Part shown: one piece after another, positions 1-48,850 of the stretch
Layout: every line of letters starts with the position of its first letter
How positions within the stretch are numbered: the first letter of the stretch is position 1
Source of the DNA: a virus
Direction: 5' to 3' (one strand)
DNA length: 48,850 nucleotides
IMG/VR virus record: IMGVR_UViG_3300002460_000044
Location: 1-48,850 of that record
Translations under genes and position numbers: made by a program
Notes under the pieces: model-generated
Seen by the model: only the letters and a program-made list of their open reading frames with translations
Databases searched by the model: none
Told to the model about the DNA's origin: nothing

Positions 1-75
1 CTAGTTCCATCTTGGCCCTACCCGTATAGCTCTCGGTATCGGCTTTTAAGTCTGCGAGTAAATTTTGTTCATCAA
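1..75. repeat. Terminal overlap copy 1, identical to 48776..48850 (circular-assembly closure or short direct terminal repeat)
   Basis: Read directly. The 75 nt ctagttccatcttggccc...aaattttgttcatcaa occur at both window ends, and a minus-strand ORF reads through the junction uninterrupted. Confidence 0.9.
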
Positions 76-511
76 CTACACTCCTACCTCGCTGGGATTC
101 TATTCCTTGTAAGAAGTCAGATAATTTCTGGTCGTAAAAGGGGGATATTTCTTGCAAGACAGCGTTTTTAGCTAACTCCTCATCAAAAGCAAAAGGATTC
201 TTAGCATCATACTCGGCTGTTTTCTTTTTAAATTCCTCTATTTGGGCCTCCATCCGCTCGTTTATTATTTGGTCGGCGGTCTTTATAGGGGCGGTCTTCT
301 GAACGACTGGCTTAGATACAGCCTTTGCAGGGGTACCTTGCGGAGTATAACCAAATTTAGCCAATCCAGAATTGAACGCTGCTTGATTAATTGGTGTAAA
401 ACTTCCTGTTCTACCAGTCTGCTGTCTAAATGCAGCATAAGCAGAAGCAGGACTACTGCCTGTATAGTAGTATGTATTTGGCCCAGATTTTATTTGTATA
501 TATGCAGCCAC
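1..511 (-). CDS. Hypothetical internal-virion protein, N-terminal part of a gene that wraps the window ends (continues 48775->48387; about 299 aa in total)
   Basis: Absent from the ORF track because it runs off the left edge. My minus-strand translation from GTG 509-511 reads VAAYIQIKSGPNTYYYTGSS...TESYTGRAKMELDRAVNAS. SD GGGAGGAG lies 9 nt upstream and the start overlaps the stop of 511..954 by 1 nt. The frame matches track ORF 48387..48785 across the 75-nt overlap (511-10 = 501, a multiple of 3). Confidence 0.7.
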   Translation of the reverse strand, partial: MAAYIQIKSGPNTYYYTGSSPASAYAAFRQQTGRTGSFTPINQAAFNSGLAKFGYTPQGTPAKAVSKPVVQKTAPIKTADQIINERMEAQIEEFKKKTAEYDAKNPFAFDEELAKNAVLQEISPFYDQKLSDFLQGIESQRGRSVVDEQNLLADLKADTESYTGRAKMEL

Positions 512-954
512 TAAGCTATTCTCCTCCCATAAGACTTAGATTCATGTAATTGTTGCTTCAAATGTTTCCTAGTTATAAGTTCTTCTTGACTTAATCCTTT
601 ACGACCAACTTTTTTGGAAATATTAAATAATAGGGCAATGGTAGCCTCCTCTTTTTTTACTATCAAATAGGGATGGATTTCCTTCAAAAACCGCATAACT
701 CTTCCTGCACATAATTTCCAATCGTAAAGTTGTTTATGGTTTATTTCTACAAACTTAAGTTTTCTAAGTGACCCTTTCCACCGTAACTTGAACCATTCTA
801 ACAGTTCCAAGGATGTGTTATGTAAAGTTACTCTAACGTAATACTGTCCGTATGGTCTACTCATCTGTGGGTTATTATACGCAATATCTATACAACCTTC
901 GCCATCGATTATTCCTGCAGCATATATTATATCTTTGTTTGTATAAACTGCCAT
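511..954 (-). CDS. LAGLIDADG homing endonuclease (single-motif, freestanding)
   Basis: 147 aa. N-terminal motif YAAGIIDGEGCIDI matches the LAGLIDADG consensus. Size is typical of homodimeric I-CreI-type enzymes. It lies between the tailspike and internal-protein genes. Confidence 0.8.
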   Translation of the reverse strand: MAVYTNKDIIYAAGIIDGEGCIDIAYNNPQMSRPYGQYYVRVTLHNTSLELLEWFKLRWKGSLRKLKFVEINHKQLYDWKLCAGRVMRFLKEIHPYLIVKKEEATIALLFNISKKVGRKGLSQEELITRKHLKQQLHESKSYGRRIA

Positions 955-974
955 GTCTTTTAATTATATCAATT

Positions 975-2789
975 TTAACTTTTTAATGCTTCTATCTCTA
1001 AATAAAGAGAATTAATCGTCCCTGTGCCAGCAACCACCCAACCTTTTACATTAAGAGTGTGGCTTGCCGCACTAAGTTCAGTAGATATATATTCCATAAA
1101 TTGAGTTTCGCCAACGGCTCCTGTTGAAGATACAAGCTCCAGCAACATCTGTTGGGTATTACCACTAATCCCTTCCTCTAAATCAGTTGAGCCATCCTGT
1201 ATTTTTATAAAGTTTCTTTGGATCGTGCTATTTTCATGTCTTAACCAAAGCCTTATCCTATATTTGCTGGCGATTGGGGCAGTAAAGGCAAGTGAAGCAA
1301 TAGTTTCGGCTGTCCCTTCTGTAGTCGCAGTCACAGTAGCGTCACTAATAGTATTTGTAGCCGCTATAGTTTCTAGACCATTATTTCTAATAATGCTGTT
1401 GGTACCGGAATCAGATACTCGTCCTACAGTATTACCAGCAATATAGTTTCCAGTTGCAATTGTATCAGTCCCTCCCGTTTGGATGGTCAATCCGTAATTT
1501 TCATTGGCAACCAACTGATTTCCAGTTAGAGTGTTGCCTTCACTGGAACCGCCTATATTGATACCATCGTTAGTATTTAACTCGCAGGTATTTCCTACGA
1601 TAGTATTGTCTTGATTAGCACTTGTAAGTGCTATCCCATTTTGATTGGACGAACAGTTATTTCCAATTACTCTATTATAAATAGAGGCATCTATTCTAAT
1701 TCCATCCAATACATTGAACTCAGAGTGACAGTCACTTACTACTATCTCATCTCCACGTATTCTAATTCCTAAATTATTGCCATTAGCAGTACAACTTATG
1801 GCTCTTGCAATGCTAACTCCATCTAAATTAAAACCTCGATTAGAATTTCCCCAGCTATAACAATTTATAAATGCACCATTAGTCACCCTATCACCACTAG
1901 CTTCATCGTGTACTTCAAAACCAGTATCATTATTATGAGCCTCGCAGTCATAAAAACTAAAATTGAAGCAACTTTCCACCGTAAATCCATGTCCTGAAAA
2001 GCTCCGTACTTTTACTTTATCTACCTTTAATTTTTCGCACCAAGTAAACAGCAGTCCGCCATTGTTGGTTCCTCCTCGGTTACTTAATAAGGTAAAATTT
2101 TGGAGGGTAATATTTTTACGTGGTCTTAATATGGCGTAAATATCAGCGCTAACATTTATCCCTCGATAAGTCTCTTTTAATATAAGGCTGTTGCCAGAAA
2201 CAGAATTGACTCGATAAGGATGAGCATTGATATAGACAATGTCATCCTCTTGAACGCCAGCATTAGCAAAATTTGCGGTACTAGTAACAACGGTACTATT
2301 ATTAGAAACAGAGATAGCCCCACTATTTGTAAGTTCCTCTCCACCAGCAAAAACGGCTGCTTGGTTGCTATTTAATAGGACAGCACTAAAATCTATAATT
2401 ACCGTTTCTGGGTCTTGTCCTATCAAATGAATATTATCATATAGGGTCAAAAAGGTTCTGGGACGATATGTCCCCGATTTAATAAAGATAGTTGCCCCAC
2501 CGATTTGCTTAGCATATTCTATTGCCTCTTGTAAATCTCCGAAATCCCCTGTGCCATCTAAAGCTACTATTAAATCAACGGGTGGTTGCAGTTGCCTTAT
2601 CCTTCTGCCGTCACTCTTGGTGATTTTATTATTAAGTAAGTCTATTTGTAGACTACCGTCTCTTGAAGCAACAAGGTCGGTATTAAACCTACTTGGATTA
2701 ATCATCTCTGTATCAGCCTCAGCTCTTTCGCTGGTAGCTGGTACTGGTCGTTCTAATGTTTTGGAAAACCCCAAGTCTGGCCAAGCCAT
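975..2789 (-). CDS. Tailspike / polysaccharide depolymerase-like protein with right-handed parallel beta-helix
   Basis: 604 aa. The N-terminal segment DGTGDFGDLQEAIEYAK..GGATIFIKSGTY is typical of pectate-lyase/pectinesterase-fold proteins. Serial Asn/Gly-rich repeats follow (NNCSSNQNGIALTS.. GNTCELNTNDGINIGG.. GNQLVANENYGLTI). The ATG overlaps the upstream stop (TAATG). Confidence 0.65.
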   Translation of the reverse strand: MAWPDLGFSKTLERPVPATSERAEADTEMINPSRFNTDLVASRDGSLQIDLLNNKITKSDGRRIRQLQPPVDLIVALDGTGDFGDLQEAIEYAKQIGGATIFIKSGTYRPRTFLTLYDNIHLIGQDPETVIIDFSAVLLNSNQAAVFAGGEELTNSGAISVSNNSTVVTSTANFANAGVQEDDIVYINAHPYRVNSVSGNSLILKETYRGINVSADIYAILRPRKNITLQNFTLLSNRGGTNNGGLLFTWCEKLKVDKVKVRSFSGHGFTVESCFNFSFYDCEAHNNDTGFEVHDEASGDRVTNGAFINCYSWGNSNRGFNLDGVSIARAISCTANGNNLGIRIRGDEIVVSDCHSEFNVLDGIRIDASIYNRVIGNNCSSNQNGIALTSANQDNTIVGNTCELNTNDGINIGGSSEGNTLTGNQLVANENYGLTIQTGGTDTIATGNYIAGNTVGRVSDSGTNSIIRNNGLETIAATNTISDATVTATTEGTAETIASLAFTAPIASKYRIRLWLRHENSTIQRNFIKIQDGSTDLEEGISGNTQQMLLELVSSTGAVGETQFMEYISTELSAASHTLNVKGWVVAGTGTINSLYLEIEALKS

Positions 2790-4285
2790 TATTCTTTCAG
2801 CCTCCCACTAATTGGTTTACCATAGACATTTATTCTCTCCACCACGAGTGGTGCGTTACTGGAGATTTCACTCATTAAAAACTTTATCCCCTTGCCTTTA
2901 TTCTCTTGATTAGGCGATATGTCAAACTCGGTAATGTAATCCTCTATATCTCCAAGTGGTAGCCAGTCTTTACTGATAGTTTGGCTTCCTTTGGTACTTG
3001 TTCCCACTCCATAGAGTTTATACTTTACGTTTATACCTCTACCGTTACGAGTAAAAAGACGTATTCTGGTAAATAGATTCTCAGTAGTTGTCTCAAAAGG
3101 AAAGTGCCAAGCGGTTTCTGCCTGCCACTCTATATCGGTGGTACCATCAGCGTTTCCAGTATTGTCTTGAAATACCTCGTCGGTGGTGGTACCGAAATAT
3201 ATATTCTTAGCTTGAGATTCAATAAACTCTGTAGCTACCGTGATTGATACCGGATAAGTACCCACCGCCCAAGTCTGAGTAGCTAGGTCATATTCTAAGT
3301 AAGCATTAGTAAGAGAAATATCCTCGTCGGTATTGGTAATATTTCCAACAAAACATCTATATCTATCCTCCCCTACTTTCCAAGCCACAACATCATCAAA
3401 GAAGGCGGAGTCAATTCCGTCAATATACGCTTGAATTTGACGGGAAAGAAGGGTAGCGGTAACAGCGTCTTGCAATCTATATATACCTGTGCGATGGAAG
3501 TAAAAGGTAAAGTCCCGTATGTTTACCACGCTTCTACCACTAGTAGTACCTGGCACACCCTTTATCTGTTTAAGGCTGTTGCCGTCATAGCGATGAACCG
3601 AATCTCTTTTGAAGATAAGCAACCTATCACTGTTTTCACCAAATCCAGTAATCACATCGTTGTCATCTGTAGATACGTCAAACCAGTTACCGCCTACCCA
3701 GTAAGTATCGGCAGGATCAGATACTGCTAGATTTTCAGTTAATGTGATCTCGGTTTCCGATTGTACTCCCGCTACGTTATAAGCACCAGCGTTGGGCCCA
3801 GTAGTAATGATAAATGGGTCGCCTACTTTTATATTGTACGTTTTAAACTGAGCACCAAGTGAAATAACCTTGTTGTTATCAACTGACTGTTGCAAATTAG
3901 TTTGAGTTTCATAACCCCAAGTAAGATTGAAACCGCTGGCATCATTTTCTGGTAAGTCTGAGTACCAAACACGAGAGGAATAATCGTTAGAGAGAATGGT
4001 CACATAAGCTACATATAGCCTATCCTTGAACCTTTTAATGTATCTAGCTAAAGGAAACCTCACCTCGTTGCCTGTAGTGGTCCAACTACTGCCATCAAAA
4101 TATCTGTTGGCATTGGCCCCGTTTACAAACCAAGCCCTGTCTAAAAAGACTTCAAACTCGGCTTTGTTGCTACTGGTGATACTCTGACCATAACCAGCCC
4201 CAGTCACTACGTTGACAATATCTCCACCGTATACGGCTAAGAGTGTATCAGTACCTCCTGATGTATTGTGACCTTTTAATCCCAA
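2789..4285 (-). CDS. Virion structural protein, function unknown (498 aa); start codon uncertain
   Basis: Long ORF in the tail/fibre part of the late operon. The track start is TTG 4285. The frame stays open upstream to an in-frame ATA (4297-4295) placed 5 nt after SD GGAGG. The nearby ATG 4290 is out of frame. Confidence 0.55.
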   Translation of the reverse strand: MGLKGHNTSGGTDTLLAVYGGDIVNVVTGAGYGQSITSSNKAEFEVFLDRAWFVNGANANRYFDGSSWTTTGNEVRFPLARYIKRFKDRLYVAYVTILSNDYSSRVWYSDLPENDASGFNLTWGYETQTNLQQSVDNNKVISLGAQFKTYNIKVGDPFIITTGPNAGAYNVAGVQSETEITLTENLAVSDPADTYWVGGNWFDVSTDDNDVITGFGENSDRLLIFKRDSVHRYDGNSLKQIKGVPGTTSGRSVVNIRDFTFYFHRTGIYRLQDAVTATLLSRQIQAYIDGIDSAFFDDVVAWKVGEDRYRCFVGNITNTDEDISLTNAYLEYDLATQTWAVGTYPVSITVATEFIESQAKNIYFGTTTDEVFQDNTGNADGTTDIEWQAETAWHFPFETTTENLFTRIRLFTRNGRGINVKYKLYGVGTSTKGSQTISKDWLPLGDIEDYITEFDISPNQENKGKGIKFLMSEISSNAPLVVERINVYGKPISGRLKE

Positions 4286-4307
4286 CGCATTTGCTATAGT
4301 TTCCTCC

Positions 4308-4628
4308 TTAAGCGGTTGTAGTTGTACTACTACTAGTTGATGTGGTACTAGTACTAGTAGTTGTAGTGCTTGTAGTCGTACTGGTAGAAGTAGAGGTACT
4401 AGTACTAGTAGTGGTTGTGCTAGTGGAAGTACTCGTACTTGTAGTAGAGGTCAGGTCACTACCCTTCTGACTAGTACCAAGCCTCTTGCTTATCCCGCCA
4501 ATAATAGTATTAAATGTTGCATTTAAGGTATGCGTAAATTCATTTTTTCTCTGCTGGAAGGTACTAACTTTTCTATTCGTACCTCCCGACATGTCTTCGA
4601 TAGAGTATTCCTGTTCGTTGTCTGGCAT
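4308..4628 (-). CDS. Small structural protein with C-terminal Ser/Thr tract (mucin-like tail)
   Basis: 106 aa. A 59-aa unique N-terminal region is followed by a 46-residue pure S/T tract (4314..4451) and a terminal Ala. Tightly packed between structural genes. Confidence 0.6.
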   Translation of the reverse strand: MPDNEQEYSIEDMSGGTNRKVSTFQQRKNEFTHTLNATFNTIIGGISKRLGTSQKGSDLTSTTSTSTSTSTTTTSTSTSTSTSTTTSTTTTSTSTTSTSSSTTTTA

Positions 4629-4631
4629 GAT

Positions 4632-5780
4632 TTAATTCCAAAAATCTTCGTGAAGCTGATCCCTGTCCACTACTACATTACCGAATAATCTATGCAAAGC
4701 CCGTCTGCCATTAAAAGTTTTTAGGCTCCTTGGCTGTCCTTGTGGGCGCTTCTGTTTGCTATTAAGTTGTTCAAGTAAGGCAATACCCGTAAGTGATCGC
4801 CTATCTTGTACTTTGCCCGCTGGCCCCCAGAACCTATCCTCATATACTTTGGCTATTTCCTCCCTACCTCGTATTTTCTCTATCATAGCGATAGCGTAAT
4901 CTTCCAATAGCGCTGGTATTGGTACTTGAGTTTCATCAGCCACATCATCAAGGTCAGTCATCTCTTCAAAATAGCGGACGGTAAATGTACCTCGATCTGT
5001 AGTTTTAGGTATGGGCCAGACTCGGTAATAGCCTACTTCGGAAGTAGAGTCACCTTCTTCTATCGTGTAATCTTTTACGTAATCATCTCTTATTGTATCG
5101 TCATTTCTTTGGTCACGGGCTAGGTAATCAAATTCTATTCTGGGTACAAACTTTAATTGATAAAGCTCATTAGTGGTGCCATCATCAAAGTTATAAAGAA
5201 TAGTATCGACTGTGCCTCTAACCCCAACACCAGAAGGCAAGGCGTATTGGTTTGTACCTGCGGTGGTAGTGGTAGAAGAATTGGTGTTTCTTAGAAACCA
5301 CCAATCTGGTCTTACTCCTTGGATAATATCTTGAGCTTGGTTAATAAATCTAATAATTTCATCGTCACTTACCAATTTCCTTTCTTTGTCTTGGATTATT
5401 TTCCTTATCTGGCGGAGCATATATCCAAGAGAGTTACGATCATACCCAGTACCAGTTACCGTCGGTGAATACTCTGAATAGGTAAGTAAACTTGAATTAC
5501 GGAATCTAAATCTATATTCCCAAGTACTTGTTCCATCAGAATGGTAGTAAATACTGTCCTTATGATCCCATTGAATACCTATCTCGGTAAGCTCGGCAAA
5601 GCTCCCAGCACTGCTACTTCTACCCTCTATCGAAATAAAATCCCAATGAACTTTATATAGTGGTGCGTCTTTAGGGTGGGAAAACCTAAAAGCTGAATTG
5701 ATGTTTATTGTTTCATTACCAGACAAAGTGGAAATTTGTCTATTCTCGGTAAGCTCTTCGCCTATTTCTCCTGCCACCAC
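4632..5780 (-). CDS. Virion structural protein, function unknown; true 5' end uncertain (frame open up to 5924)
   Basis: 382 aa from GTG 5780. 48 further in-frame codons (5781..5924) translate to plausible protein (KWSNTIRKIIISNSVLTDDAYKTNLSSAYSSGTALTVYSNASFAANDF) but contain no ATG/GTG/TTG. Confidence 0.6.
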   Translation of the reverse strand: MVAGEIGEELTENRQISTLSGNETININSAFRFSHPKDAPLYKVHWDFISIEGRSSSAGSFAELTEIGIQWDHKDSIYYHSDGTSTWEYRFRFRNSSLLTYSEYSPTVTGTGYDRNSLGYMLRQIRKIIQDKERKLVSDDEIIRFINQAQDIIQGVRPDWWFLRNTNSSTTTTAGTNQYALPSGVGVRGTVDTILYNFDDGTTNELYQLKFVPRIEFDYLARDQRNDDTIRDDYVKDYTIEEGDSTSEVGYYRVWPIPKTTDRGTFTVRYFEEMTDLDDVADETQVPIPALLEDYAIAMIEKIRGREEIAKVYEDRFWGPAGKVQDRRSLTGIALLEQLNSKQKRPQGQPRSLKTFNGRRALHRLFGNVVVDRDQLHEDFWN

Positions 5781-5947
5781 AAAATCATTGGCAGCAAAAG
5801 AAGCATTGGAATAAACAGTTAAAGCTGTACCAGAAGAATAAGCAGACGATAGGTTTGTCTTGTAAGCATCATCGGTTAGTACTGAATTAGATATAATTAT
5901 CTTGCGAATGGTATTACTCCATTTCTAGTACCTTCCTTAAATAAATT

Positions 5948-8785
5948 TTACCCTAGCTTGCTATCAATGTCCAGTTCTTGGCTTTCAGTATCAATAATCA
6001 TATCTCCACCCCTGTCTACCTGAAGATTAAGTTCCTCTTTTTCCTCTTCACCTGAAATAACTAAATCTGTATCTACTACATCTATCACATAAGGAAATGT
6101 GGTGGTAGTACTGGTGCTAGTGGTCGTGGACGTTGAGGTGCTGGTTGAGGTAGATGCCAATGTAGTAGTTGTACTGCTACTTGTTGAAGTTGTACTAGTA
6201 CTGGTACTTGTGGTGCTACTGGTACTGGTAGTAGTAGTACTCGTGGAGGTAGTAGTCGACGTGGAACTACTAATAGTTGTGGTTGAGGTTGATGTAGATG
6301 TGGTGGTTGAAGTTGAACTGCTGGTCGTTGTTGAACTGGTGCTGCTAGATGTTGTCGTACTAGTACTCGAGCTAGTAGTAGAAGTTGACGTACTCGAAGA
6401 GGTAGTTGTGGTAGAGGTGGATGTAGAGGTTGATGTCGAGCTACTTGTAGACGTTGTACTCGTGCTCGTAGTTATTGAAGTCGATGTAGAACTACTAGTC
6501 GTAGTCGTAGAAGTACTAGTTTCTGTAGTTGTGGTCGAGGTGCTACTGGAAGTAGATGTTGTTGTAGTACTACTTGATGTACTAGAAGAGGTTGTTGTAG
6601 TAGAAGTACTTGAGCTTGTCGTGGTAGAAGTACTTGAACTTGTAGTCGTAGTACTTGTACTCGTAGATGTCGTGGTGGAAGTAGAGCTGCTAGTTGTGGT
6701 AGTACTGGTGGAAGTTGAGCTTGTTGTTGAGGTAGAAGAAGAAGTAGTCGTTGTACTTGTGGAAGTGGAACTCGAAGTCGTGGTGGTTGACGTTGATGTC
6801 GACGTACTAGTACTACTAGACGTAGTTGTAGTAGAAGTAGAAGATGATGTTGTGGTTGTGGATGTTGTAGTTCCTGCTGCTGTATAAGTAGCATAGATGG
6901 AGTATTTATTAGTACTGTGAGTTGGAACTAATGGATCAGGAAAATTAAAACTTCCAATGCCTTGCTCGTGTCCTTGGTTTGTATCCCCCGTATCATAATA
7001 CATATCCCAAACATCTTTTGGCAGAATATCACTCATCGCCATAAGAACATAATCCGTGCTCGCAGAGAGCGATTCTGAAGACATTGTTGCTGTTCTCCAA
7101 GCCGCAGTTGTATCAACTACATCCGTAGCAGCAGATGTCCCAATTAATGATAAATCGCTATGAAGATAAATTGCCGTCTTAAACTCATCACCCGCACTAT
7201 AGGCAGAAGCTTTACCATAAACAGTTATGCTATCTAATGTTCCTGCCCCAGCCCCCATTGTAAACACAGAACCCCTACTTTGATGATTTCCAGCATTAGC
7301 AACTGTTGCTCCTATTGTTGTATACCCAAATGTAGGGTCAATAATAATGGGATAAACTTCGTTATCTAAAAAACTTTGAGGAATTTCAATTGTCAATATC
7401 TTTTTATTAACATCAATATCTAATTTTCCCCACACCCAATTTCCATCAGCATCAATAATTTTAGGTCTGTAAATATGAAAGGCTTTACCTGCTCGATAAT
7501 TTTTACCTTCCAAGTTAGAGTAATCCCCAGATTTTCTTTTATGATAAACAGCGTAAGAACCTACTACATCTATAGGTCTAAAGGAATGATTATTTCGTTC
7601 TTGGGGCGTAAGAGCTGGTTGATAATAAAAGTTTAATTCTTTAGTTTCTATCGAAAATAATAATTGATTGGAAACAGGTTTATTTTTTAATTCAATCTCA
7701 AACTCATAACCATCTCCTCTTTCAACTTGATAGCTATTATCATAACTAGCATCTTCTATCCAACTACGCTGACCGAAAATAGATGAACAATTAGTTACTA
7801 TTTCTTGTTCTTCGGGGGTAAAATCTCCATTGGTCAATGTCAATCCTATGTTTTCGGCTATCTTATTTACAACCTCATCCCCTATAGCAATAGTTAATTC
7901 GGGATTTATTTCATTTAAGTTTCCAATACTTTCAATAACATTGGTTTTGTCTGGAATTACTTTATAAGCATCTTTTACATATGACGGGTCAGTTCCTACG
8001 TTAATAAAAAATAAGATTGTATTTCCTTCTCTCAATATCCCACAGAATTTCTTGTCAGTTCCATTTTTGAAATATAAATCATTTCCTCTTTTCACCACCG
8101 AAATTCCTTTTGAGGAAAGAACGCTTTGAACTGAATCCAACAAAACCGAATCGTCTATTATAATGTGATTGGGAGTATAAATACGGATATGAACTGTCTT
8201 TTGATCGGAATAAATAACCCCAGACTCACTTTGGGTAGGATTCCTCACGATTCTTACATCCGATGGTATCTTATTAGTATTTAAGTATTTATCAGTAGTA
8301 TAAAAACCGTGAAAATGTAAAAGTTTGTCTTTCTGAGTATAAGAAATAAATACTGGAGCGTTGAACCGCATCCGCTTAAAAAGCTCTACAAAAGCAGGAC
8401 CAGTAGGGGGCTCTATATTATTCAAACTTATATGCCGAGGTAAAGTAGACGTGGAAATTGGAAGTTCTGGATTACTTCTACTATAGAAACGAGCTTTGGT
8501 CTCTTCGCCTTGCCAAACTATCTTATCGGCTTGGGTGGAGACTGTCGGAGTTAGTTCATCGGTAATTAGTCTGGCGGAAAAATTGACTTCATTTGTTTCG
8601 TCTTTATTTCCCCATCTACAGACTTTTATTTGTGGAAGAAACTCACCTGCAACTTTGCTATCTCCTACTTCTACTTCAATTAAATCTTTTATGCTATCTT
8701 TAGGGGTAGCAAAAAAGGTATTATCTTTTACAAGATATTTCTGTGCGACTTCATCACTAATATTATTTATTTTAATTACTGGCAT
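5948..8785 (-). CDS. Large fibre/appendage protein: about 640-aa globular N-terminal region, 258-aa Ser/Thr stalk, 49-aa acidic C-terminal domain
   Basis: The track ORF 5948..8824 starts at a TTG. In-frame ATG 8785 is preceded by SD GGAGGAAGGG, so I prefer it. The S/T tract spans 6098..6871. The tract is followed by the motif TTFPYVIDV. Confidence 0.7.
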   Translation of the reverse strand: MPVIKINNISDEVAQKYLVKDNTFFATPKDSIKDLIEVEVGDSKVAGEFLPQIKVCRWGNKDETNEVNFSARLITDELTPTVSTQADKIVWQGEETKARFYSRSNPELPISTSTLPRHISLNNIEPPTGPAFVELFKRMRFNAPVFISYTQKDKLLHFHGFYTTDKYLNTNKIPSDVRIVRNPTQSESGVIYSDQKTVHIRIYTPNHIIIDDSVLLDSVQSVLSSKGISVVKRGNDLYFKNGTDKKFCGILREGNTILFFINVGTDPSYVKDAYKVIPDKTNVIESIGNLNEINPELTIAIGDEVVNKIAENIGLTLTNGDFTPEEQEIVTNCSSIFGQRSWIEDASYDNSYQVERGDGYEFEIELKNKPVSNQLLFSIETKELNFYYQPALTPQERNNHSFRPIDVVGSYAVYHKRKSGDYSNLEGKNYRAGKAFHIYRPKIIDADGNWVWGKLDIDVNKKILTIEIPQSFLDNEVYPIIIDPTFGYTTIGATVANAGNHQSRGSVFTMGAGAGTLDSITVYGKASAYSAGDEFKTAIYLHSDLSLIGTSAATDVVDTTAAWRTATMSSESLSASTDYVLMAMSDILPKDVWDMYYDTGDTNQGHEQGIGSFNFPDPLVPTHSTNKYSIYATYTAAGTTTSTTTTSSSTSTTTTSSSTSTSTSTSTTTTSSSTSTSTTTTSSSTSTTSSTSTSTTTTSSSTSTTTSTSTSTTTTSSSTSTTTSSSTSTTTTSSSTSSSTTTTSTSSSTSTTTTETSTSTTTTSSSTSTSITTSTSTTSTSSSTSTSTSTSTTTTSSSTSTSTTSSSTSTTTSSSTSSTTTSSSTSTTTSTSTSTTTISSSTSTTTSTSTTTTSTSSTTSTSTSTTSTSSSTTTTLASTSTSTSTSTTTSTSTTTTFPYVIDVVDTDLVISGEEEKEELNLQVDRGGDMIIDTESQELDIDSKLG
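6098..6871 (-). repeat. Ser/Thr-coding low-complexity tract (258 codons) inside 5948..8785
   Basis: Translation is S/T only apart from single E, I, I, L and A residues. Plus-strand triplets are restricted to NGT / NGA / RCT. The repeat is degenerate at DNA level. Confidence 0.9.
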
Positions 8786-8824
8786 AAACCCTTCCTCCAT
8801 AAGTATCCGTGGGTCATATTTCAA

Positions 8825-11800
8825 TTATACCCCGATTGCTATTCCAAAGTCATAACCCCTTTCCACATTTATCGGATAAGGCACTGTTGTAGTAGTGCTA
8901 GAGCTAGTACTTGTGGTAGTGGTGGAAGTACTGGTTGAAGTACTCGTGGTTGTGGTTGTCGTCGAGGTAGAAGTCGTGCTGCTTGTACTCGAGCTAGTAC
9001 TGGTAGTGGTTGTACTAGTAGAGGTTGTACTACTTGTACTCGTGCTGGTTGAAGTGGAGGTAGTTGAACTGCTAGAAGAGGTGGTTGTAGTAGAAGTACT
9101 ACTGCTAGTACTAGTCGAACTAGATGTGGTGGTTGTACTGGTAGATGTACTACTCGATGTAGAAGTGCTGGTAGATGTCGTTGTTGTACTTGAACTAGTA
9201 CTGGTAGAACTTGTCGTGCTAGTAGAAGTACTGGTAGTGGTTGTACTACTACTCGTTGTCGTAGTTGAGGTGGACGTACTAGTGCTAGTACTACTTGATG
9301 TAGAGGTCGTTGTAGTCGAAGTCGATGAAGATGTTGTAGTGGTGCTAGTTGAGGTAGTGCTACTAGTGCTGGAACTAGTTGTGGTCGTAGTCGTCGAGGT
9401 TGAGGTAGTCGTCGTAGAAGAACTGGTACTAGTAGAACTAGTAGTACTCGTACTCGTGGTAGTGGTTGAAGTACTAGTGCTGGTAGTTGTACTCGTACTG
9501 GTAGATGTCTCTGTCGTAGTAGTTGATGTAGATGTAGTACTGGATGTACTAGAGCTGGTTGTAGTTGTACTGGTAGACGTGGAAGAACTAGTTGTAGTTG
9601 TGCTAGTCGAAGTGGATGTTGTACTAGACGTTGACGAGCTTGTAGTGGTGGTGGAAGTTGAAGATGACGTGCTAGTAGTAGTGCTGGTTGAGGAACTGGT
9701 CGTTGTCGTTGAAGTACTGGTAGACGAAGTTGTAGACGTGCTAGAGCTAGTGGTCGTTGTGCTAGTAGAACTGCTTGTCGTAGTCGTTGAAGTACTACTG
9801 CTAGTTGAGGTGCTACTACTAGTAGAAGTAGTGGTCGTACTAGTGCTGGTACTTGATGAAGTACTGGTACTGGTACTACTTGAGGTGGTTGTTGTCGAAG
9901 TACTCGAGCTTGTCGTGGTAGAAGTAGAACTACTCGTTGTGGTAGTCGAGGTACTGGAAGAAGTAGTTGTTGTAGACGTTGATGTGCTACTAGTCGTACT
10001 CGTACTCGAGGATGTCGTGGTTGTACTAGTGGACGTAGAGGTACTACTTGTCGTTGAAGTAGACGAACTAGTAGTTGTAGTGCTTGAGCTGGTACTCGTT
10101 GTCGTACTTGTTGAAGATGATATTGTAGTAGTACTAGTAGAAGTAGAACTGCTTGTAGTAGTCGTACTCGTACTAGTCGAAGATGAGGTTGTAGTTGTAG
10201 ATGTACTGCTACTGGTTGTTGTAGTAGAAGTTGTTGTACTCGAAGAAGTTGTGGTCGTAGACGTACTACTGGAAGTCGTAGTTGAGGTGCTACTACTTGT
10301 AGTGGTGGTAGAAGTAGAGGTGGAAGTAGTGCTACTAGTAGATGAACTTGTAGTAGTCGTCGATGTAGAACTACTAGTCGTGGTGCTAGTAGAGCTACTT
10401 GTAGTCGTAGTAGATGTACTAGAGGAAGTAGTCGTTGTCGAGCTAGATGTAGATGTACTTGTGCTACTGCTGGTGGTGGTTGTAGATGTACTACTTGAAG
10501 TAGTAGTCGTAGAACTGCTAGTACTGCTAGTTGTACTAGTGGAAGACGAGGTAGTGGTGGTACTAGATGAAGTACTCGAACTCGTCGTTGTAGAAGAAGA
10601 ACTTGAGGTTGTCGTGGTGCTAGTAGAAGTACTACTCGTAGTAGAAGTACTTGATGACGTTGTTGTAGTCGACGTTGACGAACTGGTAGTCGTGGTAGAC
10701 GTACTAGTACTACTCGTAGTTGATGTGGAAGAACTAGTTGTAGTCGTTGAGGTGCTTGTACTAGTAGAACTAGTAGTACTAGTAGAAGAACTCGTGGTCG
10801 TAGTGCTTGTACTGGTACTACTGCTGGTAGTTGTTGAGGTGCTGCTTGACGTGGTAGTGCTCGATGTCGAACTAGAAGTTGTCGTACTTGTACTGGAACT
10901 TGTTGTAGTTGTAGAAGTGCTAGAACTCGTTGTTGTGGTTGATGTAGAAGTAGAAGTTTGAGTTGTAGTAGTACTGGTACTGGTACTACTAGAAGTTGTG
11001 GTTGTTGAACTACTAGTTGTTGTTGTCGATGTACTACTACTCGTAGTGGTGGTAGAAGTAGAGGTACTTGAACTAGTAGTTGTAGTTGACGTTGATGATG
11101 ATGTTGTTGTAGTACTCGTGCTAGTTGATGAAGAGGTGGTCGTCGTCGAAGTACTGCTACTAGTGGTAGTTGTGCTTGTAGAAGAACTGGTTGAACTACT
11201 GGTGCTTGACGATGTTGTTGTCGTACTGGTTGAGCTAGAGGTGCTACTCGTCGTCGAGGTGGAGCTACTTGTAGTTGTAGTGCTAGTACTCGTAGATGTG
11301 GTGGTAGAAGTAGAGCTGCTAGTCGTGGTTGTAGAGGTACTAGAAGAGGTTGTTGTTGTCGAAGTAGAAGTCGAAGAACTAGTAGATGTAGAACTACTAG
11401 TGGTACTGGTGCTTGTACTCGTGCTACTGGTGGTTGAAGTAGAAGAACTAGTTGTCGTAGTACTAGAACTTGTCGTTGAGGTAGAGGTGGACGAGCTAGT
11501 TGTAGTAGTAGAGGTACTCGTCGAACTAGATGTAGTAGTGGTAGACGTACTGGTGGTTGTAGTCGACGTTGACGAGGAAGTACTGGTTGACGTAGTGGTG
11601 GTACTCGTACTACTCGAGGTTGTCGTAGTGGACGTACTTGTGGATGTAGAAGTACTGCTACTGGTAGTTGTCGTGCTTGTTGAACTCGAGGTCGTTGTTG
11701 TTGAACTACTTGAACTGGTACTTGTAGAAGTCGAACTCGAAGTAGTCGTAGTACTTGTGCTAGTACTAGATGTGGTGGATGTACTTGACGACGTGGTTGT

Positions 11801-12193
11801 TGTACTCGTTGATGTACTAGTAGTGGTGGTGGAAGTACTGGTGCTGGTTGTCGTAGACGTAGATGAACTTGTAGTGGTTGTACTAGTACTTGTACTACTA
11901 CTAGTCGAAGTAGAAGACGACGTAGTAGTAGTAGAGGTAGAAGTAGAGGTGCTAGTAGTTGTAGAAGTACTACTAGTAGTGGTGGTTGTTGATGAACTGG
12001 TACTAGTACTGCTAGTCGTACTAGTAGAAGTACTGGTTGTTGTAGTACTAGTCGAGGATGAAGTTGTAGTCGAACTACTGGTGGTGGTGGTTGAAGATGA
12101 GGTGGTAGTGGAGGTAGTGGTTCCTTCCGCTTGCAGCGTAATAGGAAATTCTAGTATTAATACTTTGCCATACGAACGGAGAAATCGAGCCAT
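8825..12193 (-). CDS. Giant mucin-like Ser/Thr protein (1122 aa) with short unique N- and C-termini
   Basis: A single 3.37-kb frame is open. N-terminus is MARFLRSYGKVLILEFPITLQAEG (24 aa) and C-terminus is VPYPINVERGYDFGIAIGV (19 aa). The 1079 residues between are S/T with only three interruptions (Q, I, E). It starts 19 nt after the upstream stop, and its stop abuts the next ORF. Confidence 0.7.
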   Translation of the reverse strand: MARFLRSYGKVLILEFPITLQAEGTTTSTTTSSSTTTTSSSTTTSSSTSTTTTSTSTSTTSSTSTSSSTTTTTSSTSTTTSTSTSTSTTTTSSSTSTSSSTSTSTTTTSSSTSTTTSTSTSTTTTSTSTSTTTTSSSTSTTSSTSTSTTTTSSSTSTSTSSSSSTTTTSSSTSTTTTSSSTSTSTSTSTTTTSSSTSTTTTSTSTSSSTSTTTTSTSTTTTSSSTSTSTTTTSSSTSTSTTSSSTTTTSSSTSTTSSTSTSTSTTSSSTSTSSSTSTSTTTTSSSTSTTTTSSSTSTTTSTSTSTTTTSSSTSTTSSTSSSTSTTTTSSSTSSSTSSSTSTTTTSSSTSTTTTSSSTSTSTTTTSSSTSTTTTSSSTSTSTTTTSSSTSTTTTSSSTTTTSSSTSTSTTTTQTSTSTSTTTTSSSTSTTTTSSSTSTTTSSSTSSTTTSSSTSTTTSSSTSTSTTTTSSSTSTTSSTSTSTSTTTTSSSTSTTSSTSTSTTTTSSSTSTTTTSSSTSTTSSTSTSTTTTSSSSSTTTSSSTSSSTTTTSSSTSTTSSTSSSTTTTSSSTSTTTTSSSTSTSTSSSTTTTSSSTSTTTTSSSTSTTTSSSTSTTTTSSSTSSTTSTSTSTTTTSSSTSTTTSSSTSTTTTSSSTTTSTTTTSSSTSTTTTSSSTSTSTTTTSSSTSTSTTTISSSTSTTTSTSSSTTTTSSSTSTTSSTSTSTSTTTTSSSTSTTSSTSTSTTTTSSSTSTTTTSSSTSTTTSSSTSTTTTSSSTSTSTSSSTSTSTTTTSTSSSTSTSSSTSTTTTSSSTSTTTTSSSTSTTSSTSTSTTTTSSSTSTTTSTSSSTSTTTTSSSTSSTTSTSTSTTTTSSSTSTSTTTTSSSTSSTTSTSTTTTETSTSTSTTTSTSTSTTTTSTSTTSSTSTSSSTTTTSTSTTTTTTSSSTSSTTSTSTTTTSSSTSTTTTSTSSSTSTSTSTSTTTTSSSTTTTSTSTSTTSSTSTSSSTTTTSTSTSTSSSTSTSTTTTSSSTSTSSSTSTTTTSSSSSTTSTSTSTSTSSTTSTSTTTTSTSSSTSSTTSTSTTTTTTSTSTSTSTTTTSTSSSTTTTVPYPINVERGYDFGIAIGV
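8885..12121 (-). repeat. Ser/Thr-coding tract (1079 codons); recurring degenerate unit about TTTTSSSTST
   Basis: Protein-level repeat using all 6 Ser and all 4 Thr codons (verified in sampled stretches). I saw no long exact DNA repeat by eye. Confidence 0.9.
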
Positions 12194-12211
12194 ACCTTAA
12201 TTATACTGTAC

Positions 12212-13393
12212 TTAATATGTATTGGCTCTATTAACTGCTTGGTTTAGTTGAACTAATTTACCTATTGGCACTGGTGGCGGATCATTGTTACTTGCTACCA
12301 CTTCTACCGCTATTGCTGTACATTGCAACCCCGCCTCAGCAGAATCAGGTTTAGTAAGACCTGCTTGCAAAGAATCTATAGCTCCTTGCGTCCACGCTAC
12401 ACCTCCTGGAGCCAACTCAAATGCTTTATTACGATTTACATAAGTTGTGAGGTCTAAGTTGTTATTTGCCTTATCAATTAAATTAGAAGTATCCCGAATG
12501 CGCACTGAGGAGTTTACAGTTTTATCAGCCACATTAGTTTTTAGATAAGTATAAACTTTAACACCGTCTATACTCCCCGTTGGAGTGATAGTAGATAAGT
12601 TAGAAGTGTGTGCTTTTATATCCCCAGCACAAGCAATGTTATTAACTGTATCTGGAGTTCCCCCACTCACAAAATCATCCCAATTTGAGAAATCTGCAAG
12701 GCCATCAGCGCAATCTGCATTCGTTCCCCAGGCGTCATTCGTGCCTTCTGAGGTAGGATTAATCTGTCCAATCCAGATATTAGTTCCTGGTCGATCTGAG
12801 GTAACACCCCCATACAAAGCCACTCGGTTCCACTTCACAGTTACCCCTGCTTTTCCCATACCTTCTAAAGTTAGAACATTATATTTGGGGTATGAAGTAA
12901 CATCGACAGTTAGTTCCAAAGTACCATTGACCCAAAGCAGCATTTGGCTATGGTTTATTTCCCAGCGGATCGCATAAGTGGTACTAGTTACGAAGGTCGT
13001 GGTGGTTGTCCCTGTTGCCCCCCCCACCGTCTCCGTCATTTCAAATTTATAAGTACCATCAGACTGTCCAATGGCACGAATGTTTAAGGCTCCAAACTCA
13101 TTTGGCAGAGCTGTTTTGAACCACATAACAGGAAAAGTATCACCCGTAGTGATTGTCCCTTCAATTCGGTAACCCCGAATACATAACCAATAAACTTGGT
13201 AAGTTGGTATAGTATCGTTAAATTGTCCAATAGCTTGTGTGTTAGTAGGGTTAATACACTGTATCCAATAAGTTCCTTGCGGTGGAACAGGAGATGTGGT
13301 TAAAGAGTAGGCAAGTCCTGTGTTTGGGCCATCATAATAAACTTTATAAAAGTTCATCTCTGGCCCGAAACAATTAATTAATCTACGAGCCAT
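12212..13393 (-). CDS. Structural protein with concanavalin-A/LamG-like jelly-roll signature (possible glycan- or receptor-binding component)
   Basis: 393 aa. The segment YAIRWEINHSQMLLWVNGTLELTV resembles LamG/ConA-like lectin folds. The ATG has SD GGAGGC 9 nt upstream. It lies directly upstream of the giant S/T gene. The fold call is by eye only. Confidence 0.35.
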   Translation of the reverse strand: MARRLINCFGPEMNFYKVYYDGPNTGLAYSLTTSPVPPQGTYWIQCINPTNTQAIGQFNDTIPTYQVYWLCIRGYRIEGTITTGDTFPVMWFKTALPNEFGALNIRAIGQSDGTYKFEMTETVGGATGTTTTTFVTSTTYAIRWEINHSQMLLWVNGTLELTVDVTSYPKYNVLTLEGMGKAGVTVKWNRVALYGGVTSDRPGTNIWIGQINPTSEGTNDAWGTNADCADGLADFSNWDDFVSGGTPDTVNNIACAGDIKAHTSNLSTITPTGSIDGVKVYTYLKTNVADKTVNSSVRIRDTSNLIDKANNNLDLTTYVNRNKAFELAPGGVAWTQGAIDSLQAGLTKPDSAEAGLQCTAIAVEVVASNNDPPPVPIGKLVQLNQAVNRANTY

Positions 13394-13890
13394 TGTTTTG
13401 TTGCCTCCGCATCAGCAATAATGTCATCCATCCTGGAGCCTTCAATCTTCCAGCTTAAACCCAAAACATACAGAATTGGTTTAGTAGTAGCTGTATTAGG
13501 AAAGAACTTCTGCCAATCATCACAAAATTGTTTAGCCGCAGTTAGATTAGTAAAGTCTTTAAGACACCCCCGACCAGTGGTAAAAACTGCGTAGACTTTC
13601 CAAGAAGCACACTTTGGAAATCTTTTTACTACCTCTTTGAAACAAGCAAGGACAATATGTATGAGTATCTTCTTATCCTCACTTGCAGGTAAGAGCCAAA
13701 CTATATTGATTGATCGGGTTTCTTTGTTGACTGAAACTCTACCAACAATATCTTTTACATCATCAACAAAGACTATTTCTTCTGGAGTTCTTAAAATTGA
13801 AGGTATATCTGGATTAAGGGGAGGATTTTCAAGTTCAGATAGTCTCTGGTTTATTAAATTGGAATCTTTTATTGTTGCTAATCTTATCAT
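13378..13890 (-). CDS. Hypothetical protein (170 aa)
   Basis: ORF in the late operon with an ATG start, preceded by a 104-nt spacer. No motif recognised; a GNAT-like start (MIRLATIKD) is present but no Q/RxxGxG/A motif. Confidence 0.5.
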   Translation of the reverse strand: MIRLATIKDSNLINQRLSELENPPLNPDIPSILRTPEEIVFVDDVKDIVGRVSVNKETRSINIVWLLPASEDKKILIHIVLACFKEVVKRFPKCASWKVYAVFTTGRGCLKDFTNLTAAKQFCDDWQKFFPNTATTKPILYVLGLSWKIEGSRMDDIIADAEATKQWLVD

Positions 13891-13994
13891 AGGTCATCTA
13901 GATTACCCACAATTGCATTTAAAAAGACGTTTAATCAGCAAGAATGGATAAATTAAAGCTAAAGAGAGAATATATTTAATGTTTCGTAACATAT

Positions 13995-14501
13995 TTACAC
14001 CTCTAAAACGATGTAGCAATAAGCATTGACCGCCGCTCCTGCAGTTACTCTAACACGCAAAGAAGTTGAAACATTAACGATCGGTTCCCTGCCTAATGGG
14101 AATTGTTTGATATATTGATTAGTAGGAGCTACTAGCTGGACATCAAACATTCTTGATGCACTAATTGCCCCTTCTCCTGTTGCCGTATAACCTGTTCCAG
14201 TAGTTGTGAGGATAAAATTAGAAGTAGTAGGATCAACCGCATTCGGATCAAGTTTAACAATACCAGTTGCAGTATGAGCTGTTACCGTAGCAAAGACAGT
14301 ACCAGTTTCTAACAGTTCACACTTAATTGGTGTGGCGGCTGCACTACCATCAAAGGAAATACCCCATTCGACTATTTTACCAAAATTCTGGGTTCCAAGT
14401 TTGACTTGAAGTAAAGTTTTAATTGCAGTCCCAGTAGTTACTGGAACTTGAGCTGCTACTGTAGGACTAGGGCCATTATAGACGACATAAAGTTGGGCCA
14501 A
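13995..14501 (-). CDS. Hypothetical beta-rich structural protein (168 aa) at the downstream edge of the glycosylation island
   Basis: TTG start with SD AAGGGTGG 7 nt upstream. Gly/Thr/Val-rich, beta-strand-like composition. Followed by a 104-nt spacer. Confidence 0.45.
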   Translation of the reverse strand: MAQLYVVYNGPSPTVAAQVPVTTGTAIKTLLQVKLGTQNFGKIVEWGISFDGSAAATPIKCELLETGTVFATVTAHTATGIVKLDPNAVDPTTSNFILTTTGTGYTATGEGAISASRMFDVQLVAPTNQYIKQFPLGREPIVNVSTSLRVRVTAGAAVNAYCYIVLEV

Positions 14502-14559
14502 ATTAAAACACCACCCTTCTATATGGCTTATTTATGCCATATCTGTTATTACATAGAAT

Positions 14560-14940
14560 ATGAAATATAAAGTTATTTCTGTAACCGGTAAACCTGTTTA
14601 TGAACACAGATATATTATGGAACAACACCTTAAACGTAAACTTAAATCTAGTGAAATAGTCCACCATGTTAACCATATAGGAACTGATAATAGAATTGAC
14701 AATCTTCAAATACTTACTAAATCTGAGCATCATTCTCATCATATACTTACAACTATAAGAACTCCTACCCATAAAACATGTAGCCAATGTCGCCAACTTC
14801 TTCCATACAGTAAATTTTCCAAAAATAGTAGAAATTTGGATGGTAGACGTTCTAATTGTAAAACTTGTCAAAATATATATAACGTTTATAGACGCTGTAT
14901 TTGGGCTTGGGCCGTTAGAGATCAAATAAATCATAAATAA
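14560..14940 (+). CDS. HNH homing endonuclease (freestanding, opposite strand to the late operon)
   Basis: 126 aa. The sequence EHRYIMEQHLKRKL..EIVHHVNHIGTDNRIDNLQILTKSEHHSHH matches the HNH core. The C-terminus has CSQC...CKTC zinc-finger-like pairs. It competes with spurious minus ORF 14503..14997. Confidence 0.75.
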   Translation: MKYKVISVTGKPVYEHRYIMEQHLKRKLKSSEIVHHVNHIGTDNRIDNLQILTKSEHHSHHILTTIRTPTHKTCSQCRQLLPYSKFSKNSRNLDGRRSNCKTCQNIYNVYRRCIWAWAVRDQINHK

Positions 14941-15011
14941 ATTATAACATATTTGGTAAGGTAGGGGGTGAAGGTACTCCATACTCCCCCTACCCAATCA
15001 AATGCACCTTC

Positions 15012-15926
15012 TTAGAGGGGTTCTATGTGGATTTCTTCTATTCTTTTATATGGTTTTCTAATTCCATCTTGACTCTGGTAAAACCCCCAAGGGTCAACAC
15101 CGTGTCCTTCATTCAAAGTTTCAGGCCAAAGATCACTTAAATTATTCCATCGTTTATCTTCATCGAATAAATTTAATTCCTTCGGTAAACTAGAAGCCTC
15201 ATCTTTACTCTTACCCCAATGGTGCCATACCCAACTTCTCATACTAGAAACCAATCGGTAACCCAATCGGTAGGCTCGGGCATTAAGGTCGTAGTCTTCT
15301 CCCCCACCAGGGTAAAACTTCTCGTCGAAGTAACCAACCCTGTCAAAAAATTCACGACGAAAGACAGGAAACCACATTGCAATAGCATCGATAACTCCTC
15401 GTTTGACAAGCGGGAAAGCCTCTGGTATATCGCTAACTCGTTCTTTGAGGTCTTCATAATTCCCTGCACAGAGATAATTCCAATCTTCTTCTGTGTAAGT
15501 TTCCTTATATTCTATTATATCAATATACTCACCATGATCTCTACCATAGCCCCACAGTGGTACTCGAGGGCTCTCAGGACATACTGCGAGTATTTTCTCA
15601 TCGGTAGCAAATTCATCAAGTATCCCTTGGAACCAAGAAGGGTGCATTGCTTCCGTATCGTCGTTAAGAATACCTATGTAAGGAATATTATTTCTATAAG
15701 CGATTGAAGCCATTTCGTTAGCTGCTTTCGCAAACCCCAGGTTTCTATAACTTCTAATCCATAGATGGGTAAGTTTATGATATTTAGTGTACGCCTCATC
15801 ATCTACTGTTTGGTCTAATACAAATATTCGCATCTTTTCGTTATCCGTATACTTTAAAAAGGTTTCTAAACATCTACCAATGTAATCACTTCTGACTATA
15901 GGAATACAGATAGCTAATTCTGGCAT
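15012..15926 (-). CDS. Family-2-like (GT-A) glycosyltransferase
   Basis: 304 aa. LAICIPIVRSDYIGRCLETF..MRIFVLDQT, NLGFAKAANE and ILNDDTEA (DxD-type) motifs. SD GAGGAG lies 5 nt before the ATG. Confidence 0.65.
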   Translation of the reverse strand: MPELAICIPIVRSDYIGRCLETFLKYTDNEKMRIFVLDQTVDDEAYTKYHKLTHLWIRSYRNLGFAKAANEMASIAYRNNIPYIGILNDDTEAMHPSWFQGILDEFATDEKILAVCPESPRVPLWGYGRDHGEYIDIIEYKETYTEEDWNYLCAGNYEDLKERVSDIPEAFPLVKRGVIDAIAMWFPVFRREFFDRVGYFDEKFYPGGGEDYDLNARAYRLGYRLVSSMRSWVWHHWGKSKDEASSLPKELNLFDEDKRWNNLSDLWPETLNEGHGVDPWGFYQSQDGIRKPYKRIEEIHIEPL

Positions 15927-16564
15927 TTTAGCTCCTCATCTGTTAATTCTGAAATGAATTTAAAAGTGGTATCCCCATCCCAAGGAAATGGATCCCATTC
16001 TTCTTCCATCTGCCTCATACCATTCCTGCCTTTAGAATCGGCTACGTTTATATCTTCTACGTGTCCATGAACCATTAAGGGATTACAAGTACAGTATGAA
16101 AGTAACCCTTCAGGTCGCTTTTCTCGATTGTAATGCTGATCCGCCACTTTGTATTCTCTTTCCATGAGAACCTGATATACCAACTGAGGGGAAGAATTGA
16201 CTGGTTTGGTTGAATCGGGAGTTTCATTATAAGGCTGGGGAAAAGTGATTTGCCAGCCTGGAGCCTTAAAAATTTTAGAGAAGCCCATATTTTCTGCTCT
16301 CTGGAGAAAAATATTAGCTGTATTAGTATCCCACTTGAGAACCTCGAAGTTATCATCGTGCCTCCATCCATGAACTAAAAGATCCACCCAATCCCTGTAT
16401 GGATTAAGTAGTTTAATAAAATCCGCCGTCATTCGGCCAGGGATAGCGAACATATTTACTTTAAATTTAGGGTACTTTGATTTCCAATACAATAGAAAGT
16501 TCATTCCGTTCCTATCATATTTATTTTCGAAATCGTCAAAGTCCAAGCAAATTGTCGAACTCAT
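15914..16564 (-). CDS. NodB/CE4-like polysaccharide deacetylase-like protein
   Basis: 216 aa. CLDFDDF resembles the TFDDG motif and LLVHGWRHDD resembles H(S/T)xxH. FKVNMFAIPG is also present. Motif-level call only. Confidence 0.4.
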   Translation of the reverse strand: MSSTICLDFDDFENKYDRNGMNFLLYWKSKYPKFKVNMFAIPGRMTADFIKLLNPYRDWVDLLVHGWRHDDNFEVLKWDTNTANIFLQRAENMGFSKIFKAPGWQITFPQPYNETPDSTKPVNSSPQLVYQVLMEREYKVADQHYNREKRPEGLLSYCTCNPLMVHGHVEDINVADSKGRNGMRQMEEEWDPFPWDGDTTFKFISELTDEELKCQN

Positions 16565-17498
16565 TCATCATCCTTTCCAAGGAATACTTATCCTCGATAT
16601 ATTTTCTAAGTTTTTTAGGTTCTTCTTTCGGTAACTTTATCATTTCTACCGCTTCTTGGTGGGTCTGATATAAATATTCATGAGACCATATATTCCTGCT
16701 ACCATAAAAATCATTTACTACTGGGGTAATTCCTTTTGCCATAGCTTCTCCTACAGCATAGCAAAAACTCTCTTTCATTCCTGGATGTAATAATATGTCT
16801 ATATTCTCATACCACTGGTTCATATCGTCTTGAGACGGGTACAGCGTAACTACTTTCCCCAATCCTCTACTCTCAATATAATGATTGTACATCACTCCCC
16901 AGTAAGGGGTACCACCTTCGTGCTGGCCTCTTATGTGTAGCCTCCACTTTGGATTTTCTTTATATAAAGTATTGAATATATCCAAACCTCCCATGTGGTT
17001 CTTCGGCATCCACATATCACCAAGCACCATACCTAGTTGATAACCGTCAGTTTTCTTTTTCTTTAAGGTAAACTTCTCTAAGTTCACAGATGGCCTTATT
17101 AACTTTAATTTACCTTTCCAGGTAGGAGCCTTCTCCAATATATATTTCTCAATGTGCGGTGCTATACAGATTCCTTGATCAATAAAATCTATGTAATGTT
17201 GTTCGTAGAAGGGTACGTAAGCGTTCCAGACATCCCAATCGATCATCCTGCAAACTATCTTTGGCTTCTTGTTATTATTCCAATCGGGGGTACGACTAAC
17301 CCCTTCTACTCCGTTATATAATTTCCACAAGTAGTTTATATTCCCCTCAAGCCACTCCACGTAATATATATCCGCCCATTGAGCCAGATACTCACTAGCC
17401 CCACGTTCGTATTTAACCTCATGACCTTTTTTATCCCAATGGTCAATAATATCCTGACAAAATTTCTTACCAGTATTGTCCGCTACAGCAATTTTCAT
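16536..17498 (-). CDS. GT-B fold (GT4-like) glycosyltransferase
   Basis: The track ORF starts at TTG 17522. I prefer ATG 17498, which overlaps the upstream stop as ATGA. An EX7E motif ESFCYAVGE is followed by AMAKGITPVV. Confidence 0.6.
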   Translation of the reverse strand: MKIAVADNTGKKFCQDIIDHWDKKGHEVKYERGASEYLAQWADIYYVEWLEGNINYLWKLYNGVEGVSRTPDWNNNKKPKIVCRMIDWDVWNAYVPFYEQHYIDFIDQGICIAPHIEKYILEKAPTWKGKLKLIRPSVNLEKFTLKKKKTDGYQLGMVLGDMWMPKNHMGGLDIFNTLYKENPKWRLHIRGQHEGGTPYWGVMYNHYIESRGLGKVVTLYPSQDDMNQWYENIDILLHPGMKESFCYAVGEAMAKGITPVVNDFYGSRNIWSHEYLYQTHQEAVEMIKLPKEEPKKLRKYIEDKYSLERMMNEFDNLLGL

Positions 17499-18196
17499 TT
17501 TCTTTTTAAAACTATTATCCAATCATGTCCTTTAACTTCTTTACCAATTCCTTCTGCAAGCTCTAATAATTTCCATTCAGAATTAGTATCTAAATATTTT
17601 AGAACCTTTTTTCTTGAATATGAATTAGTATATTCATTGGAATAGAGCTTTTCTTCTGGTGTACCTCTATGATCTATTATATTTTTAATCTCATGCTCTT
17701 CCGACTCAATAAATGGAACCCATCCGACCACGATAACCAGCTTCTTAGCTACTCGACAATGCTCATCCATCGCCTCCTCAAAGCTGTTCATATGGTCAAC
17801 TACGTGGCGAGAATATACTACATCCCAGCTTTTATCTGGTTGGTCTATTTTGTGGATTGAAGGATTGTAATCAAAAAACATATTCCCAAATTTTCCTTTA
17901 CACCATTCAGTATTTTTGGGAATTACATCTAAGCCCAGATAGAAAAATCCAGGTTTTCCAAACCAATCAATTTCCTTATCATCTCGTAATGCTTCAAAGG
18001 TGGTTCCAGAACCTGCTCCATAATCTAAGAAAGTATCATTTTTTACATACTTTTTGATTGCATAGAGTTGGGAAGGATGGTTTGGGCCGTTTCCTCCTCC
18101 CCTACAAAGAGTAGGTACATCCGGGGTATTAAACCATAGCTTTTCTGGATTTACTTTTGACACTGGCCTTAGATAATTTACGGGATTTTGTTCCAT
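17495..18196 (-). CDS. Class I SAM-dependent methyltransferase
   Basis: Motif I is FLDYGAGSGTT. The track start 18271 overlaps the upstream gene by 94 nt. Internal ATG 18196 has SD AAAGGA and reduces the overlap to 19 nt. Confidence 0.6.
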   Translation of the reverse strand: MEQNPVNYLRPVSKVNPEKLWFNTPDVPTLCRGGGNGPNHPSQLYAIKKYVKNDTFLDYGAGSGTTFEALRDDKEIDWFGKPGFFYLGLDVIPKNTEWCKGKFGNMFFDYNPSIHKIDQPDKSWDVVYSRHVVDHMNSFEEAMDEHCRVAKKLVIVVGWVPFIESEEHEIKNIIDHRGTPEEKLYSNEYTNSYSRKKVLKYLDTNSEWKLLELAEGIGKEVKGHDWIIVLKRK

Positions 18197-19140
18197 TCTT
18201 TTCCTTTCGCTAAGTAATTTTCTATTAGTTCTCCTAATTGGGCCATACGACAAGCAGATGTAAACTCCCAATGCTCACTTTCACACTCTTGGTCAGGTAT
18301 ATCTTTTAACATTTCTATAGCTTGTTTTGGTGTACTAAAAAACCCTACTGCTGGGCAAGTTAGCATCAGTTCCATCCCAGGGGCATATTGCTGACACAAC
18401 TTTCCACCGGCCCGTAGTACTTTACCTACCCGATTACTCCAATAACCCCAACAATTAGGATTGACACTAAATCCTAGTACTACCTTACTTCTAGCTATTA
18501 ACGCATTATATGCAGCACCATAAACAGCAGGGACAGCTTCAAAACCTTCTTTTATCCATTCTTCATAATTCCACGAGAATATTTTTACAGGTATTTCCTT
18601 GTTAATCTCTGTCAGAAAAGGCACTCTATCTCCCTGCTTTAAATAACTTCCAGTAAACACCACGTCATATTCTTTTGGTGACCCTCTAAAGGTAGGTAAA
18701 TCCCCATCACACACATCCATCTGAAAGTAACAAGGTTTTATTCCTTGTTTTACGTATTCAGGGAAAAGTCCTCCTTCTCCTGATAAATATAAATCAGCTG
18801 CTCTAGCCATTCCCAAATGCCAATCTGGAAAGCCTTGATCCCACATGTAATCCCATACCCAATATAGGACGGGGGCTCCACTTAGTTTCCTTAACTTCTC
18901 AGTGAAACTCCCATCGTAGAAGTGGTGCCATTTACAAATAATGTTTATATCAGCCTTTAAATCTTCTGGCACATCATACTTACCTTTAGGAAATCCCTCG
19001 ATAACATACTCCCGCCAAGCATCTCTGGGTATTCTATGAACTGTGTTACCTAGCCTCTCCAATTCTCTAGCTAAATGAACTTCGTCTGCTTCTTCACCTA
19101 CGTAGCCTTTTTGGTAATTGCCAATGAAATTTATTATCAT
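18178..19140 (-). CDS. CgeB-like / GT-B-like glycosyltransferase candidate
   Basis: 320 aa. DVVFTGSYLKQGDRVPFL and WSNRVGKVLRAGGKL resemble the CgeB/Glyco_trans_1_2 pattern. ATGA overlap with the upstream stop. Weakest of the GT calls. Confidence 0.4.
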   Translation of the reverse strand: MIINFIGNYQKGYVGEEADEVHLARELERLGNTVHRIPRDAWREYVIEGFPKGKYDVPEDLKADINIICKWHHFYDGSFTEKLRKLSGAPVLYWVWDYMWDQGFPDWHLGMARAADLYLSGEGGLFPEYVKQGIKPCYFQMDVCDGDLPTFRGSPKEYDVVFTGSYLKQGDRVPFLTEINKEIPVKIFSWNYEEWIKEGFEAVPAVYGAAYNALIARSKVVLGFSVNPNCWGYWSNRVGKVLRAGGKLCQQYAPGMELMLTCPAVGFFSTPKQAIEMLKDIPDQECESEHWEFTSACRMAQLGELIENYLAKGKEWNKIP

Positions 19141-19646
19141 AATTCCACCTTACTCATACTAGTATTTTTATCTATTCGTTTAAATAACTCCCACTTATTT
19201 ACTTTGTGGGTATTTACAAACTCGGCTACAGCTTGGACTACTCCAGGACTAGATTCATCACAATCGTGGAAGAGCATTACTCCGTCTTCTTTCATGTAGG
19301 GATACCACGATTTAATATCTGTCTTGCACCCCTCGTATGAATGATCCCCATCTATAAACAAAACAGCTATTTTCCCATTTGCCCAAGTTTTAGCAATCTC
19401 CTCACTTTTTCCTTGCTTAAATACCGTTCCTTCAATAAATACTGGGTCTTTAATATCTATACCAACTACAGAAACACCTGTCTTTGCCGCTTGACTAGCA
19501 ACCCACAAACTCCTACCCTTATCCACCCCAATTTCTACATAACTGTCCCCTGCATTTAATTTCTCTATCTCTGGTATCAATATCTCAGCATCAAAGGTGC
19601 TAAATGCCCCTTGTGGTGCTTCTTTGTCTAGTCTTTCGAGATCCAT
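19137..19646 (-). CDS. Class I SAM-dependent methyltransferase (Methyltransf_24 / CmcI-like)
   Basis: 169 aa. YVEIGVDKGRSLWV (motif I), VVGIDI, and LFIDGDHSYEGC, which is typical of this family. Confidence 0.6.
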   Translation of the reverse strand: MDLERLDKEAPQGAFSTFDAEILIPEIEKLNAGDSYVEIGVDKGRSLWVASQAAKTGVSVVGIDIKDPVFIEGTVFKQGKSEEIAKTWANGKIAVLFIDGDHSYEGCKTDIKSWYPYMKEDGVMLFHDCDESSPGVVQAVAEFVNTHKVNKWELFKRIDKNTSMSKVEL

Positions 19647-20118
19647 AGTTTCTTTCCCAATTCCTTTCTGCGTTTATTCTCGCTTGTACAGCCAAATCAT
19701 AATCTTTAAAACAACCAGCCCATTTTGCTATTCTATTCCTCTTTAAGGAAACAAACCAGTATTTTCCTTTATATAAAGTTACTCCTGGTATTCCACTAGT
19801 ATTATTACTTTGTAGTCCTTTATTTAATACATTTTCACTTCTTGTAACAACTCTCAAATTTTTTCTTCTGTTATCTAATTTATTTCTATTTTTATGGTCA
19901 GTCTCAACTTTAATTAAAATTCCTCTTGGATTTCCTAAGATAATCCTGTGCATATAGATTTTCCTATTCTTACCATTAACCCACTGATTTCTATGAGCAT
20001 AACCATTAGATCTATCAAAACACCATTTCCACTGGTTTAGCCAATTAAAGTCTTCATCGTCAACTAAAGCATATCTGCCTTGTGTTAATTTAATTTTTTT
20101 TACTGTATTTGCCTTCAT
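19600..20118 (-). CDS. HNH-AP2 homing endonuclease inserted in the glycosylation island
   Basis: From internal ATG 20118: MKANTVKKIKLTQGRYALVDDEDFNWLNQWKW..GYA...MHRIILG..VETDHKNRNKLDNRRKNLRVVT (HNH_3), then SGIPGVTL..KYWFV...WAGCF.DYDLAV.AR (AP2 domain). It overlaps the upstream GT by 29 nt and the downstream methyltransferase by 47 nt. Confidence 0.8.
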   Translation of the reverse strand: MKANTVKKIKLTQGRYALVDDEDFNWLNQWKWCFDRSNGYAHRNQWVNGKNRKIYMHRIILGNPRGILIKVETDHKNRNKLDNRRKNLRVVTRSENVLNKGLQSNNTSGIPGVTLYKGKYWFVSLKRNRIAKWAGCFKDYDLAVQARINAERNWERNYGSRKTRQRSTTRGI

Positions 20119-20899
20119 AATCAGGCGTAAATACCCTTTCTGGAGACTTTGGTATATCAAATGTAGCCTCCCATATTCCATCATCAGTTCTATTAAATCC
20201 CCATTTTTCTCGGAAGTAGGCGTAGTTTCGGAATCTATATGAATCATTTTCTGGTAGGAAAGTGCCTGAAGTTTGGGAGAAGTGATAGACGATACAATTA
20301 GTATTCTGGTATGGCTGTACTCCTGCAAGTTTAATTTTATATTCTAAATCCGAATCTCCGTTCGATCCAAAAGGATCGAAGTTAATATCATATCCTCCAA
20401 TTAAATCCCACAAATCTCTTCTTATAAGAAAAGGTAGATTAAATCCTGTTCTAATTCCTTGTCCTTCATATTCTTCTGCAAACTTATTCCATTTTTTTTC
20501 ATTAAAATCGTTTATACCCCCACAATCAAAAACTTCAAATGTTGGTGCTCCTGAATTCGGTTCTACAAGTTTCGGCGAAATACACAACATCTCTTCGGAT
20601 AATCCAGCCAATAAGTTTTCTAGCCACCTTTCTGGATATACCATGTCATCATTTGTAACTAATATCCAGGGATGATTTGTAGTTTGGGCAGCTGCATTTA
20701 CCGCAATACATTGTCCTTGTTGATTGATTTTTATATCACCATTTATAACATTATAAATACCATTTACTACTACACTTATACTAAGTGGTGTTCTTATAGT
20801 TGTTTCGGTTAAAGATCGATAGCAACGGCTTAAAACTGGCTTAGTCTTTTGTGTAGCCAAAGTAGGGATGATAACTAAAATATCGTTAGGTAATATCAT
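20090..20899 (-). CDS. GT-A fold glycosyltransferase
   Basis: ILVIIPTLATQ... and VTNDDMVY (DxD-type). I prefer ATG 20899 (SD GGAGAAG 7 nt upstream) over track start 20935. Confidence 0.55.
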   Translation of the reverse strand: MILPNDILVIIPTLATQKTKPVLSRCYRSLTETTIRTPLSISVVVNGIYNVINGDIKINQQGQCIAVNAAAQTTNHPWILVTNDDMVYPERWLENLLAGLSEEMLCISPKLVEPNSGAPTFEVFDCGGINDFNEKKWNKFAEEYEGQGIRTGFNLPFLIRRDLWDLIGGYDINFDPFGSNGDSDLEYKIKLAGVQPYQNTNCIVYHFSQTSGTFLPENDSYRFRNYAYFREKWGFNRTDDGIWEATFDIPKSPERVFTPDYEGKYSKKN

Positions 20900-22004
20900 T
20901 ATTAAACTTCTCCATACTGCTAATAATATAATCAAGATCAGATTTTTTTAGCCCCTGATGACACCCAAATAATAATCCATGTCTATTCACCCGCAGGGCT
21001 TCTGGATAATTCCGGTTATTTACCGTAATATATGGCTGATTTATTAAGGGCATTATAGTTCTGGTAGTAATCCCTTTTTTCTCTAAATACAAGATAAGTT
21101 CATTTCTCCTAAGATGAAAGAAAGGAAACATCATAAAGGCGTGATTATCTAAGTAGCTGTCTGGGTGGTGGTTACCCAGTTTTTTTGATAAGTACCTAGC
21201 GTTTTCTTGCCTCTTACTTAACATATTCTGCCAATTTTCCAGTTCTACCAACCCCAAGGCAGCTTCCATCTCCGTACTCCTACTTGAATAACCTGGATAA
21301 TTAAATCTAAATCTTGCTTCAATTACTTCTGGATTGTACTTATCATCGTCATCTATTTTCATATATTTGTTGTCCCTACCGTGAAAGACTAGACTACGGA
21401 TAAGATCAGCTAGTTTTTGGTCATTGGTACAAGCCGTACCGCCTACACCAGTAACAAGAAGGTGAGCAATGTAAAACGAAAAACAGGTTACATCTCCAAT
21501 TCCAACTCCATCTACAAACATAGTTTCGCAAGAATCCTCAATGACCTTTAATTTATACTTCCTGGCAATTGCCATAATTTCTTTCATTTTAGCTGGCTTA
21601 CCTAGTAGGTGGACTGGCATAATTGCACGAGTTTTTGGTGTAATTGCAGCCCCGATTAAATCTGGATTTAGATTAATATCCTTACCTATATCAACTACTA
21701 CTGGTGTCAGATTATTATGTACAACCACGTTGTAGGTCGCTACAAAAGTCACAGAAGGTATGATAATCTCATCCCCGTCTTTCCACTTACCTAGTATCTT
21801 CAAAGCGTGTATGGATGCTTGAAGGGCCGAAGTACCACTATTTGTGAACACCCCATATTGGTTATTGTGAAGTTTGGAGAATTTATCCTCAAACTCGGCT
21901 GTCATCGGGCCATAGGAAAGTCGGTTGCTTTTCAAAGCTTCAACTACTTTATCTATATGTTTCTGGCTCACGTGGATCGTGCCTACATCTATCGTTTTCT
22001 GCAT
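20886..22004 (-). CDS. DegT/DnrJ/EryC1-fold sugar aminotransferase/dehydratase with His at the PLP-lysine position (ColD/E1-like?)
   Basis: 372 aa. FTNSGTSALQASIHAL is present. In FSFYIAHLLVTGVGG, H aligns with the K of the canonical SFHxxK motif. Confidence 0.7.
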   Translation of the reverse strand: MQKTIDVGTIHVSQKHIDKVVEALKSNRLSYGPMTAEFEDKFSKLHNNQYGVFTNSGTSALQASIHALKILGKWKDGDEIIIPSVTFVATYNVVVHNNLTPVVVDIGKDINLNPDLIGAAITPKTRAIMPVHLLGKPAKMKEIMAIARKYKLKVIEDSCETMFVDGVGIGDVTCFSFYIAHLLVTGVGGTACTNDQKLADLIRSLVFHGRDNKYMKIDDDDKYNPEVIEARFRFNYPGYSSRSTEMEAALGLVELENWQNMLSKRQENARYLSKKLGNHHPDSYLDNHAFMMFPFFHLRRNELILYLEKKGITTRTIMPLINQPYITVNNRNYPEALRVNRHGLLFGCHQGLKKSDLDYIISSMEKFNNDIT

Positions 22005-22651
22005 ATAAACATAAAATTATAATGGCTAGAATCGGAATTTAACTGCTCCCCCTCGGCTGTTTCTTGTATAGTTAACTCCGCTTCTTCAAAGGCTTCTTCC
22101 AATGCTTGCTTAGAATATTCTTGCAGGTGGGTATCCTCCCAGGGTTCCTCTTCTTCTTTTTTACCCATCATATTTCGATCGTTTAGATTTGTTCCTTCAT
22201 TCACAAAAGAACGCCACAGAATAATAATTACATACTTTCTAGCTACTTTAGCCATTTCTTTTATGGCTGATTTATAGTCATCGAGATGATCTAAGGTGTG
22301 CATACAAACCACAGCATCCCAAGAGTTGTTTGGTTCTTTTAGTTTTCTGGCATCCTGTATCTCGAAACTTCCTTCTGGAAATGTATCTTTAGCTATGGCC
22401 ACCATCGCCCAAGAATAATCTATACCCTTGTATTCAAATCCATAATCTTTATTCAATTCATATAATGGGCCTGTACCACAACCAACGTCAAGAAAGCCCT
22501 CAATTCCTAACTCTTTCATCTTGTCCAATAAATAAATTCGGTGCTTCTGTGACCCCATCTGGTAGGTTGATTTAAAGGAATCCCAGTAAGTTCTTTCAGT
22601 TTGTCCGTTGTGCATCTTCCTCCATTTTACGATCATATTCTTCTGGGTCAT
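21989..22651 (-). CDS. Class I SAM-dependent methyltransferase
   Basis: Motif I FLDVGCGTGPL, and VVCMHTLDHL. Start ambiguous: ATG at 22651, 22636, or 22615 (the last with SD GGAGGAAG). Confidence 0.65.
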   Translation of the reverse strand: MTQKNMIVKWRKMHNGQTERTYWDSFKSTYQMGSQKHRIYLLDKMKELGIEGFLDVGCGTGPLYELNKDYGFEYKGIDYSWAMVAIAKDTFPEGSFEIQDARKLKEPNNSWDAVVCMHTLDHLDDYKSAIKEMAKVARKYVIIILWRSFVNEGTNLNDRNMMGKKEEEEPWEDTHLQEYSKQALEEAFEEAELTIQETAEGEQLNSDSSHYNFMFICRKR

Positions 22652-23255
22652 TGTCTAAAAGCTGCAAATTAGTACCAGCCATAATATGAGTTATAATGGT
22701 CTTGTTAGTATCAGTCCACTTACCTAACCGCTTATACAAATCTTGCTCTGCTAACAAGGAAAGATTCTCATTCCACCTGCCTATTTCTTCAAAATGCTTC
22801 TTTGTAATCATCATTAGTCCAGCATCTCTACCACCCCTCATACTCTCTTGATCAAATGAATCTCTATTATAAGTGGCCTTCACGTATTCTCTGCTTCTTG
22901 GGACTTGATCTGGAAATACTGCGTCATAACCTTGTTCAATATATTGCCTAAGACCTGGCAACCATCCTTCGTGAACAAAAACATCGTTTTGAATAAATAC
23001 TAGGTACTCACCTCTAGCAACTTGTGCTCCTAGATTCATGCAAACGGTGTAGCCTGGATCATTGGGTAAATTAAAGTATTTATCCACTTTCAATACGTTG
23101 TAATCATCTCTTATTGGAAATTTAGGTACTGGATTCATCACAATCAGTTCGTAGTCTTCTGGATCAGTAAACTTGGTTATATTGGCAATACAAGCCATCG
23201 ACATGTGAGCGTTAAATCTGGAGTTGTTAAAACAGGTCAAAATTATACTCGTCAT
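22596..23255 (-). CDS. GT-A fold glycosyltransferase
   Basis: 219 aa. MTSIILTCFNN..., DPGYTVCMNLGAQVARGEYLVFIQNDVFV. ATGA overlap with the upstream stop. Confidence 0.55.
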   Translation of the reverse strand: MTSIILTCFNNSRFNAHMSMACIANITKFTDPEDYELIVMNPVPKFPIRDDYNVLKVDKYFNLPNDPGYTVCMNLGAQVARGEYLVFIQNDVFVHEGWLPGLRQYIEQGYDAVFPDQVPRSREYVKATYNRDSFDQESMRGGRDAGLMMITKKHFEEIGRWNENLSLLAEQDLYKRLGKWTDTNKTIITHIMAGTNLQLLDNDPEEYDRKMEEDAQRTN

Positions 23256-24133
23256 AGATTTGCCTTTATATCCCTTTCTAAACTGGTAAGCAAGGGTCGC
23301 CTATAAATACTTTTTAGTACCTGAATATCAGCTATGGCACTTTTCACCCCAAAGTCAGTATTCTGATAAACTACCTCGATATTTTTCTTTCGACTGGCCT
23401 TTTTGAATATCTCGGCTAGTTTGTTCATTGAGGTTCCTAACCCACTACCAACATTGATAAATTTACCCTCAAAATCTGGGTTCTTAATCGCTTCGAGAAT
23501 GATCTGGACTATATCCACTATACTGACAAAATCCCTAACTTGCGTACCATCCCCGTGAATTACCAATTTCTTGTCCTGCACCCCATTTAAGAACCTATTT
23601 ATCACACTGTCATCCTGCGGGGTCGGGTTAAAACCATAGATATTAAAAAATCTAAATACAACAATCGGAAGTCTATATCTTAAAGCCGCACACAAGTACT
23701 CACATTCTATCTTGCTTTGCCCATAAGGGTTATTTACTTCCAACTCGTCTGTTTCTCTTATCGCTGTCCTCCCAACAATTTTATATACAGAAGCCGAAGA
23801 AGGAAATATAAACTTGGCTTTGTTTTGCTCGGCTGCCAATAATGCTCTAAGAGTACCTTTGGTGTTCAAGGCTAAAGTAAACTCTGGGTCTTTTATTGCT
23901 TGGCTAACCGAAACTTGAGCCGCTAAGTGGATAATTACGTCAGCATCTTTGGTTTCTTCCATAAAATCCGGACTGAATATATCTTTTCCGTCACGTATAT
24001 CCCAACCAACAGCGTTTGGTAAGGCCCGCATTAGATGAGTACCAATGAAACCACGACTGCCTGTTACGACAATTTTCTTTTGTTTGGTTAGTTTTTTTAG
24101 CATTTCATTTAGGGAGCCAAGTTTCGTTGTCAT
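23252..24133 (-). CDS. NAD-dependent nucleotide-sugar epimerase/dehydratase (extended SDR)
   Basis: 293 aa. Rossmann motif VVTGSRGFIGTHL, SSASVY, and catalytic YGQSK (YxxxK). Confidence 0.75.
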   Translation of the reverse strand: MTTKLGSLNEMLKKLTKQKKIVVTGSRGFIGTHLMRALPNAVGWDIRDGKDIFSPDFMEETKDADVIIHLAAQVSVSQAIKDPEFTLALNTKGTLRALLAAEQNKAKFIFPSSASVYKIVGRTAIRETDELEVNNPYGQSKIECEYLCAALRYRLPIVVFRFFNIYGFNPTPQDDSVINRFLNGVQDKKLVIHGDGTQVRDFVSIVDIVQIILEAIKNPDFEGKFINVGSGLGTSMNKLAEIFKKASRKKNIEVVYQNTDFGVKSAIADIQVLKSIYRRPLLTSLERDIKANL

Positions 24134-24809
24134 ACGCCTCCATCTGGTCGAACTGCCCTACATAATCTTTTAATTCAGCATTGTGTTTTTGCATCTCTGG
24201 TGTAAACGATTCGGGATAACCCCAATTAGTCTTTCCAAAAGGATGATAAGCTCTAAGCTTAGTGGTTCTACCCGTTTTCCAGCCATTACCTTGTAACCTG
24301 CTGCAAATCCATCTTTCTTCGTTATTTCTGCCACTACTTATTTTATGTTCCCAACCGTTTACTTTTCTTACTGCCTCTGTCCTCATTATTCTCATTACCG
24401 CCCCGCACATATTTACTTCCTTCACATCTTCTGGGTCTTTTGGGTCAAAACCAACCGCCCCAATAAGAATGTGAGGATGTAAAGAAATTGCTCCGTAAGT
24501 TGGTCTTTCATCCATAAACTTAACCATTTGTGAAAGCCAATCTGGCTCTGTCTGCGGTACATAAATATCATTATCACTCGTAATAAAATATTCGCTTTCA
24601 GATAGAGCCAAGGCAATATTCCACGCTCCGTGTATCCCAATATTTTCCGATAAACCAACATACAAATCCACTTCATCCTTAAATTCCTCATTTCCGCCGT
24701 TATCAATAATTGTTAGCCTATACGGGGTCTTAGTACGCTCTTTCAGATACTTAATTGTATTTGCAGTGAAATGCTGTCTTAGAAACGTGGTGAGAAATAT
24801 ATCTATCAC
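24105..24809 (-). CDS. GT-A fold glycosyltransferase
   Basis: 234 aa. RLTIIDNGGNEE, NIGIHGAWNIAL, ITSDNDIYV. The GTG start overlaps the upstream stop as GTGA. Confidence 0.55.
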   Translation of the reverse strand: MIDIFLTTFLRQHFTANTIKYLKERTKTPYRLTIIDNGGNEEFKDEVDLYVGLSENIGIHGAWNIALALSESEYFITSDNDIYVPQTEPDWLSQMVKFMDERPTYGAISLHPHILIGAVGFDPKDPEDVKEVNMCGAVMRIMRTEAVRKVNGWEHKISSGRNNEERWICSRLQGNGWKTGRTTKLRAYHPFGKTNWGYPESFTPEMQKHNAELKDYVGQFDQMEAYDNETWLPK

Positions 24810-25603
24810 TCTACCCCCTGTTTTGAATGGACTATGTACAAGTATTCATCTATTGGTTTTGAGTGGTACTTTCTTGTGTAGGAATACCATAAAGCAAAAT
24901 CATTTCCCCACGGGTTACCTAATTCTTTAATTATCTTATTTGGTTCAGCTTCATGATCTACCATAAAGAATTCACGCAGTTCTGGATATTTTATTTGGTA
25001 ATAAGCCGAGAAATCATACGGACTTCCCATATATAAATCCCTAACTCCTCCGTAATTTATCTCCGTACAATCTATATCCTTAATATGCGTAGGAGGATAA
25101 GCCCTCAAGTCATCATAAACACCTCTATGCCAAACAAACGTCCCATTTACTATATTTCCCCCTCCAAACACCTCGTGGCCTACTTTTAGTTTTTTTGGCT
25201 TAAAGGTTCCTCTCAAAACGGTCCCGCCGTCTGCATGAACATACCTAGCCCCAAAGTTAAACATTTTATACTTAGGCCACTTTCTAAAAAAGTAATCCAC
25301 CCTTTCCAAATAATGCTTCTCATATTCGTCATCACTATCCAAAAGGCAAAATATCTGTCCCTGAGCGTGCTTGAAGCCTTCATTCAAGGCTACCACCCTT
25401 TCATTGTGAGACACATTTACCACATTCAGTCTTGAATAAGGCGGTATCTCAAAGTCTTGGGTACTACCGTCATTGACTACTATATGTTCGTAGTCCCTAA
25501 AAGTTTGAGCCTCCACACTATCAATAGCCCTTTTTAGACTCTCCTTCCTATAATTATTCCAAATGTTTACTGGAGTTATAATTGACAGTCTTGGACTAGC
25601 CAC
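24806..25603 (-). CDS. Family 2 glycosyltransferase
   Basis: LSIITPVNIWNNYRKESLKRAIDSVEAQTFRDYEHIVVNDGS and LDSDDEY (DxD). I prefer GTG 25603 (SD AAGGAG 7 nt upstream) over track start 25636. Confidence 0.7.
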   Translation of the reverse strand: MASPRLSIITPVNIWNNYRKESLKRAIDSVEAQTFRDYEHIVVNDGSTQDFEIPPYSRLNVVNVSHNERVVALNEGFKHAQGQIFCLLDSDDEYEKHYLERVDYFFRKWPKYKMFNFGARYVHADGGTVLRGTFKPKKLKVGHEVFGGGNIVNGTFVWHRGVYDDLRAYPPTHIKDIDCTEINYGGVRDLYMGSPYDFSAYYQIKYPELREFFMVDHEAEPNKIIKELGNPWGNDFALWYSYTRKYHSKPIDEYLYIVHSKQGVE

Positions 25604-26366
25604 CCCACTTCTCCTTATACTTCTCCCTGCTCTCATTCATCAAATCAGGGGTTTCGACCATCCCCGTGCTAGTACCCCCAATCACATGGTAAATATTAAC
25701 CTTTTTAGTACTGGCATACTTTTTACCTGCCTCATCCATCCTCTTGAGGAAATCCAAGTCCTCTAAATAAACAAAAAACTGCTCGTCAAATGTTCCAATT
25801 TCCCTAAAAAGGGATTTCCTAGCCAAAACGCAGGAAAAGTCCCTAAAATCGCTAAAAGCCTCTCGAAAATCTTTGCCCTCCCAAAGTTTTGCCTTATCAG
25901 AAGCCTCTACCGCCCTAGAAAAAGGCTCACCATACATAGGAGTAGCCATTACTAGGTCAAGCTCTTGCAGGGCCTCCTGAAGCCCCTCAAGCCAAGAGTC
26001 AAAAACCATAGCGTCATTATTAAGCAAGCAGACGTACTCGCCACTACTTACCCTAATTGCTTGATTCCAAGCAGCGGCTATTCCCTTATTTTGTTCATTT
26101 ACTATTACTTTATCTACTTTGTAATCCGAAAGTTTAGCAAGTTTTATTGGAGAAGCATTATCCACCAATATAATTTCGTAAGGAAGTTTAGTGTATTCTC
26201 TCACCGATCCTATACAATTTCCTGTGTAGTGAAGCAAAGGATAGTTGAGATTATGACAAAGAATAATTATTGAAGTTAATCCTGCGACTTCGCTAGGATT
26301 ATCGGCAACATTTTGTGGGCTATTTATAGTAGTCCAGGTTTCCTGACTAATGGTTTCAGTTTCCAT
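25596..26366 (-). CDS. Family 2 glycosyltransferase
   Basis: 256 aa. TSIIILCHN, EIILVDNASP, NKGIAAAWNQAI, LLNNDAMV. Confidence 0.65.
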   Translation of the reverse strand: METETISQETWTTINSPQNVADNPSEVAGLTSIIILCHNLNYPLLHYTGNCIGSVREYTKLPYEIILVDNASPIKLAKLSDYKVDKVIVNEQNKGIAAAWNQAIRVSSGEYVCLLNNDAMVFDSWLEGLQEALQELDLVMATPMYGEPFSRAVEASDKAKLWEGKDFREAFSDFRDFSCVLARKSLFREIGTFDEQFFVYLEDLDFLKRMDEAGKKYASTKKVNIYHVIGGTSTGMVETPDLMNESREKYKEKWGG

Positions 26367-27114
26367 AGGATTTATTTATTTCCTGTACTTTTTGTAATAG
26401 TTGATTTTGGCTAAAGTTAGCAAACGCTTCTAAGTCTTTAGGCAAACATCTGCCGCCAACGCCTTTGTGGCCTTTATGGCCTACGTAAAAGTGATGTTGA
26501 CTTCCCCAAGGATGCTCAAGAAGCCTATCTCTAATATAGGTATAATTGGCACCTATTTTCTGGGCTATATCGTTCATTTCCTCGGCAAAGACTACTTTTA
26601 AAGCAAAAAAGCTGTTGAAAGCGTATTTGGTCATCTCGGCAGTTATTGTGTCAGTCATCTTAGGTTGGAGATACTTATACCTAGCGTCGTAAATAGCTTT
26701 TACCTCATTACCGTAGTTTGGATTGTCCGCCCCAATTATTACCATTACCGGTCTTTTAGCGTCTAGTTCCCATTGGCTTTCGGTAAGAAACTCTGGATTC
26801 GATACCACTCTATCCATATTCATACTTTCCATAATTGCTCTGGCTGTTCCTGGAATTACTGTGGAACGAATAATATAGAGGGGATTCGCCCTTATCCCCT
26901 CAATTTGCTTGATGGTGTCTCTGATTGCCGTTGTGTCACAAGTACCTTCCTTGGTGGGCGTAGGCAAACAGAGGAATACGTAGCGGCAATTTGCAGCATC
27001 ATTTAAGGTAATATTGCTATCACCATTTATATCAAAGTATTTAGTTATTCCAAAGGCTAGGGCGGTAGCCTTGCCGACTACACCCCAACCAATAATACAA
27101 GAATTTTCCATCAA
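26356..27114 (-). CDS. UDP-glucose/GDP-mannose 6-dehydrogenase-like protein, short form
   Basis: 252 aa. GWGVVG Rossmann motif, NPEFLTE, KYAFNSFFALKVVFAEE, and catalytic-Cys motif GGRCLPKD about 27 aa before the stop. The usual C-terminal UDP-binding domain appears to be absent. Confidence 0.6.
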   Translation of the reverse strand: MMENSCIIGWGVVGKATALAFGITKYFDINGDSNITLNDAANCRYVFLCLPTPTKEGTCDTTAIRDTIKQIEGIRANPLYIIRSTVIPGTARAIMESMNMDRVVSNPEFLTESQWELDAKRPVMVIIGADNPNYGNEVKAIYDARYKYLQPKMTDTITAEMTKYAFNSFFALKVVFAEEMNDIAQKIGANYTYIRDRLLEHPWGSQHHFYVGHKGHKGVGGRCLPKDLEAFANFSQNQLLQKVQEINKSYGN

Positions 27115-28442
27115 TAGAGTAAAGGTTCAAGCTCATGTTTGAATATAAAATCTAAGTTTCTTTCCTTCCTCAGTCTTGTGGCCATGGCCATTTCTGGATG
27201 TTGTAGTCTGGCCGCTATTGCTCCTGCCGTATCATAATGATAATCTTTCTCGTATTTCTTTCTTTCATCATCCGAAGCGTTCTGCGGCCCGTAAGCTGTA
27301 TTTGTATTTCCATCCATAGCGTTCATTATATCTATATTACTGGAGTACTTTCTAAATATGGCGTTCTCACCGAAAATATTTCTGAAAGGCGGAAAGTCAA
27401 AGTTTAAAACCACGACTTGCTTAGTCAGACCAGCTTCCTGAGTAATTAGAGAATAGCTTTCACTAGCCGAAGGCATAATAAATACATTTGAAAGAAGCTG
27501 GAAATCCCTTACCACGCTTTGAGGCACTTCTACCTTCCAATTCTCGTTTTCCTCGCTGGTAAAAGTAATTTCATTGCTGTTTAGGCCATAATCTATGGCT
27601 ATCTGCTTTAGCTCTTCCCTATAAGTAACTTTATCTCCGCCAGTAGAGTGGAAGTCAATTATTATTACTCTTACTGAAAGGTCGAAATCTTTCAATTTAG
27701 CCATTGTTTTGATGACGTATTGAACCTGCTTGCCTCTATCTAACCTTATCGGATAGGTACAAATAGCGTCTGCCGAAAGTATCTTTTTCTTGTCAACCAC
27801 CTCCTGTACTTCCTTACTTATACCCAAAAAACCGCAAATGTCAGTTGGGTGGTGAACTACTTTTACCAACTCATCACTAACCCCAAAGTTCTCGGCTATT
27901 CTCGGAATTGAATAATGATTAAAGAAGACGTAGTAGGAGTTAGGAAATGGTTTTCGGACTAAGTCGGTGTACTCACTACCAAAATTCTGCAATGCTCCCA
28001 AGGTGACTGGACTAGTTGCCGAGTGTATCCAGTGCAACCACTTAGCATTTTTCTTAGCGGCTACTCTTCTTGAGGCAAAATTATGCTTTAAAGCAGCGGG
28101 CTGATAAATAATATCGTGGGTTAGTACTACACTACCATCAGTAATTATTTCATCAAGCCTTCTTTCAATATTAGCCACATCTTCATCAAAAGTGGGGTCT
28201 TTTTTTATTTCGTTGTGGCAAGGAACAAGGGGAATTTTTTCTATAGTTACATCTGGATGGGCGTACATCTGGTCTGGCTGGAAACTTTCTTGGACAATAA
28301 CAGTCACTTTATACCTGTTACGGGTAAACATCTTAATCTGATCCTGAACCACCCGATTAAGACTGTAAGCTTCACTTATTTCGGAAAATGTCGTAAATAG
28401 GATTATTTTCCTCGAGAAGTCAGTACCTTCCATTATTTTCAA
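27111..28442 (-). CDS. GT-B fold (GT1/GT4-like) glycosyltransferase; first gene of the island
   Basis: 443 aa. EX7E motif ESYSLITQE followed by AGLTKQVVVLN. The track start is TTG 28442; ATG 28433 is an alternative. Confidence 0.55.
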   Translation of the reverse strand: MKIMEGTDFSRKIILFTTFSEISEAYSLNRVVQDQIKMFTRNRYKVTVIVQESFQPDQMYAHPDVTIEKIPLVPCHNEIKKDPTFDEDVANIERRLDEIITDGSVVLTHDIIYQPAALKHNFASRRVAAKKNAKWLHWIHSATSPVTLGALQNFGSEYTDLVRKPFPNSYYVFFNHYSIPRIAENFGVSDELVKVVHHPTDICGFLGISKEVQEVVDKKKILSADAICTYPIRLDRGKQVQYVIKTMAKLKDFDLSVRVIIIDFHSTGGDKVTYREELKQIAIDYGLNSNEITFTSEENENWKVEVPQSVVRDFQLLSNVFIMPSASESYSLITQEAGLTKQVVVLNFDFPPFRNIFGENAIFRKYSSNIDIMNAMDGNTNTAYGPQNASDDERKKYEKDYHYDTAGAIAARLQHPEMAMATRLRKERNLDFIFKHELEPLLY

Positions 28443-28469
28443 TCTAGCAAACTATTACTTATTTGTCAA
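28441..28469 (-). promoter_or_regulatory. Sigma70-like promoter immediately upstream of the glycosylation island
   Basis: On the minus strand: TTGACA (28469-28464), 17-nt spacer, TAGATT (28446-28441). The predicted TSS falls at about the ATG at 28433. Confidence 0.35.
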
Positions 28470-28481
28470 TATCTTATAATA

Positions 28482-28805
28482 CTAGTCGTACACTACGAAT
28501 GCCTCACCATTAAAGTCGGCACCTTGTTCCAGCTCTACGTAAAGTCCCTTTGTCATATTTATTGGCCTGGCAGGGGTAAAACAGGTGCTTTCACCTGTAT
28601 TAGCAGCCAACACAAAAGAGTCCGCTGAAGGAGCTGGTTGGACCGAACCGTTAGCAGAATCGTACACTCTTACAGCCGCTGCCGAACCGCCAGCAGTGAT
28701 TACAACAGCAACTAGTTCTACTCCACCAGCAGTTGAAAGTTGCTCACTGGTGTTATTACTATTCAGCGTGTATTTATATCTGGCTCTGCTAGGTTTGTTT
28801 ATCAT
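28482..28805 (-). CDS. Small beta-rich hypothetical structural protein (107 aa) at the upstream edge of the island
   Basis: ORF in the late operon with Ala/Gly/Val-rich beta-like composition. No motif recognised. Confidence 0.45.
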   Translation of the reverse strand: MINKPSRARYKYTLNSNNTSEQLSTAGGVELVAVVITAGGSAAAVRVYDSANGSVQPAPSADSFVLAANTGESTCFTPARPINMTKGLYVELEQGADFNGEAFVVYD

Positions 28806-28808
28806 AGA

Positions 28809-29255
28809 TTAAAAATACCCTGGCTTCCTTTTAAAGGAGCCCATATACTCATCATCAGTCTGCAAGCCTTCCCCATACCAAGGAACACCGTCTTTATCCA
28901 CACCCTCGCCATAAGGGATTCCTTCGGGGTCAGTTAATCTTGAAGCTCTCTCTTTATCAGCAATTTCCTGCGGTGTCACAAATTCTTCGCCTTCTTCTGT
29001 TTTTGGTTCTTCAGTATGTTGTTTTTCGTGTTGTATCACGGCCACCTTATAATCGTTAGCATAATCTCCATATTTACAAGTAAATTTACCTTCTAGCTTG
29101 ACCTCCTCTAACCACGGATAGGTCTGTTGTAGCCTATTAGCCACAGGGTTATCGAAAGTTTTAGTTTCTCCTAAACCAAGGGCATACATTTTCTTCTGGA
29201 ACAAAAAGTCTCTTATTGGTGCCCCTTTTTCTTTTGAATTAGTTAGAGTTATCAT
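28809..29255 (-). CDS. Hypothetical protein (148 aa) with an acidic central segment
   Basis: ORF tightly packed in the late operon. No motif recognised. Confidence 0.45.
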   Translation of the reverse strand: MITLTNSKEKGAPIRDFLFQKKMYALGLGETKTFDNPVANRLQQTYPWLEEVKLEGKFTCKYGDYANDYKVAVIQHEKQHTEEPKTEEGEEFVTPQEIADKERASRLTDPEGIPYGEGVDKDGVPWYGEGLQTDDEYMGSFKRKPGYF

Positions 29256-29262
29256 AATCTTC

Positions 29263-29535
29263 CTATAATGTAGTAGTCGTGCTAGTACTCGTGCTGGTAG
29301 AAGTAGTAGTACTAGTGGAGCTACTTGTGCTAGTCGTAGTCGTACTGGTACTTGTAGTAGTCGTGGAAGTTGACGTACTGGTGGTTGTCGTTACATCCCC
29401 AAACACCCACTGCGTACCGTTATAAACTACCCATTGGTTAGTATCATTTTTGAAGAAGAAATCTCCTGCGATTGGCTCGCTTGGAAATGTTGTTTGGACT
29501 CTTCTTCTTGCTGTAAAACTACTAAACTTTGTCAT
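29263..29535 (-). CDS. Capsid-adjacent small protein, paralog 3: 48-aa N-domain plus 41-aa Ser/Thr tail
   Basis: 90 aa. The N-domain carries GDFFFKNDTNQWVVYNGTQW. S/T tract at 29269..29391. It is one of three tandem paralogs downstream of the capsid gene. Confidence 0.6.
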   Translation of the reverse strand: MTKFSSFTARRRVQTTFPSEPIAGDFFFKNDTNQWVVYNGTQWVFGDVTTTTSTSTSTTTTSTSTTTTSTSSSTSTTTSTSTSTSTTTTL

Positions 29536-29537
29536 AA

Positions 29538-29810
29538 TTACCCCGTTGTGCTAGTTGATGTACTCGTGCTGGTACTAGTTGTCGTAGAAGTACTAGTTGT
29601 CGTAGTACTGGTGCTAGTACTGGTGCTGGTTGTCGTTGACGTACTTGTACTGGTTGTACTGAAAACATAAACTAGCCAATTATTTCCCGAATATCTCGCC
29701 CAAGCATTAGTGCTGGTGTTGAAGTACTCATCACCTGACACTGGCCCCGTTGGGTCGCTTGTTGCTGTTCGTATTCTTCCTTTTAGATTGCTTAAATGAG
29801 TGTCAGCCAT
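29538..29810 (-). CDS. Capsid-adjacent small protein, paralog 2: 50-aa N-domain plus 39-aa Ser/Thr tail
   Basis: 90 aa. The N-domain carries GDEYFNTSTNAWARYSGNNW. S/T tract at 29544..29660. Confidence 0.6.
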   Translation of the reverse strand: MADTHLSNLKGRIRTATSDPTGPVSGDEYFNTSTNAWARYSGNNWLVYVFSTTSTSTSTTTSTSTSTSTTTTSTSTTTSTSTSTSTSTTG

Positions 29811-29819
29811 AATTCATCC

Positions 29820-30146
29820 TTATATAGTCGTAGTCGTACTGGTACTGGTAGTAGTCGTACTGGTACTGGTGCTAGTTGTTGTTGTACTCGTGCTTGTTGA
29901 GCTGGTACTAGTTGATGTACTCGTACTTGTACTGGTACTCGTTGTTGTTGATGTACTGGTAGTCGTTGTCGACGTTGACGTTGTACTAGACTGCGCAAAC
30001 GCCAAACCTCGCCACTGAACACCATCCCATCTCATCCACGTATTCTGGGTTGTATTGTAGTATTCATCACCCACATCGGGGCTGCTTGGATTTACTGTTC
30101 CTGTTTTTAGATGTCCTCTTAAACTTGATACTTTAGTTGTAGGCAT
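29820..30146 (-). CDS. Capsid-adjacent small protein, paralog 1: 52-aa N-domain plus 55-aa Ser/Thr tail
   Basis: 108 aa. The N-domain carries GDEYYNTTQNTWMRWDGVQW. S/T tract at 29826..29990. Confidence 0.6.
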   Translation of the reverse strand: MPTTKVSSLRGHLKTGTVNPSSPDVGDEYYNTTQNTWMRWDGVQWRGLAFAQSSTTSTSTTTTSTSTTTSTSTSTSTSTSTSSTSTSTTTTSTSTSTTTTSTSTTTTI

Positions 30147-30173
30147 AAAACTCCTGATTTAACGGTTCTGGAC

Positions 30174-30196
30174 AGGGGGGCCGAGTAAGCCCCCCT
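30174..30196 (-). terminator. GC-rich stem-loop just after the major capsid gene (partial terminator or mRNA stabiliser?)
   Basis: 8-bp stem (six G-C pairs in a row: gggggg/cccccc) with a 7-nt loop, 15 nt downstream of the capsid stop. No clear U-tract. Confidence 0.3.
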
Positions 30197-30210
30197 CGCC
30201 CAATTAGTTA

Positions 30211-31128
30211 CTAGCCACTGTAAGCAGCGCCGTCTCCTTGACTGCCCCAAACACCTCGCCAATCAGACCAACCACGAGAAAATCGTTGTCGGCTCTTAAA
30301 TAGCGCCATGTCGGTGTCAAAGGAATCGTCTTGCTTGAATTCTGGTTTTATTCTGTCAAACCAGTTTAGCTCGTGAACGCTGCTATCAATCAGGAACCAG
30401 TGAGTTGCGTTCCTGTCCATGAAAATCCAGTCAATAATCTTGAATTTACCTTGGTAGACATTAGCATCATTGTCAGCCGTACCCTGTCGTTGAGGTGAGT
30501 CAACAATAAGATGGGCTGTTTTTCCTAGATCAATAGGTACCAGAAGCGTGTCTGGCATTACGTCAATTCGTTGCCCCTTGTCATCAAGCTGGTTTCTCGC
30601 TGCAATTAATGCAGTTTCCAGGTTTTCCTCGGTTAGAGTAATACCTGTAGCTGAAGCGTTGCTTTGAGAAGCACCACCATCACTTCGTGGGTGAACAGTG
30701 GAACATAGCTCCTGGCTATCCCCGCCAAGGAAAGAGGAGTTGAAAGCTCGGTTTAGAACCTGAGCGGCTTCTCGCTCTCTTGTCCTTCTAGCGCTTTTAC
30801 CCAAAGCGGCTGGTTTCTTGTTGATAACATTGTAAAGGTCATCTTCCCACATTTCTCGGCTGACCTTAAAGCCTTTAGTGTATTTTAAGTGGGAATACAC
30901 TGTGTCATACATCTGAACTGGGTCTTCATAATCAATTGGTGCGCCTTCTGCGGTTTGTTGCATGTAGCCAAACCCAGTTACACCACTGTCACGCTCATCC
31001 TGTTTTCCAGATGTATTAACGTGGAATATTGAGTTTAGAACCTGCGGAACCTCGTTATATCGGTCATCAAAGATTTCCCGAAATCCAGGCTCAAGCAGGT
31101 CACCGAAATCTGATCTATAAGTTGCCAT
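30211..31128 (-). CDS. Major capsid protein (HK97-fold candidate)
   Basis: 305 aa. Sits in the portal-scaffold-capsid order and is followed by a strong hairpin. Overall resemblance to HK97-type capsid proteins is judged by eye only. Confidence 0.65.
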   Translation of the reverse strand: MATYRSDFGDLLEPGFREIFDDRYNEVPQVLNSIFHVNTSGKQDERDSGVTGFGYMQQTAEGAPIDYEDPVQMYDTVYSHLKYTKGFKVSREMWEDDLYNVINKKPAALGKSARRTREREAAQVLNRAFNSSFLGGDSQELCSTVHPRSDGGASQSNASATGITLTEENLETALIAARNQLDDKGQRIDVMPDTLLVPIDLGKTAHLIVDSPQRQGTADNDANVYQGKFKIIDWIFMDRNATHWFLIDSSVHELNWFDRIKPEFKQDDSFDTDMALFKSRQRFSRGWSDWRGVWGSQGDGAAYSG

Positions 31129-31142
31129 ATTTCTTTACCTCC

Positions 31143-31736
31143 TTAAGCTGCGACTTTGGCGTTACCTTGGTCAACACCAACCGCAAGTTCCCCTTCTGCG
31201 ATCCTAAATAATCCCTTGGAGAGATCGCCATCTCCGTCGGGGTCTGTCTGCACTAGCTGGAACTGTCCGTTGCTATCAGAAGCAGATGTATTATCAATTT
31301 GGCCTGAAGCAGCCAAACCATCAAAACATTGAAGTAGGTTCGTTCTTGCCAAATTTCCATCTGCGTCGTTGTACCAAAGGATATCTCCTGATGGATCGCA
31401 AGCAACTGCTCCCGAAACGAAAGTTTGTCTCGTTTGATTATCTGAAGCAGTAGCGGCTTGGTCGTCTTCGGTTAATGTCGCTCCCGTAGTGGGTGCTCCA
31501 AAAGCGAACAAGTTTAACCCATCAAACTCAGAATCCCCGCCGTAAAGACCGACAAGAATACCAAGAACTGGGTTTGTTGCTCCCGCTCGTACCAAGAATC
31601 CAGCGTTATTGAGTCTAACTGCATCACCAATCTTTAGGGTTGCACTATTAGCAACTCTAAAGTTGACGGCAGCAGGTTCATCCTTCCCAGAGAGGGATTT
31701 TCTGAACCTGAATCCTGTACTTGTACTGTATGCCAT
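31143..31736 (-). CDS. Head-associated protein of unknown function (possible decoration or auxiliary capsid protein)
   Basis: 197 aa between the scaffold-like and capsid genes. Gly/Ala/Asp-rich. The call is based on position. Confidence 0.3.
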   Translation of the reverse strand: MAYSTSTGFRFRKSLSGKDEPAAVNFRVANSATLKIGDAVRLNNAGFLVRAGATNPVLGILVGLYGGDSEFDGLNLFAFGAPTTGATLTEDDQAATASDNQTRQTFVSGAVACDPSGDILWYNDADGNLARTNLLQCFDGLAASGQIDNTSASDSNGQFQLVQTDPDGDGDLSKGLFRIAEGELAVGVDQGNAKVAA

Positions 31737-31740
31737 ATTT

Positions 31741-32562
31741 TTAGTCTCCTTTTGCTATATCTTCAGCAATTTGTTTTTTTCGTTCTAAGTATTTATCTTC
31801 ACTTATCTTCATCTTACTAGCAGCCTCTTTTTCTGCTGCTGTTAAACTCAAATTAGATGCAGAACCACTAGATGATGGTAGTGACCCGATTGCTGCTCCT
31901 TCGTTTTCCCTATTTTGTGTCAATGCTTTCAATTTCTCTTTTTCTATTAGTTCATCCCGATTGGCTAAAAAGAACGCATTTTCCAAATATTTAGGCAACC
32001 GTGCCAAGGAAACACTGTTAAGTATTTCCTGATAAGTTTTGGTTCCGCCTGGGTCTAGCATTTCAGCTAGGGCGGTTCCAAGTTTAGTGTGCTCTTCTCG
32101 ACGTTTGGTCGGATCTAGGCCATCAAGGCCATATCTCCTCTCAAACTGGTCGATAATTTGTGCCTCCAAAGCTCTCCTAGTATCTGTATCGACAGGACTA
32201 GTTATTTGGGGGCTGCCCTCCACGTTAGTTTGGGTTTGGCCATTTTCGACAGGAACGCCTCTTATCTCTTTGATTTTCTTATCAACAGAGTTATAGACAT
32301 CCTGATCGGCCCAGATAGCTTGTAAGACTACATCCATCTGTTCCCGAAACTTTCTTAGTTCTCCAAGTTCATTTGAGGAATCACCCAGTTTCTTTTCTAG
32401 CTCAGAATAAGCCTTAGCCAACTCTTCCGGGCTTTTTCCAGCGAACTTGTTTTCTGAAGGTGCTGCCTGTTTATCGGTTGCTTGTCCAGTATCAGGCGTT
32501 ACTGGGGCTTTCGGTTTTTCAGGTTGTCCACTTTGTGGGGCCTGAGGTTGTTCATCTGCCAC
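31741..32562 (-). CDS. Scaffolding protein candidate
   Basis: 273 aa, acidic, with Lys/Glu-rich helical/coiled-coil composition and a disordered Pro/Gln N-terminus. Lies between portal and capsid. Confidence 0.5.
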   Translation of the reverse strand: MADEQPQAPQSGQPEKPKAPVTPDTGQATDKQAAPSENKFAGKSPEELAKAYSELEKKLGDSSNELGELRKFREQMDVVLQAIWADQDVYNSVDKKIKEIRGVPVENGQTQTNVEGSPQITSPVDTDTRRALEAQIIDQFERRYGLDGLDPTKRREEHTKLGTALAEMLDPGGTKTYQEILNSVSLARLPKYLENAFFLANRDELIEKEKLKALTQNRENEGAAIGSLPSSSGSASNLSLTAAEKEAASKMKISEDKYLERKKQIAEDIAKGD

Positions 32563-32679
32563 TTTGGGCTCCTTTCAAGAGTTGTCCAAAAATTTGTAAT
32601 AAAACGAAAAAAGGTACGCCGCTTTTGCGGAATACCTTCACTTAATTAAGTATAATGTATAGTTTAGTTACCTGTCAAG

Positions 32680-32826
32680 CTATCGCCTCTTTTTAGTTCT
32701 GGTTGGTCTCTTACCAGAGGCCACTAGCCCCATAAATCTGCGTTGTTTGGGTGTCAATTTATGACCTCTAACTTCTTTATCATGCAAAATCTTCTTAGCC
32801 TTGGATTTACTTAGGTTTTTTGCCAT
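32680..32826 (-). CDS. Tiny highly basic protein (48 aa), below the ORF-track cutoff
   Basis: My translation: MAKNLSKSKAKKILHDKEVRGHKLTPKQRRFMGLVASGKRPTRTKKRR. The ATG lies inside the 3' end of 32807..32908 in another frame. Confidence 0.4.
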   Translation of the reverse strand: MAKNLSKSKAKKILHDKEVRGHKLTPKQRRFMGLVASGKRPTRTKKRR

Positions 32827-32908
32827 TATTTTTTCTTTTTTCCCGCTTAGTAGCTAATTTATAAGCCTTGCTCTTGCGGGAACCCTTGTAGCTACCCTTG
32901 TGTGGCAT
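32807..32908 (-). CDS. Tiny highly basic protein (33 aa) with a strong SD
   Basis: My translation: MPHKGSYKGSRKSKAYKLATKREKRKNNGKKPK. SD AGGAGG lies 5 nt before ATG 32908. Confidence 0.4.
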   Translation of the reverse strand: MPHKGSYKGSRKSKAYKLATKREKRKNNGKKPK

Positions 32909-33308
32909 CTATACCTCCTGCACCGCCTGCTTCTTGACCTGATAGTAAACCTCCGCTTAGAGAAGCCGCAGGACTTTGAGATGTTAATAATCCTATTAAA
33001 AGAGCGTCTAACCCCATACCAAGAAGATCTTTTAGGGTAATTGCCCCAAGAGGCGGTACTTGGGCTGATTCTGGAGGCAGAAAACCACCTTGAGCTTGAG
33101 GAATTCCACCCAAATCGCTTCCTGCTAGACCTTGTTCTGGATTAAATTGTTCTAAACTAGAAGAGCCTTGCTGAGGAATACCTAAATCCGGTGCTGCTGG
33201 AGGTTGACCAAAATCCGGTGGCAAAGCACCGCCAATTACCCCCTGTTGAGGGGCGAATTGCTCTGTAAGAGTATTTTTTACGTTGTCTAAAAAGTCAAAC
33301 TGTGGCAT
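32892..33308 (-). CDS. Gly/Pro/Gln-rich low-complexity protein (138 aa)
   Basis: ORF coupled to the upstream gene (TAATG). Low-complexity composition; function unknown. Confidence 0.45.
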   Translation of the reverse strand: MPQFDFLDNVKNTLTEQFAPQQGVIGGALPPDFGQPPAAPDLGIPQQGSSSLEQFNPEQGLAGSDLGGIPQAQGGFLPPESAQVPPLGAITLKDLLGMGLDALLIGLLTSQSPAASLSGGLLSGQEAGGAGGIDATQG

Positions 33309-33604
33309 TATTCGTTTTTTAACCTCTTGTCTAATTCTACCACACTGCCAGTAATTATGTAAACCAGTTCTGTCAAAGAAGCAACCTTTCCCCTAGAGTG
33401 GGACTTCTCTATCGCCAAGGCCTGTGGGTCGTTTTCCTTGAAATTGAAGAAATACTCCTTTTCATCGTCAATCATCCGCCTCACAAAGTCCTTAAATTTA
33501 GTAAAATCCTTGTTTTTGCCTAAATTAGCAAAGAATTGGAGCTCCTCAATGCTCATATTGTCAATCATTTTGCGTATTTTAGGCGAAATCCGTATTTTTT
33601 CCAT
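33308..33604 (-). CDS. Hypothetical protein (98 aa)
   Basis: ORF directly coupled to the portal stop. No motif recognised. Confidence 0.5.
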   Translation of the reverse strand: MEKIRISPKIRKMIDNMSIEELQFFANLGKNKDFTKFKDFVRRMIDDEKEYFFNFKENDPQALAIEKSHSRGKVASLTELVYIITGSVVELDKRLKNE

Positions 33605-35823
33605 TAAATTGCTACTGGTGTCTGTCCCTGACCCTGAATCAACGCTGGAATAGTATCTTGAATCGCCTTATTTGCCCCAGATTGGTCACCAACCAGTTTA
33701 GTTCTACCCGCTTCTAGTGGAACTTCGGTTTGTGGTCTGGGTGGTAAGGCTCCCTCGGCAGTAGTTCCGGCTTGTCCTCTTGAAGTTTGGGCTATTAACT
33801 CCCCAATAACATGGTCAATAAAATTAACTATAATAGGAGAGTTGTTAGGAACTGCCTGAAATATATCAGAATTCATAAATTCAGCATGTAATTGGGTATG
33901 AGCAGGACTGGCGTAGGGCGTCGGTGGTACTAACTGCCCCTTCATCATCAGTTCATTTTCTCTCATAGCCAGCTCTACCTCTTGTTGAAGCCTAGCTTCG
34001 GGAACATCTTGCTGAACCTCTTTTTCAATCTTGTAATCATCTGGATTAAGGTCATTCACCTTTAATAACTGGTCACCGAGCTTAACTGGGTCAAAACCAA
34101 CCCCTGCGATAGCTAATTGAATCAACCTGTCGTACATTTCAGTAACCTTGCTTTGCATAAGCGGTTTAGAAATTGGTAAACTGCTACCAGCCGCAAATTT
34201 TATGTCGTACCCGCCCTTAGCAACGGGAATAAAGTATTCTGGCTTTAACTGGAAAAAACTGGTGCCGTTAATCGGCCTTTCGATTGGATTGCCAACTTCA
34301 TCAAACTGTAACTCTTTGTTTTCCAGTCGTATTTCCTTAAATTCTTTTTTGAAGGGTTGGCCCTCAATAACCTCCACCATTCCTTGCTGGGCCAACTTAG
34401 CAACCTCGGCCTTGAATTCTTGGGTGCCTTTTTGACCAACTATTTTCTCCAGCCTTGGTTGTGAGTAAAACTGGATTATATTAGCTACTCGAAGCCTCGC
34501 TATCCTAACCAAAAACTCCCTTTCTAGTAGCCTCATTTTTAATCTTATCCTTTTAAGGGCTGACTCCTTTAAAATAGCCGCTTCGGTGGCCGTTCCTGGG
34601 GTTGGAAGGCTGGCGCTTCTTGGGTCAATTCCAGTAGAAATCGTAGCGTCGTCGCCAAGCAGTTTTATACTCATTTCCACGCTTCGGGGTATATCACCAT
34701 ATTCTATCGGTTGGGCGGCGTTAGGATCATCGGTCGGAATCATTCCGTGCGGTCGAGCAATTAAATCTTCATCGTTCAAACCAAGATTATTACTAACCAA
34801 AAACATCTTGTCTATATCAAGGTGGTTACGGTCAATCACCATTCTTCTGAGAGTATTTATTTCATCCTGCGTAGATTCAAGTATCTCGGCTTCTCCCTTA
34901 CCATAAAAACTGTGGGGTCTTTTAACGTCCACTATTCTTGCAAAGGGGAGCTGTTTGTGGCGATAAATATTGGGGCTATTTCGGATCACTACGTCGTTGG
35001 CTACTATGACAAGGGTATCATCTGGTTTCTTGGCCCAGTACCAAAGGACTTCGACTTCTTTGCTGTGGTCTATCCCCTGCGGCGGCTTATAAAATTCGTA
35101 GTATTCAGTATCGCCACCTGGCTTCACATATTTTGCATTTTCAAGCGGATTCCAAACATCTCCAGTAAAGAAAATTTTGAAATCATCAATGTTCATTATG
35201 TAGCGGCGAATACAATCTCTGGCTGCGTAAGGCCCGTCAAATCCCCTGGCTTTTTCGTCAACGTAAAAATCGTTTAGCTTGACTGTTTCCATATAACAGT
35301 CGTCGTAGTCAAATACCTCTTCCTCGACAAACTCCTCCTTACCTTTTTTATTTAATTTCATGTGCCTGACCAGCCTTCTGTCTTTAAGATAGTATTCCTG
35401 GGCGATACCAGTACCGTAAATAAGGGCGTCTTTTTCTACGTTGTAGAGTTCGCTGTCACCGTCAGCAACATCCCAAGTATATCTAAATATATGACTCATA
35501 ACGGTAGCTTTATGCTGATCTTCGCTGCTTCTTGGTAAAATCAGGGGTTGGGGGGTTTGATCAATTATTTCAGCTAAGGCTGTTTCCACTACGGCAGTGG
35601 TCAGGGGAACGTAATGGTTGCTTTGCCAATCGCTGCCACGTTCTCGGTCTTTCCTTTGGGCTTCCCACTGTTTAATCGCTTTATCCCACTTCCTCTCCGC
35701 CTCGATTCTGTCGGGGGCGTCCTTCATGTTTTGATAGCGGTCGTAGACACGTTCCAAGGCCTCCGCCTCTTTATCGGTTGGTTTATATTCCGAACGGATT
35801 TTTGGTTTTTTATCTATTGCCAT
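33604..35823 (-). CDS. Portal protein
   Basis: 739 aa, immediately downstream of terL. Size and position are typical. No motif-level verification is possible by eye. Confidence 0.65.
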   Translation of the reverse strand: MAIDKKPKIRSEYKPTDKEAEALERVYDRYQNMKDAPDRIEAERKWDKAIKQWEAQRKDRERGSDWQSNHYVPLTTAVVETALAEIIDQTPQPLILPRSSEDQHKATVMSHIFRYTWDVADGDSELYNVEKDALIYGTGIAQEYYLKDRRLVRHMKLNKKGKEEFVEEEVFDYDDCYMETVKLNDFYVDEKARGFDGPYAARDCIRRYIMNIDDFKIFFTGDVWNPLENAKYVKPGGDTEYYEFYKPPQGIDHSKEVEVLWYWAKKPDDTLVIVANDVVIRNSPNIYRHKQLPFARIVDVKRPHSFYGKGEAEILESTQDEINTLRRMVIDRNHLDIDKMFLVSNNLGLNDEDLIARPHGMIPTDDPNAAQPIEYGDIPRSVEMSIKLLGDDATISTGIDPRSASLPTPGTATEAAILKESALKRIRLKMRLLEREFLVRIARLRVANIIQFYSQPRLEKIVGQKGTQEFKAEVAKLAQQGMVEVIEGQPFKKEFKEIRLENKELQFDEVGNPIERPINGTSFFQLKPEYFIPVAKGGYDIKFAAGSSLPISKPLMQSKVTEMYDRLIQLAIAGVGFDPVKLGDQLLKVNDLNPDDYKIEKEVQQDVPEARLQQEVELAMRENELMMKGQLVPPTPYASPAHTQLHAEFMNSDIFQAVPNNSPIIVNFIDHVIGELIAQTSRGQAGTTAEGALPPRPQTEVPLEAGRTKLVGDQSGANKAIQDTIPALIQGQGQTPVAI

Positions 35824-35848
35824 TTATTTAATATCCGTTTCTTTCATA

Positions 35849-37345
35849 CTAGTAAAGATACCGGCCAGCGAAATACTCCTTTTTTTCTCTTGGCCTCGCT
35901 AAAAGAGCCAGCGAGTAGGAAAGGGCGTCAATTATGTCATCGTGTTGCCCCCTGGGAAATCGCCGAAGCTCGTCTTCTAAATATTGATTGTTCGGCATCT
36001 GTTTCCAGTGGAAAACCTTTCCCGCCGCATAAAGGGGTTGGAGAGCCTGGATACGCTGATGTTTACTTCGCCCACCTGGCTTAACTTCTTGTATCGGCAG
36101 GTAACGCCCTCTCCTAGCCGCTTCCTCTCTTATTGAGTAGGCCAGGGCCTTTTGGTAAGCCACGTCTTCAACTCCAATTCGGTTCGGGTGCCATCTTTCC
36201 GCCAATTTAAATAACTCGTTAATAATTTCTGTCGGTTTATACTTGGCCCTAACGACTTCTCTTATATAGATATTACCATATTGGTCGATTGATGTAACTA
36301 CAATACCCGTATAGTCAGCCTGTTTTTCCAGAGAAATGGCTGGGTCTACAGTTATATAGGTATAGAAAAGCTTACCTGGAACATCGGCTGGTTCATAGTA
36401 ATGAAACCATTCTTTTTTGAAGGTGGCGTCCTCGGCTGGCACACTTTCATTAAGATACTGCGTGCTAAATTCATAAGGCCCCTTCTCCCTATACCTAGTT
36501 AGGAGCTCTTTCTGGTCGAATTTTTCGGGCCAAAGAAAACTTTTCAGCCCCTCGCCAGTACTTAAAGCGGTTTCTATCGGCCCCTCCCACTCAAACGCCT
36601 TTTTCAGCATTACATCATAACTGCTAATTACGTGGTTGTCTTTGTCCATTATCCAGGAATATAAATCACCGTCTGTCCACTTTGTACCCACAACAATCAT
36701 TTGCCCGCCTGGGTCAAGAAGGTCAAGAGAGTCTTTGTAACGAAGGATAACCTTTTCAATTTGGTCTCTGGTGCCGATGTTTTCTCTCTCTACCAAATCG
36801 TCGTGAATAATTAAATCGTAATGCTGACCTGTTTTAGTAGTCTCTACCCCCCAACCGGTAACAGTGGGTTCTTTACCTTTTTGGCCTGTTTTTGATTGTC
36901 TTAAAGTAATTCGATTCTCACTCCATTCTTCGGGATCCTTAGCCAAATCCCCAAAAATTCTCTTAAAATCTTCGTTTTCTGCTAAATGCCTCTTAATAGC
37001 CCTAACAAAATCAGCGGCAGTTTGGTAGGTGGCGTTTTGAATAAGAATACGAACGGCTGGATTATTGGCTATTCTGAAAAGAGAATACCCAACCGTAATT
37101 AGTGTGCTTTTAAGATGGCCTCTGGGAACGAGAATTAACTTCTTTTTGGAGATGTTGTCGGTAACAAAATGGCACAGCTCTTTATGAAAGTTAGACAAGG
37201 AAACTTTATCCGGCCCGTCCTCGGCCTTGAGAATATATTTATTGAAGATAAACAAGTCTTTTGCGGCCTTTTCTTTAAGGAGGGAATCCTGCAACGCTTT
37301 TTCCTGCTCGATTTGGGCAATCGCCGCCCTAAGATTTTCGTTCAT
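35849..37345 (-). CDS. terL: Terminase large subunit
   Basis: 498 aa. Walker A-like LVPRGHLKST, Walker B YDLIIHDDLV, nuclease-domain RIGVEDVAYQKAL, and C-terminal RGQHDDIIDALS. Confidence 0.9.
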   Translation of the reverse strand: MNENLRAAIAQIEQEKALQDSLLKEKAAKDLFIFNKYILKAEDGPDKVSLSNFHKELCHFVTDNISKKKLILVPRGHLKSTLITVGYSLFRIANNPAVRILIQNATYQTAADFVRAIKRHLAENEDFKRIFGDLAKDPEEWSENRITLRQSKTGQKGKEPTVTGWGVETTKTGQHYDLIIHDDLVERENIGTRDQIEKVILRYKDSLDLLDPGGQMIVVGTKWTDGDLYSWIMDKDNHVISSYDVMLKKAFEWEGPIETALSTGEGLKSFLWPEKFDQKELLTRYREKGPYEFSTQYLNESVPAEDATFKKEWFHYYEPADVPGKLFYTYITVDPAISLEKQADYTGIVVTSIDQYGNIYIREVVRAKYKPTEIINELFKLAERWHPNRIGVEDVAYQKALAYSIREEAARRGRYLPIQEVKPGGRSKHQRIQALQPLYAAGKVFHWKQMPNNQYLEDELRRFPRGQHDDIIDALSYSLALLARPREKKEYFAGRYLY

Positions 37346-37838
37346 CGATAGAAACCCTCATGGTTTGTTCTTCTTTCCAATTATTTATTGCCACCCAAGC
37401 ACTTTCCATAAACTTTTCAACGGCTTGGAAGTCAAACTCTGGGATATGGCTTGGTTTGAACGCTCTGGCGAACTTTCTTTTATCCGGTGAATAAAGTACA
37501 AAAACGAGTCCCTTGTCTTCTATGAAGGTGTGGCTGCTCCACCCCCGAGGGAACTCTTCTCCGACCGCTGCTTTGGACATAATATCGGCCAAGGCTCGCC
37601 AGTAATCCGCAATTTTAAAACGGTTTTTATCCTCTAAGGTGGTTAAAGTATCACTAATTACCCGCTCGGTTTCTTTGTCAGATTCCTTGCCTTTTTCTTT
37701 AACCCACCTAGCCGCTTCGGGTTCAGAATCTTGGCCGGTCGCCTCCAACTCTTCTTCTAGTTCAGCGGCATTTTTTTTAGACAGTTTCTCTGCTTCTAAG
37801 TTAGTCAAACCGTTTAAAGAAAGTTTCTTTTTCTTCAC
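37329..37838 (-). CDS. Hypothetical protein (169 aa), acidic N-terminal half
   Basis: ORF overlapping the terL start by 17 nt. No motif recognised. Confidence 0.5.
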   Translation of the reverse strand: MKKKKLSLNGLTNLEAEKLSKKNAAELEEELEATGQDSEPEAARWVKEKGKESDKETERVISDTLTTLEDKNRFKIADYWRALADIMSKAAVGEEFPRGWSSHTFIEDKGLVFVLYSPDKRKFARAFKPSHIPEFDFQAVEKFMESAWVAINNWKEEQTMRVSIDERKS

Positions 37839-37850
37839 TTTCTAAGTATA

Positions 37851-38108
37851 TCATACAAAGAAGGTATCGCTCACAAACCTAGTCACTTTGTCCCAATTTT
37901 CCAACGCCTCGGCTAAAACCAACTTGTCCCTCTTCTTTTTGCTTGTCTTTTTTCTTTTAAGGTAGGAATCTGTAAATAACTGCACCGACCGGTTATCACA
38001 GTTTTTAGAACCATTAAAACCAACGAGTGAAGCAATCAATGAGGAAGATAGTTTGTGGGTTAGTATTTGTTTTTTTCTTAACTCTATATAATCCTTAGTG
38101 GAGTACAT
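37851..38108 (-). CDS. Hypothetical basic protein (85 aa)
   Basis: ORF with an ATG start. Contains KRKKTSKKKRDK. Confidence 0.4.
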   Translation of the reverse strand: MYSTKDYIELRKKQILTHKLSSSLIASLVGFNGSKNCDNRSVQLFTDSYLKRKKTSKKKRDKLVLAEALENWDKVTRFVSDTFFV

Positions 38109-38122
38109 ATAGGTTTTCTTTT

Positions 38123-38137
38123 AGTTATAACCTCTTA
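38123..38137 (+). promoter_or_regulatory. 15-nt direct repeat copy 1 (agttataacctctta), candidate operator
   Basis: Exact copy of 38265..38279. Lies about 35 nt upstream of the -35 element. Confidence 0.4.
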
Positions 38138-38171
38138 GAGGAACCCTAAGGGGGGTAAGCGGGGGGAAAAC

Positions 38172-38201
38172 TTGACAAGCACCCCAGCTTATGGTTACAA
38201 T
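38172..38201 (+). promoter_or_regulatory. Sigma70-like early promoter
   Basis: TTGACA (38172-38177), 18-nt spacer, TACAAT (38196-38201). Confidence 0.6.
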
Positions 38202-38264
38202 AGAAGAAACACCCTTAGAATCTTCTAAAAAAGGGTCATGAAAAGTGAAAAATCGCTAGCGAAA

Positions 38265-38279
38265 AGTTATAACCTCTTA
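38265..38279 (+). promoter_or_regulatory. 15-nt direct repeat copy 2 (agttataacctctta)
   Basis: Exact copy of 38123..38137. Abuts the terminator stem. Confidence 0.4.
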
Positions 38280-38280
38280 A

Positions 38281-38310
38281 AACCACTCTAACAACCGAGT
38301 GGTTTTTTGT
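38281..38310 (+). terminator. Intrinsic terminator-like hairpin between the promoter and the first early gene
   Basis: 8-bp stem aaccactc/gagtggtt, 8-nt loop, then a T-run (ttttttgt including the stem end). Lies 28 nt before ATG 38338. Confidence 0.55.
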
Positions 38311-38337
38311 CAAGTATAGAAGCTGAAAGGAGAGAAG

Positions 38338-38532
38338 ATGAAACTTTACGCCACCGTCACCATTCGTACAGGTTGGCCACCCGACCAAATGAAGACGCAC
38401 GAGCTCGGGGAGGTTACTATGTACACCCTGGCGGAGTTTCTGGCTAAGGAATGCGACGAAAGAACTTTGAACGTAACCATTGGTTTATGGAATGAGAAGA
38501 AACTGGAAGAGGGCAGACGGCAAGCAACTTAG
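38338..38532 (+). CDS. Hypothetical early protein (64 aa)
   Basis: ATG preceded by SD AAAGGAGAG. Followed by a gacggc/gccgtc hairpin and ttttta. Confidence 0.55.
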   Translation: MKLYATVTIRTGWPPDQMKTHELGEVTMYTLAEFLAKECDERTLNVTIGLWNEKKLEEGRRQAT

Positions 38533-38696
38533 CGCGCCGTCTTTTTATTCGGAAGCAAAGCATAAATTAATACACCAATAAATCCAATCAGAATTCCCAC
38601 CAAAGCTGCTACCACCGTATTGTACCCCTTATTATCCGCCAGATAAGCGCAGATAATTGCCGCTACCAACCAAAAGAATAAAATTACAAATTCCAT
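38529..38696 (-). CDS. Small membrane protein (55 aa), below the ORF-track cutoff
   Basis: My translation: MEFVILFFWLVAAIICAYLADNKGYNTVVAALVGILIGFIGVLIYALLPNKKTAR (two hydrophobic helices). The ATG overlaps the RHH gene stop (TAATG). Confidence 0.5.
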   Translation of the reverse strand: MEFVILFFWLVAAIICAYLADNKGYNTVVAALVGILIGFIGVLIYALLPNKKTAR

Positions 38697-38947
38697 TATT
38701 TACCACCCCCTTTCTTGAACATACACTCCTTACAAAGATTTTTCGGTTTTTCGTGTTTGCACAAGTTAACTAATGGGGTCTGTAGTTTCTGTGTGTCTTT
38801 CACGAAACTACGTACTTCCGGTTCTATCTTCTTACCAAACTTGAATAAAGATTTCAGCATCCCAGACATGGAAACTCTTTCTTCAAAAGCTCTTTTTCTC
38901 AGTTCTTCGTGTTCTTCTTCGGTTAAATAAACAATAACTGGCTTCAT
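38696..38947 (-). CDS. Ribbon-helix-helix (CopG/Arc-like) DNA-binding protein candidate
   Basis: 83 aa. The N-terminus MKPVIVYLTEEEHEELRKRAFEERVSMSGMLKSLF fits a beta-strand/helix/helix RHH pattern. The C-terminus has C..C pairs. Confidence 0.5.
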   Translation of the reverse strand: MKPVIVYLTEEEHEELRKRAFEERVSMSGMLKSLFKFGKKIEPEVRSFVKDTQKLQTPLVNLCKHEKPKNLCKECMFKKGGGK

Positions 38948-38958
38948 ATTATATTATC

Positions 38959-38987
38959 ATAATATCATAATAGTATAGTATTGTCAA
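38959..38987 (-). promoter_or_regulatory. Sigma70-like promoter for the RHH gene (near-leaderless)
   Basis: On the minus strand: TTGACA (38987-38982), 17-nt spacer, TATTAT (38964-38959). The ATG is at 38947, about 5 nt past the expected TSS. Confidence 0.5.
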
Positions 38988-39212
38988 ATTTTATTCTGCG
39001 CTGCGTTTGGCTTTGGAGTCCCCTTCGTAAATAAAAAAAGTTCTGAGAATTTATGTCGTATTTAATATTTGCTTATACAATATATTAAGAGATTCAAAGG
39101 GGTGTATGGGGGGTCTGATCCTACAGCCCTAGTTTATACCTACAATCGAGTATAACTATAATTATACCCGATACTATAGCCTCAAACCTAAGTACCTATT
39201 ATATATAGGCTG

Positions 39213-39662
39213 TTATTCTAGGTCCTTAAGTAGCTTTTCTGTGGCTTCTCTAGTCTTACGGAGTTCTGATACTATTTCCTTATATGATAGATTTTCATAT
39301 GGATTAATATTCACATTTAGGTTAGCCCTCTTCTGGGTAGGATAATAGTCAAAGACTTTAATCATGGTTTCTAGTCCTCTTAGAGCGTCAGCAACAGTAG
39401 CTTTTTCATTTATACCCTTTTCTATTACATTATTTAGTCTACTAGCTATGTAATCACTGTCATAACCTAATTTTCTAAAAGTTAGCTCTAATTCATTTAC
39501 TACGTCTGGGTTGGATAAATTTGCATAGGCTATATTTCTAGCATTGACTCGGCTGGTGGTGTTATAGCTCTTCAGAGCTGCTTCCGTAGCGTCTCCACCG
39601 AGAGCGTACTCCTTAATAAACTTTCTTCTCTTGGGAGTCAGTGGCATCCTTACTCTTGGCAT
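39213..39662 (-). CDS. terS: Terminase small subunit
   Basis: 149 aa. The N-terminus LTPKRRKFIKEYALGGDATEAALKSYNTTSRVNARNIAYANLSNPDV matches the common TerS HTH pattern (LTxKQxxFxxEY...GNATxAAxxAGYS). Confidence 0.7.
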   Translation of the reverse strand: MPRVRMPLTPKRRKFIKEYALGGDATEAALKSYNTTSRVNARNIAYANLSNPDVVNELELTFRKLGYDSDYIASRLNNVIEKGINEKATVADALRGLETMIKVFDYYPTQKRANLNVNINPYENLSYKEIVSELRKTREATEKLLKDLE

Positions 39663-39698
39663 ATTCTCATTTTACCATATTTAAGCGAAGTGTTTACA

Positions 39699-39728
39699 TT
39701 GAACATAGTAAGATGGTATAGATATAAT
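39699..39728 (+). promoter_or_regulatory. Candidate plus-strand promoter P1
   Basis: TTGAAC (39699-39704), 18-nt spacer, TATAAT (39723-39728). Overlaps the divergent minus-strand promoter. Confidence 0.4.
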
Positions 39729-39733
39729 CTCAA
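39705..39733 (-). promoter_or_regulatory. Candidate late/terS promoter
   Basis: On the minus strand: TTGAGA (39733-39728), 17-nt spacer, TACTAT (39710-39705). About 36 nt upstream of the terS ATG. Confidence 0.35.
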
Positions 39734-39736
39734 GGG

Positions 39737-39765
39737 TTGACAAGTAGTGTTATATGTGCTATACT
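39737..39765 (+). promoter_or_regulatory. Sigma70-like plus-strand promoter P2 for the 39918-43607 block
   Basis: TTGACA (39737-39742), 17-nt spacer, TATACT (39760-39765). Confidence 0.6.
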
Positions 39766-39917
39766 CTGTTTGTTAAGTTCAAAGAGCGCTTTAAAAATCC
39801 TTTACCTTCTAGTCGCTAGTCTTTAGAGTGCTTACTCTCCGGCTATATGTCGGGTGACGTGGTAAGTTAAAAGGCCCCGCAAACTGCCTAGAGGCTGGCG
39901 ATTAGAAGATAATATAT

Positions 39918-40115
39918 ATGAACTACAAATACGATCAAGACCATTTAATAAACCCACCGATAGGAACCTTTAAAGATTTAAAGGCTTGGGTTAAAAGCAA
40001 CAAGCTTACTGTTATTACTGGATTACTTCTATTCATTATATTTATATTGTTGCTTTCTTCCATAAACGGTGATGTTTGTATGGAGTATCAGCAAGGGGTT
40101 GGGTGTATAAAATGA
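39918..40115 (+). CDS. Small membrane protein (65 aa)
   Basis: One hydrophobic helix (LTVITGLLLFIIFILLLSSI). First ORF after a 5' UTR of about 150 nt. Confidence 0.5.
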   Translation: MNYKYDQDHLINPPIGTFKDLKAWVKSNKLTVITGLLLFIIFILLLSSINGDVCMEYQQGVGCIK

Positions 40116-40195
40116 AACCAATGGTTATTTTTCTTAGTTTATCAATAGCGATTACTTATATATTACTTTGGGTATTGCCAGCACTTTTTATTTGA
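40112..40195 (+). CDS. Tiny hydrophobic peptide (27 aa)
   Basis: My translation: MKPMVIFLSLSIAITYILLWVLPALFI. The ATG overlaps the upstream stop (ATGA). Confidence 0.3.
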   Translation: MKPMVIFLSLSIAITYILLWVLPALFI

Positions 40196-40216
40196 CGTTT
40201 ATATCGAGATATTTTT

Positions 40217-40363
40217 CTGAAGCTGGGGTGGCTGTAGCAAGCGGTGTCTAAGACGCTAGACCTACCATAATTGACCAGAGTTGGGTTAAACTCTAACTGC
40301 GGATGGACAACATTACTAGGAGAGTTACTACTTTGGTTGACGGAATCCCACCCCCAGCTTCAG
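40217..40363 (+). ncRNA. Candidate structured RNA (about 147 nt), unclassified
   Basis: Closing helix ctgaagctggggtgg (40217-40231) pairs with ccacccccagcttcag (40348-40363): 15 bp plus one bulged C. Internal hairpins are agcg/cgct (40240-40257) and agagtt/aactct (40277-40294). Not a canonical tRNA cloverleaf. Confidence 0.3.
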
Positions 40364-40384
40364 GAGAAAATCAGAAAGGCGGTG

Positions 40385-40594
40385 ATGAAAATGAACCTGC
40401 TCACAAAGGAAAGAGTAATCTGGCTTATTATTGCCATAATTTTATTGACTGCATTAGCCAACGGACTAATCTGGTTCAATAAAAATTTTGCTTTAATGGC
40501 CGTGCCAAAAGGTAAGGAAGACAGTGTAAGGGTTTGCCTAGATAATAAAGTAGCTTGCTCCCTTATCTACGAAAGCAAGGACGAGATTAAATAA
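40385..40594 (+). CDS. Small membrane protein (69 aa)
   Basis: Internal ATG of track ORF 40271..40594. MKMNLLTKERVIWLIIAIILLTALANGLIWF has one TM helix. The upstream TTG extension has no SD and coincides with the RNA structure. Confidence 0.5.
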   Translation: MKMNLLTKERVIWLIIAIILLTALANGLIWFNKNFALMAVPKGKEDSVRVCLDNKVACSLIYESKDEIK

Positions 40595-40755
40595 AGAAGA
40601 ATAGGAGAGAGATAACGAAACAAGCAGGTTAGATTATTATTATTCTTGATACCTAGCCTGTTTGTTCCGACACCCGGGTTGGCCTTAACAGGCCAGTCTG
40701 GGGGTTAGGTATTAATATACTTAACATTATATGATTATAATAGGAATGTATAAGT

Positions 40756-40920
40756 ATGGAACTATTGACACCTAGAGAAACAGCCGAGTTTTTGAGAGTT
40801 AGTCGCAGTGCAATCTATAAATGGATAGCTAGTGGCACGCTAAAAACTGTAAGAGTGCAAGGCGAGCCAAGAATTAGCAAAGACTGGCTCTTAAATGAGT
40901 TTATTAAGGAGGAAAAGTGA
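40756..40920 (+). CDS. Excisionase/MerR-type helix-turn-helix DNA-binding protein (54 aa), below the ORF-track cutoff
   Basis: My translation: MELLTPRETAEFLRVSRSAIYKWIASGTLKTVRVQGEPRISKDWLLNEFIKEEK. This is the classic HTH_17 pattern (LT..E.A..L.VS..T+Y.W...G.+...++G). Its stop overlaps the next start (GTGA). Confidence 0.7.
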   Translation: MELLTPRETAEFLRVSRSAIYKWIASGTLKTVRVQGEPRISKDWLLNEFIKEEK

Positions 40921-41189
40921 GTAAATACACACTACCGACAATAAATACTACTAAATATGCGGAAATACAAACTAAAATGAGAGAAATTCCCTTGCTCCGT
41001 AAAAGTGTAGAGCAAAAGGCCAGAGAAACCGCCGAACAAATATTCTACTTTGAAACAATCAACCTCCCAAAAAAGGAAAGGCAGGAATTAAATCAATATG
41101 TTCAGCTTATTGAGATTATGCTTATTAAAGCCTTTAGCAACGGAGCAGTTTTAGGTAAGTATATACAGGAAGTTGAAGATGGAAAATAA
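40917..41189 (+). CDS. Hypothetical protein (90 aa)
   Basis: GTG start coupled to the upstream stop. No motif recognised. Confidence 0.45.
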   Translation: MSKYTLPTINTTKYAEIQTKMREIPLLRKSVEQKARETAEQIFYFETINLPKKERQELNQYVQLIEIMLIKAFSNGAVLGKYIQEVEDGK

Positions 41190-41349
41190 CGACGGCGAAA
41201 AGATACTGGAAACTATCGCCAGTGTTAACAGGCAATTACAAGCCGGTAAGTTTGCGGAGCCTTGGGAAGGTGTGGAGGTTATGAGTAAATTACTTAAAAG
41301 ATACAATGACTATTTAGCAAAATATAATAAAGAAAAGGAGTTTAATTAA
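41179..41349 (+). CDS. Hypothetical protein (56 aa), below the ORF-track cutoff
   Basis: My translation: [56 protein letters not shown]. It fills the gap between neighbouring ORFs exactly. Confidence 0.4.
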
Positions 41350-41350
41350 A

Positions 41351-41590
41351 ATGCCGAAAGGTGTCTATTCACATACCCATATACCCTTGTGCGGCACAAG
41401 AAGTAAAAGTGGTATGTCCGTGATTTTACATGCGGATCATATTAAGCCATTCGCTGGTTACCCAGAATTAAGGTTTGATATAACCAACGGCCGAACACTT
41501 TGTGTGGATTGTCACAAAACCACAGATACTTATCTTTATAAATTTAATCAAGGGGGTAACCATAACAGTTCGATGTCCCATACACGATAA
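41351..41590 (+). CDS. HNH nuclease, short form (79 aa)
   Basis: [32 protein letters not shown] matches the HNH core (DHI.P....N...LC..CH). The N-terminal CxxC appears degenerate (LCGTRSKSG). Confidence 0.65.
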
Positions 41591-41981
41591 AGAAATGGGT
41601 CTAATTAAAGCGGGCATAAGTAAGAAAAGTGGAAATCCATATAAAGCATTTTACGCTTGTACCAGCTTTAATTGTAAACAAACCGTTTCTGCTGTAGATG
41701 AACCAGATTCTATAGAAGAAAGTAAGAAGTTTGAGGCTGAGGCAGAAGAAAATTACCCTCTTAATGCCGCAGTAAAAGACTTTGAGAAGGAAATTGAGGC
41801 AGACACAAATGATGATTCCCCAATGACCAAGAGTGATTGGAGACGCAAAGATGAACAGATTGCCAGACTTACCTTAGCGAAATCATTTATTCAGGCAGGG
41901 ATAGACTTTGACAATGCTGTCAAGAATAATGATTTAGTAAAGTGGACAAAATGGGTAACTACAGGCGAAGTCAAGGACTAA
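41502..41981 (+). CDS. Zinc-ribbon protein (topoisomerase-type C4-like finger); start uncertain
   Basis: [38 protein letters not shown] has a C..H...C....C arrangement. The finger begins before the first ATG (41595). The track start GTG 41502 overlaps the HNH ORF by 89 nt. Confidence 0.45.
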
Positions 41982-42361
41982 AAACCTTTTGGGGCCAATC
42001 TTGCCTAGATTTAGGAGACAGACTCCGAACTAATATACGCAAATTGCACCTGCAATCAAACAAACGGCCCAGTTATTCTTTAAATGGTAAGCTGCTTAGA
42101 TACGCCCAAAGAGAAAATGTGAGGATAGAGGTGTGTTTTCCTACCAGAGACAATTATATAGTGTCTATGACCGCCACGGAGGCTTTAAAGGGTAGAAAAG
42201 AACTGCGACCTAGCCAGTTTGTTGGATCGAAAGATATGGACTTTTATTGGTTTGAGGTTCCGCAGGTATTTCCAGTCGAGGGTAAAAGAAAAGAATTATA
42301 TCAGCATCCAGATCAAGCAATCCAAGAAACCGCCGAGGCTTTGTTAGAGGATTTGGAATGA
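41942..42361 (+). CDS. Hypothetical protein (about 136-139 aa)
   Basis: ORF with a GTG 41942 or ATG 41951 start. No motif recognised. Confidence 0.45.
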   Translation: MDKMGNYRRSQGLKTFWGQSCLDLGDRLRTNIRKLHLQSNKRPSYSLNGKLLRYAQRENVRIEVCFPTRDNYIVSMTATEALKGRKELRPSQFVGSKDMDFYWFEVPQVFPVEGKRKELYQHPDQAIQETAEALLEDLE

Positions 42362-42585
42362 AAAAGACAACCAATCAAATAGCTGCTCCCGCTTGGATGT
42401 GGCAAGGGTTGTGGACTAACTGCAAACATAAGTTAGAAATAACACCCATTTTAGATAACGTAGATTTGACTTTCCAATGTAAAAAATGTAAGTGGTATTT
42501 TCATTATGTACATAGATTAGAGCCATATTTTCAACCGGATAAAAAACTTGACAAAAAGAAGCAAACAAGAGCAAAATTAAAGTAG
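42358..42585 (+). CDS. Hypothetical small protein with a Cys/His cluster (75 aa)
   Basis: ATGA coupling to the upstream ORF. NCKH...CKKCKWYFH suggests a zinc-ribbon-like site. Basic C-terminus. Confidence 0.45.
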   Translation: MKKTTNQIAAPAWMWQGLWTNCKHKLEITPILDNVDLTFQCKKCKWYFHYVHRLEPYFQPDKKLDKKKQTRAKLK

Positions 42586-42594
42586 TAGGTCTAA

Positions 42595-42680
42595 AAGAGG
42601 CTAGTGGTTTCATCTCCTTTCAATGGTTTATGGGCAAATAAACCTGATAGTAAATAGTCCCCAAACACCACTGGCTTCTT
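42595..42680 (+). terminator. Long imperfect hairpin after 42358..42585 (terminator or RNA-processing site candidate)
   Basis: About 16 bp: 42595-42610 pairs with 42664-42680, with 2 G-U pairs and 1 bulge, and a loop of about 50 nt. The 3' arm ends in cttctttt. Confidence 0.3.
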
Positions 42681-42717
42681 TTAGGTTTATTAGATTCTCC
42701 CGATTTGTTCGGGGTAA

Positions 42718-43230
42718 ATGATAAAACCAAACTATAGCGGCCTATTTAGATTCATTCTACTCATAGCCGCCTTGTTACTGGCTGCTTTAATAACTCAAGG
42801 AAACAGTAACGCCAAACAAAGAACAACAATTCAACAGTACGAGGGCAAAACTACCAAGTTAGAAGAACAATTAAAGAAGCTACAACAAGAAAAAGAACAA
42901 TTAAATAAAAAAGTTTCGCAGAGCAAAAGACAGCAGGTTGCGAAGCAGAATTGGCAGCAGGTGTCCTATTCTGTAGGCTGTGAGAAGTATAGGGCAGAGA
43001 TTAGTAAGTATGGCTGGAATGTTGATATAGCTATGAATGTGATGTATACCGAAAGCGGTTGTAACCCAAATGCTGTCAGTAGTACTGACGACCACGGATT
43101 GTTTCAGTTGCATTCTATACCCATTTACGACCCTGCTAAGAATATAGCCTACGCCTATTATAATAAATATTTAGCTGGAGGTTGGGGGCATTGGACTGTA
43201 TGTACTAGGGGAATAATTAATTGCTGGTGA
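42718..43230 (+). CDS. Lytic transglycosylase (SLT domain) with N-terminal signal-anchor and coiled-coil
   Basis: 170 aa. TM helix FRFILLIAALLLAALI, Gln/Lys coiled-coil segment, then MYTESGCNPNAVSSTDDHGLFQL (catalytic E-S and GLFQ motifs). Confidence 0.75.
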   Translation: MIKPNYSGLFRFILLIAALLLAALITQGNSNAKQRTTIQQYEGKTTKLEEQLKKLQQEKEQLNKKVSQSKRQQVAKQNWQQVSYSVGCEKYRAEISKYGWNVDIAMNVMYTESGCNPNAVSSTDDHGLFQLHSIPIYDPAKNIAYAYYNKYLAGGWGHWTVCTRGIINCW

Positions 43231-43409
43231 AAACATGGGGCGAGGTAGCAGAAAGACAAATAGCAAAGAATCTGGAAATGAAGCAAAAAAGGCTTATGTA
43301 CGCAGCCTTAGCGGCGTTCTTGGCGGTCGTACTCTTGCCGGTGTTGATATTGACAATACTTGGGTGGTTTTTCTTGACAAGAATAATTCTACCCATATAC
43401 GTCAATTAG
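43227..43409 (+). CDS. Small membrane protein (60 aa)
   Basis: The GTG overlaps the SLT stop (GTGA). It carries the hydrophobic helix YAALAAFLAVVLLPVLILTILGWFFL. Preferred over overlapping track ORF 43235..43477. Confidence 0.4.
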   Translation: MKTWGEVAERQIAKNLEMKQKRLMYAALAAFLAVVLLPVLILTILGWFFLTRIILPIYVN

Positions 43410-43430
43410 AAATATTTATGGAATGGCTCA

Positions 43431-43607
43431 ATGAAAGTAACCGAAGCAACCTTGAAGAAACTGAAGAACTGTCATAGATGCAAAGCAGTAAGAAGAAAGG
43501 AAGAAGAAGGACAGACATTTAGTATATTTAAAGAAGGAACAGACGAGATATTAGAAGTTTTTTGGAATTGCAGCAAGCACTCTATACAAGAAGAAATATA
43601 TGGTTGA
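43431..43607 (+). CDS. Small Cys-containing protein (58 aa), below the ORF-track cutoff
   Basis: My translation: MKVTEATLKKLKNCHRCKAVRRKEEEGQTFSIFKEGTDEILEVFWNCSKHSIQEEIYG. No strong SD. Confidence 0.3.
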   Translation: MKVTEATLKKLKNCHRCKAVRRKEEEGQTFSIFKEGTDEILEVFWNCSKHSIQEEIYG

Positions 43608-43738
43608 CCTTTGGTTTCGTAGGCTGGCTCTCGCTTTTGTGGTAAAAAGCAACCTTAAAATTAAAAAAGAAAATTAGATGGCAGTCTAATGGTAATCCAA
43701 GCTGGCCTACGACACGAGAGGTTAATCAGGGAGGCAAC

Positions 43739-43795
43739 ATGAAAATCTATCTTGCCACAGTAATTGGCGGAATTATTGGTTATTGGCTGTGGTAA
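43739..43795 (+). CDS. Tiny hydrophobic peptide (18 aa)
   Basis: My translation: MKIYLATVIGGIIGYWLW. SD GGGAGG lies 4 nt before the ATG. Confidence 0.25.
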   Translation: MKIYLATVIGGIIGYWLW

Positions 43796-43832
43796 TGGTG
43801 GCTTCTCCAGCAAACTCTAAGGAGGAGTTTCG

Positions 43833-44033
43833 ATGGTGGACTGTGCTCTGCTCACCGAGAGAGGAATAGTCTTTTGCTTTCTTCCAACGGGACTCTTTCA
43901 GACTTGGAAAGAAAAGCTGCGTTACTTGGCTGGTAACACCACCATTGAGGTAGGTATTGGAACCGCTAGTGAACATAGAATCTACTACGTCCGCCCAGAA
44001 CATATCTTAGTACGGTACCAGTACGGTAACTAG
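43833..44033 (+). CDS. Hypothetical protein (66 aa)
   Basis: Strong SD AAGGAGGAG 5 nt before the ATG. Preferred over the overlapping minus ORF 43773..44003. Confidence 0.45.
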   Translation: MVDCALLTERGIVFCFLPTGLFQTWKEKLRYLAGNTTIEVGIGTASEHRIYYVRPEHILVRYQYGN

Positions 44034-44205
44034 AAAGTACAGCGAGGATAGTATCAACCCGCCACCAGCTACGAGTCCTCGCTTGCTTGGGAGAGAAGAG
44101 GAAGTCGAATGACAGGCGGAACCTCCTCTCTCCGCCATCTCTTCCCTAACATAAAAGCCCCCAAAAGAAATTGAGGGCTCCTATGCCGACGTTCTGATTT
44201 GTGAA

Positions 44206-44448
44206 TTATTTCTTTGCAACTTCAGCTACTTTCTGTACTGCCGTTAATCCACCTACTGCTATTGCACCTGCATAAACAGCTTGGACAATCTGCGAATCAA
44301 GTGAAACAAAGGATAAAACAACTGCTACTATTGCCGCTAAAACAACTGTATAAGCACCAGCAAATTCATAACCAATAGCTTCTTTAGCTAAAAGTTTAAC
44401 AAACTGGGTAACACCAATTATGGCGGCTGTGGTTGTTAGTGGTTCCAT
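44206..44448 (-). CDS. Holin-like membrane protein (80 aa); last gene of the late operon
   Basis: Two to three hydrophobic helices (AGAYTVVLAAIVAVVLSFV, IVQAVYAGAIAVGGLTAV) and a charged C-terminus. SD GAAGGGGGT. Lies near the M23 peptidase gene. Confidence 0.5.
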   Translation of the reverse strand: MEPLTTTAAIIGVTQFVKLLAKEAIGYEFAGAYTVVLAAIVAVVLSFVSLDSQIVQAVYAGAIAVGGLTAVQKVAEVAKK

Positions 44449-44450
44449 GT

Positions 44451-44558
44451 TTAATATACCCCCTTCCCCAATAATTTTAAGGCTTTATTGATGCCATATT
44501 TTCTTTTAAATCTTCTGTATTGTTTCATCGACTTTCTATAAAAGGCATATTTAGCCAT
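44451..44558 (-). CDS. Tiny basic protein (35 aa) between the peptidase and holin genes
   Basis: My translation: MAKYAFYRKSMKQYRRFKRKYGINKALKLLGKGVY. The ATG directly follows the M23 stop, and its stop lies 2 nt before the holin ATG. Confidence 0.3.
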   Translation of the reverse strand: MAKYAFYRKSMKQYRRFKRKYGINKALKLLGKGVY

Positions 44559-45425
44559 TTACATATTCCCTACACGAATATCGTGGATAAAGGCTTTTAC
44601 TTTTTCCCAAAAGCTAACACCTTTTTTAAATTCTTTAGGCTTTTCTACACCAGTATCGGGCATGGCAAGTTGTTGTTTCAACTCGGTGATTTCCTTGTCT
44701 TTTGTTACAACAGAGGCTTCTAGCTCCTTTACACGCCCTTGTAGACCAGTTGCTACCGTTTGGGCTGTCTTAGCGGCTTCTTCTAATTTTGTAAGTTGAG
44801 AACGTATAGAGGCGATGTCTTTGTCGTATTGGGACTTTTTTACCCAGTTTGTGTAAAGATATTTTTGTTGGATATAGGTATAGGGTCGGTTCTTGGCAAA
44901 TTCTGGATGTTTTTGATAGGCTGTTATTTCCGCAGTATTAGGCCAACGAGCATTTACAGTAATAAAGATATTTTTGAATATATCTATTTTATCTGCCATA
45001 GGGTTCACCTCCTCCCATTTTACTACATTTTTGTCATCGGGGTTTTTAGGAACATAGTATTTACCTTCCTGGTGGAGTATCGAAAAGTGCAGGTGTGGTC
45101 CTGTAGCAAAACCAGTCGCACCAGATTTTCCTACAACTTGTCCCCTTTTAAATTTAGCTCCATTAGCGGGAATTTGAGAGCAGTGGGCATACCAAGCCAT
45201 CCAACCTGGGTATTTATTGAAATGGAGAATAAAACTATAACCGCCACCCTTCGTATCTTTTACTGAGTGGGAAATATAACCATCATCGCAGGTAATAAGT
45301 GAGGTTCCTGTAGAAACAGCGTAATCAATGCCATACCATGTATTCGGGTTGTCTTTAACGTGGGCGGCAAACCCCCTAGTTACTTTAGGTCTGCCTTGTA
45401 ATGGCTTAACTAAGTTAGGTGCCAT
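44559..45425 (-). CDS. M23 (LytM-type) peptidase-domain protein with C-terminal coiled-coil (endolysin or virion-associated lysin)
   Basis: 288 aa. WYGIDYA sits at the HxGxD position, followed by WYAHC and GATGFATGPHLHF. The C-terminus (LTKLEEAAKTAQTVATGLQGRVKELEASV) looks coiled-coil. Confidence 0.7.
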   Translation of the reverse strand: MAPNLVKPLQGRPKVTRGFAAHVKDNPNTWYGIDYAVSTGTSLITCDDGYISHSVKDTKGGGYSFILHFNKYPGWMAWYAHCSQIPANGAKFKRGQVVGKSGATGFATGPHLHFSILHQEGKYYVPKNPDDKNVVKWEEVNPMADKIDIFKNIFITVNARWPNTAEITAYQKHPEFAKNRPYTYIQQKYLYTNWVKKSQYDKDIASIRSQLTKLEEAAKTAQTVATGLQGRVKELEASVVTKDKEITELKQQLAMPDTGVEKPKEFKKGVSFWEKVKAFIHDIRVGNM

Positions 45426-45440
45426 ATGGTTATCAATATA

Positions 45441-45701
45441 TCACAAATTAGCAATTTCTTCTTCTATATCTTCTTCGCTGTCTTTTATCATTTTCTTAGC
45501 AATATCTCTAGCCTTTTTCTTTTCCCCATTGTGGGAAAGAACAAAGAGTAGAATAATCCTACCGAATTTGTTTACTCTATCTTCTAACCTTTGCAAGGCT
45601 CTACCAATGTAATAAACAATAGCTACTGTGGCGATAATAGGAAACCCTAATATGAGAAACACCACCGACTCACTTGAAAATGCTTTTATTAGTTCTTCCA
45701 T
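45441..45701 (-). CDS. Small membrane protein (86 aa), lysis-accessory candidate
   Basis: N-terminal TM helix VVFLILGFPIIATVAIVYYIG and a highly charged C-terminal half. The ATG overlaps the upstream stop (TAATG). Confidence 0.4.
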   Translation of the reverse strand: MEELIKAFSSESVVFLILGFPIIATVAIVYYIGRALQRLEDRVNKFGRIILLFVLSHNGEKKKARDIAKKMIKDSEEDIEEEIANL

Positions 45702-47542
45702 TAAACTCCTCCTGTTAAGGATTGAAGTATTGCTTCGGTATCTATTCCAGGGCTGCCTCCCATAAAGGCTGCATTTTGTAGTGCCTGTTCACTAGCACCA
45801 ATTAGATCATAAAGATTTTGAAGCTTTAGGGCTGCCTCTTGTTGAGAGTCATAAACTGTAGGAAGCAAATCCACCGCTGCTTGGATATCCGATGCACTCA
45901 AAGTACCAACTTCACCTAATGCCTTAATTATTCGTCTAGCTGCACCAGCTCTTAACGATTGATATGCTCTAGCTTGGGGGTTGACTCCAGCTAAAGCCCC
46001 TGCTTGTCTACCAAAACCTGTAAATCTAGCTACCAACCCACTTTCGGGTGCGTTTATACTTGCATACCCTTGTGCTACCTGATCTATTATAACTTTAGCA
46101 GACTGAGCACCCGCCAGTTGTGTTCTAATAGAAGCTGGTATGTTTTGTTCTTGAGGCCCACCCACTTTTAGTAAAGCATTAACTAAAGAAGGCTCCGCTC
46201 CAGATAAGAGTAATTGAAATGCTTGTTCTCTGGTTATTAAAGGTTGCTGTTGAGTAACTTCTGTACCCAAAGGTTGGGAAATTGCACCGCCGCCGAAAGC
46301 ACCCAATTCACTTGGTTGGGGAATTCCTGTTTCAGCTTGAGTTCCTCCGAAGCCAGTTAAAGCTCTAGGGATTAGTTGTCCTGCGATAGCTCTTGTGGCT
46401 CTACCCAAAGCAGAAGGGATAGCCGCTTCAACTCCTGCACCTTCTATGGCACCAGCCCCCCGTTCAACTCCTGCTTGAATAGGTCTGCCAATAATATCAG
46501 GTAATCTTACTCTTCCTGCAAATGGTACTGGTATTCTTACTCCTGTTTCAGCTGCTTTTTGTATTCCTGATGACCCAGAAATTATGTTTGATATTTCTGT
46601 AGTTAGGAACTTAGCATCAGGTACCTCACTCGTGATCAAGTCATCAATCTGCTTCCAGATAGCGTATTTTGCTGCCTCTTTTGATTGTAAAGTACCACCT
46701 TGGGTTATTTTAGGAAACGTATTAGTTAGCTGTTTACCTAAACTTAATTTATAGTCAAATAAGTTATCAAACCTACCTTTAGTTTGAAGAACTAGTTTAT
46801 TTACTTCGTTCTCTAAACTAGTAGCATGTAAATTATCCGCTGGATTGAATTCTACAATATCATCAGCCCCAGCAATTAATCTATTCTTCAAGGTACTTTT
46901 ACCAAGCGGTTTTACTCCAGCGCCTTGAATTAATTGCTTAGCCTGATCAGATAATAATTTCATCTGACCAGGTATCTTTTCACCTATAGCTTGAGGACTA
47001 CCACGTAATCCTTGCCTCCCTAAAGTATCAGTAATATCCTTTTGTTGAGCAGCAAAGAAAGGCCCCTTACCTGGTGGCTTAAGTATAGACCTTCTAGCAC
47101 CTGCGGCCACGGTCTTTGCTAACCCTCTTTTAGTTAATTCCTCTCCAGCTTCGCCAGCCACCCTACCTGCTGTAGCTGCTGTCCTACCTGCTCCTAATAA
47201 TCTACCTGCTATACCGCCTAAACCACCAAGAGCTGTTTCTGCGGCTAAACCACCGACATTAAACTTACCTTTATTAAATAATATCTGTTCTAGTAATTCC
47301 CCTAGTCCTGCACCACCTGCACCACCAGCAATTGTTCCTGCTCCTGGAGCTAGGAAACTACCCCCAACGGCACCACCAATAGCACCAACGGTGGGTAATA
47401 CATTAAATCTTTGTAGAAAGTTTTGTTGTTGAGGCTGTTGTTGCGGTTGTAATGCTTGCATTGGTAGAGGTACGAAACCCCCCTGTCGTTGGCCAGTTCT
47501 TTGTCCTATTACTGCTTGTAGCTGATCTAAATATATAGGCAT
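45701..47542 (-). CDS. Gly/Ala/Gln-rich internal-virion (ejection/core) protein candidate (613 aa)
   Basis: Long ORF. N-terminal poly-Q segment (QPQQQPQQQ) and Gly/Ala-rich hydrophobic stretch (VGAIGGAVGGSFLAPGAGTIAGGAGGAGLG). The call is based on position and composition. Confidence 0.35.
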   Translation of the reverse strand: MPIYLDQLQAVIGQRTGQRQGGFVPLPMQALQPQQQPQQQNFLQRFNVLPTVGAIGGAVGGSFLAPGAGTIAGGAGGAGLGELLEQILFNKGKFNVGGLAAETALGGLGGIAGRLLGAGRTAATAGRVAGEAGEELTKRGLAKTVAAGARRSILKPPGKGPFFAAQQKDITDTLGRQGLRGSPQAIGEKIPGQMKLLSDQAKQLIQGAGVKPLGKSTLKNRLIAGADDIVEFNPADNLHATSLENEVNKLVLQTKGRFDNLFDYKLSLGKQLTNTFPKITQGGTLQSKEAAKYAIWKQIDDLITSEVPDAKFLTTEISNIISGSSGIQKAAETGVRIPVPFAGRVRLPDIIGRPIQAGVERGAGAIEGAGVEAAIPSALGRATRAIAGQLIPRALTGFGGTQAETGIPQPSELGAFGGGAISQPLGTEVTQQQPLITREQAFQLLLSGAEPSLVNALLKVGGPQEQNIPASIRTQLAGAQSAKVIIDQVAQGYASINAPESGLVARFTGFGRQAGALAGVNPQARAYQSLRAGAARRIIKALGEVGTLSASDIQAAVDLLPTVYDSQQEAALKLQNLYDLIGASEQALQNAAFMGGSPGIDTEAILQSLTGGV

Positions 47543-47545
47543 CTT

Positions 47546-48385
47546 TTATTTCCTTCCAAAGAAGCTGGTTAATCCCGAAGCAATACTACCCAAAGGCCCT
47601 GGTAAAAATGCGGCCAAAGCACTTTTTCCTCCTACCTCTAAGGGACTAGGACGAGTAGATGAGGGGGCTATGACTGTTGGTTTGTTATATGATTTATCCG
47701 CCATAGATGTAAGAGTTTTCTTTTCTTGTGGGGTTAGATTTGGGAATTGGTTTATTATTTGCATAGCTTGATTAAAGTTTCTAGCGTAAGGTAACACTGA
47801 TTCTCTAAATGCTATTGGTATATTTACTGGTTGTCTTGAGCCACCACCAGGAGTACCTCCTTGACCAAAACCACCCAATGCCGCAGCCTGAGCCGCCGCC
47901 GCTCTTTGTTGTTCAAGAAATTGATACTGGGCAAATAAATCTTGATAAGATTGTCTAGCTTGTTGAGCTGCACTTTGTTGAGCCAATACTTGGGCTTGAT
48001 AAGCACGAGTAGCACTATCTACTACGTTACCAATACCGCCAAGAGAAGCACCAATAAGTAAATTGGCGGTAGATAAGGGTGTATAAGCAGCTGCTCTTTG
48101 CTGGGCTCTTACTCGTCTTACTTCAGTAGGGGAAAAGATTACATCTGCTCCTTCACCTTGACCTAAATATTGCTGGGCACTAACAGGAGTAGTACCCGCA
48201 GTAAGAAAACCCTGTTGGGCTGCTTCTCTTTGCTGAATAAGAGGATTAGCAGTAGTAAATTTTTTAGTTAAAGCCTCGTTAAGTAAATCAGGTAAGGTAG
48301 TAAGTCTAGTCGTCCCTGCTGCTGCGGTTCTTTCTAAACTTTCTGCTTGCCCTCTGGCTCTGTTTACATCTTCTAGTGTTGCCAT
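47546..48385 (-). CDS. Gln/Ala-rich internal-virion protein candidate (279 aa)
   Basis: ORF with low-complexity Q/A-rich helical composition. Tightly packed between neighbouring genes. Confidence 0.35.
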   Translation of the reverse strand: MATLEDVNRARGQAESLERTAAAGTTRLTTLPDLLNEALTKKFTTANPLIQQREAAQQGFLTAGTTPVSAQQYLGQGEGADVIFSPTEVRRVRAQQRAAAYTPLSTANLLIGASLGGIGNVVDSATRAYQAQVLAQQSAAQQARQSYQDLFAQYQFLEQQRAAAAQAAALGGFGQGGTPGGGSRQPVNIPIAFRESVLPYARNFNQAMQIINQFPNLTPQEKKTLTSMADKSYNKPTVIAPSSTRPSPLEVGGKSALAAFLPGPLGSIASGLTSFFGRK

Positions 48386-48386
48386 A

Positions 48387-48850
48387 TTATATTCCTAAAA
48401 ACTGCGTTTCTATTCTTTGTTGTCTGCCTAAAAAGTCGGTAAAGGTTTCACCTGGTGCTTGCCCTAAGAATTCTGTTTTTTCCAGTTGGCTTTGTAACCC
48501 TTCTCTTCTCCTTGCCACTCCAACATCTTCAGCCACGTCGATACCCTTCTCTCTAAGTATATCACGCTGGCCCATTCTTTGTTGCCGTTCAAGGTCTTCC
48601 CTAGTTCTAGCTCCAAGTAGTCCTGCTTCTCGTTCTCTTATTTGTTGTCCTCTCATAAATTCACCAGTTTTAAATTGGGATTCTTCTGTTAATCCACCTT
48701 CTTCACGTAGTCTTCTGCCGCTAAAGAAAAGTCCTGCGTCGCTAAACCCCTCCCTACTGGCATTAACCGCTCTATCTAGTTCCATCTTGGCCCTACCCGT
48801 ATAGCTCTCGGTATCGGCTTTTAAGTCTGCGAGTAAATTTTGTTCATCAA
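48387..48850 (-). CDS. C-terminal part of the gene that wraps the window ends (see 1..511)
   Basis: Track ORF 48387..48785 is the internal-Met version. The frame stays open upstream to the window end and continues in frame at 76..511. Confidence 0.7.
   Translation of the reverse strand, partial: DEQNLLADLKADTESYTGRAKMELDRAVNASREGFSDAGLFFSGRRLREEGGLTEESQFKTGEFMRGQQIREREAGLLGARTREDLERQQRMGQRDILREKGIDVAEDVGVARRREGLQSQLEKTEFLGQAPGETFTDFLGRQQRIETQFLGI
48776..48850. repeat. Terminal overlap copy 2, identical to 1..75
   Basis: Read directly (see the 1..75 feature). Confidence 0.9.

Follow-up and report, generated by a model that had tools for sequence, protein, structure and literature searches.

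The DNA analysed comprises the whole of IMG/VR record IMGVR_UViG_3300002460_000044 (positions 1 to 48,850), and this stretch of 48,850 nt is referred to here as the window. A 75-bp direct terminal repeat is present at the window ends, and the complete genome therefore has a length of 48,775 bp. An island of glycan-enzyme genes is located on the minus strand between the head genes and the tail genes, which are encoded on the same strand. Neighbouring island ORFs abut or overlap by 4–50 nt, consistent with translational coupling. No replication genes were detectable in the phage genome, and no integrase was found in the ORFs that were profile-scanned. The features of the locus, with Ser/Thr abbreviated as S/T and glycosyltransferase as GT, are as follows.

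4308..4628, minus strand: small S/T protein directly after the adaptor gene, with a 59-aa conserved N-domain, a 46-aa S/T tail (4314-4451) and a final A
4632..5780, minus strand: SU10-type head-tail adaptor gene (Pfam SU10_adaptor, E 4e-15), synteny anchor for the fibre genes
5948..8824, minus strand: fibre protein with a 651-aa globular N-terminal region, a 258-aa S/T stalk (6098-6871, five non-S/T residues) and a 49-aa C-terminal peptide, FPYVIDV...SKLG
8825..12193, minus strand: giant S/T filament protein of 1122 aa, with a 24-aa N-terminus, a 1079-aa tract of the form TTTTSSSTS(TS)n (8885-12121, three non-S/T residues) and the C-terminal peptide VPYPINVERGYDFGIAIGV
15012..15926, minus strand: GT2 (Pfam)
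15914..16564, minus strand: NodB-like candidate (alignment to a protein of relative L238)
16536..17522, minus strand: GT4 (Pfam Glycos_transf_1)
17495..18271, minus strand: SAM methyltransferase (Pfam)
18178..19140, minus strand: GT-B-like protein (Pfam Glyco_trans_1_2, E 1.3e-4, below gathering score)
19137..19646, minus strand: Methyltransf_24 protein (Pfam)
19600..20328, minus strand: HNH_3 homing endonuclease (Pfam), inserted in the island and outside the pathway
20090..20935, minus strand: GT2 (Pfam)
20886..22004, minus strand: DegT/PseC-like PLP sugar aminotransferase or dehydratase (Pfam DegT, E 5e-75)
21989..22651, minus strand: SAM methyltransferase (Pfam)
22596..23255, minus strand: GT2 (Pfam, E 3.2e-9), orthologues in relatives
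23252..24133, minus strand: SDR epimerase/dehydratase (Pfam, E 9e-38), orthologues in relatives
24105..24809, minus strand: GT2 (Pfam, E 9.8e-10), orthologues in relatives
24806..25636, minus strand: GT2 (Pfam, E 5.1e-16), orthologues in relatives
25596..26366, minus strand: GT2 (Pfam, E 1.4e-20), orthologues in relatives
26356..27114, minus strand: truncated nucleotide-sugar dehydrogenase-like protein, 252 aa (UDPG_MGDP_dh N-terminal and central domains, GGRCLPKD Cys motif)
27111..28442, minus strand: lead GT4 with a GT-B fold (Pfam Glycos_transf_1; AF2 and Foldseek)
28482..29255, minus strand: small conserved genes encoding 148 aa and 107 aa, located between mini-fibre paralogue 3 and the lead GT4, syntenic in relatives
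29263..29535, minus strand: mini-fibre paralogue 3, with a 48-aa N-domain, a 41-aa S/T tail (29269-29391) and a final L (translation, orthologue comparison)
29538..29810, minus strand: mini-fibre paralogue 2, with a 50-aa N-domain, a 39-aa S/T tail (29544-29660) and a final G (translation, orthologue comparison)
29820..30146, minus strand: mini-fibre paralogue 1, first gene after the major capsid gene, with a 52-aa N-domain, a 55-aa pure S/T tail (29826-29990) and a final I
30211..31128, minus strand: major capsid protein gene, synteny anchor

A six-frame scan of the window detected six S/T runs and no others, every one on the minus strand, with lengths of 46, 258, 1079, 41, 39 and 55 aa, which recovers all six tract-bearing ORFs named in a preliminary description of this DNA. 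The end at 8785 given there for the second of these ORFs is an internal ATG, and the ORF, which is real, runs from 5948 to 8824. The island (13,431 nt) and the tracts (1,518 codons, 4,554 nt) together occupy 36.9% of the 48,775-bp genome, in agreement with the earlier estimate of about 37%.

All ten S/T codons occur in the tracts, in the rank order and proportions of the genome, and the longest exact DNA repeat of the tracts is 23 nt, compared to 22.0 ± 2.5 in synonymous shuffles; they are therefore not the product of slippage or of faulty assembly. No repeated k-mer of 31 nt or longer is found within 5948-12193. The peptides follow a grammar of TTTTSSSTS, with T runs mostly of 1 or 4, S runs mostly of 1 or 3, and a period of about 9. 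Between orthologues, the S-versus-T pattern is 73–100% conserved, with a codon identity at the same positions of only ~0.26–0.5, and the in-frame peptides that follow the tracts are conserved in a divergent relative (L025) despite unequal tract lengths. The sequence comparisons show protein-level selection on the tracts, as translated parts of the structural operon. For comparison, 120 IMG/VR contigs with at least 16 consecutive WCN codons were sampled, in which the longest S/T tract is 81 aa. Many unrelated viral contigs without homologues of the island enzymes have S/T linkers of 16–81 aa, and the 258- and 1079-residue tracts are far beyond this sampled range.

The two long fibres have a C-terminal [VF]PY.I[DN]V peptide in common, and the start of the peptide of the giant filament, VPYPI[ND]VERG, is conserved behind the tract in L025. 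Profile searches, including PHROG, returned no family match for the 651-aa N-terminal region of the shorter of the two. The L025 orthologue of the small S/T protein next to the adaptor extends into a 220-aa domain, and this domain matches the PHROG family 'minor tail protein' (E 9e-7). The tails of the three mini-fibre paralogues differ in how strictly their lengths are kept: 55 to 104 aa in relatives for paralogue 1, 39 aa in all orthologues seen for paralogue 2, and 41 aa in nearly all orthologues seen for paralogue 3 (40–42 in a few). In the model of paralogue 1, the N-domain is a 4-strand sheet (pLDDT 81–92) and the tail has a pLDDT below 50. At sub-threshold scores, the mini-fibre N-domain resembles fibre or spike anchor modules, with hits to Pfam DUF2793 in 7/35 members and to Mtd_N in 2/35 (best E 0.0019, all below gathering), weak hits to the PHROG families 'virion structural protein' and 'adaptor' (E 5e-4 to 8e-4), and a weak best Foldseek match to the N-terminus of CBA120 TSP3 (E 0.12). 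The position of the three paralogues after the capsid gene suggests that they may coat the head; the capsid protein itself has no S/T tract or extension. The 148-aa and 107-aa genes that follow have no match in Pfam, PHROG or NCBIfam.

The island encodes nine GT-family proteins, three methyltransferases, the SDR, DegT, truncated nucleotide-sugar dehydrogenase-like and NodB-like proteins, and the HNH endonuclease. Six of the GTs are assigned to GT2 by Pfam (starts 15012, 20090, 22596, 24105, 24806 and 25596) and two to GT4/Glycos_transf_1 (16536 and 27111); for the GT-B-like ORF 18178..19140, a 330-aa gene in the corresponding position of relative L027 has Glyco_trans_1_2 on record with no below-gathering mark. 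Pfam upholds the enzyme identities proposed from the sequence for the GTs, methyltransferases, SDR, DegT, dehydrogenase and HNH proteins. ORF 15914..16564 has no Pfam or NCBIfam match, and the 'NodB-like' label is supported indirectly, since it relies on a pairwise alignment (E 2e-5, including HGW[RS]HDD) to an L238 island protein with Polysacc_deac_1. The dehydrogenase-like protein has no C-terminal UDP-binding domain; in most relatives its gene is directly behind the lead GT4 or one small gene further, and it is missing in L012. The three methyltransferases are of small-molecule or sugar types (Methyltransf_11/23/25/24, TylF-like). The island enzymes are all soluble, with no transmembrane segment except in one artefactual N-extension. 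The ORFs scanned contain no flippase, polymerase, polyprenyl-phosphate transferase or Gtr-type gene, and none of them has a DNA C5-methyltransferase, Tet_JBP/TET-like or hydroxymethylase domain. Against GenBank phages, GT2 25596 gave generic matches only (22–34% identity), with no Mycobacterium phage in the organism summary or among the matches listed.

The lead GT4 is the most conserved island gene and is always the first. Structure prediction with AF2 (pLDDT 85) and a Foldseek search, two methods proposed in the preliminary description, returned a GT-B fold, with MshA, GlgM, BshA, sucrose-phosphate synthase and WaaG as top matches and methylmannose-polysaccharide mannosyltransferase among the structural neighbours. 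The model resembles retaining GT4 enzymes, and the substrates of the best structural matches are small molecules or lipopolysaccharide. There are 987 metagenomic homologues, in 728 clusters at 50% identity, and no tblastn match in 50,697 GenBank phage records. Cellular homologues (32–45% identity) are sulfotransferase-GT4 fusions beside DUF5672 or, at L114, beside GH32 and sugar-transporter genes, and no S/T tracts are found near them. GT4 is also the family of GtfA and SdgA/B, the bacterial enzymes that O-glycosylate Ser-rich repeats in the cytoplasm; the likeness of the lead GT4 to GtfA/SdgA is confined to the generic GT-B fold, with no NCBIfam or PDB sequence match. The lead GT4 is a candidate initiating protein O-glycosyltransferase, of a fold that does not reveal the acceptor.

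A search for co-occurrence of enzymes and acceptors, also suggested in the preliminary description, found them paired well beyond this genome. Among 53 distinct loci in which the lead GT4 follows a capsid gene, 51 have one to four mini-fibre genes (50-aa anchor and S/T tail) between the two, and the remaining two loci have interrupted S/T-rich stretches. Such S/T-tail genes are present in none of five capsid relatives without the lead GT4 (Fisher's p 5e-6, a value that overstates independence because the co-occurrence follows one clade, so that the loci do not count as separate events). An S/T tract within 10 kb is lacking at about 18 of the 80 loci that carry the GT4, for example L052, where that gene is behind early genes. 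A few GT- and methyltransferase-like genes were recognized by eye in more distant capsid relatives, which have no S/T tails beside the capsid gene; glycan genes can therefore exist without S/T acceptors. The enzyme/acceptor pairing is a hallmark of a large, uncultured and undescribed phage family rather than a peculiarity of one genome.

We propose that dedicated S/T virion fibres are O-glycosylated late and in the cytoplasm by phage-encoded enzymes, with a probability of about 0.6; Ser/Thr-only tracts are classic O-glycan acceptors. Late in infection, a single long minus-strand operon would co-express the head and tail genes, the six S/T acceptors and the 16 soluble glycan enzymes. The lead GT4 (27111..28442) would most likely place the first sugar on Ser/Thr hydroxyls in the cytoplasm, and chain extension would fall to the GT2, GT4 and GT-B-like enzymes. 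The SDR, DegT, truncated dehydrogenase and NodB-like proteins may convert host nucleotide sugars to amino, deoxy or uronic forms, and the three methyltransferases may cap the glycan. The products would be bottle-brush filaments anchored to the particle via short non-S/T modules: three mini-fibres (50-aa N-terminal anchor, 39–55-aa tail) encoded behind the capsid gene, one 46-aa tail encoded beside the adaptor, and two long fibres, whose stalks have 258 and 1079 residues. Their proposed purpose is a hydrated protective or adhesive coat that lengthens the reach of the particle. The self-contained enzyme-plus-substrate system of the preliminary description is borne out in its enzyme families, the selection on the tracts and the pairing; we infer the glycosylation of the tracts, the identity of the initiating enzyme, the virion placement of each protein, including a coated head, and the 'partly methylated heteroglycan', to which the gene list points. 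An evenly balanced extension of the proposal is a widespread, uncultured podophage family of ~45–52 kb with 'phage mucins', in which a self-contained, rapidly diversifying island of ~9 GTs would turn S/T homopolymers of up to >1000 residues into bottle-brush glycopolymers, displayed as capsid mini-fibres and as fibrils hundreds of nanometres long, and the variable island content would serve as a serotype-like locus for the virion surface.

The tracts might instead be unmodified disordered spacers (entropic bristles or flexible stalks), with the island making or altering another glycan. That glycan could be a polysaccharide that is soluble or stays in the cytoplasm, or else precursors of the host envelope, with effects on lysis, superinfection exclusion or receptor masking. 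The occurrence of 16–81-aa S/T linkers in many unrelated viral contigs without these enzymes, the sugar-metabolism contexts of the cellular GT4 homologues, the small-molecule or lipopolysaccharide substrates of the structural neighbours and the GT4-bearing loci without a nearby S/T tract are all in keeping with this explanation. It is nevertheless unlikely, as a membrane-associated enzyme, flippase, polymerase and lipid-carrier transferase are all absent, the island is within the late structural operon of a phage with no integrase detected, the order of capsid, S/T tails and GT4 is kept in 51/53 loci, and stalks of 258 and 1079 residues are far outside the sampled linker range. We regard it as quite improbable that other virion proteins, such as those of capsid or tail, are the targets of the island, with the S/T proteins an unrelated family trait: the capsid protein has no S/T extension, the S/T-tail genes directly separate the capsid gene from the lead GT4 family-wide, and tracts of this composition are generally known as O-glycan acceptors. 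Such targets have nevertheless a precedent in the capsid and tail-tube subunits of mycobacteriophages (PMC12363180), and the distant capsid relatives with a few GT-like genes and no S/T tails agree with them.

Sugar hypermodification of phage DNA is very improbable. Clusters for 5hmC-linked glycans do exist, some of them in structural-gene neighbourhoods (bioRxiv 10.1101/2023.12.21.572611), but the cytosine methyltransferase and 5mYOX/TET enzyme they need were not found in any ORF scanned here, and the methyltransferases present are of the Methyltransf_11/23/25/24 and TylF-like types. There is scarcely any likelihood that the tracts arose in assembly or are low-complexity DNA that is not translated. 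The multiple open frames, the antisense calls of public gene callers and the relatives' contigs that terminate inside tracts could be read in this way; against it are the lack of long repeated k-mers, the genome-like codon usage, the conserved in-frame C-terminal peptides and the almost invariant 39- and 41-aa tail lengths across divergent phages. O-antigen modification by lysogenic conversion (Gtr/Oac type), in which a temperate phage encodes membrane-embedded GtrA/GtrB/GtrV or an acyltransferase, was also considered and rejected: the island enzymes have no transmembrane segment and no integrase was found.

To our knowledge, tailed phages were believed until 2023 not to glycosylate their particles. 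In the mycobacteriophages Che8, Corndog and Myrna, phage-encoded GTs add glycans to capsid and tail-tube proteins (Freeman et al. 2023, as summarized in PMC12363180, PMC11256854 and PMC13313380). Their system is likewise that of a tailed phage with its own GTs, sometimes a methyltransferase, and a glycan coat on virion proteins, which is here predicted. It has few GT genes and uses capsid and tail-tube subunits as acceptors, whereas the present system has nine GT-family genes and sugar-tailoring functions in 13.4 kb and dedicated Ser/Thr-only candidate acceptors of up to 1079 residues. The two enzyme sets are not orthologous, with 0/50,697 GenBank phage records matching the lead GT4 and generic GT2 matches of at most 34% identity. 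In 5hmC clusters, phage GTs attach mono- to trisaccharides to DNA, in dependence on a cytosine methyltransferase and a 5mYOX/TET enzyme (bioRxiv 10.1101/2023.12.21.572611); these clusters are similar in grouping GT genes, sometimes near structural genes, and differ in those two enzymes.

The very long Ser-rich tracts of the serine-rich repeat glycoproteins (SRRPs) of Gram-positive bacteria (Fap1, GspB) are O-glycosylated in the cytoplasm, where a GT4 starts and soluble GTs of the same locus extend the glycan of a surface fibril (PMC5207161, PMC6973325, PMC5578698). The phage locus also combines long candidate acceptors (39–1079 aa, S/T only) with same-locus soluble GTs and a GT4 lead. In contrast, SRRPs have SecA2/SecY2 export and an LPXTG anchor, neither of which was found here in the ORFs scanned, their repeats are SxSx dipeptides with A/V/E rather than pure S/T of the TTTTSSSTS type, and their GtfA/GtfB-type initiating pair has no match here. 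The phage system is an analogue of SRRP glycosylation, not a member. The giant viruses with glycosylated fibrils or capsids infect eukaryotes and have hundreds of genes, and S/T homopolymers are not known among their fibril proteins; here, the system takes up 37% of a 48.8-kb tailed phage. Both use virus-encoded sugar-tailoring enzymes and GTs to decorate the virion surface independently of host pathways, as on Mimivirus fibrils and chlorovirus capsids (PMC7019647), with the phage decoration predicted.

If the proposed glycosylation is correct, a phage without detectable replication genes devotes 37% of its genome to the dedicated substrates and enzymes of a mucin-like coat, with the same lead enzyme in about a thousand metagenomic relatives. 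Virion glycosylation would then be an ecological strategy of environmental phages, beyond its relevance to therapy, and long glycan fibrils could have a role in host capture, colloidal stability and shielding from proteases and grazers. Glyco-engineering would also gain a compact set of soluble enzymes for O-glycosylation in the cytoplasm, with acceptor tags as short as 39–41 aa. An annotation blind spot would come to light as well, because gene callers often miss the S/T ORFs or call the antisense strand; public gene callers sometimes pick an antisense ORF over the tracts. Several frames are open across the tracts, and the contigs of relatives often end within them.

The 75-bp terminal direct repeat of the 48,850-base window shows that the genome is complete and was assembled as a circle, at 48,775 bp. 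The phage is podovirus-like, with a large terminase (PHROG 38, E 3e-102), a small terminase, a portal, a gene in the scaffold position, a major capsid protein, an SU10-type adaptor (Pfam E 4e-15) and a beta-helix tailspike. A single minus-strand late operon of ~44 kb occupies ~90% of the genome, and small plus-strand ORFs of early type are confined to ~39.9-44 kb. Polymerase, replication, recombination, integrase and DNA-modification genes were not detected in the window by Pfam, nor were tRNAs by ARAGORN or RNA families by Rfam. The features relevant to the analysis are as follows.

4308..4628 (-), protein with a Ser/Thr (S/T) tract, following the adaptor
4632..5780 (-), SU10-type adaptor
5948..8824 (-), large S/T protein
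8825..12193 (-), large S/T protein
14560-14940 (+), HNH endonuclease gene
15012..28442 (-), island of glycan-enzyme ORFs, 13,431 nt
19600-20328 (-), HNH endonuclease gene, within the island
26356-27114, nucleotide-sugar dehydrogenase-like gene
27111..28442 (-), lead GT4, first gene of the island
29263..29535 (-), putative mini-fibre, paralogue 3
29538..29810 (-), putative mini-fibre, paralogue 2
29820..30146 (-), putative mini-fibre, paralogue 1
30211..31128, major capsid protein gene
41351-41590 (+), HNH endonuclease gene
42718..43230, SLT transglycosylase domain
44559..45425, M23 peptidase

Megablast of 36.9 kb of the window (12200-48850) gave no match among GenBank phages. For the capsid protein, identity to any record does not exceed 39%; Bacillus phage PK1 is the top match, and spring-water, Roseobacter, Pelagibacter, Caulobacter and cyanophage records come next. 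The M23 peptidase and the SLT domain point to a peptidoglycan-bearing host. Metagenome-assembled genome (MAG) binning of relatives is unreliable for host assignment, since the bins belong to unrelated phyla (Dojkabacteria (Candidatus), Bathyarchaeia, Nanoarchaeota, Marinimicrobia and Gemmatimonadota).

The six S/T runs reported in the preliminary description were recovered by a six-frame scan, which gave exactly six, all on the minus strand and at the coordinates claimed, with lengths of 46, 258, 1079, 41, 39 and 55 residues. Only three residues of the 1079-residue tract are neither Ser nor Thr. The tracts use all ten Ser/Thr codons in the same rank order as the other genes. Tandem Repeats Finder (TRF) returned short, imperfect arrays only, and the region 5948-12193 contains no repeated k-mer of 31 nt or longer. 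The longest exact repeat there (23 nt) matches that of synonymous-codon shuffles of the 1079-codon tract (22.0 +/- 2.5), and the tract DNA is thus maximally scrambled. The peptide follows a grammar with the unit TTTTSSSTS, in which T runs are mostly 1 or 4 and S runs mostly 1 or 3 residues long, and its autocorrelation peaks at 9, 17 and 26. In L025, a related contig whose adaptor is 67% identical, the contig-truncated giant tract ends TTTTVPYPIDVERG..., the window equivalent being TTTTVPYPINVERG...; the next L025 protein has a different N-domain, again an S/T stalk, and the C-terminus FNYPIEVEKGYDF...SKLG. From one orthologue to another, mini-fibre tails keep 73-100% of the S-versus-T pattern, against a random expectation of ~52%, with a codon identity of ~0.26-0.5 at conserved S/T positions. 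The TRF, k-mer and shuffling results led us to reject slippage and assembly artefact as sources of the tracts. Taken with the codon usage, the conserved in-frame ends and the S/T pattern, the scrambled DNA makes an assembly artefact or untranslated repeat very unlikely.

Synonymous turnover in the S/T tails (window 29263-29810; related locus L001 11340-11880 and orthologues) is 2-3 times that of flanking codons. Between the window and L001, differences at 4-fold sites are 0.25 for the capsid gene, 0.32 for the paralogue-2 N-domain and 0.79 for the paralogue-2 tail, in which 5 of 15 conserved Ser codons have switched between TCN and AGY while the S/T pattern is 100% identical. This turnover might stem from patchy gene conversion that draws on the 4.5 kb of S/T-coding DNA, or from selection against repeats. 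The tails of 39 and 41 aa are near-invariant across phages with N-domains only 30-60% identical, and the paralogue-1 tail varies between 55 and 104 aa.

Each of the three post-capsid paralogues consists of a common N-domain of 48-58 aa (consensus TH...L.G....T..P..P..GD.Y.DT..N....Y.G..W) and a pure S/T tail, after which a single further residue (V, G, L, I or A) closes the protein in 75 of 101 distinct sequences from relatives. AlphaFold confidently predicts a small sheet of four strands for the N-domain (pLDDT 81-92) and disorder for the tail. Profile matches of the N-domain are sub-threshold, both in Pfam (DUF2793 in 7 and Mtd_N in 2 of 35 members, best E 0.0019) and in PHROG ('virion structural protein' and 'head-tail adaptor', E 5e-4 to 8e-4). 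Foldseek found nothing significant (best E 0.12); its top rows, likewise not significant, are CBA120 tailspike N-terminal anchors, a siphophage baseplate chain, Mtd and collagen trimerisation domains. None of these likenesses reaches threshold, yet all lean in one direction. In two database homologues the N-domain motif is followed by ordinary fibre sequence instead of S/T. From sequence and model, the paralogues are read as putative mini-fibres, each a probable anchor or trimerisation module with an S/T tail; a heterotrimer of the three is speculation. Antisense ORFs have been called publicly over the mini-fibre genes of two related loci (L026 8308-9195, 223 aa; L027 8080-8990, 173 aa), and N-domain profiles matched only 19 proteins in a 5.8-billion-protein collection, where the word-based prefilter is weak for 50-aa queries, against 987 for the lead GT4. 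Protein databases therefore lack the mini-fibre genes to a large extent.

In the protein encoded after the adaptor (4308..4628), the 46-aa tail is preceded by a 59-aa N-domain that is conserved, and the L025 orthologue extends into a domain matching PHROG 'minor tail protein' (E 9e-7). Beyond the tract, both large S/T proteins end in a common short C-terminal peptide; they differ in what precedes the tract, a 651-aa globular region in one and only 24 residues in the other. The globular region has no family match, and its relatives, one at a distant IMG/VR locus (33% identity) and one at the MAG locus L107 (38%), are without annotation. If the C-terminal peptide were the attachment point, the 1079-residue tract would form a free filament, roughly 270-380 nm long at 0.25-0.35 nm per residue. 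In L024 (1-484), a contig whose adaptor shows 93-94% identity, the position just upstream of the adaptor is taken by a gene unrelated to the S/T fibre gene of the window and without a window homologue; the fibre cassette is therefore mosaic between close relatives.

The island gene list of the preliminary description agrees in the main with Pfam, which assigns six GT2 and two GT4/Glycos_transf_1 genes; a Glyco_trans_1_2 gene is sub-threshold in the window and recorded for the positionally corresponding gene of L027. The island further encodes three SAM methyltransferases (one TylF-like), one SDR epimerase/dehydratase, one DegT-family PLP enzyme (E 5e-75) and one HNH endonuclease. For the ORF at 15914..16564, described as NodB-like, Pfam and NCBIfam gave no match, and the assignment stands through its alignment, including the HGW[RS]HDD motif, to an island protein of related locus L238 with a Polysacc_deac_1 domain. 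The nucleotide-sugar dehydrogenase-like gene encodes 252 aa without the C-terminal UDP-binding domain and is a conserved truncated form of a putative enzyme; the window protein and its orthologues in L026, L027 and L238 are always ~251-258 aa long and keep the Rossmann GxGxxG and catalytic-Cys GGRCLPKD motifs. Curated NCBIfam cut-offs were reached by no island sugar enzyme, likeness being at family level only (PseC/RfbH, GalE/LegB and nucleotide-sugar dehydrogenases), so the sugar product cannot be named. The estimate that island and tracts make up 37% of the genome is arithmetically right.

The proposed search for co-occurrence was carried out with IMG/VR scans that gave 22 capsid-based and 80 GT4-based loci, of which 58 were kept once duplicates, and loci with less than 2.5 kb of sequence downstream of the capsid, had been removed. 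It supported the pairing: where the GT4 lies downstream of the capsid gene (53 loci), one to four S/T-tail genes separate the two in 51 cases, in L074 and L105 the S/T-rich stretches are interrupted, and none of the five capsid relatives without GT4 has S/T-tail genes. The conserved order is capsid, S/T mini-fibres, usually one or two small genes, and GT4, followed at most loci by the dehydrogenase-like gene, directly or after one small gene, and then GT2 genes. Accessory genes vary, with cytidylyltransferases in L026 and the NodB deacetylase in L238. Tail-module proteins of many relatives also carry long tracts (289 plus 409 aa in L073, at least 314 aa in L069), and relatives' contigs often break inside S/T tracts. 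Among 120 viral contigs with S/T runs, sampled without selection, the longest run was 81 aa and only three contigs were similar to any window protein. About 18 of the 80 GT4-bearing loci have no S/T tract within 10 kb, as in L052, where the island follows early genes; distant capsid relatives have a few GT- or MT-like genes, as judged by eye, and no S/T tails. The co-occurrence tracks one clade, and the loci are not independent events.

Such an island could instead serve host envelope glycans or the phage DNA. No island enzyme has a credible transmembrane segment, the sole signal (ORF 20090..20935) falling in an over-extended TTG start, and no Wzx, Wzy, ABC transporter, polyprenyl-phosphate transferase, Gtr-type protein or integrase was found in the window; these absences argue against lipid-linked envelope glycans and against lysogenic conversion, the Gtr type of which was rejected. 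Clusters for DNA sugar hypermodification need a cytosine methyltransferase and a 5mYOX/TET enzyme (bioRxiv 10.1101/2023.12.21.572611). Both are absent and the three methyltransferases are of small-molecule types, and DNA hypermodification was accordingly rejected. We infer that the remaining target is an acceptor that is soluble in the cytoplasm and produced concurrently. With these rival targets set aside, the conserved neighbourhood with the GT4 makes the pure Ser/Thr polypeptides nearby the obvious candidate acceptors. The cytoplasmic O-glycosyltransferases known to act on Ser-rich repeats in bacteria (GtfA, SdgA/B) likewise belong to GT4. The virion O-glycosylation originally proposed is partly supported: it gains from the enzyme families, the real tracts and the conserved pairing, and it loses from the loci without a nearby tract and from the GT-B fold of the lead GT4, which resembles MshA, BshA, GlgM, sucrose-phosphate synthase and WaaG, none specifically a protein glycosyltransferase. 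Putative phage-encoded glycosylation of S/T virion proteins is the best available reading, with a probability of about 0.6.

Searching the 5.8-billion-protein collection with the lead GT4 gave 987 homologues at E <= 1e-5, the best 120 of which are at least 59% identical, ~440 aa long and on contigs of up to 45-52 kb. An exhaustive HMMER search of 1.84 billion cluster representatives gave only 728 clusters at E <= 1e-3 and 102 at E <= 1e-30; the GT4 clade is therefore narrow and specific. No match was obtained by tblastn against 50,697 GenBank phage records. The nearest cellular homologues are sulfotransferase-GT4 fusions of ~686 aa (L110 9314-11374; L114 9320-11386), which, with their unrelated sugar contexts, are uninformative as to the acceptor. 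Both contigs are chromosomal, from marine gammaproteobacterial MAGs, and both have a DUF5672 gene a short way upstream of the fusion; L114 additionally has GH32 and sugar-MFS transporter genes nearby. Forms of ~650-690 aa also occur among the exhaustive HMMER matches.

Phage-encoded virion glycosylation has been shown experimentally in mycobacteriophages (PMC12363180, PMC11256854, PMC13313380). The proposed window system would work in a like way but differs in scale and has non-orthologous enzymes, and its candidate acceptors are dedicated S/T polypeptides rather than capsid or tail-tube subunits. Mechanistically nearest are the Gram-positive serine-rich-repeat glycoprotein systems; membership among them was rejected because the defining GtfA/B, SecA2/Y2 export and wall anchor are absent. 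Self-encoded enzymes are likewise a feature of giant-virus fibril glycosylation. Beyond mycobacteriophages, no description of S/T-tract phage proteins paired with glycosyltransferases was found in the literature searched, which took in few subscription journals. The scale of the feature is extreme. It is conserved across a large phage family that had gone unrecognised, and gene callers partly overlook it.

Directly after the lead GT4 of L027 lies a 72-aa gene (11338-11556) with the Acb2/Tad1 hairpin, an anti-CBASS/anti-Thoeris sponge fold. The HNH gene at 14560-14940 (HNH_3, E 5e-9) is on the strand opposite to the island, in an apparent 500-bp gap at its distal edge; the minus-strand ORF at the same site (14503..14997) is probably spurious. 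HNH genes occupy other island positions in relatives.

Follow-up and report, generated by a model that had tools for sequence, protein, structure and literature searches.

The window analysed here, a 48,850 nt stretch of viral DNA (IMG/VR record IMGVR_UViG_3300002460_000044), raises the question of how two adjacent genes came to encode long serine/threonine (S/T) stalks that share rare interruptions at the protein level while differing in their codons. The evidence consisted throughout of assembled metagenomic DNA, and all window features given with coordinates below lie on the minus strand. The first gene, P0001, encodes a stalk with a globular head; its ORF (5948..8824) opens with a TTG at 8824, although the ATG at 8785 is the likely true start, and it specifies a 651 aa N-region, a 258 aa S/T tract (6098..6871; aa 652–909; 141 T, 112 S and 5 other residues) and a 49 aa acidic C-module (5951..6097), ending ...DIDSKLG. 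The second, P0002 (8825..12193), is a stalk-only protein of 1122 aa, comprising a 24 aa N-peptide, a 1079 aa S/T tract (8885..12121; aa 25–1103; 576 T and 500 S, plus Q, I and E) and a 19 aa C-module, VPYPINVERGYDFGIAIGV (8828..8884). The tract ends are related, as originally noted: in both genes the module follows right behind TTTT, beginning FPYVIDV in P0001 and VPYPINV in P0002. S and T together make up 98–99.7 % of these tracts, with 8 interruptions in 1337 residues, namely E768, I784, I851 and L889-A890 in P0001, and Q412 (CAA; 10958..10960), I691 (ATA) and E895 (GAG) in P0002, where Q412 and E895 have the same context of 8+9 residues. Pfam and PHROGs searches with P0001 and P0002 returned no match for either, and blastn of neighbouring DNA against a phage collection found none either.

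The two odd strings that drew attention to the locus were both found in both tracts. STTTTETSTST lies at 6506..6538 in P0001 (E codon GAA) and at 9494..9526 in P0002, whilst STSTTTISSSTSTTTSTS lies at 6239–6292 and 10088–10141, respectively. The exact match around the I of the latter extends to 20 residues (8 to the left of I and 11 to the right), and so occupies 6239..6298 in P0001 (I851, codon ATT) and 10088..10147 in P0002; its codons had been decoded correctly, but the positions assigned in the second gene were off by 3 nt. The claim that every codon differs held for this I string, with 0/14 and 0/18 codons identical, but not for the E string, where 2/11 were identical. Several TCN<->AGY serine switches were indeed seen between the shared strings. 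Independent codons give such a run without identities as an ordinary tail event (P=0.016 for 14 codons, P=0.0056 for 18), and among the 1013 14-residue peptides shared between the two tracts 31 likewise had no identical codon. Over all 1013 of these peptides codon identity was 0.244, where 0.22–0.27 was expected, in agreement with the proposed saturation of synonymous sites. Codon usage in the tracts was that of the genome, adjacent-codon and k-mer statistics were reproduced by synonymous shuffles except for slightly too many 15–21-mers, and, when selection against DNA repeats was tested for, there was no signal of identical neighbouring codons being avoided or of shared k-mers being depleted.

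The protein-level likeness followed a pattern that we also found in a set of 49 non-redundant tracts (7680 aa). In this set T runs of length 1, 2, 3, 4 and 5 numbered 1450, 133, 226, 441 and 27, and S runs of length 1, 2, 3 and 5 numbered 1694, 53, 463 and 23, with none of length 4 or 6. The resulting run-length grammar, with T mostly in runs of one or four and S in odd runs, was present in the window genes and in the 49-tract set. Conditional entropy of the tracts was only about 0.5 bit per residue, and their autocorrelation peaked at lags of 9, 17 and 26. Across the 49 tracts 18 of 36 interruptions fell right after TTTT, whereas the background is 6.3 % (P=8e-13), and placement is therefore rule-bound rather than random; 11 of these 18 had the context TSTSTTTT-x-TSTST. 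Carriers of this punctuation site were both window genes, L008, L147, L091, L047, L084, L096 and L141. The E string is thus one case of a family-wide recurrent site, TTTT-x-TSTST, and 8 of the 17 TTTT-x-T sites in P0002 (47 %) match it. Random placement of interruptions gave a divided answer for the shared strings. Both contexts exceeded it (I, p=0.005–0.009; E, p=0.03, or 0.004 in the reciprocal test; jointly about 3e-4), but once the TTTT-x-T rule is given, the E string would arise in about half of cases. The I string is unique to the window genome (p about 0.01–0.02). Within the family set E also occurs as an interruption in the window genome only, where both genes carry E and I, and this recurrence may point to copying within the genome or to selection specific to the lineage.

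Orthologous stalk genes allowed the fate of residues and codons to be followed separately. Test cases in the window were a small virion-block gene with a 46 aa S/T tail (4308..4628), compared with L005, and three tandem paralogs (29263..30146), each with an N-domain of ~50 aa and an S/T tail of 39–55 aa, compared with L023–L034. Orthologous b–b and c–c tracts retained 0.87 ungapped identity (minimum 0.77), compared with 0.60 (maximum 0.69) for non-orthologs, whilst the N-domains of the same b/c genes were only 35–75 % identical. The order of S and T, and not composition alone, is under selection, and it is kept above the level of the adjoining folded domains. The original prediction that selection acts on amino acid composition and not on a DNA repeat was therefore right in placing it at the protein level and in seeing no DNA repeat, but its restriction to composition fell, as order is kept position by position. 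Synonymous sites behaved in the opposite manner: pooled third-position identity was 53 % (203/381) in the tracts versus 73 % (138/189) in the N-domains of the same genes (p=5e-6, although two of the four gene-internal comparisons were individually not significant), and in two pairs (p about 3e-6 each) Thr codons in the tracts were 21–30 % identical, whereas 4-fold codons in the flanks reached 65–70 %. Long-tract pairs (L120/L149, L008/L081, L096/L087 and others) were left out of these comparisons, their flanks being too diverged to serve as controls. As tract third positions diverge, among close relatives, about twice as fast as third positions in the N-domains, codon saturation gives no age, and a difference at every codon cannot serve as an age measure in such tracts. 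Mosaic recombination patches could partly cause this faster synonymous change; the start of gene c, beside tract b, is also more diverged.

For P0002 itself the ortholog at L008:2756-7576 (1606 aa) conserves the N- and C-peptides, and its tract of 1565 aa includes I, V and L, but neither E nor Q, and its I stands in a different context. L006a and the b-type gene of the close relative L047 also lack the E and I interruptions, and so the expectation that homologs would keep the interruptions failed in all three of L008, L006 and L047. L002–L004, which have no more than a 3-gene cassette in common with the window and are otherwise unrelated to it, were uninformative on stalk-gene loss.

The post-tract motif, in contrast to the interruptions, was conserved in homologous stalk genes on 15 or more further contigs. 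Both window genes match a cassette signature in which an S/T tract ending in TTTT is followed by [FVLW]-x-Y-x-I-[DNEK]-V, and degenerate DNA pattern scans recovered at least 18 distinct versions of the C-module (17 and a W variant), all directly behind TTTT. An earlier search built on a 4-sequence C-module alignment gave 76 pattern matches, 0 of them confirmed by tblastn, with a query that was short and of low complexity. In the window, L006 and L008 each of the two genes has its own module type, a (VPYPI) or b (F/L.Y), and the b-type module of L006 ends ...ESKLG, comparable with ...DIDSKLG in P0001. Because of this sorting in three genomes, and given the number of distinct module versions, the stalk-plus-module cassette is best explained as an old duplication; that part of the earlier suggestion stood, whereas its extension to the shared interruptions as inherited relics did not. 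In the same three genomes the stalk genes lie upstream of an SU10-type adaptor gene, and the syntenic position is held by three unrelated heads.

The head of P0001 has more than 500 metagenomic homologs and an AF2 model with pLDDT 88; a PDB sequence search with it gave no match. Its family consists of conserved modules at aa ~20–125 and ~370–651, followed by a hypervariable C-terminal extension, which is of S/T type in only one other member, P0102, and which in other homologs is of different low complexity, e.g. SPS repeats. Between the two modules lies an insert domain (7727..8452; aa ~125–366), present in about a fifth of homologs only, whose predicted structure resembles a lipoate-protein ligase/biotin ligase fold (Foldseek E=5e-15; target-normalised TM-score 0.76–0.77; rmsd 3.3–3.8). 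This likeness to lipoate-protein ligase A and biotin protein ligase is one of modelled structure only, as Pfam gave no match to the insert even at E<=10 and sequence-family membership was not found.

At 15012..28442 we found an island encoding about 10 glycosyltransferases (with Pfam GT2 and GT1 matches) and 4 methyltransferases, together with a DegT-family enzyme, an NAD epimerase/dehydratase and a UDP-glucose dehydrogenase-like gene. This island is presumably the modifier of the S/T tracts. Of the capsid relatives whose sequence extended far enough downstream, 9 loci had both S/T tracts and glycosyltransferase homologs and 6 had neither, with no discordant case, these counts not being phylogenetically independent.

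From these observations we consider it probable that the stalks are old paralogous portable cassettes under one protein grammar maintained by purifying selection, and that recent DNA copying is not the cause of their likeness. Several other readings must be set against this. An ancestral segment carrying both E and I might have been duplicated into both genes, its interruptions then being kept by selection whilst synonymous sites became saturated. The recurrence of two residues in matching contexts in the two genes of a single genome, at the random-placement probabilities given above, would follow from such an event, as would the homology of the two C-modules, the single steps that separate the E and Q codons (GAA, GAG and CAA) and a small excess of shared 15–21 nt words among six tracts. 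We nevertheless regard this history as unlikely, and do not take the interruptions for relics, because their order is reversed (E precedes I in P0001 and follows it in P0002), because the orthologs described above lack them, and because the E context is a recurrent site across the family; furthermore, when the two long tracts were aligned with gaps, the result was only marginally above a unit-shuffled null (z 1.5–2.0). Pure chance is a still poorer candidate, and a very unlikely one. Low-entropy tracts of 258 and 1079 residues could provide any interruption with a matching context, and the 1013 shared 14-mers, the low conditional entropy and the five additional P0002 copies of the I context, with T replacing I, all fit such an account; the joint placement probability and the family-wide post-TTTT bias both disfavour it. 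To recent gene conversion or duplication we give almost no weight. The two genes adjoin each other on one strand and show a slight excess of shared 15–18-mers (z about 1.7), but the codon identities of 0/18 and 2/11 refute it for the shared strings, the longest DNA word common to P0001 and P0002 is 23 nt compared with 20.2 ± 2.2 in shuffles, and TRF detected no more than weak short-period arrays.

A different kind of objection is that the stalks are plain hydrophilic linkers, never glycosylated, and that their grammar records the ancestry of a decayed repeat of ~9/17/26 residues. The autocorrelation peaks agree with this, as do the SPS-type extensions that homologs of the P0001 head bear without known glycosylation. 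A decaying repeat would not, however, show S/T order kept above the folded domains over saturated codons, and the co-occurrence with the glycosyltransferase island was perfect (9/9 versus 0/6); we therefore think this reading quite unlikely.

Under the cassette reading that we prefer, a clade of uncultured podophage-like viruses would fuse the cassette to unrelated heads, with P0002 being almost headless. The two tracts would be alike because both obey one S/T grammar under purifying selection, and their codons would differ everywhere because synonymous sites in the tracts became saturated, sooner than in flanking sequence. A rare non-S/T residue would be tolerated mainly at TTTT-x-TSTST, of which the shared E string would be an instance, whilst the shared I string would represent a T-to-I change within the commonest 20-residue word of the grammar, which could be a coincidence (1–2 % level) or else a weak remnant of old copying. 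From gene content and tract pattern we infer that the phage's own glycosyltransferases read the S/T order, such that the tracts may become O-glycosylated, extended, mucin-like virion spacers, for which the C-module would serve as a constant docking or assembly element. More tentatively, and with doubt outweighing confidence, the S/T order might be a template read by the ~ten glycosyltransferases, with TTTT-x as punctuation, TTTT plus the C-module as a stop and fast synonymous turnover, perhaps via short-patch copying among six tracts, keeping the DNA non-repetitive. Such template reading, if true, would be a natural counterpart to the engineered codon scrambling of repetitive proteins.

Some of these features have parallels in known systems. 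In mycobacteriophages, Freeman et al. (2023, Cell Host Microbe), as cited in PMC12619734, reportedly describe phage glycosyltransferases adjoining structural genes and glycans at the C-termini of virion subunits. The candidate acceptors here would instead be separate proteins with near-pure S/T tracts of 39–1079 residues and a strict grammar, and the island spans about 13 kb with about 10 glycosyltransferases. Gram-positive SRR glycoproteins offer a parallel, in that dedicated glycosyltransferases modify their very long Ser-rich stalk in the cytoplasm and the stalk keeps a binding region away from its anchor. They differ in their S-[AVTE] dipeptide repeats, accessory Sec export and cell-wall anchor, none of which was seen here (no accessory Sec or cell-wall-anchor genes were found among the window ORFs scanned, nor S-[AVTE] repeats in the stalks); the stalk gene of the window belongs to the virion block of a phage, follows a T4/S3/(TS)n grammar and has a C-module distinct from theirs. 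The PTS regions of eukaryotic mucins and the mucin-like domains of animal viruses (PMC11139210) are likewise long, S/T-rich, presumably extended and densely O-glycosylated. The window stalks, in contrast, would be assembled in the bacterial cytoplasm, have DNA without tandem repeats, unlike the tandem VNTRs of mucins, and by composition count contain no Pro in either tract, setting them apart from proline-rich PTS sequences. If the tracts are glycan acceptors, this viral clade would offer a compact system of ~49 kb, encoding a polypeptide pattern next to its decorating enzymes and open to comparison across many natural variants. The retention of S versus T position by position over randomized codons argues that Ser and Thr may not be interchangeable for a bacterial-type O-glycosylation machinery, and both the conserved ending (TTTT, then the C-module) and TTTT-x as punctuation offer concrete sequence signals open to testing.

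Finally, ORFs antisense to the tracts were considered as genes and rejected. The offset antisense frame is stop-free by construction, because sense ACN, TCN and AGY allow only GTN, GAN and CTN there, and gene callers can therefore miss stalk genes.

The 48,850-bp contig, which the window covers entirely, derives from a podophage-like virus, in which Pfam identifies terminase, portal (SU10/P22-type) and capsid genes, together with an adaptor of SU10 type, a beta-helix tailspike and a tail fibre. Between the capsid and tail genes, Pfam places a ∼13 kb glycosylation island (15012-28442) holding ∼10 glycosyltransferases, four methyltransferases, a DegT-family enzyme, an NAD epimerase/dehydratase and a UDP-glucose dehydrogenase-like gene. 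Two neighbouring stalk genes are found between the island and the adaptor on the minus strand: in P0001 (5948-8824) an N-region of 651 aa precedes a 258-aa Ser/Thr tract and an acidic tail of 49 aa, and P0002 (8825-12193) consists of a 1079-aa Ser/Thr tract with 24 residues before it and 19 after it. A three-gene cassette at 12212-14501 (minus strand; 168, 170 and 393 aa) has 87-94 % protein identity to a counterpart in a phage that is unrelated elsewhere and lacks Ser/Thr tracts (L002, L003, L004), and looks from its sequence like a recently exchanged module. HNH-type homing endonuclease genes (19600-20328, HNH_3; L008:10529-11239 in a related locus, NUMOD3+HNH) also lie within the virion/glycosylation block, at insertion places that vary among relatives.

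The original prediction was that the two tracts share odd protein strings encoded by different codons; all strings and codons it gave were correct, with a single coordinate 3 nt off. For STTTTETSTST (the E string), 2 of 11 codons are identical between P0001 and P0002, and for the 20-residue word around an isoleucine (the I string), common to both tracts, 0 of 18. The anticipated saturation of synonymous sites was borne out, as codon identity over all 1013 shared peptide 14-mers was 0.244, where independence expects 0.22 (Ser) and 0.27 (Thr). As 3 % of these pairs had zero identical codons, a difference at every codon is plain saturation, with no extra signal. Codon usage in the tracts was that of the rest of the genome, identical codons at lags 1-3 were neither avoided nor favoured, and DNA k-mer sharing within and between the P0001 and P0002 tracts did not differ from synonymous shuffles. 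Long V/D/E/L-rich antisense ORFs covering the tracts (8895-10961, 10998-12200 and 6099-6887, plus strand; L008:2776-7485, minus strand) were rejected as genes: the offset antisense frame of ACN, TCN and AGY codons can spell nothing but GTN, GAN and CTN, so that a stop is impossible and an open frame arises automatically. Gene callers may therefore choose the wrong strand at Ser/Thr tracts.

The order of S and T in the tracts departs strongly from random. T runs in the window stop at 4 with few exceptions and S runs at 3, successive TTTT starts lie 9, 17, 19 or 11 residues from each other, and conditional entropy drops to ∼0.5 bit per residue. Across 49 non-redundant tracts gathered from relatives (7680 residues), T runs of 1, 2, 3, 4 and 5 numbered 1450, 133, 226, 441 and 27, and S runs of 1, 2, 3 and 5 numbered 1694, 53, 463 and 23, with none of length 4 or 6. 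Conservation of this order was assessed in three small tail-bearing paralogs adjoining the capsid gene (among them b and c), using orthologs at 94-61 % capsid identity. Tract length was kept between orthologs, as were 87 % of S/T positions (minimum 77 %, n=30; C-terminus-anchored, ungapped) vs 60 % in non-orthologous pairs (maximum 69 %); the N-domains of the same genes were only 35-75 % identical. Paralog b and its L023 ortholog agree at 39/39 tract residues, with 11 identical codons and five TCN<->AGY switches. The order of S and T is therefore under purifying selection. Thus, the proposal that selection acts on the protein and not the DNA repeat stands, given the saturated codons, but its restriction to composition does not.

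Synonymous change is also faster in tracts than in their surroundings. Between the window and L005, 15/45 S/T codon pairs were identical in the tract vs 120/174 in flanking genes; for Thr codons, compared with flanking 4-fold codons, the values were 6/29 vs 233/357 for L005 (p=3.6e-6), 15/50 vs 81/116 for L023 (p=2.6e-6), 71 % vs 96 % for L025 against L027 (p=1.8e-5) and 38 % vs 67 % for L025 against L028 (p=6.2e-5). Under a stricter control, in which third-position identity was compared only with the N-domain of the same gene, tract and N-domain gave 51 and 75 % (window-L023, p=0.001), 36 and 82 % (window-L005, p=2e-4), 73 and 89 % (L025-L027, p=0.08) and 46 and 58 % (L025-L028, p=0.2), or 53 and 73 % pooled (p=5e-6). 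In the closest pair the changes were scattered single third-position substitutions. When the six window tracts were pooled, shared words of 15 nt (257 vs 177 in synonymous shuffles, P=0.002), 18 nt (68 vs 30, P=0.005) and 21 nt (15 vs 5.4, P=0.04) were in excess, which is consistent with occasional short-patch copying; shared 12-mers showed no excess. The start of gene c, beside tract b, is also more diverged, suggesting that mosaic patches contribute to divergence. Whatever the cause, saturated codons are no clock for the duplication.

For the shared strings, either an old duplication or convergence had been proposed. Their contexts do exceed random placement (I context, p=0.005-0.009; E context, 0.03; a Q/E pair inside P0002, 0.0065), but the E site recurs under a family placement rule. 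Half of the interruptions by non-S/T residues (18/36 in the 49 tracts) come immediately after TTTT, vs a 6.3 % background (P=8e-13), and 11 of these 18 have the context TSTSTTTT-x-TSTST. Such punctuation sites, present in at least 8 contigs, carry L, V, I, Q, E, R or a short insert (VPP, VPI, LPE, LEG, LA); the E string is one of them. Eight of the 17 TTTT-x-T sites in P0002 fit the E context of P0001 no worse than the real E site does, and in the L008 ortholog of P0002 the identical 8+8 context is occupied by V. A single step in the genetic code separates E (GAA/GAG) from V (GTA/GTG), and likewise Q (CAA) from L (CTA). In the I string, the commonest word has its fourth T changed to I; P0002 has five more copies of this word with T. 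Among the tracts compared the I string is confined to the window genome, leaving p ∼0.01-0.02. Inheritance of the interruptions from a common copy is opposed by several facts: E and I are in reversed order in P0001 and P0002; they are missing from the giant genes L008a and L006a and from the b-type gene of L047, the closest relative; and gapped alignment of the two long tracts is marginal against a unit-shuffled null (z 1.5-2.0), as is that of P0002 with its ortholog. In L008:7584-9191, a single 133-residue tract contains TTTSLSTTTSTSTSTSSSTTT twice, perhaps through internal duplication, and the L006 b-type gene has an L in a similar context.

An old duplication is better supported for the stalk plus its C-terminal module (C-module). 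L006, found via the adaptor gene, carries the same gene pair as the window; the two genes end in TTTT-VPYPIDVERG... and in TTTT-FNYPIEVEKGYDF...ESKLG. Viral and metagenome contigs scanned with degenerate DNA patterns yielded many more, and modules related to the predicted PY.I[DN]V motif number 17 distinct versions plus a W variant, every one directly after TTTT. In the three genomes with both genes, the VPYPI type belongs to the upstream giant gene and the F/L-x-Y type to the downstream gene; adaptors of the phages compared are 66-71 % identical. This sorting by gene indicates that the duplication of stalk and module, though not the E and I interruptions, is older than the phage divergence. 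Heads of the syntenic downstream genes differ (the P0001 head in the window, 431-aa in L006, 535-aa and 437-aa in L008), whilst L008a, with a 1565-residue tract, has the same N-peptide and C-module as P0002; the cassette is thus portable, with the C-module as its constant part. In L006:3411-4475, ortholog of the small gene 4308-4628, the S/T tract is an internal linker followed by TTTT-FVTSIQV and a ∼190-residue C-terminal domain, and hence the post-TTTT hydrophobic motif may be the first strand of any domain after the stalk. Directly upstream of the giant L008 stalk gene is a CBM96 carbohydrate-binding module protein (L008:2103-2735). The relative with the most similar capsid (94 % aa) has the giant gene cut to a ∼46-residue tract plus C-module (L020:330-620, minus strand; also L081 and L117; contig IMGVR_UViG_3300025159_000321 / Ga0209002_10000125) and joined to a truncated homolog of 13995-14501; a large deletion or a chimeric assembly would account for this.

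Where capsid relatives extend ≥ 2.3 kb downstream, tracts occur together with homologs of the first enzymes of the island in nine loci and both are absent from six, with no discordant locus, although these loci are not independent; both states occur at ∼45-47 % capsid identity. This gives comparative support, not proof, for a glycosylation link, in which the tracts would be O-glycosylated in the cytoplasm by the island enzymes. Extended mucin-like chains span ∼0.25 nm per residue, and stalks of 258 and 1079 residues would then reach roughly 65 and 270 nm. The C-module would probably dock or assemble the stalk and the variable heads would bind a target. Either end could face the virion, given that in other phages the P0001 head family seems to be anchored through its N-terminus. 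A full-text literature search found no phage proteins of this kind described; the nearest precedents are bacterial serine-rich repeat glycoproteins (PMC7948813) and mycobacteriophage virion glycosylation, as cited in PMC12619734.

The P0001 head has >500 metagenomic homologs, with common modules at aa 20-125 and 370-651 and hypervariable C-terminal extensions (e.g. SPS repeats, LamG); among them only P0102 has a short S/T tract with the same run-length rules. The AF2 model is confident (pLDDT 88, pTM 0.85), and its predicted beta-sandwich parts show similarity to minor tail and fibre proteins from uncultured phages. An insert at aa ∼125-366 (7727-8452, minus strand), carried by only ∼1/5 of the homologs, is predicted to adopt a lipoate-protein ligase A / biotin protein ligase fold (Foldseek E=5e-15; target-normalised TM-score 0.76-0.77; rmsd ∼3.3-3.8 over ∼255 columns), with no Pfam sequence-family match even at E ≤ 10. 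This would put an enzyme-like fold within a phage fibre-like protein. One head homolog, P0110, on an 80-kb contig, is assigned by NCBI to a Minisyncoccales (Patescibacteria) MAG, which may hint at the host group.

Follow-up and report, generated by a model that had tools for sequence, protein, structure and literature searches.

A phage gene for a nearly pure Ser/Thr polypeptide, a putative mucin-like acceptor of phage-encoded glycosylation

The 48,850-nt window analysed here is a complete podophage genome (~48.8 kb) from an uncultured groundwater phage. It contains a long reading frame, ORF1, whose translation consists almost entirely of serine and threonine, which raises the questions of what such a product could be for and whether the frame encoding it belongs to a real gene. 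The features of the locus are the following.

8825–12193, minus strand: ORF1, 1,122-aa Ser/Thr protein, with ATG start and with the TAA stop (8825–8827) included in the coding sequence
12122–12193, minus strand: N-terminal peptide of ORF1, aa 1–24, MARFLRSYGKVLILEFPITLQAEG (ortholog version, MARLLRSYGIILIREFPITLVVG)
8885–12121, minus strand: Ser/Thr tract of ORF1, 1,079 aa (aa 25–1103), with T4/S3/(TS)n grammar and random synonymous codons
8828–8884, minus strand: C-terminal peptide of ORF1, aa 1104–1122, VPYPINVERGYDFGIAIGV
12212–13393, minus strand: 393-aa gene without fold assignment, directly upstream of ORF1 with a gap of 18 nt
5948–8800, minus strand: ORF2, fibre-like, with globular N-domains, a 258-aa Ser/Thr tract (6098–6871) and a 49-aa C-terminal tail

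The Ser/Thr protein and its codons

Translation of ORF1 bore out the original prediction that, outside the initial 24 and final 19 positions, one Gln, one Ile and one Glu (Q412, I691 and E895) are the only residues other than Ser and Thr. These two amino acids make up 96% of the 1,122 residues of the product and 99.7% of the tract (577 Thr and 501 Ser; 53% and 46%), in which no Pro, Gly, Asn or Ala was found. The unit TTTTSSSTST, expected to recur dozens of times, was counted 45 times, and the codon tally of the tract contained all six Ser and all four Thr codons, as had also been noted, giving plus-strand triplets of the types NGT, NGA and RCT. The tract is followed by the motif TTTT[VF][PN]Y[PV]I[NDE]V, common to ORF1, ORF2 and relatives. 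Contigs L014 and L021 contain a diverged ortholog (1,606 aa) with a tract of 1,565 aa and with both short termini kept.

No globular domain was found in ORF1. A single-sequence AF2 model of the tract gave a pLDDT of 26 and no secondary structure, which is weak evidence for disorder. The 24 N-terminal residues showed no hydrophobic core of a signal peptide (maximum 19-residue hydropathy 0.82), and the C-terminus, VPYPINVERGYDFGIAIGV, contained no LPXTG anchor. The N-terminus (MAR...) showed no BLASTP similarity to the 393-aa gene or to P0035-type domains, and the idea that it derives from either was rejected.

ORF1 lies on the same strand as its neighbours and is tightly packed against them. 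The gap to the upstream stop is 18 nt, one less than the 19 first counted, and the ribosome-binding site is weak and near the start (AAGG, 1 nt before the ATG). The next ORF abuts the ORF1 stop, as described earlier, in the stop-to-stop sense only; its likely ATG is 24 nt (8800) or 39 nt (8785) downstream, with the ribosome-binding site GGAGGAAGGG ahead. Fusion of ORF1 to ORF2 by stop-codon read-through in the same frame is unlikely, given the TAA stop and the strong ribosome-binding site of ORF2 itself.

At the protein level, ORF1 departs widely from chance: its longest exact repeat is 57 aa, against 18 in residue shuffles, 25 in run shuffles and 39 ± 4.5 (maximum 52) in unit shuffles, and at order 7 the conditional entropy has dropped to about 0.5 bit for each residue. 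The DNA shows nothing of the kind: the longest exact repeat in the tract is 23 nt, as compared with 22.2 ± 2.5 in 500 synonymous-codon shuffles, and TRF returned only short arrays with low scores, so that the reported absence of long exact DNA repeats held good. Between protein-identical repeats, codon identity was about 0.20 (0.10–0.33 for pairs; about 0.25 expected) and AGY/TCN class identity 0.507 (0.500 expected). Codon usage in ORF1 is near that of its own genome and adjacent identical codons numbered 120 (123 ± 9.5 expected); depletion of tandem identical codons was seen only in the ortholog (z = −3.0). The scrambled state is therefore real, as first proposed, but its suggested role as a shield against recombination is in this window indistinguishable from neutral codon choice, the codons matching the neutral expectation. 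Drawing codons at random, at the frequencies used in the genome itself, would give the same scrambling, and neither design nor special selection has to be invoked. The tract is a natural example of a strongly patterned protein encoded by DNA free of repeats, and because of this combination short-read assemblers recover it intact.

Glycosylation genes and further Ser/Thr tracts

The surroundings of ORF1 suggest a function for its product. The features concerned are the following.

15012–28442, minus strand: glycosylation gene block, 13.4 kb, in the same operon direction as ORF1
30211–31128, minus strand: major capsid protein, end of the head module
29263–30146, minus strand: three small paralogs (29820–30146, 29538–29810 and 29263–29535), immediately following the major capsid gene
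4632–5780, minus strand: tail adaptor, SU10_adaptor (PF24175), start of the tail module
4308–4628, minus strand: 106-aa protein with a C-terminal Ser/Thr tail (4311–4478), directly past the tail adaptor

The block encodes about ten GT2/GT1-type glycosyltransferases, four methyltransferases (one TylF-like), a DegT aminotransferase, an NAD epimerase/dehydratase and an NDP-sugar dehydrogenase-like ORF, together with an HNH endonuclease; membrane proteins were not found in it. Tracts of the ORF1 type occur on at least six further proteins of the genome, several of them recognisably structural, and one grammar is shared by capsid-adjacent, fibre-like and tail-adjacent proteins. Each small capsid-adjacent paralog consists of an N-domain of about 50 aa and a Ser/Thr tail of 40–55 aa; in homologs of the 106-aa protein from L009, L012 and L014 the tract is internal. 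The major capsid protein itself ends in ...GDGAAYSG, with no Ser/Thr tail. Half of the genome, the interval from capsid to tail adaptor, contains the glycosylation genes and at least seven Ser/Thr-tract proteins.

The same pairing was found in other phages. Contigs L010, L017, L018 and L021 each contain a glycosylation cluster of at least 4–10 kb and tract proteins just upstream of the adaptor or tail genes, so that tract and cluster are syntenic in five distinct phage contigs, the window included, while the relatives L001, L003 and L019 have neither cluster nor tracts. The cluster accompanying the ortholog differs in its enzymes; ORF1 there has a CBM96 carbohydrate-binding protein as its neighbour.

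With a probability of roughly 0.7, the ORF1 tract is a mucin-like acceptor for phage-encoded O-glycosylation, forming the backbone of a long glycan filament. The soluble glycosyltransferases of the phage, with its sugar-nucleotide tailoring enzymes and methyltransferases, would O-glycosylate the 1,079-residue tract to give a bottle-brush filament of glycans, with a contour length estimated at roughly 0.27–0.39 μm (0.25–0.36 nm per residue); a podovirus head typically measures some tens of nanometres. The two conserved terminal peptides, too short for assignment of a fold or a binding partner, would fasten the filament to the particle or partner proteins. A glycosylated fibril with terminal anchors, as in the original prediction, is strongly suggested by the soluble block, by the tracts on at least six other proteins and by the pairing in four contigs; the glycan and its place on the virion we infer. 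Since ORF1 is the extreme member of at least seven tract proteins, the whole particle is probably sugar-coated, and the coat may serve to shield it or to attach it to polysaccharide of the host or matrix. If the tracts are glycosylated, a tailed phage would devote about half of a 49-kb genome to a sugar coat, with a dedicated mucin-like backbone exceeding the particle in length, and this would bear on phage adhesion to matrices or hosts, or on evasion of recognition, in groundwater communities.

Alternatively, the tracts could remain unglycosylated and act as flexible spacers or entropic bristles, with the block serving elsewhere, for instance in remodelling of host envelope polysaccharide or in DNA glycosylation. 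Glycan-free Ser/Thr linkers exist, the AF2 disorder prediction fits both readings, and L004 has some glycosyltransferases and no pure Ser/Thr tract. Peripheral GT2 enzymes can work on lipid carriers without transmembrane segments, as is established for lipid-linked intermediates, and the block could instead make a polysaccharide through host export machinery. However, a priming transferase for a lipid carrier, a flippase, a polymerase and a transporter were not found, nor were DNA base-modification (hypermodification) genes; tract and cluster are syntenic in the five contigs and both missing from relatives lacking the cluster; and a composition of 99.7% Ser/Thr, free of Gly, Pro, Asn and Ala, is hard to square with a mere spacer. 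This explanation is considered unlikely, although it is the strongest of the alternatives to a glycosylated tract.

ORF1 is under selection for Ser/Thr purity and frame

No AGR codons were found among the AGN codons of ORF1 (0/255), ORF2 (0/51) or the ortholog (0/331); for comparison, A or G occupies the third position in 42% of ACN codons (ACR) and 45% of TCN codons (TCR). Since the absence of AGR is a constraint in the Ser/Thr frame only, this frame is the selected one. Of all single-base changes in the tract, 57% would be disruptive, 55% giving another amino acid and 1.8% a stop, yet non-Ser/Thr residues occupy just 3 of 1,079 positions in ORF1 (0.3%) and 3 of 1,565 in the ortholog, while synonymous sites are randomised. 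Selection acts strongly on ORF1, both for Ser/Thr purity and for frame, in agreement with the early view of a coding sequence selected for its composition, which is supported by the AGR counts, the three impurities, the frame of the ortholog and the agreeing assemblies. On these sequence data, the best explanation of ORF1 is that it is a genuine gene, translated into a mucin-like chain that is intrinsically disordered.

If ORF1 were the low-complexity relic of a tract-bearing protein, either decaying or runaway, whose globular domain had been lost and whose frame stayed open only since Ser/Thr codons seldom mutate to stops, this would account for the near lack of non-repeat sequence in ORF1, for two further frames being automatically stop-free, for the wide variation of tract length among relatives (1,079 versus 1,565 aa) and for the loss of ORF1 in L010. 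In this contig, whose adaptor is 93% identical, only a startless 70-codon remnant of ORF1 is left, and judged from it ORF1 is expendable in at least one close relative. Such decay is nevertheless very improbable in view of the mutational figures given above. In addition, any ±1 indel would cut off the C-terminal peptide, which is in frame in both orthologs across 3.2 and 4.7 kb, and change in the termini is mostly synonymous (17 synonymous and 6 non-synonymous codon differences between ORF1 and the ortholog; in the first 20 codons, 7 identical, 9 synonymous and 4 non-synonymous). The comparison of tract length and synonymous divergence in relatives, proposed as a check at the outset, thus gave a conserved frame in L014/L021. 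Within the tract, DNA similarity between the window and L014 was not above the shuffle null, so that dN/dS is not computable there.

The opposite strand of the tract is open as well.

8895–12200, plus strand: antisense shadow ORFs rich in Val, Leu, Glu and Asp, 8895–10961 (688 aa) and 10998–12200 (400 aa)

These frames are open because ACN, TCN and AGY codons yield them automatically. That they are the real genes would agree with the gene callers in ENA records L005–L007, which annotate the antisense ORFs instead of ORF1. Apart from the AGR constraint, peculiar to the Ser/Thr frame, one Gln codon interrupts the antisense frame at 10961/10998 and one polymorphism cuts the longer ORF from 688 to 682 aa. 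Random switching between TCN and AGY at Ser would flip the antisense residue between acidic and Leu, the strand is opposite to nearly all other genes of a 38-kb co-directional block, and the conserved termini are read from the Ser/Thr strand. Antisense coding can hardly be maintained against this evidence. An assembly artefact, chimeric or collapsed, was a concern from the beginning since low-complexity regions are frequently misassembled, and is just as implausible, the window showing 0, 1 and 0 differences over 7,446 nt from three ENA assemblies of different samples (four near-identical independent assemblies in all, with ORF1 identical except for one base in one) and the DNA repeats, at most 23 nt, permitting assembly from short reads.

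Relation to known systems and visibility in databases

To our knowledge, records of glycosylated phage virions come mainly from mycobacteriophages, and at a much smaller scale. So far as is known, these phages use few glycosyltransferases, and it is the capsid and tail-tube subunits themselves that bear the short extensions, whereas here a 13.4-kb pathway is accompanied by dedicated accessory proteins with tracts and by a putative acceptor of 1,079 aa that stands alone, with no capsid extension. As far as the summary of Freeman et al. (2023, Cell Host Microbe) in PMC12619734 goes, glycans in mycobacteriophage virions are on C-terminal parts of virion subunits; this work on mycobacteriophage virion glycosylation is also cited in PMC12582341. 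A likeness, within the same limits, is that phage-encoded glycosyltransferases adjoin structural genes, about ten of them lying between capsid and adaptor in the present genome.

ORF1 resembles the Gram-positive serine-rich repeat glycoproteins in its long Ser-rich repeat region (1,079 aa). Those proteins (Fap1, GspB, PsrP) have long Ser-rich repeats, are O-glycosylated in the cytoplasm by soluble glycosyltransferases and form surface fibrils, working with GtfA/B and the accessory Sec system. ORF1 differs in being viral, in lacking a signal peptide and LPXTG, and in its T4/S3/(TS)n grammar in place of SAS[ET]-type dipeptide repeats; the NCBIfam search gave no GtfA/B equivalog, and no SecA2/SecY2 was found. 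In mucin PTS domains, an extended and disordered chain rich in Ser and Thr carries dense O-glycans (bottle-brush); the ORF1 tract is likewise dense in Ser and Thr, is predicted to be disordered, and would be a scaffold of this sort if glycosylated. Unlike these domains, it has no proline and no tandem repeats in the DNA (VNTR); the mucin genes known to us are repetitive in DNA too. Mimivirus fibril glycans and chlorovirus Vp54 exemplify virus-encoded glycosylation on globular acceptors. The sugar-nucleotide enzymes and glycosyltransferases of the block recall these viruses; here, in contrast, tailed phages are concerned, with half of a 49-kb genome given to the module, and no Pfam or PDB sequence match to fibril homologs of the GMC-oxidoreductase type was obtained in ORF2 or the 393-aa protein. 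Synthetic codon-scrambled repetitive genes were reportedly described by Tang and Chilkoti in 2016; ORF1 likewise encodes a repetitive protein in non-repetitive DNA, and is natural.

The exact ORF1 protein had no match in a collection of 15 billion sequences, and a protein database search with it gave seven matches only, all globular proteins bearing tracts. A search with the 688-aa antisense product, intended as a count of hidden Ser/Thr ORFs, returned no scoring match, probably an effect of composition filters. Since callers choose the antisense ORFs, surveys of predicted proteomes miss the Ser/Thr class. Tentatively, and at rather less than even odds when all its parts are taken together, we propose that such genes are systematically missing from protein databases and possibly far commoner than recorded, and that this podophage lineage builds a genetically templated glycocalyx from Ser/Thr polymers of 1,100–1,600 aa, free-standing and appended, whose grammar its own enzymes read as a sequon code. 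In the literature covered by the searches, no description of phage genes of this Ser/Thr kind came up.

Megablast with 25 kb found no match in 50,697 phage records, and the adaptor protein gave none either; as to the host, no tRNAs were found, and a search of 185,579 reference genomes with adaptor and capsid yielded no relatives. No significant PDB sequence match was obtained for the 393-aa protein or the N-domain of ORF2, and the 49-aa tail of ORF2 retrieved, from 1.84 billion representatives, only its own 46-aa fragment. The Rfam scan gave no matches, the promoter and terminator scan no excess over chance, and no terminator-like sites were found on the minus strand between 4000 and 15200. 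The 393-aa gene is part of a 168/170/393-aa module found also in unrelated phages, and the nearest capsid protein of a cultured phage was 39% identical.

ORF1, the Ser/Thr protein and the glycosylation block

The first ~76 nt of the window are repeated at its end (1-76 and 48775-48850); the genome, ~48.8 kb in size, is therefore complete and either circular or terminally redundant. It is a podophage genome with the following features:

511-954, weak LAGLIDADG-like ORF
975-2789, beta-helix tailspike
4632-5780, SU10-type adaptor
~7721-8473, minus strand, lipoate-protein-ligase-like insert of the fibre-like protein ORF2 (structure comparison of the model)
8825..12193, minus strand, ORF1, ATG start, 1,122 aa
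12212-14501, minus strand, genes of 168, 170 and 393 aa preceding ORF1
12212-12250, minus strand, V.[LI]NQAVNRANTY end of the 393-aa protein
within 14503-14997, minus strand, 164-aa ORF
14560-14940, plus strand, 126-aa ORF called in ENA records of the same phage, matching HNH_3
15012-28442, glycosylation block (13.4 kb)
19600-20328, second HNH
26356-27114, minus strand, NDP-sugar dehydrogenase-like ORF, matching profile positions 73-295 of 413 only
29263-30146, minus strand, three tandem small paralogs directly after the capsid gene, each with a ~50-aa domain and a 40-55-aa Ser/Thr tail
30211-31128, major capsid
33604-35823, portal
35849-37345, terminase

Apart from Q412, I691 and E895, residues 25-1103 of ORF1 (window 8885-12121) were all Ser or Thr, with counts of 577 Thr and 501 Ser, in agreement with the original observation of an almost pure Ser/Thr protein, and the unit TTTTSSSTST, first noted as recurring dozens of times, was counted 45 times. 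Run lengths obey a grammar: Thr runs were chiefly of 1 (181 runs) or 4 residues (70 runs), and Ser runs of 1 (179) or 3 (88). The longest exact protein repeat was 57 aa, against 18 after residue shuffling, 25 after run shuffling and 39 ± 4.5 (maximum 52) after unit shuffling, and the conditional entropy fell to ~0.5 bit per residue; the protein pattern is far from chance. The gap to the upstream stop measured 18 nt, not 19 nt, and the ORF1 stop abuts the next ORF only when that is measured from stop to stop, the likely ORF2 start, preceded by the ribosome-binding site GGAGGAAGGG, being 24 or 39 nt past the ORF1 TAA.

In the distant relative MW202785, which has neither a glycosylation cluster nor a Ser/Thr tract, the adaptor gene is found within ~1 kb after the capsid gene. 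The same interval in the window is 24.4 kb, half of the genome, and holds three gene groups: the capsid-adjacent paralogs, the glycosylation block, and the 168/170/393-aa module with ORF1 and ORF2, in this order, after it. A 106-aa protein with a Ser/Thr tail comes after the adaptor gene. Pure Ser/Thr tract in the genome amounts to 1,574 residues (9.7% of the genome), on the coding strand throughout. The paralogs are candidates for capsid decoration; their ~50-aa domain is of the GD.Y.N...N.W..Y.G..W type, and the sole hint at a family was a weak match to DUF2793 (E = 0.1).

The block encodes about ten GT2/GT1-type glycosyltransferases, a DegT aminotransferase, an NAD epimerase/dehydratase, four methyltransferases (one TylF-like) and the NDP-sugar dehydrogenase-like ORF, which could be a truncated form or a short variant. 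Neither a membrane protein, flippase, polymerase or priming transferase in the block nor DNA-hypermodification genes were found, which favours direct cytoplasmic glycosylation of protein. The 126-aa HNH_3-matching ORF, which lies outside the glycosylation block, would be the sole opposite-strand gene in the co-directional block.

We consider it likely (probability about 0.7) that ORF1 provides a disordered polymer as acceptor, which the soluble enzymes of the phage itself would O-glycosylate into a bottle-brush filament with an estimated contour length of 0.27-0.39 μm, and that the conserved peptides at its two ends would anchor it on the particle or on partner proteins. A single-sequence AF2 model (pLDDT 26, no secondary structure) is weak evidence for the disorder. 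The filament would presumably be attached to the virion, and could serve adhesion or shielding.

That the tracts are instead an unglycosylated spacer, the cluster serving another target, seems rather unlikely. Tract-bearing contigs were also found in other samples, namely L017 (SRR29748400), L018 (ERZ25039515), L010 and L021, and in each a glycosylation cluster, spanning from at least ~4 kb (L010, bounded by the locus) to >10 kb, lies directly upstream of tract-bearing proteins and tail genes. The L021 enzyme set is unlike that of the window and suggests another glycan: it includes a GDP-mannose dehydratase-like enzyme and a sugar C-methyltransferase. A CBM96 carbohydrate-binding protein is encoded directly upstream of the L021 ORF1 ortholog. 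Since one glycosyltransferase gene occurs near both ends of this contig (L021/L022, IMGVR_UViG_3300002460_002255, 63,603 nt), ~52.8 kb apart, it probably exceeds one genome in length (concatemer).

Such a glycosylated ORF1 would work like the serine-rich repeat glycoproteins of Gram-positive bacteria, but their signal peptide, LPXTG anchor, accessory Sec system and GtfA/B are all lacking; it would likewise work like mucin domains, but lacks the proline and DNA-level repeats that define them. It also resembles mycobacteriophage virion glycosylation, where the acceptor is a capsid or tail-tube subunit whereas the putative ORF1 acceptor is neither, and that of giant viruses, whose fibril protein has no homologue here. 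The system fails defining features of each of these four, and no description of such phage Ser/Thr tract genes was found in the literature searched.

Relatives and module exchange

The following features of related contigs were compared:

L010 4756-4968, ORF1 remnant
L010 5430-8774, 1,114-aa protein beside the remnant, with two Ser/Thr tracts (361 and 305 aa) on either side of a short spacer
L021 12247-12285, V.[LI]NQAVNRANTY end of a 210-aa CBM96 carbohydrate-binding protein

The 63.6-kb contig L014 (identical to L021), with a tail adaptor 66% identical to that of the window, contains at the position of ORF1 a 1,606-aa ORF with N-terminus MARLLRSYGIILIREFPITLVVG and C-terminus TTTTVPYPINVERSDLVIGVTV. 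Its 1,565-aa tract follows the same grammar and departs from Ser/Thr at 3 residues, the terminal codons differ from those of ORF1 by 17 synonymous and 6 non-synonymous changes, and the two tracts showed no DNA similarity above the shuffle null. The frame is conserved across the tract in this ortholog. In the closer relative L010 (adaptor 93% identical) ORF1 is a startless 70-codon remnant ending ...TTTTVPYPINVERSDLVIGVGV. ORF1 is therefore conserved over substantial divergence, length-variable and dispensable in some genomes. Retention of the grammar while DNA and exact Ser/Thr order diverge suggests that enzymes or glycan packing constrain local patterns. The Ser/Thr purity, the open frame and the terminus conservation contradict the view that ORF1 is a decaying low-complexity remnant, which is very improbable.

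The 628-aa N-terminal part of ORF2 was modelled with high confidence (pLDDT 91.7), and its beta-rich core resembles domains found in other phages' "minor tail" and collagen-repeat fibre proteins. A ~250-aa insert in it has a lipoate-protein ligase A fold (Foldseek TM to target 0.70-0.73, rmsd 3.5-4 Å, ~16% identity); it gave no Pfam match and is absent from most of the at least 787 family members. None of the top 120 members has a tract, and the conserved family core stops at ...KYSIYATYTA, the exact onset of the ORF2 tract. Since, in addition, the post-tract motif TTTT[VF][PN]Y[PV]I[NDE]V... is common to ORF2, ORF1 and several relatives, tract plus tail behaves as a portable module on different heads, and ORF1 is this module with hardly any head.

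The window shares the 168/170/393-aa module with L001 and L003 (~89% identity; 393-aa protein 89%), HK97-type phages with no visible glycosylation cluster and no tracts. In the L001-L003 HK97-type contigs, which have tape-measure genes, it lies ahead of the prohead protease and has no Ser/Thr ORF after it. By these sequence comparisons it looks recently exchanged between unrelated phages. The gene before ORF1 ends in 13 residues, V.[LI]NQAVNRANTY, that are conserved although the proteins bearing them are otherwise unrelated; they may represent either a docking peptide or a junction left by recombination.

Codon scrambling and coding frame

All ten Ser/Thr codons were present in the ORF1 tract (ACT 201, ACA 148, ACC 135, ACG 92; AGT 186, TCT 108, AGC 69, TCA 66, TCG 44, TCC 27), with frequencies close to those elsewhere in the genome and no preference at any position of the TTTTSSSTST unit, confirming the lack of a fixed codon order. 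TRF found only short, weak arrays, and the longest exact DNA repeat was 23 nt, against 22.2 ± 2.5 when synonymous codons were permuted among positions sharing one amino acid. The lack of long DNA repeats is real, as had been proposed, and because of it short-read assemblers recover the gene. Among pooled protein-identical repeats of ≥30 aa codon identity was ~0.20 (individual pairs 0.10-0.33) versus ~0.25 expected, and Ser AGY-versus-TCN class identity between repeats was random (0.507 versus 0.500). Identical neighbouring codons numbered 120 versus 123 ± 9.5 expected, giving no sign of active avoidance in the window; the ortholog tract was depleted in them (150 versus 183 ± 11, z = −3.0). Scrambling in ORF1 is thus quantitatively true yet equals the neutral expectation: of the suggested protection from recombinational collapse, the scrambled state stands, with nothing in the window that points to selection for it.

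The public ENA annotation places other genes over the tracts:

8895-10961 and 10998-12200, plus strand, antisense ORFs over the ORF1 tract
L018 14108-15811, antisense annotation over the L018 tract

The former are Val/Leu/Glu/Asp-rich ORFs of 688 and 400 aa, respectively, called in records of the same phage, and in L018, too, antisense genes are annotated in place of a 937-aa ORF that includes 536 aa of tract. The antisense frame is stop-free automatically, because ACN, TCN and AGY become GTN, GAN and CTN on the opposite strand. AGR was found in 0 of 255 AGN codons of the ORF1 tract (purine-ending codons make up 42% of ACN and 45% of TCN), 0 of 51 in the ORF2 tract and 0 of 331 in the ortholog. 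This absence is meaningful only if AGN must encode Ser; hence the antisense frame is not the selected one, and real antisense genes are hardly credible. Single-base changes from the tract codons lead to another amino acid in 55% of cases and to a stop in 1.8%, and only 0.3% of positions are non-Ser/Thr though synonymous positions are randomised. Assemblies from three other samples differed from the window at 0, 1 and 0 positions over 7,446 nt, which leaves a collapsed, chimeric or otherwise misassembled tract next to no room. Judged by codon use, the frame that codes is the Ser/Thr one, and the predicted real coding sequence selected for composition is borne out. The exact ORF1 protein had no match in a 15-billion-sequence collection. 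The public annotation also truncates ORF2, a 46-aa piece of its tail being catalogued as a separate protein (P0162).

Follow-up and report, generated by a model that had tools for sequence, protein, structure and literature searches.

Over a quarter of an uncultured podovirus-like phage genome encodes soluble sugar-adding enzymes, probably for a coat of mucin-like glycoproteins

The DNA analysed here (the window) covers 48,850 nt of a 48,916-nt contig, and thus nearly the whole genome, of an uncultured podovirus-like phage in which soluble sugar-adding enzymes take up more than a quarter of the genome. The block encoding them (15012-28442, approximately 27% of the 49-kb genome) lies amid the head-to-tail genes, between the MCP (capsid) gene (30211-31128) and an SU10-type adaptor gene (4632-5780). 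Such a position of phage glycosyltransferase (GT) genes, within or adjoining structural genes, is also seen in virion glycosylation of the mycobacteriophage type. No replication genes were found in the 49-kb genome, and the non-structural region at 38-44.5 kb contains no ORF of integrase size (approximately 300 aa or more), every ORF there being 170 aa or shorter. The block holds six GT2 enzymes, two GT4-type GT-B enzymes, one CgeB-like GT, three methyltransferases, a GalE-like SDR, a DegT-fold enzyme, a truncated nucleotide-sugar dehydrogenase and a CE4-fold protein, listed here from the first gene to the last:

27111..28442, minus strand: divergent GT-B, GT4-like glycosyltransferase, first gene of the module (Pfam Glycos_transf_1)
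26356..27114, minus strand: nucleotide-sugar dehydrogenase-like protein, 252 aa (Pfam UDPG_MGDP_dh_N and central domain)
25596..26366, minus strand: GT2 (GT-A) glycosyltransferase (PF00535, 74.4 bits)
24806..25636, minus strand: GT2 glycosyltransferase (PF00535, 59.5 bits; DSD at residue 100)
24105..24809, minus strand: GT2 glycosyltransferase (PF00535, 39 bits; DND at residue 79)
23252..24133, minus strand: SDR, GalE-like NDP-hexose epimerase type (PF01370, 9e-38; galE is the best NCBIfam match)
22596..23255, minus strand: GT2 glycosyltransferase (PF00535, 37.4 bits)
21989..22651, minus strand: class I SAM methyltransferase (Methyltransf_11/23/25, ~1e-17)
20886..22004, minus strand: DegT-fold PLP/PMP enzyme with His for the Schiff-base Lys (PF01041, 5e-75)
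20090..20935, minus strand: GT2 glycosyltransferase (PF00535, 28.1 bits; likely start 20899, an alternative ATG with an SD-like motif)
19600..20118, minus strand: HNH homing-endonuclease gene inside the module (HNH_3, 6e-9)
19137..19646, minus strand: Methyltransf_24/TylF-like O-methyltransferase (PF13578, 1.5e-17; TylF, 7e-5)
18178..19140, minus strand: CgeB-like (Glyco_trans_1_2) glycosyltransferase (PF13524, 22.4 bits, below the cutoff of 25)
17495..18271, minus strand: class I SAM methyltransferase (Methyltransf_11, 2e-8; likely start 18196, an alternative start)
16536..17522, minus strand: GT4-type GT-B glycosyltransferase (Glycos_transf_1, 8.8e-12)
15914..16564, minus strand: CE4-fold/DUF2334-like putative sugar deacetylase (homolog-family Pfam, invariant residues, AF2 model)
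15012..15926, minus strand: GT2 glycosyltransferase, last gene of the module (PF00535, 28.8 bits)

Most of the enzyme families proposed in an earlier, sequence-only reading of this DNA were recovered. The six ORFs described as GT-A-like (15012, 20090, 22596, 24105, 24806, 25596) score 28.1-74.4 bits against Glycos_transf_2 (PF00535), above its gathering cutoff of 23.3 bits, and the two described as GT-B with E-X7-E motifs match Glycos_transf_1, with the motif at residue 251 in the 16536 protein (ESFCYAVGE) and at residue 328 in the 27111 protein (ESYSLITQE). Pfam also confirmed the three proposed methyltransferases (17495, 19137, 21989) and the proposed SDR, which is of the Epimerase type; on reading its sequence, SSASVY and YGQSK are present and the acidic pair of 4,6-dehydratases is absent. 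The CgeB-like call for 18178 is backed by a Pfam score just below the cutoff and by the Glyco_trans_1_2 match of its homolog in locus L031. The 15914 protein itself has no direct Pfam match, and its CE4-like assignment is upheld by its homolog family, in which six of 20 members match DUF2334 and three of 20 Polysacc_deac_1, by the invariant D10, D11, H65 and H69 (an Asp-Asp motif and H-x3-H metal ligands), and by its AF2 model (pLDDT 91), for which the 19 best PDB matches in Foldseek are all CE4 deacetylases, in agreement with the deformed (beta/alpha) barrel of that family.

Two tailoring enzymes were described only partly correctly. The UGDH-like protein (26356) has the N-terminal and central domains, but the C-terminal nucleotide-sugar-binding domain is absent. 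Its match to NCBIfam TIGR03026 spans model positions 73-295 of 413, its counterparts in relatives are equally short (251 aa), and GGRCLPKD near the C-terminus looks, by eye, like a catalytic-Cys motif. The 20886 protein belongs to the DegT family as suggested, but the replacement of its catalytic Lys by His had been overlooked: in the segment SFYIAHLLVTGVGG the H is aligned with the K of 7b0m and 3bn1 and with the first H of the SFYPAHH motif in the E1 dehydrase 3bcx, and it is retained in 14 of 16 homologs from related loci. The protein thus departs from the DegT/DnrJ/EryC1 sugar aminotransferases, which have the Schiff-base lysine in an SFxxxK motif. In this it resembles the ColD/E1 3-dehydratases, and the His points to chemistry of that type. 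Compared with any textbook pathway the sugar-tailoring set looks incomplete, with no 4,6-dehydratase motif and a truncated dehydrogenase.

That the junctions overlap holds for all 16 when computed on the longest ORFs, but the overlaps range from 4 to 94 nt instead of the 4-50 nt claimed for most of them; the stop-start overlaps are ATGA (two), GTGA (one) and TTGA (one). The earlier gene list omitted the HNH_3 endonuclease gene (19600-20118), which is an intruder and no pathway enzyme; in L031, homologs of the genes flanking it stand without any gene between them. There is a second gene of this kind:

14560-14940, antisense: HNH_3 endonuclease gene (Pfam)

In addition, the window encodes six proteins with Ser/Thr (S/T) tracts, the pure tracts ranging from 43 to approximately 1085 residues:

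29820..30146, minus strand: small protein directly after the MCP gene, N-terminal domain of ~50 aa and Ser/Thr tail of ~59 aa (translation)
29538..29810, minus strand: second paralog, Ser/Thr tail of ~43 aa (translation)
29263..29535, minus strand: third paralog, Ser/Thr tail of ~45 aa (translation)
8825..12193, minus strand: 1122-aa protein, almost pure S/T (translation)
5948..8824, minus strand: 958-aa protein, globular part of ~640 aa, Ser/Thr tract of ~300 aa and C-terminus of ~50 aa (translation)
4308..4628, minus strand: 106-aa protein just downstream of the adaptor gene, Ser/Thr tail of ~51 aa (translation)

The three paralogs share an invariant P, G, G and W and are kept in relatives, in most of which the tail of the second is 42-46 residues long; no candidate homolog of their N-domain was found in the protein database. 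The 1122-aa protein, which we propose as a mucin-like backbone, has ordinary residues only at its ends, ~25 at the N-terminus and ~20 at the C-terminus, with a Ser/Thr tract of approximately 1085 residues in between. Serine is encoded by all six of its codons (AGY 255, TCN 246) and threonine by all four, and TRF detected short imperfect tandem DNA repeats and nothing else; with both serine codon families mixed and no underlying DNA tandem repeat, the S/T composition is under selection at the amino-acid level. The 958-aa protein (likely start 8785) contains a widespread domain at residues 350-628, and its homolog in L037 also has an S/T tail. The small protein after the MCP gene (29820..30146) is proposed as a glycan acceptor, and the MCP itself has neither an S/T tract nor an S/T extension.

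The order and position of the block are kept in a large clade of uncultured phages, down to 55-58% MCP identity. S/T genes lie on both sides of the module in these relatives, in which the homolog of the last GT2 (15012) is directly followed by large S/T-tract ORFs; the S/T tails are retained even though module gene number varies from one relative to another. In both GC content and codon usage the block agrees with the tail genes. The suggestion that the block entered a structural operon as a module does not agree with this conserved order, composition and abutting of S/T genes at the far end; judged on these features, the block does not seem to be a recent insertion, and the inserted element is the adjoining cassette 12212-14501. 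The gene at 13995-14501, earlier taken for a structural flank, belongs to this mobile three-gene cassette and is not demonstrably structural in this lineage.

The genomic linkage between the first GT family and S/T-tract ORFs extends well beyond this phage. Among 80 viral loci collected by the first GT (27111-28442 family) alone, at 26-94% identity, 66 have an S/T-tract ORF near it (84% threshold within the fetched stretch) as compared to one of 14 controls (Fisher p = 8e-8, with loci that are not phylogenetically independent and with few controls, themselves relatives of the test loci). The S/T-tract ORF is upstream of the GT on the same strand in 64 of the 80 loci (median gap 783 nt) and within 100 nt of it in ten. 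Island-bearing relatives devoid of S/T-tract proteins would have spoken against the sequence-only reading; at this threshold, 14 of the 80 loci show no tract in the fetched stretch, and the reading thus largely withstood this check. Two of the 12 exceptions inspected (L092, L119) contain S/T or T runs that are shorter and fall under the threshold, and for most exceptions the fetched stretch did not show a homolog of this MCP. The linkage also holds in loci with no detected homolog of this MCP (L103, L110-L112, L118, L122-L124). All island-bearing relatives with sequence after the MCP gene have S/T-tract ORFs there, and MCP relatives without the GT have none. Distant GT homologs in MAG contigs (L036, L037, L041, L043, L044, L045, L047) adjoin S/T- or T-rich proteins as well.

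The first GT (gene-caller start 28433) is a candidate initiating protein O-glycosyltransferase. Its AF2 model (pLDDT 87) has MshA, GlgM, BshA, HepE and WaaG as best PDB folds, nearest to retaining GT4 enzymes. Profile searches against PDB sequences found no relatives, the fold matches are generic GT-B, and GtfA is absent from the best 50 of them; none of the GTs of the block specifically resembles an established protein O-GT. The first GT is highly conserved, with 987 homologs and identity of at least 59% throughout the 120 matches listed. A tblastn search with it against 50,697 deposited phage records gave no match at E <1e-3, and this GT, the one of the block that was compared, shows no homology to mycobacteriophage GTs at that cutoff.

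The claim that no island ORF has a long hydrophobic segment is supported by a hydropathy scan of window ORFs of at least 50 aa (19-residue window, Kyte-Doolittle >=1.6), where the only exception was the N-terminal TTG extension of 20090, a start-codon artefact. No scanned ORF has more than two such segments (five small ORFs have one and two holin-like ORFs of 55-62 aa have two), and neither a multi-pass membrane protein nor a SecA- or SecY-sized ORF occurs, in agreement with the predicted lack of lipid-carrier machinery; Pfam and NCBIfam gave no NTP_transferase-type match either, as expected from the reported absence of a sugar-1-phosphate nucleotidyltransferase. Lipid-carrier assembly encoded by the phage (Wzx/Wzy, ABC, synthase, PglB/PglL/WaaL) was rejected, as no polytopic initiating phosphoglycosyltransferase, flippase, polymerase or oligosaccharyltransferase/ligase turned up among the scanned ORFs, though the host could supply parts. 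The conclusion of carrier-independent cytoplasmic assembly fits the soluble enzymes, the missing carrier genes and the S/T linkage, but it was overstated: GTs of lipid-linked pathways are usually soluble too, so the absence of membrane GTs leaves host-made lipid-linked glycans as possible targets. Similarly, the nine GTs and three methyltransferases are real, but a single complex methylated glycan was claimed too firmly, since several simpler glycans on different carriers fit equally.

It seems that the best reading of these data is cytoplasmic, stepwise O-glycosylation of the S/T-tract proteins, and we consider it rather probable that the block supplies the enzymes of a phage-encoded virion-protein O-glycosylation system whose other half is the dedicated S/T carriers. 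Phage virions assemble in the cytoplasm. The whole region would be expressed late, in the minus-strand head-to-tail block of overlapping genes, and, as the phage lacks a nucleotidyltransferase, the NDP-sugars would come from the cytoplasmic pool of the host. The GalE-like epimerase, the DegT-fold enzyme with its His (by ColD/E1-like 3-deoxygenation), the truncated dehydrogenase and the putative deacetylase of CE4 fold may tailor some of them. The GT4-like enzyme (27111-28442) would then add the first sugar to a Ser or Thr residue in the disordered tracts. Chain growth directly on the protein would be the task of the six GT2 enzymes, the second GT4 enzyme and the CgeB-like GT, and the three SAM methyltransferases would cap or decorate the sugars. 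The particle would thereby bear mucin-like glycoproteins in the form of tails or fibres, built on the three small paralogs whose genes follow the capsid gene, the two very large proteins encoded before the head-tail adaptor and the small one after it; the tracts of one such set would offer roughly 1,500 potential acceptor hydroxyls. As soluble sugar-adding enzymes sit between genes for Ser/Thr-dominated proteins of the virion block, the phage is probably coated with mucin-like glycoproteins.

The enzymes could instead serve to alter a glycan of the host envelope (O-antigen, teichoic acid, capsule or S-layer glycan) in the infected cell, acting at the cytoplasmic face on lipid-linked intermediates that the host makes and exports, and the S/T proteins would then be unrelated spacers or adhesins. 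Surface-polysaccharide clusters usually contain soluble GT2 and GT4 enzymes, DegT-fold enzymes, SDRs and methyltransferases, which the block resembles; the best NCBIfam matches are weak ones to EPS, teichuronic-acid and rhamnosyl transferases, and a missing Wzx, Wzy or initiating transferase could come from the host. However, the tight and repeated adjacency of the first GT to S/T-tract ORFs in very divergent loci makes this quite unlikely, as do the location of the module amid the head-to-tail block and outside an early or lysogeny region, the lack of an integrase-sized ORF at 38-44.5 kb, and the use of 27% of a genome without replication genes. Sugar hypermodification of phage DNA against restriction has precedent in virus-encoded GTs building glycans on DNA bases (Pyle 2024, as cited in PMC12619734), but it is highly improbable here, where the near-complete genome has no ORF long or similar enough for a dNMP hydroxymethylase, DNA polymerase or other base-modification enzyme, and the module lies in the structural block, linked to S/T proteins.

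Glycosylation of other virion proteins (MCP, tail) as in mycobacteriophages, with the S/T tracts as bare flexible linkers or bristles, or as substrates of one or two enzymes only, is also unlikely. Nine GTs exceed the need of one glycan type, and the variation in module gene number where S/T tails stay would suit this explanation, whereas the linkage to S/T ORFs even where a homolog of this MCP is undetected, and the plain MCP itself, argue against it. Virion glycosylation in mycobacteriophages involves few GTs. Its targets, according to PMC12363180 and PMC12619734, are capsid and tail-tube subunits, glycosylated at their C-termini by the phages' own GTs, as in Che8, Corndog and Myrna (Freeman et al. 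2023). The system proposed here, O-glycosylation of the S/T carriers, would likewise use phage GTs on its own virion proteins in the bacterial cytoplasm, but with six dedicated pure Ser/Thr-tract proteins as acceptors and with nine GTs and seven tailoring or methylating enzymes; as the MCP lacks an S/T extension, the acceptor probably differs from the mycobacteriophage type. If true, virion glycosylation in this phage would be far more elaborate than in this sole phage precedent.

Serine-rich-repeat adhesins of Gram-positive bacteria are O-glycosylated stepwise in the cytoplasm by soluble GtfA/GtfB (the initiator being a GT4-type GT-B) and then by further soluble GTs. The proposed system would resemble this in its long disordered acceptors, its soluble GT-B and GT-A enzymes and its independence of a lipid carrier, and genes for Ser/Thr-rich candidate acceptors do stand beside the GTs (six ORFs here, and the 66 of 80 loci). 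The first GT has the GT-B, GT4-like fold, but specific sequence similarity to GtfA was not found; no GtfB-like partner or accessory SecA2/SecY2 export was recognised, and the product would remain on the virus particle. Cytoplasmic Ser/Thr O-glycosylation of a secreted or assembled structural protein is also known from flagellin islands, the Bacillus exosporium protein BclA and spore-coat CgeB-SpsA. Acceptors and genetic context differ there and the homology is at the superfamily level, but those clusters similarly mix GTs, DegT-fold enzymes, SDRs and methyltransferases, and a CgeB-type GT is found here too. Among viruses of eukaryotes, giant viruses have methylated sugars as part of their glycans. 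Chloroviruses and mimiviruses glycosylate autonomously, with many soluble GTs and tailoring enzymes making complex glycans on structural proteins or fibrils (PMC4691112, PMC7019647). The phage shares with them a virus-encoded set of soluble enzymes, which would act independently of host membrane machinery, but their genomes are 300 kb or more, whereas here a 49-kb phage devotes approximately 27% to such enzymes and the acceptors would be mucin-like S/T tracts.

The linkage between Ser/Thr tracts and the first glycosyltransferase of the enzyme block (the first GT; 27111-28442, minus strand, a divergent GT-B enzyme) recurs across viral loci and MAG contigs and is the strongest evidence that the family of this GT acts on such tracts. 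With the first GT as the sole query, viral contigs yielded 80 loci (26-94% identity), and an ORF with a Ser/Thr tract, defined as a 25-residue window of at least 84% Ser/Thr, was present in 66 of them against 1 of 14 controls (Fisher p = 8e-8; the loci are non-independent and the control set is small, because the TerL-protein scan for controls gave mostly close relatives). The tract ORF was upstream and on the same strand in 64 loci (median gap 783 nt) and at most 100 nt from the first GT in 10. These counts speak for the sequence-only reading, which had named island relatives without Ser/Thr-tract proteins as evidence against itself. Fourteen loci had no tract at this threshold; ten of the twelve inspected had no Ser/Thr tract in the fetched stretch, and L092 and L119 have shorter Ser/Thr or Thr runs, below 84%. 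All island-bearing relatives with sequence after the capsid gene have Ser/Thr-tract ORFs there, and of eight capsid relatives that are more distant and do not have the GT, seven are without such ORFs.

On MAG contigs, distant homologs of the first GT again lie beside Ser/Thr- or Thr-rich proteins. In a Luminiphilus MAG contig (L041, 9698-14117), a cellular homolog of 560 aa (41% identity) adjoins a protein of 138 aa that has a Tat-like signal and repeats of the form TTTSG/STSTSG; the arrangement may serve to glycosylate a secreted peptide. In Gemmatimonadaceae and Anaerolineales contigs the gene immediately before the GT encodes a protein with a Thr-rich tract. Other ORFs near the GT in the Luminiphilus contig are, by eye, PqqD-like, HprK-like, nucleotidyltransferase-like and sulfotransferase-like.

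Six Ser/Thr-tract proteins are encoded in the window. Three tandem paralogs of 90-108 aa (29263-30146) directly follow the capsid gene, and each has a conserved N-terminal domain of ~45-50 aa (P..P..GD.YFNT.TN.W..Y.G..W), for which a search of 5.8 billion database proteins found no candidate homolog, and a tail with 43-59 Ser/Thr residues. The tails of paralogs 2 and 3 have 42-46 Ser/Thr in most relatives (L048-L083, capsid identity 55-94%), which suggests a length constraint on them, and in the same loci that of paralog 1 varies from 63 to 104. The 1122-aa ORF (8825-12193) is Ser/Thr throughout save ~25 N-terminal and ~20 C-terminal residues. AGY and TCN are about equally frequent among its Ser codons, all four Thr codons are used, and TRF found short, imperfect tandem arrays only, so the ORF keeps its composition at the level of amino acids and is no simple DNA repeat. 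A 106-aa tract protein is encoded after the adaptor gene, and a 958-aa protein has a Ser/Thr tract of ~300 aa. The latter also contains a very common, unnamed domain (residues ~350-628; window positions 6900-8785) that matched 3,973 representative clusters at E <=1e-3 in proteins of 350-2,367 aa, had no Pfam or PHROG match, and was accompanied by a Ser/Thr tract in none of 150 representatives carrying it. Public gene calls at 29263-30146, at 8825-12193 and in loci L023 and L030 miss the tract ORFs, shorten them or place spurious ORFs on the opposite strand. This is an annotation blind spot: because standard gene callers miss or mis-strand the genes, Ser/Thr-tract proteins are largely absent from protein databases.

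The window makes up 48,850 of the 48,916 nt of a contig that was recovered at equal length from two samples with differing start points. From 1 to 38 kb nearly all genes are on the minus strand and make up a tailed-phage late block. The landmark genes, in transcription order, are:

39213-39662, small terminase, first in the order
35849-37345, minus strand, large terminase
33604-35823, minus strand, SU10/P22-type portal
30211-31128, minus strand, HK97-fold major capsid protein, ahead of the studied region
4632-5780, minus strand, SU10-type head-tail adaptor, after the studied region and followed by a fibre-like protein
975-2789, minus strand, beta-helix tailspike, after the fibre-like protein

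No ORF at 38-44.5 kb exceeds 170 aa, so the phage is without recognisable replication or nucleotide-metabolism enzymes, and the window has no tRNA genes. Promoter and terminator scans gave site counts not above those of shuffles. The best sigma-70-like match (28469-28441, minus strand; TTGACA, 17 nt, TG-TAGATT) falls in the sole intergenic gap of the block, immediately ahead of the gene for the first GT, and serves as no more than a lead.

The enzyme content read from the sequence was borne out by Pfam and NCBIfam: six GT2 enzymes, every one above the Pfam gathering score, two Glycos_transf_1 enzymes, both with E-X7-E motifs, one CgeB-type GT with a match near threshold, three SAM methyltransferases, among them one like Methyltransf_24/TylF, and one each of epimerase-type SDR, DegT-fold enzyme and nucleotide-sugar dehydrogenase. 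The product of 15914, called CE4-like from sequence, has itself no Pfam match, and the call is upheld by its homolog family, which matches DUF2334 and Polysacc_deac_1, by retained Asp-Asp and H-x3-H residues, and by a confident AF2 model with CE4 deacetylases as first structural matches. Sequence searches of 27111, 15914 and 18178 against the PDB gave nothing useful, and fold comparison alone was informative. The nearest solved folds to the first GT are the retaining GT4 enzymes MshA, GlgM, BshA, HepE and WaaG; these matches are generic, and neither they nor the PDB sequence searches tied the enzyme specifically to a known protein O-GT. As also described earlier, genes overlap, at all junctions within the block, and the island proteins have no membrane segments, barring an artefactual TTG extension of 20090; none of the window ORFs scanned has more than two hydrophobic segments.

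The tailoring enzymes make up no textbook pathway. The nucleotide-sugar dehydrogenase homolog (26356-27114) is consistently 251-252 aa across the clade and is without the whole C-terminal substrate-binding domain, as are all relatives examined, and its GGRCLPKD stretch resembles the catalytic-Cys motif. The DegT-fold enzyme (20886-22004) has a His (SFYIAHLLVTGVGG) at the Schiff-base Lys position of aminotransferases. This His matches the PMP-dependent 3-dehydratase E1, is kept in 14 of 16 relatives (Lys in two distant loci), and suggests 3-deoxy sugars; ColD likewise has His replacing the catalytic Lys. No obvious 4,6-dehydratase is present in the module, and by its sequence the SDR resembles epimerases of the GalE type rather than 4,6-dehydratases. 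In one relative (L030, GT identity 78%), two cytidylyltransferase-like (CTP_transf_like) genes were seen inside the module (12865-13296 and 14867-15301), and judging from these some clade members may activate their own substrate, for example a CDP-linked alcohol phosphate.

It is possible, with slightly less than even odds, that an uncultured, widespread podovirus-like clade makes true mucin-like glycoproteins, Ser/Thr backbones of up to ~1,100 residues that are densely O-glycosylated in the bacterial cytoplasm via a complete phage-encoded pathway and shown on the particle, either as long fibres or as a brush of glycans. The first GT would then represent a new protein O-glycosyltransferase family with specificity for Ser/Thr tracts, used also by bacteria on secreted Ser/Thr-rich peptides (contexts of L041, L043 and L044), and the acceptor genes would have been overlooked through gene-caller failure. 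In the mechanism that we propose, the first GT would initiate on Ser/Thr and the other eight GTs would extend the chains on the protein. The sugars would be drawn from host NDP-sugar pools; four enzymes (epimerase, 3-dehydratase-like enzyme, truncated dehydrogenase and deacetylase) would partly tailor them, and the methyltransferases would decorate them. Because virions assemble in the cytoplasm, the site of glycosylation would have to be cytoplasmic. Carrier-independent assembly, as proposed in the sequence-only reading, fits the gene content, which falls short of proof since lipid-linked intermediates of the host can be substrates of soluble GTs as well.

Glycosylation of other virion proteins, with the Ser/Thr tracts as plain linkers, seems unlikely to us. 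Remodelling of the host envelope by the module is quite improbable, as both the linkage to Ser/Thr tracts and the position of the block among structural genes speak against it, and glycosylation of DNA is very improbable because there are no base-modification genes.

The serine-rich repeats of Gram-positive adhesins are O-glycosylated stepwise in the cytoplasm. To our knowledge, glycosylation of the phage particle has been shown for a few mycobacteriophages only, where few enzymes take part and the glycans, on the ends of capsid and tail-tube proteins, are short. Mycobacteriophage self-glycosylation is documented at the C-termini of capsid and tail-tube proteins (PMC12363180, PMC12619734), and autonomous cytoplasmic glycosylation in giant viruses (PMC4691112, PMC7019647). 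The glycosylation of mucin-like proteins proposed here would work alike but differ in its dedicated carriers, in having far more enzymes, and in a first GT for which deposited phages gave no homolog; our literature search found no description of Ser/Thr-tract phage proteins linked to a GT cluster. Enzymes account for ~27% of the genome and the proposed Ser/Thr acceptor tracts for ~10%. If the proposal is true, self-glycosylation can take a major share of a phage genome and would employ dedicated mucin-like carrier proteins, and with close to a thousand homologs of the marker GT, the system would be common in environmental viromes. It would also provide a testable candidate for a new Ser/Thr-tract-specific protein O-glycosyltransferase family in the bacterial cytoplasm, of interest for glycoengineering, and raise the question of whether the brush would help the phage to adhere to biofilm matrix or host glycocalyx, protect it against proteases or grazers, or affect its colloidal behaviour.

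The other part of the sequence-only reading, that the block is a module inserted into a structural operon, did not stand, at least not as a recent event. The GC content of the block (38.7%) is like that of the tail genes (39.2%; head genes 44.1%), and in codon usage, too, the tail genes are its best match (r = 0.91). Capsid-protein relatives have the same genes in the same order, the 27111 homolog first, down to 55-58% capsid identity, and at 47-61% identity some have reduced versions. Homologs of the first GT number 987; among the 120 matches listed, all are at least 59% identical and ~440 aa long, on contigs of up to ~52 kb. Deposited phages gave no match to the block in a near-identity DNA search or to the first GT in a protein search, and judged by these comparisons the block's relatives are a large uncultured clade without a deposited relative. 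No host was assignable: MAG bins with related contigs are spread over unrelated taxa, and the contigs look like phage sequence that was mis-binned.

The real insertion is, judging by its distribution, a mobile accessory cassette at 12212-14501. Its genes p12212, p13378 and p13995, without family matches, are absent from every other locus of the clade and turn up again (87-94% aa identity) in an unrelated phage of siphovirus type, seen in three samples (L033-L035), where they lie between portal/MuF and prohead protease, with an HNH gene again adjoining. That these loci are chimeric assemblies broken at a Ser/Thr repeat was considered and rejected, given the same arrangement in three samples and the coherent siphovirus gene order. 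In several other clade loci large Ser/Thr-tract ORFs directly follow the last module gene; together with the absence of the cassette elsewhere, this points to an ancestral layout of capsid gene, small Ser/Thr proteins, enzyme module, large Ser/Thr proteins and adaptor. The HNH endonuclease genes of the window are:

19600-20118, minus strand, within the glycosylation module and absent from the earlier enzyme list
14560-14940, plus strand (antisense), beside the cassette
41351-41590, plus strand, outside the module

Their positions vary among relatives, with one HNH gene after the homolog of the GT2 enzyme at 25596 in L007 and none in the module of L031, which fits homing endonucleases. A 147-aa ORF at 511-954 (minus strand), without a Pfam match, has by eye a LAGLIDADG-like motif (AAGIIDGEGCI).

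Follow-up and report, generated by a model that had tools for sequence, protein, structure and literature searches.

Three Ser/Thr-tailed proteins encoded beside a phage major capsid gene as candidate glycan-carrier mini-fibres

Why does a tailed phage encode, directly behind its major capsid gene, three small paralogous proteins that each end in a tail of Ser and Thr? The locus lies in virus record IMGVR_UViG_3300002460_000044 of IMG/VR, and the window analyzed is the whole stretch of 48,850 nucleotides. The original prediction, made from the sequence alone, took the three products for capsid decoration proteins whose tails project from the shell as glycan carriers. Our main reading, to which we give a probability of about 0.55, is that the trio forms virion-surface glycan-carrier mini-fibres, this figure covering the whole explanation with its anchor, its heterotrimer and its glycosylated tails.

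Three paralogous genes downstream of the capsid gene

The three consecutive ORFs expected at 29263-30146 are real; their outer coordinates match, and the three N-domain motifs given at the outset (GDEYYNTTQNTWMRWDGVQW, GDEYFNTSTNAWARYSGNNW and GDFFFKNDTNQWVVYNGTQW) were confirmed letter for letter (Table 1). A plausible ribosome-binding site is present at each ORF, and the intergenic gaps are 9, 2 and 7 nt. The proteins are paralogous far above chance: N-domain identity is 41% over 51 aa for A and B (E 5e-16) and 36% over 42 aa for A and C (E 3e-10). The abrupt switch from N-domain to Ser/Thr tail was also found as described, each tail comprising about 40-57 Ser/Thr residues and ending one residue short of the stop. 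The predicted placement of the trio after the capsid gene and a GC hairpin was borne out as well. The MCP gene lies directly upstream of paralog A, with 64 nt from the MCP stop to the A start, and its product ends in GDGAAYSG and has no Ser/Thr extension. The hairpin (-28.7 kcal/mol over a 76-nt stretch, z = -2.0) is kept with compensatory changes in four relatives (L012, L013, L019 and L033), and a further relative (L020) carries a true terminator at this site.

Table 1. Features of the window discussed in the text.
Feature	Coordinates	Strand	Remarks
Paralog A, 108 aa	29820..30146	minus	N-domain aa 1-52 (29991-30146); Ser/Thr tail aa 53-107; terminal Ile
Paralog B, 90 aa	29538..29810	minus	N-domain aa 1-50; Ser/Thr tail aa 51-89; terminal Gly
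Paralog C, 90 aa	29263..29535	minus	N-domain aa 1-48; Ser/Thr tail aa 49-89; terminal Leu
Major capsid protein (MCP), HK97-type, Phage_capsid_4 / Mu gpT-like	30211..31128	minus	PF25209, E 3.5e-17
G+C-rich hairpin between MCP stop and paralog A	~30170..30201	minus	without U-run
148-aa protein	28809..29255	minus	after the Ser/Thr-tail gene(s) in all relatives with the downstream region read
107-aa protein	28482..28805	minus	conserved; between trio and GT4 gene
GT4-family glycosyltransferase (GT-B, retaining type), 443 aa	27111..28442	minus	PF00534, E 2e-6
Glycosylation island, 13.4 kb, 27% of genome	15012..28442	minus	by family matches
1,122-aa ORF, mucin-like polymer	8825..12193	minus	1,076/1,081 tract residues Ser or Thr
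958-aa protein	5948..8824	minus	260-residue Ser/Thr tract (about 6095-6874), then 48-aa C-terminal segment
Fourth small Ser/Thr-tail protein, 106 aa	4308..4628	minus	unrelated N-domain; in tail-gene module

A blastn search of positions 27000-33000 against 50,697 phage genomes gave zero matches; relatives are common in environmental metagenomes. The trio is conserved across lineages: at least 12 diverged metagenomic lineages have A, B and C, in this order, immediately behind the MCP gene, and placement next to the MCP gene is common to all relatives. For 34 of 36 N-domains, the nearest neighbour belongs to the same positional group. Orthologs of A range from 99 to 149 aa, the length variation being confined to the tail, complete unfused orthologs of B measure 89-95 aa, and B and C are both about 90 aa long in most lineages. 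Among the products of neighbouring genes, the 148-aa protein has no family match and no PDB match, and its orthologs bear a C2H2/zinc-ribbon motif; family and PDB searches with the 107-aa protein, as well as a PDB sequence search with a neighbouring 197-aa protein, returned nothing meaningful.

In three clusters less than 50% identical to each other (P0029, P0064 and P0093), C is fused behind B through a linker of 17-20 aa. In the one case with usable flanks (L036), a separate A adjoins the fusion. Because these natural B-C fusions occur beside a separate A, they suggest that the three proteins form an A:B:C heterotrimer.

The N-domain and the site of attachment

The N-domain consists of about 50 aa and includes, for example, the peptide TATSDPTGPVSGDEYFNTSTNAWAR. 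None of the three proteins matched Pfam at E 0.01, and the domain stays below every Pfam gathering threshold, the best family being DUF2793 (E 0.048, 2 of 21 family members). Matches to PHROGs were weak (phrog_8309, E 2.6e-5) with nothing curated among them, and the N-domain profile found nothing relevant among PDB sequences. A word-indexed search with the N-domain alignment returned 3 matches only and an exhaustive profile search was needed; it recovered 1,935 proteins with E values down to 3e-92. The core of these matches is a repeat of about 33 aa in large fibre-like proteins. The repeat proteins match DUF2793, reaching E 1e-11 and exceeding its cut-off for P0005, P0015 and P0028, and match Mtd_N weakly; some of the related fibre-like proteins also bear Prophage_tail, CBM or BppA domains. 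By sequence, the N-domain can thus be assigned to the homology class of the DUF2793/Mtd_N-type modules of tail fibres, tailspikes and collagen-like fibres, through a link that is transitive and sub-threshold.

The structure prediction proposed at the outset for the N-domain may point to the same class. The AF2 model (pLDDT 78) has four beta strands. Its match to the N-terminus of CBA120 TSP3 (prob 0.98, E 0.14, TMq 0.62) and that to Mtd (TMq 0.46) both carry the weak statistics of a small domain, here 52 residues. In BFVD, with E values from 1e-3 to 3e-2, the model matched Mtd_N proteins, tail fibres and proteins with collagen repeats. The decoration and head-fibre proteins gpD, Soc, Hoc, Dec and gp8.5 are absent from the best 50 PDB fold matches listed, and neither the PDB profile matches of the N-domain nor the Pfam/PHROG matches include a known decoration family. 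A role in attachment to phage particles has been proposed for DUF2793 N-termini, and mass spectrometry has detected DUF2793 proteins in virions (bioRxiv 10.1101/150227).

In the mechanism that we propose, the N-domain would serve as an anchor, as such modules in fibres and tailspikes are thought to trimerise and to dock the protein onto the particle, and the most likely assembly of A, B and C would be a 1:1:1 heterotrimeric anchor, presumably present in virions. The head would be the likeliest attachment site because of the position of the genes; this is the weakest step of the mechanism. Attachment to the capsid is plausible, and a strictly capsid location is disfavoured because the kin of the anchor are mostly tail-fibre proteins. 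The decoration half of the original prediction fits the MCP-adjacent position and was not established, the detectable kin of the N-domain being fibre and tailspike modules.

The same mini-fibres might instead be whiskers or side fibres attached to the neck or the tail, an arrangement that we judge unlikely although it survives best among the alternatives. The closest kin of the N-domain, which are N-termini or repeats of tail fibres, tailspikes and tail-associated proteins, speak for it, as do the description of DUF2793 proteins as tail components, the presence of the fourth Ser/Thr-tail protein (4308-4628) among the tail genes and the hairpin after the MCP gene, which suggests that the trio is expressed below the level of MCP. 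Yet in every lineage the trio is attached to the MCP gene, and the 13-kb island stands between the trio and the tail genes; in addition, two of the BFVD matches bear automatic 'decoration' names, and the head-fibre gene of phi29 (gp8.5) presumably occupies the same MCP-adjacent position.

A glycosylation island and the putative Ser/Thr acceptors

Two elements that did not figure in the original prediction bear on the glycan-carrying role proposed for the tails, a glycosylation island and three further Ser/Thr-tract proteins (Table 1). The island starts 380 bp downstream of the trio in the same operon and is co-oriented with the head and tail genes. It encodes about 17 enzymes: about 10 glycosyltransferases (three GT4-type/GT1-like and seven GT2), three sugar-nucleotide enzymes (a nucleotide-sugar dehydrogenase, an NAD epimerase/dehydratase and a DegT-type aminotransferase) and four SAM methyltransferases, one of them TylF-like. 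An HNH gene is inserted among them. The putative Ser/Thr acceptor tracts amount to about 9% of the genome, besides the 27% taken by the island, or about 37% together. When used as a search query, the 393-aa upstream neighbour of the 1,122-aa gene led to another phage backbone, in which the cassette is also present.

The first enzyme of the island, the 443-aa GT4, is a candidate initiating Ser/Thr O-glycosyltransferase. Its AF2 model (pLDDT 87) gave GT-B matches to BshA, MshA and the trehalose and sucrose-phosphate synthases; because these matches are generic for GT-B and superpose poorly (TM about 0.35), the acceptor is not readable from the structure. A GtfA-like identity was considered and dropped, GtfA being absent from the best 50 fold matches listed. 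A search of PDB sequences, GtfA included, gave zero matches, NCBIfam gave a weak MshA match only, and tblastn with this one protein found nothing at E 1e-5 in the 50,697 phage genomes. We found 987 GT4 homologs, and more than 120 clusters are at least 59% identical to the 443-aa protein. The titles of the metagenome-assembled genomes that carry homologs span many phyla, archaea included, so that no host can be named.

Among the MCP relatives whose contig reaches far enough, all of those with a Ser/Thr gene also carry the GT4 gene and the island; MCP relatives at 32-45% identity have neither the Ser/Thr gene nor the GT4 and island. GT4 homologs also adjoin other Ser/Thr-tail proteins in four distant contigs (L041, L042, L044 and L050), and L042 encodes a homolog of the 958-aa protein with its Ser/Thr tract. 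The phyletic association may reflect one clade and a single gain, and we did not count the co-occurrence as a probability because the lineages with both features form one MCP clade. The glycan-carrier half of the original prediction is strongly supported, because the island lies so close downstream of the trio and because Ser/Thr proteins and GT4 co-occur; glycosylation itself we infer from this context.

According to the mechanism that we favour, each C-terminal tail would be a disordered acceptor, O-glycosylated in the cytoplasm by the soluble enzymes of the phage. The 443-aa GT4 would start the glycan, and the remaining glycosyltransferases (about 9), the 4 methyltransferases and the sugar-nucleotide enzymes would extend it. 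The trio, together with the three further Ser/Thr-tract proteins, would clothe the particle in a mucin-like glycan coat; the phage thus probably coats itself with a self-made glycoprotein.

It is improbable that the tails are unglycosylated, acting as bare, disordered and hydrophilic bristles or spacers while the island modifies something else, such as host surface polysaccharide or DNA. The structure of GT4, from which no acceptor can be deduced, would allow for this, and DNA or host O-antigen is often the substrate of phage glycosyltransferases (PMC5852040). Against it, the island forms part of the late structural operon, transmembrane segments are absent from all of its proteins, and its Pfam/NCBIfam matches include no Wzx flippase, Wzy polymerase, priming transferase, lipid-carrier or DNA-modification family. 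Moreover, GT4 stands beside unrelated Ser/Thr-tail proteins in distant lineages, and the order of Ser and Thr is kept under saturating synonymous change, which a mere spacer would not need.

A non-structural trio, consisting of soluble glycan primers or decoys released at lysis, or of chaperones for the large Ser/Thr proteins, is very improbable: the small size of the proteins and their conserved partnership with the 148-aa zinc-finger-like and the 107-aa proteins would suit such roles, but the N-domain class is found in virion fibres, the genes lie in the head module, and the three paralogs have kept distinct identities, as fits fixed structural positions.

The tails themselves carry signs of constraint on the protein. 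The 1,530 tract codons draw on all ten codons for Ser and Thr at the background frequencies of the genome, and the repeats are only 60-85% alike at the DNA level, save for a few short exact copies. The tail of B is 100% identical in protein sequence to its counterpart in L012 despite differences in 28 of 39 codons. These codon comparisons, and the steady length of B and C in most lineages, show that the tails are selected at the protein level; that their exact Ser/Thr order is under selection while the codons are scrambled is a more tentative proposal, made as part of the reading of the coat as a whole. Antisense ORFs over the trio region in public annotations of relatives might suggest that the ORFs are artefacts, the repeat DNA being non-coding or read antisense as Leu/Val-rich ORFs, but this is effectively refuted by a Ser/Thr frame that is continuous with a conserved N-domain having a start codon and a ribosome-binding site, that shares its strand with the rest of the operon, that stops one residue past the tract in every ortholog, and that combines background codon frequencies with a protein sequence kept while codons change.

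Implications and comparison with known systems

Reports of glycosylated structural proteins in phages are rare (PMC5852040). If our main reading is true, the trio would be a family of short genes overlooked, or read on the wrong strand, by standard gene calling. Tailed phages would then be capable of complex self-encoded glycoprotein coats, built in a modular way from anchor and acceptor, and the trio would offer a compact natural scaffold for glycan display on particles. Shielding, adhesion to host polysaccharide or biofilm, and colloidal stability are possible roles for such a coat. In its widest form, which we hold only tentatively, the proposal is that of an uncultured, widespread clade of tailed phages of about 45-52 kb with a mucin-like coat, A:B:C anchors, Ser/Thr polymers as long as 1,100 residues and a pathway of about 17 enzymes, the whole taking about 37% of the genome. 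Under that wider reading, no protein family dedicated to carrying glycans would have been described in phages before this one, which gene callers would routinely miss.

The N-domain resembles the short N-terminal beta modules of DUF2793 (PF10983) and Mtd_N (PF18454) proteins, RcGTA Rcc00171 and CBA120 TSP3. The trio shares with the DUF2793/Mtd_N modules a motif of the type P..P..GD.Y....W..(Y/W).G..W, and these modules are proposed to tether a variable C-terminal part of the protein to the particle. The payload differs, being a Ser/Thr tail here and a receptor-binding or enzymatic domain there, and three dedicated paralogs take the place of one protein. In size and in position next to the MCP gene, the trio is like phi29 gp8.5, lambda gpD and phage L Dec, which are small proteins encoded beside the MCP gene and projecting from the shell; to our knowledge, none of these three has a Ser/Thr tail.

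The mycobacteriophage analogy drawn in the original prediction holds at the level of how the system would work. According to the summaries of Freeman 2023 given in PMC11600133 and PMC12363180, capsid and tail-tube proteins of Che8, Corndog and Myrna are glycosylated by phage enzymes. There as here, the structural genes are accompanied by phage genes for glycosyltransferases and O-methyltransferases. The acceptors reported in those summaries are capsid or tail-tube subunits served by about 2-4 enzymes, whereas here about 17 enzymes would serve dedicated anchor-plus-tail proteins and giant Ser/Thr proteins, and the MCP has no tract. No tail-tube gene was found in this genome, and homology to glycosyltransferases of the Che8 gp110 / Corndog gp38 type did not appear, the 443-aa GT4 being unmatched at E 1e-5 among the phage genomes searched.

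Ser/Thr-rich disordered regions are glycosylated in streptococci (PMC12041528). The serine-rich repeat glycoproteins of Gram-positive cocci (GtfA/GtfB) have similarly long disordered Ser/Thr tracts, whose role as O-glycan acceptors would be shared by the phage proteins. In that system, a GT4-type enzyme adds the first sugar to the unfolded tract, as we propose for the phage GT4. The phage system differs in that it has no GtfA match, in that no GtfB-like or accessory Sec gene is among the family matches of the island, and in that the product would be displayed on a virion and not on a cell wall. Finally, autonomous glycosylation encoded by the virus is known from the fibrils of Mimivirus and from Vp54 of chloroviruses (PMC4691112). 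The phage likewise encodes a multi-enzyme glycan pathway, which its gene content suggests would decorate the particle. Unlike these giant viruses of eukaryotic hosts, with their other acceptors and enzymes, it is a tailed phage of 49 kb that would devote more than a third of its genome to its coat.

Three paralogous genes behind the capsid gene

The window is a complete assembly of about 48.8 kb, circularly closed or terminally redundant, as its ends overlap exactly over 75 nt (1-75 and 48776-48850). The virus is a tailed phage, and the window encodes a large terminase, a P22/SU10-type portal, a scaffold-like protein, the major capsid protein (MCP), a tail fibre and a beta-helix tailspike. No cultured close relative was found, the best MCP match being that of Bacillus phage PK1 (39% identity). 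Three consecutive tail-bearing ORFs, A, B and C, follow the MCP gene and a GC hairpin; the original prediction had described this arrangement, and its coordinates and quoted motifs proved exact. The shared N-domain it had recognized is clearly paralogous by sequence comparison (41% identity over 51 aa between A and B, E 5e-16; 36% over 42 aa between A and C, E 3e-10). Likewise, from about residue 49-53 each protein turns into a pure Ser/Thr tract separated from the stop by one residue (I in A, G in B, L in C). Each ORF is preceded by a plausible ribosome-binding site, and the gaps between ORFs measure 9, 2 and 7 nt. The 76-nt stretch with the computed hairpin folds at -28.7 kcal/mol (z = -2.0); relatives carry equivalent hairpins 3' of the capsid gene with compensatory base changes, and one has a canonical terminator at this position.

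Features of the window and their positions
Feature	Position	Strand	Description
MCP gene	31128..30211	-	HK97-type, Mu gpT-like; PF25209, E 3.5e-17; upstream of A
G+C hairpin	about 30170-30201		between MCP gene and A, without U-run
A	30146..29820	-	108 aa; ORF listing
B	29810..29538	-	90 aa; ORF listing
C	29535..29263	-	90 aa; ORF listing
148-aa protein	28809-29255	-	orthologs L008 2845-3300, L009 2105-2656, L021 5444-6019
Glycosylation island	28442 to 15012		13.4 kb, 27.5% of genome
168/170/393-aa cassette	12212-14501	-	downstream of island
1,122-aa ORF	8825-12193	-	tract with 1,076/1,081 Ser/Thr
958-aa protein	5948-8824	-	260-residue Ser/Thr tract, about 6095-6874
Fourth small Ser/Thr protein	4628..4308	-	106 aa, tail module
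Homing-type nuclease gene	511-954	-
Homing-type nuclease gene	14560-14940	+	strand opposite to operon
Homing-type nuclease gene	19600-20328	-

The order A-B-C directly 3' of the MCP gene is kept in all related metagenomic contigs (L0xx) covering the region: near-identical strains (L001-L007, L011, L012), lineages with MCP identities of 85%, 78-80% and 65%, and three more reached via the glycosyltransferase gene GT4. The exception is L021 (MCP 61% identical), with one copy instead of three. Across 12 lineages, the nearest neighbour of 34 of 36 N-domains lies in its own positional group, which indicates that the triplication is old and that each copy has retained its identity. In L024 (8033-9725) and L027 (7757-9449) the capsid gene matches as two segments separated by about 650 nt, which suggests that an intron, intein or nuclease is inserted in it.

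Ser/Thr tails and the putative anchor domain

B and C measure about 90 aa in most lineages and A 99 to 149 aa. With Tandem Repeats Finder, the units of the Ser/Thr tracts matched at only 60-85%, a few short exact copies excepted, and among the 1,530 tract codons of the whole genome all ten Ser/Thr codons occur with the frequencies of ordinary genes. Over 40 residues of the B tail (window 29541-29660, L012 11490-11609) the protein is identical despite differences at 28 of 39 Ser/Thr codons. Combined, these imperfect repeats, background codon usage and protein identity despite codon change indicate that the tracts are not recent microsatellites and are selected as protein. Elsewhere in the two sequences only 62 of 160 codons for conserved Ser/Thr residues differ (Fisher p = 3e-4), so synonymous turnover is faster in the B tract, with Ser/Thr order held; the codon scrambling possibly prevents recombination among the many tracts. 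Public annotations often call antisense Leu/Val-rich ORFs over the tails, and short antisense calls or gaps are found in L033 (8433-9104), L034 (8209-9015) and L035 (8784-9594), so that the trio commonly goes unannotated or is annotated wrongly. The antisense reading was excluded by trio conservation, the old distinct copies, codon usage and protein-level tail conservation.

Pfam and PHROG scans of the trio proteins gave no curated match. An exhaustive N-domain profile search of 1.84 billion representatives found 1,935 proteins in three groups. The first comprises small full-length relatives with N-domain and Ser/Thr tail; the second, natural B~C fusions (P0029, P0064, P0093), in which a 17-20-aa linker joins a B to a C domain and a single Ser/Thr tail with terminal Leu follows; the third, many large proteins repeating the domain core, a ~33-aa unit (SFPssPxxGDlfYrTDxxxLYxYnGsxW), up to 22 times. 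The large proteins match DUF2793 (PF10983) and, weakly, Mtd_N (PF18454), and resemble phage tail or fibre proteins, since Prophage_tail, CBM_4_9, BppA or CHAP domains are also present in some. When the N-domain was modelled alone with AlphaFold2, as the original prediction had proposed, it gave four strands (pLDDT 78); among the best 50 PDB fold matches listed were the N-terminus of CBA120 tailspike TSP3 (probability 0.98, TMq 0.62, 26% identity), the major tropism determinant Mtd and collagen trimerisation domains. Predicted viral structures matched at E 1e-3 to 3e-2 included T7-like tail fibres, Mtd_N proteins and phage proteins with collagen repeats, as well as a 'sericin-like' cyanophage protein and two whose names label them decoration proteins. 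DUF2793 N-termini have been proposed to tether a variable C-terminal portion to the particle, and DUF2793 proteins were detected in virions (bioRxiv 10.1101/150227); RcGTA Rcc00171 is another DUF2793-type attachment example. From repeat-protein homology, fold matches and this published role, the N-domain is predicted to belong to a class of fibre-anchor modules, although its best Pfam match (E 0.048) falls short of formal family membership. The separate A gene followed by a B~C fusion in L036, together with the retained identity of the three copies, suggests a 1:1:1 hetero-oligomer of A, B and C, probably a three-sheet prism as in the Mtd N-terminus.

The glycosylation island and other Ser/Thr-tract proteins

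Two small conserved proteins (148 aa and 107 aa) separate the trio from the island, which the original prediction had not described. Orthologs of the former share a C-terminal motif (D.DG..W.G.G.Q) and a zinc-finger-like C-x2-C...H-x3-H motif, degenerate in the window copy. The island encodes the 443-aa GT4, two more GT4-type/GT1-like and seven GT2 glycosyltransferases, a nucleotide-sugar dehydrogenase, an NAD epimerase/dehydratase, a DegT/PseC-type aminotransferase and four SAM methyltransferases (one TylF-like), with an inserted HNH gene. The absence of transmembrane segments from island proteins, and of flippase, polymerase and lipid-carrier transferase from their family matches, points to a soluble, cytoplasmic acceptor. 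The homing-type nucleases comprise one LAGLIDADG-like ('GIIDGEGC') and two HNH proteins, one of the latter inside the island. The 168/170/393-aa cassette recurs in L038-L040, where the surrounding backbone is another one, siphovirus-like and equipped with a separate protease, capsid, tail tube and tape measure. Identity of the 393-aa protein between the two backbones is 89%, and the cassette resembles a mosaic module.

GT4 belongs to a family of 987 members, with >120 clusters at least 59% identical, many on 40-52-kb contigs; tblastn found no homologue in 50,697 deposited phage genomes. The AF2 model (pLDDT 87) has a generic retaining-type GT-B fold, from which the acceptor is not readable. 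Homologues with 35-45% identity lie inside about 560-690-aa ORFs on gammaproteobacterial MAG contigs of 0.2-3.6 Mb (L045, L048, L049) with no adjoining gene for a long Ser/Thr tract; in L048 the only tract spans 20 residues within a 138-aa ORF. These may be cellular homologues that serve a different function. Hosts named in MAG titles were contradictory.

Among contigs found through the MCP, a post-MCP Ser/Thr gene was always accompanied by GT4 and an island where the contig reaches (L012, L022, L017, L021, L024/L027), and MCP relatives of 32-45% identity without Ser/Thr genes lacked glycosyltransferases over distances of up to 10 kb. Taken alone, this co-occurrence is weak because the lineages are essentially one clade. 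More telling are GT4 homologues from an independent search, whose neighbours in distant contigs are Ser/Thr-tract proteins of other kinds: one of 288 aa encoded after the MCP and tailed at its C-terminus (L044), one of 232 aa (L024), one of 488 aa (L050), LamG-like and 958-aa-type proteins (L042), and another mini-anchor (L041).

Putative Ser/Thr acceptor tracts occupy 9.4% of the genome. The 106-aa protein, whose gene is flanked by that of a structural protein and that of the tail fibre, joins a 58-aa N-domain unrelated to that of the trio to a 47-residue tail ending in Ala. The 958-aa protein has a tract-bearing homologue in L042. Apart from 23 ordinary residues at the N-terminus and 18 at the C-terminus, the 1,122-aa ORF consists of its tract, whose background codon frequencies mark the ORF as a putative mucin-like polymer gene. 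Both large proteins share the tract end ...TTTT[F/V]PY[V/P]I[D/N]V.

Probable surface mini-fibres and known glycosylation systems

According to the best-supported reading, A, B and C are mini-fibres on the virion surface: each is a fibre-type anchor bearing one Ser/Thr tail that would be O-glycosylated by the phage's own pathway, probably initiated by GT4. Given the position of the genes, the trio most probably attaches to the head, which fits the capsid decoration originally proposed; however, the relatives of the anchor are mostly tail proteins, and this makes the neck or tail a serious rival site. Bare, unglycosylated bristles are less likely than glycosylated mini-fibres, a non-structural role is less likely still, and an annotation artefact least of all.

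The mycobacteriophage analogy drawn originally holds for function and not for parts: there the glycans are reported to be carried by the capsid subunit itself, whereas dedicated acceptor proteins would serve here, and GT4 is unrelated in sequence to known phage enzymes. Serine-rich-repeat glycoproteins of Gram-positive cocci are also functionally alike, but no GtfA/GtfB or secretion components appeared here among the sequence and fold matches listed; giant-virus fibril glycosylation is a third functional likeness. With its dedicated acceptors, unrelated GT4 and lack of these components, the system would be a phage-encoded virion glycosylation outside all three, unusual in its scale and modular carriers.
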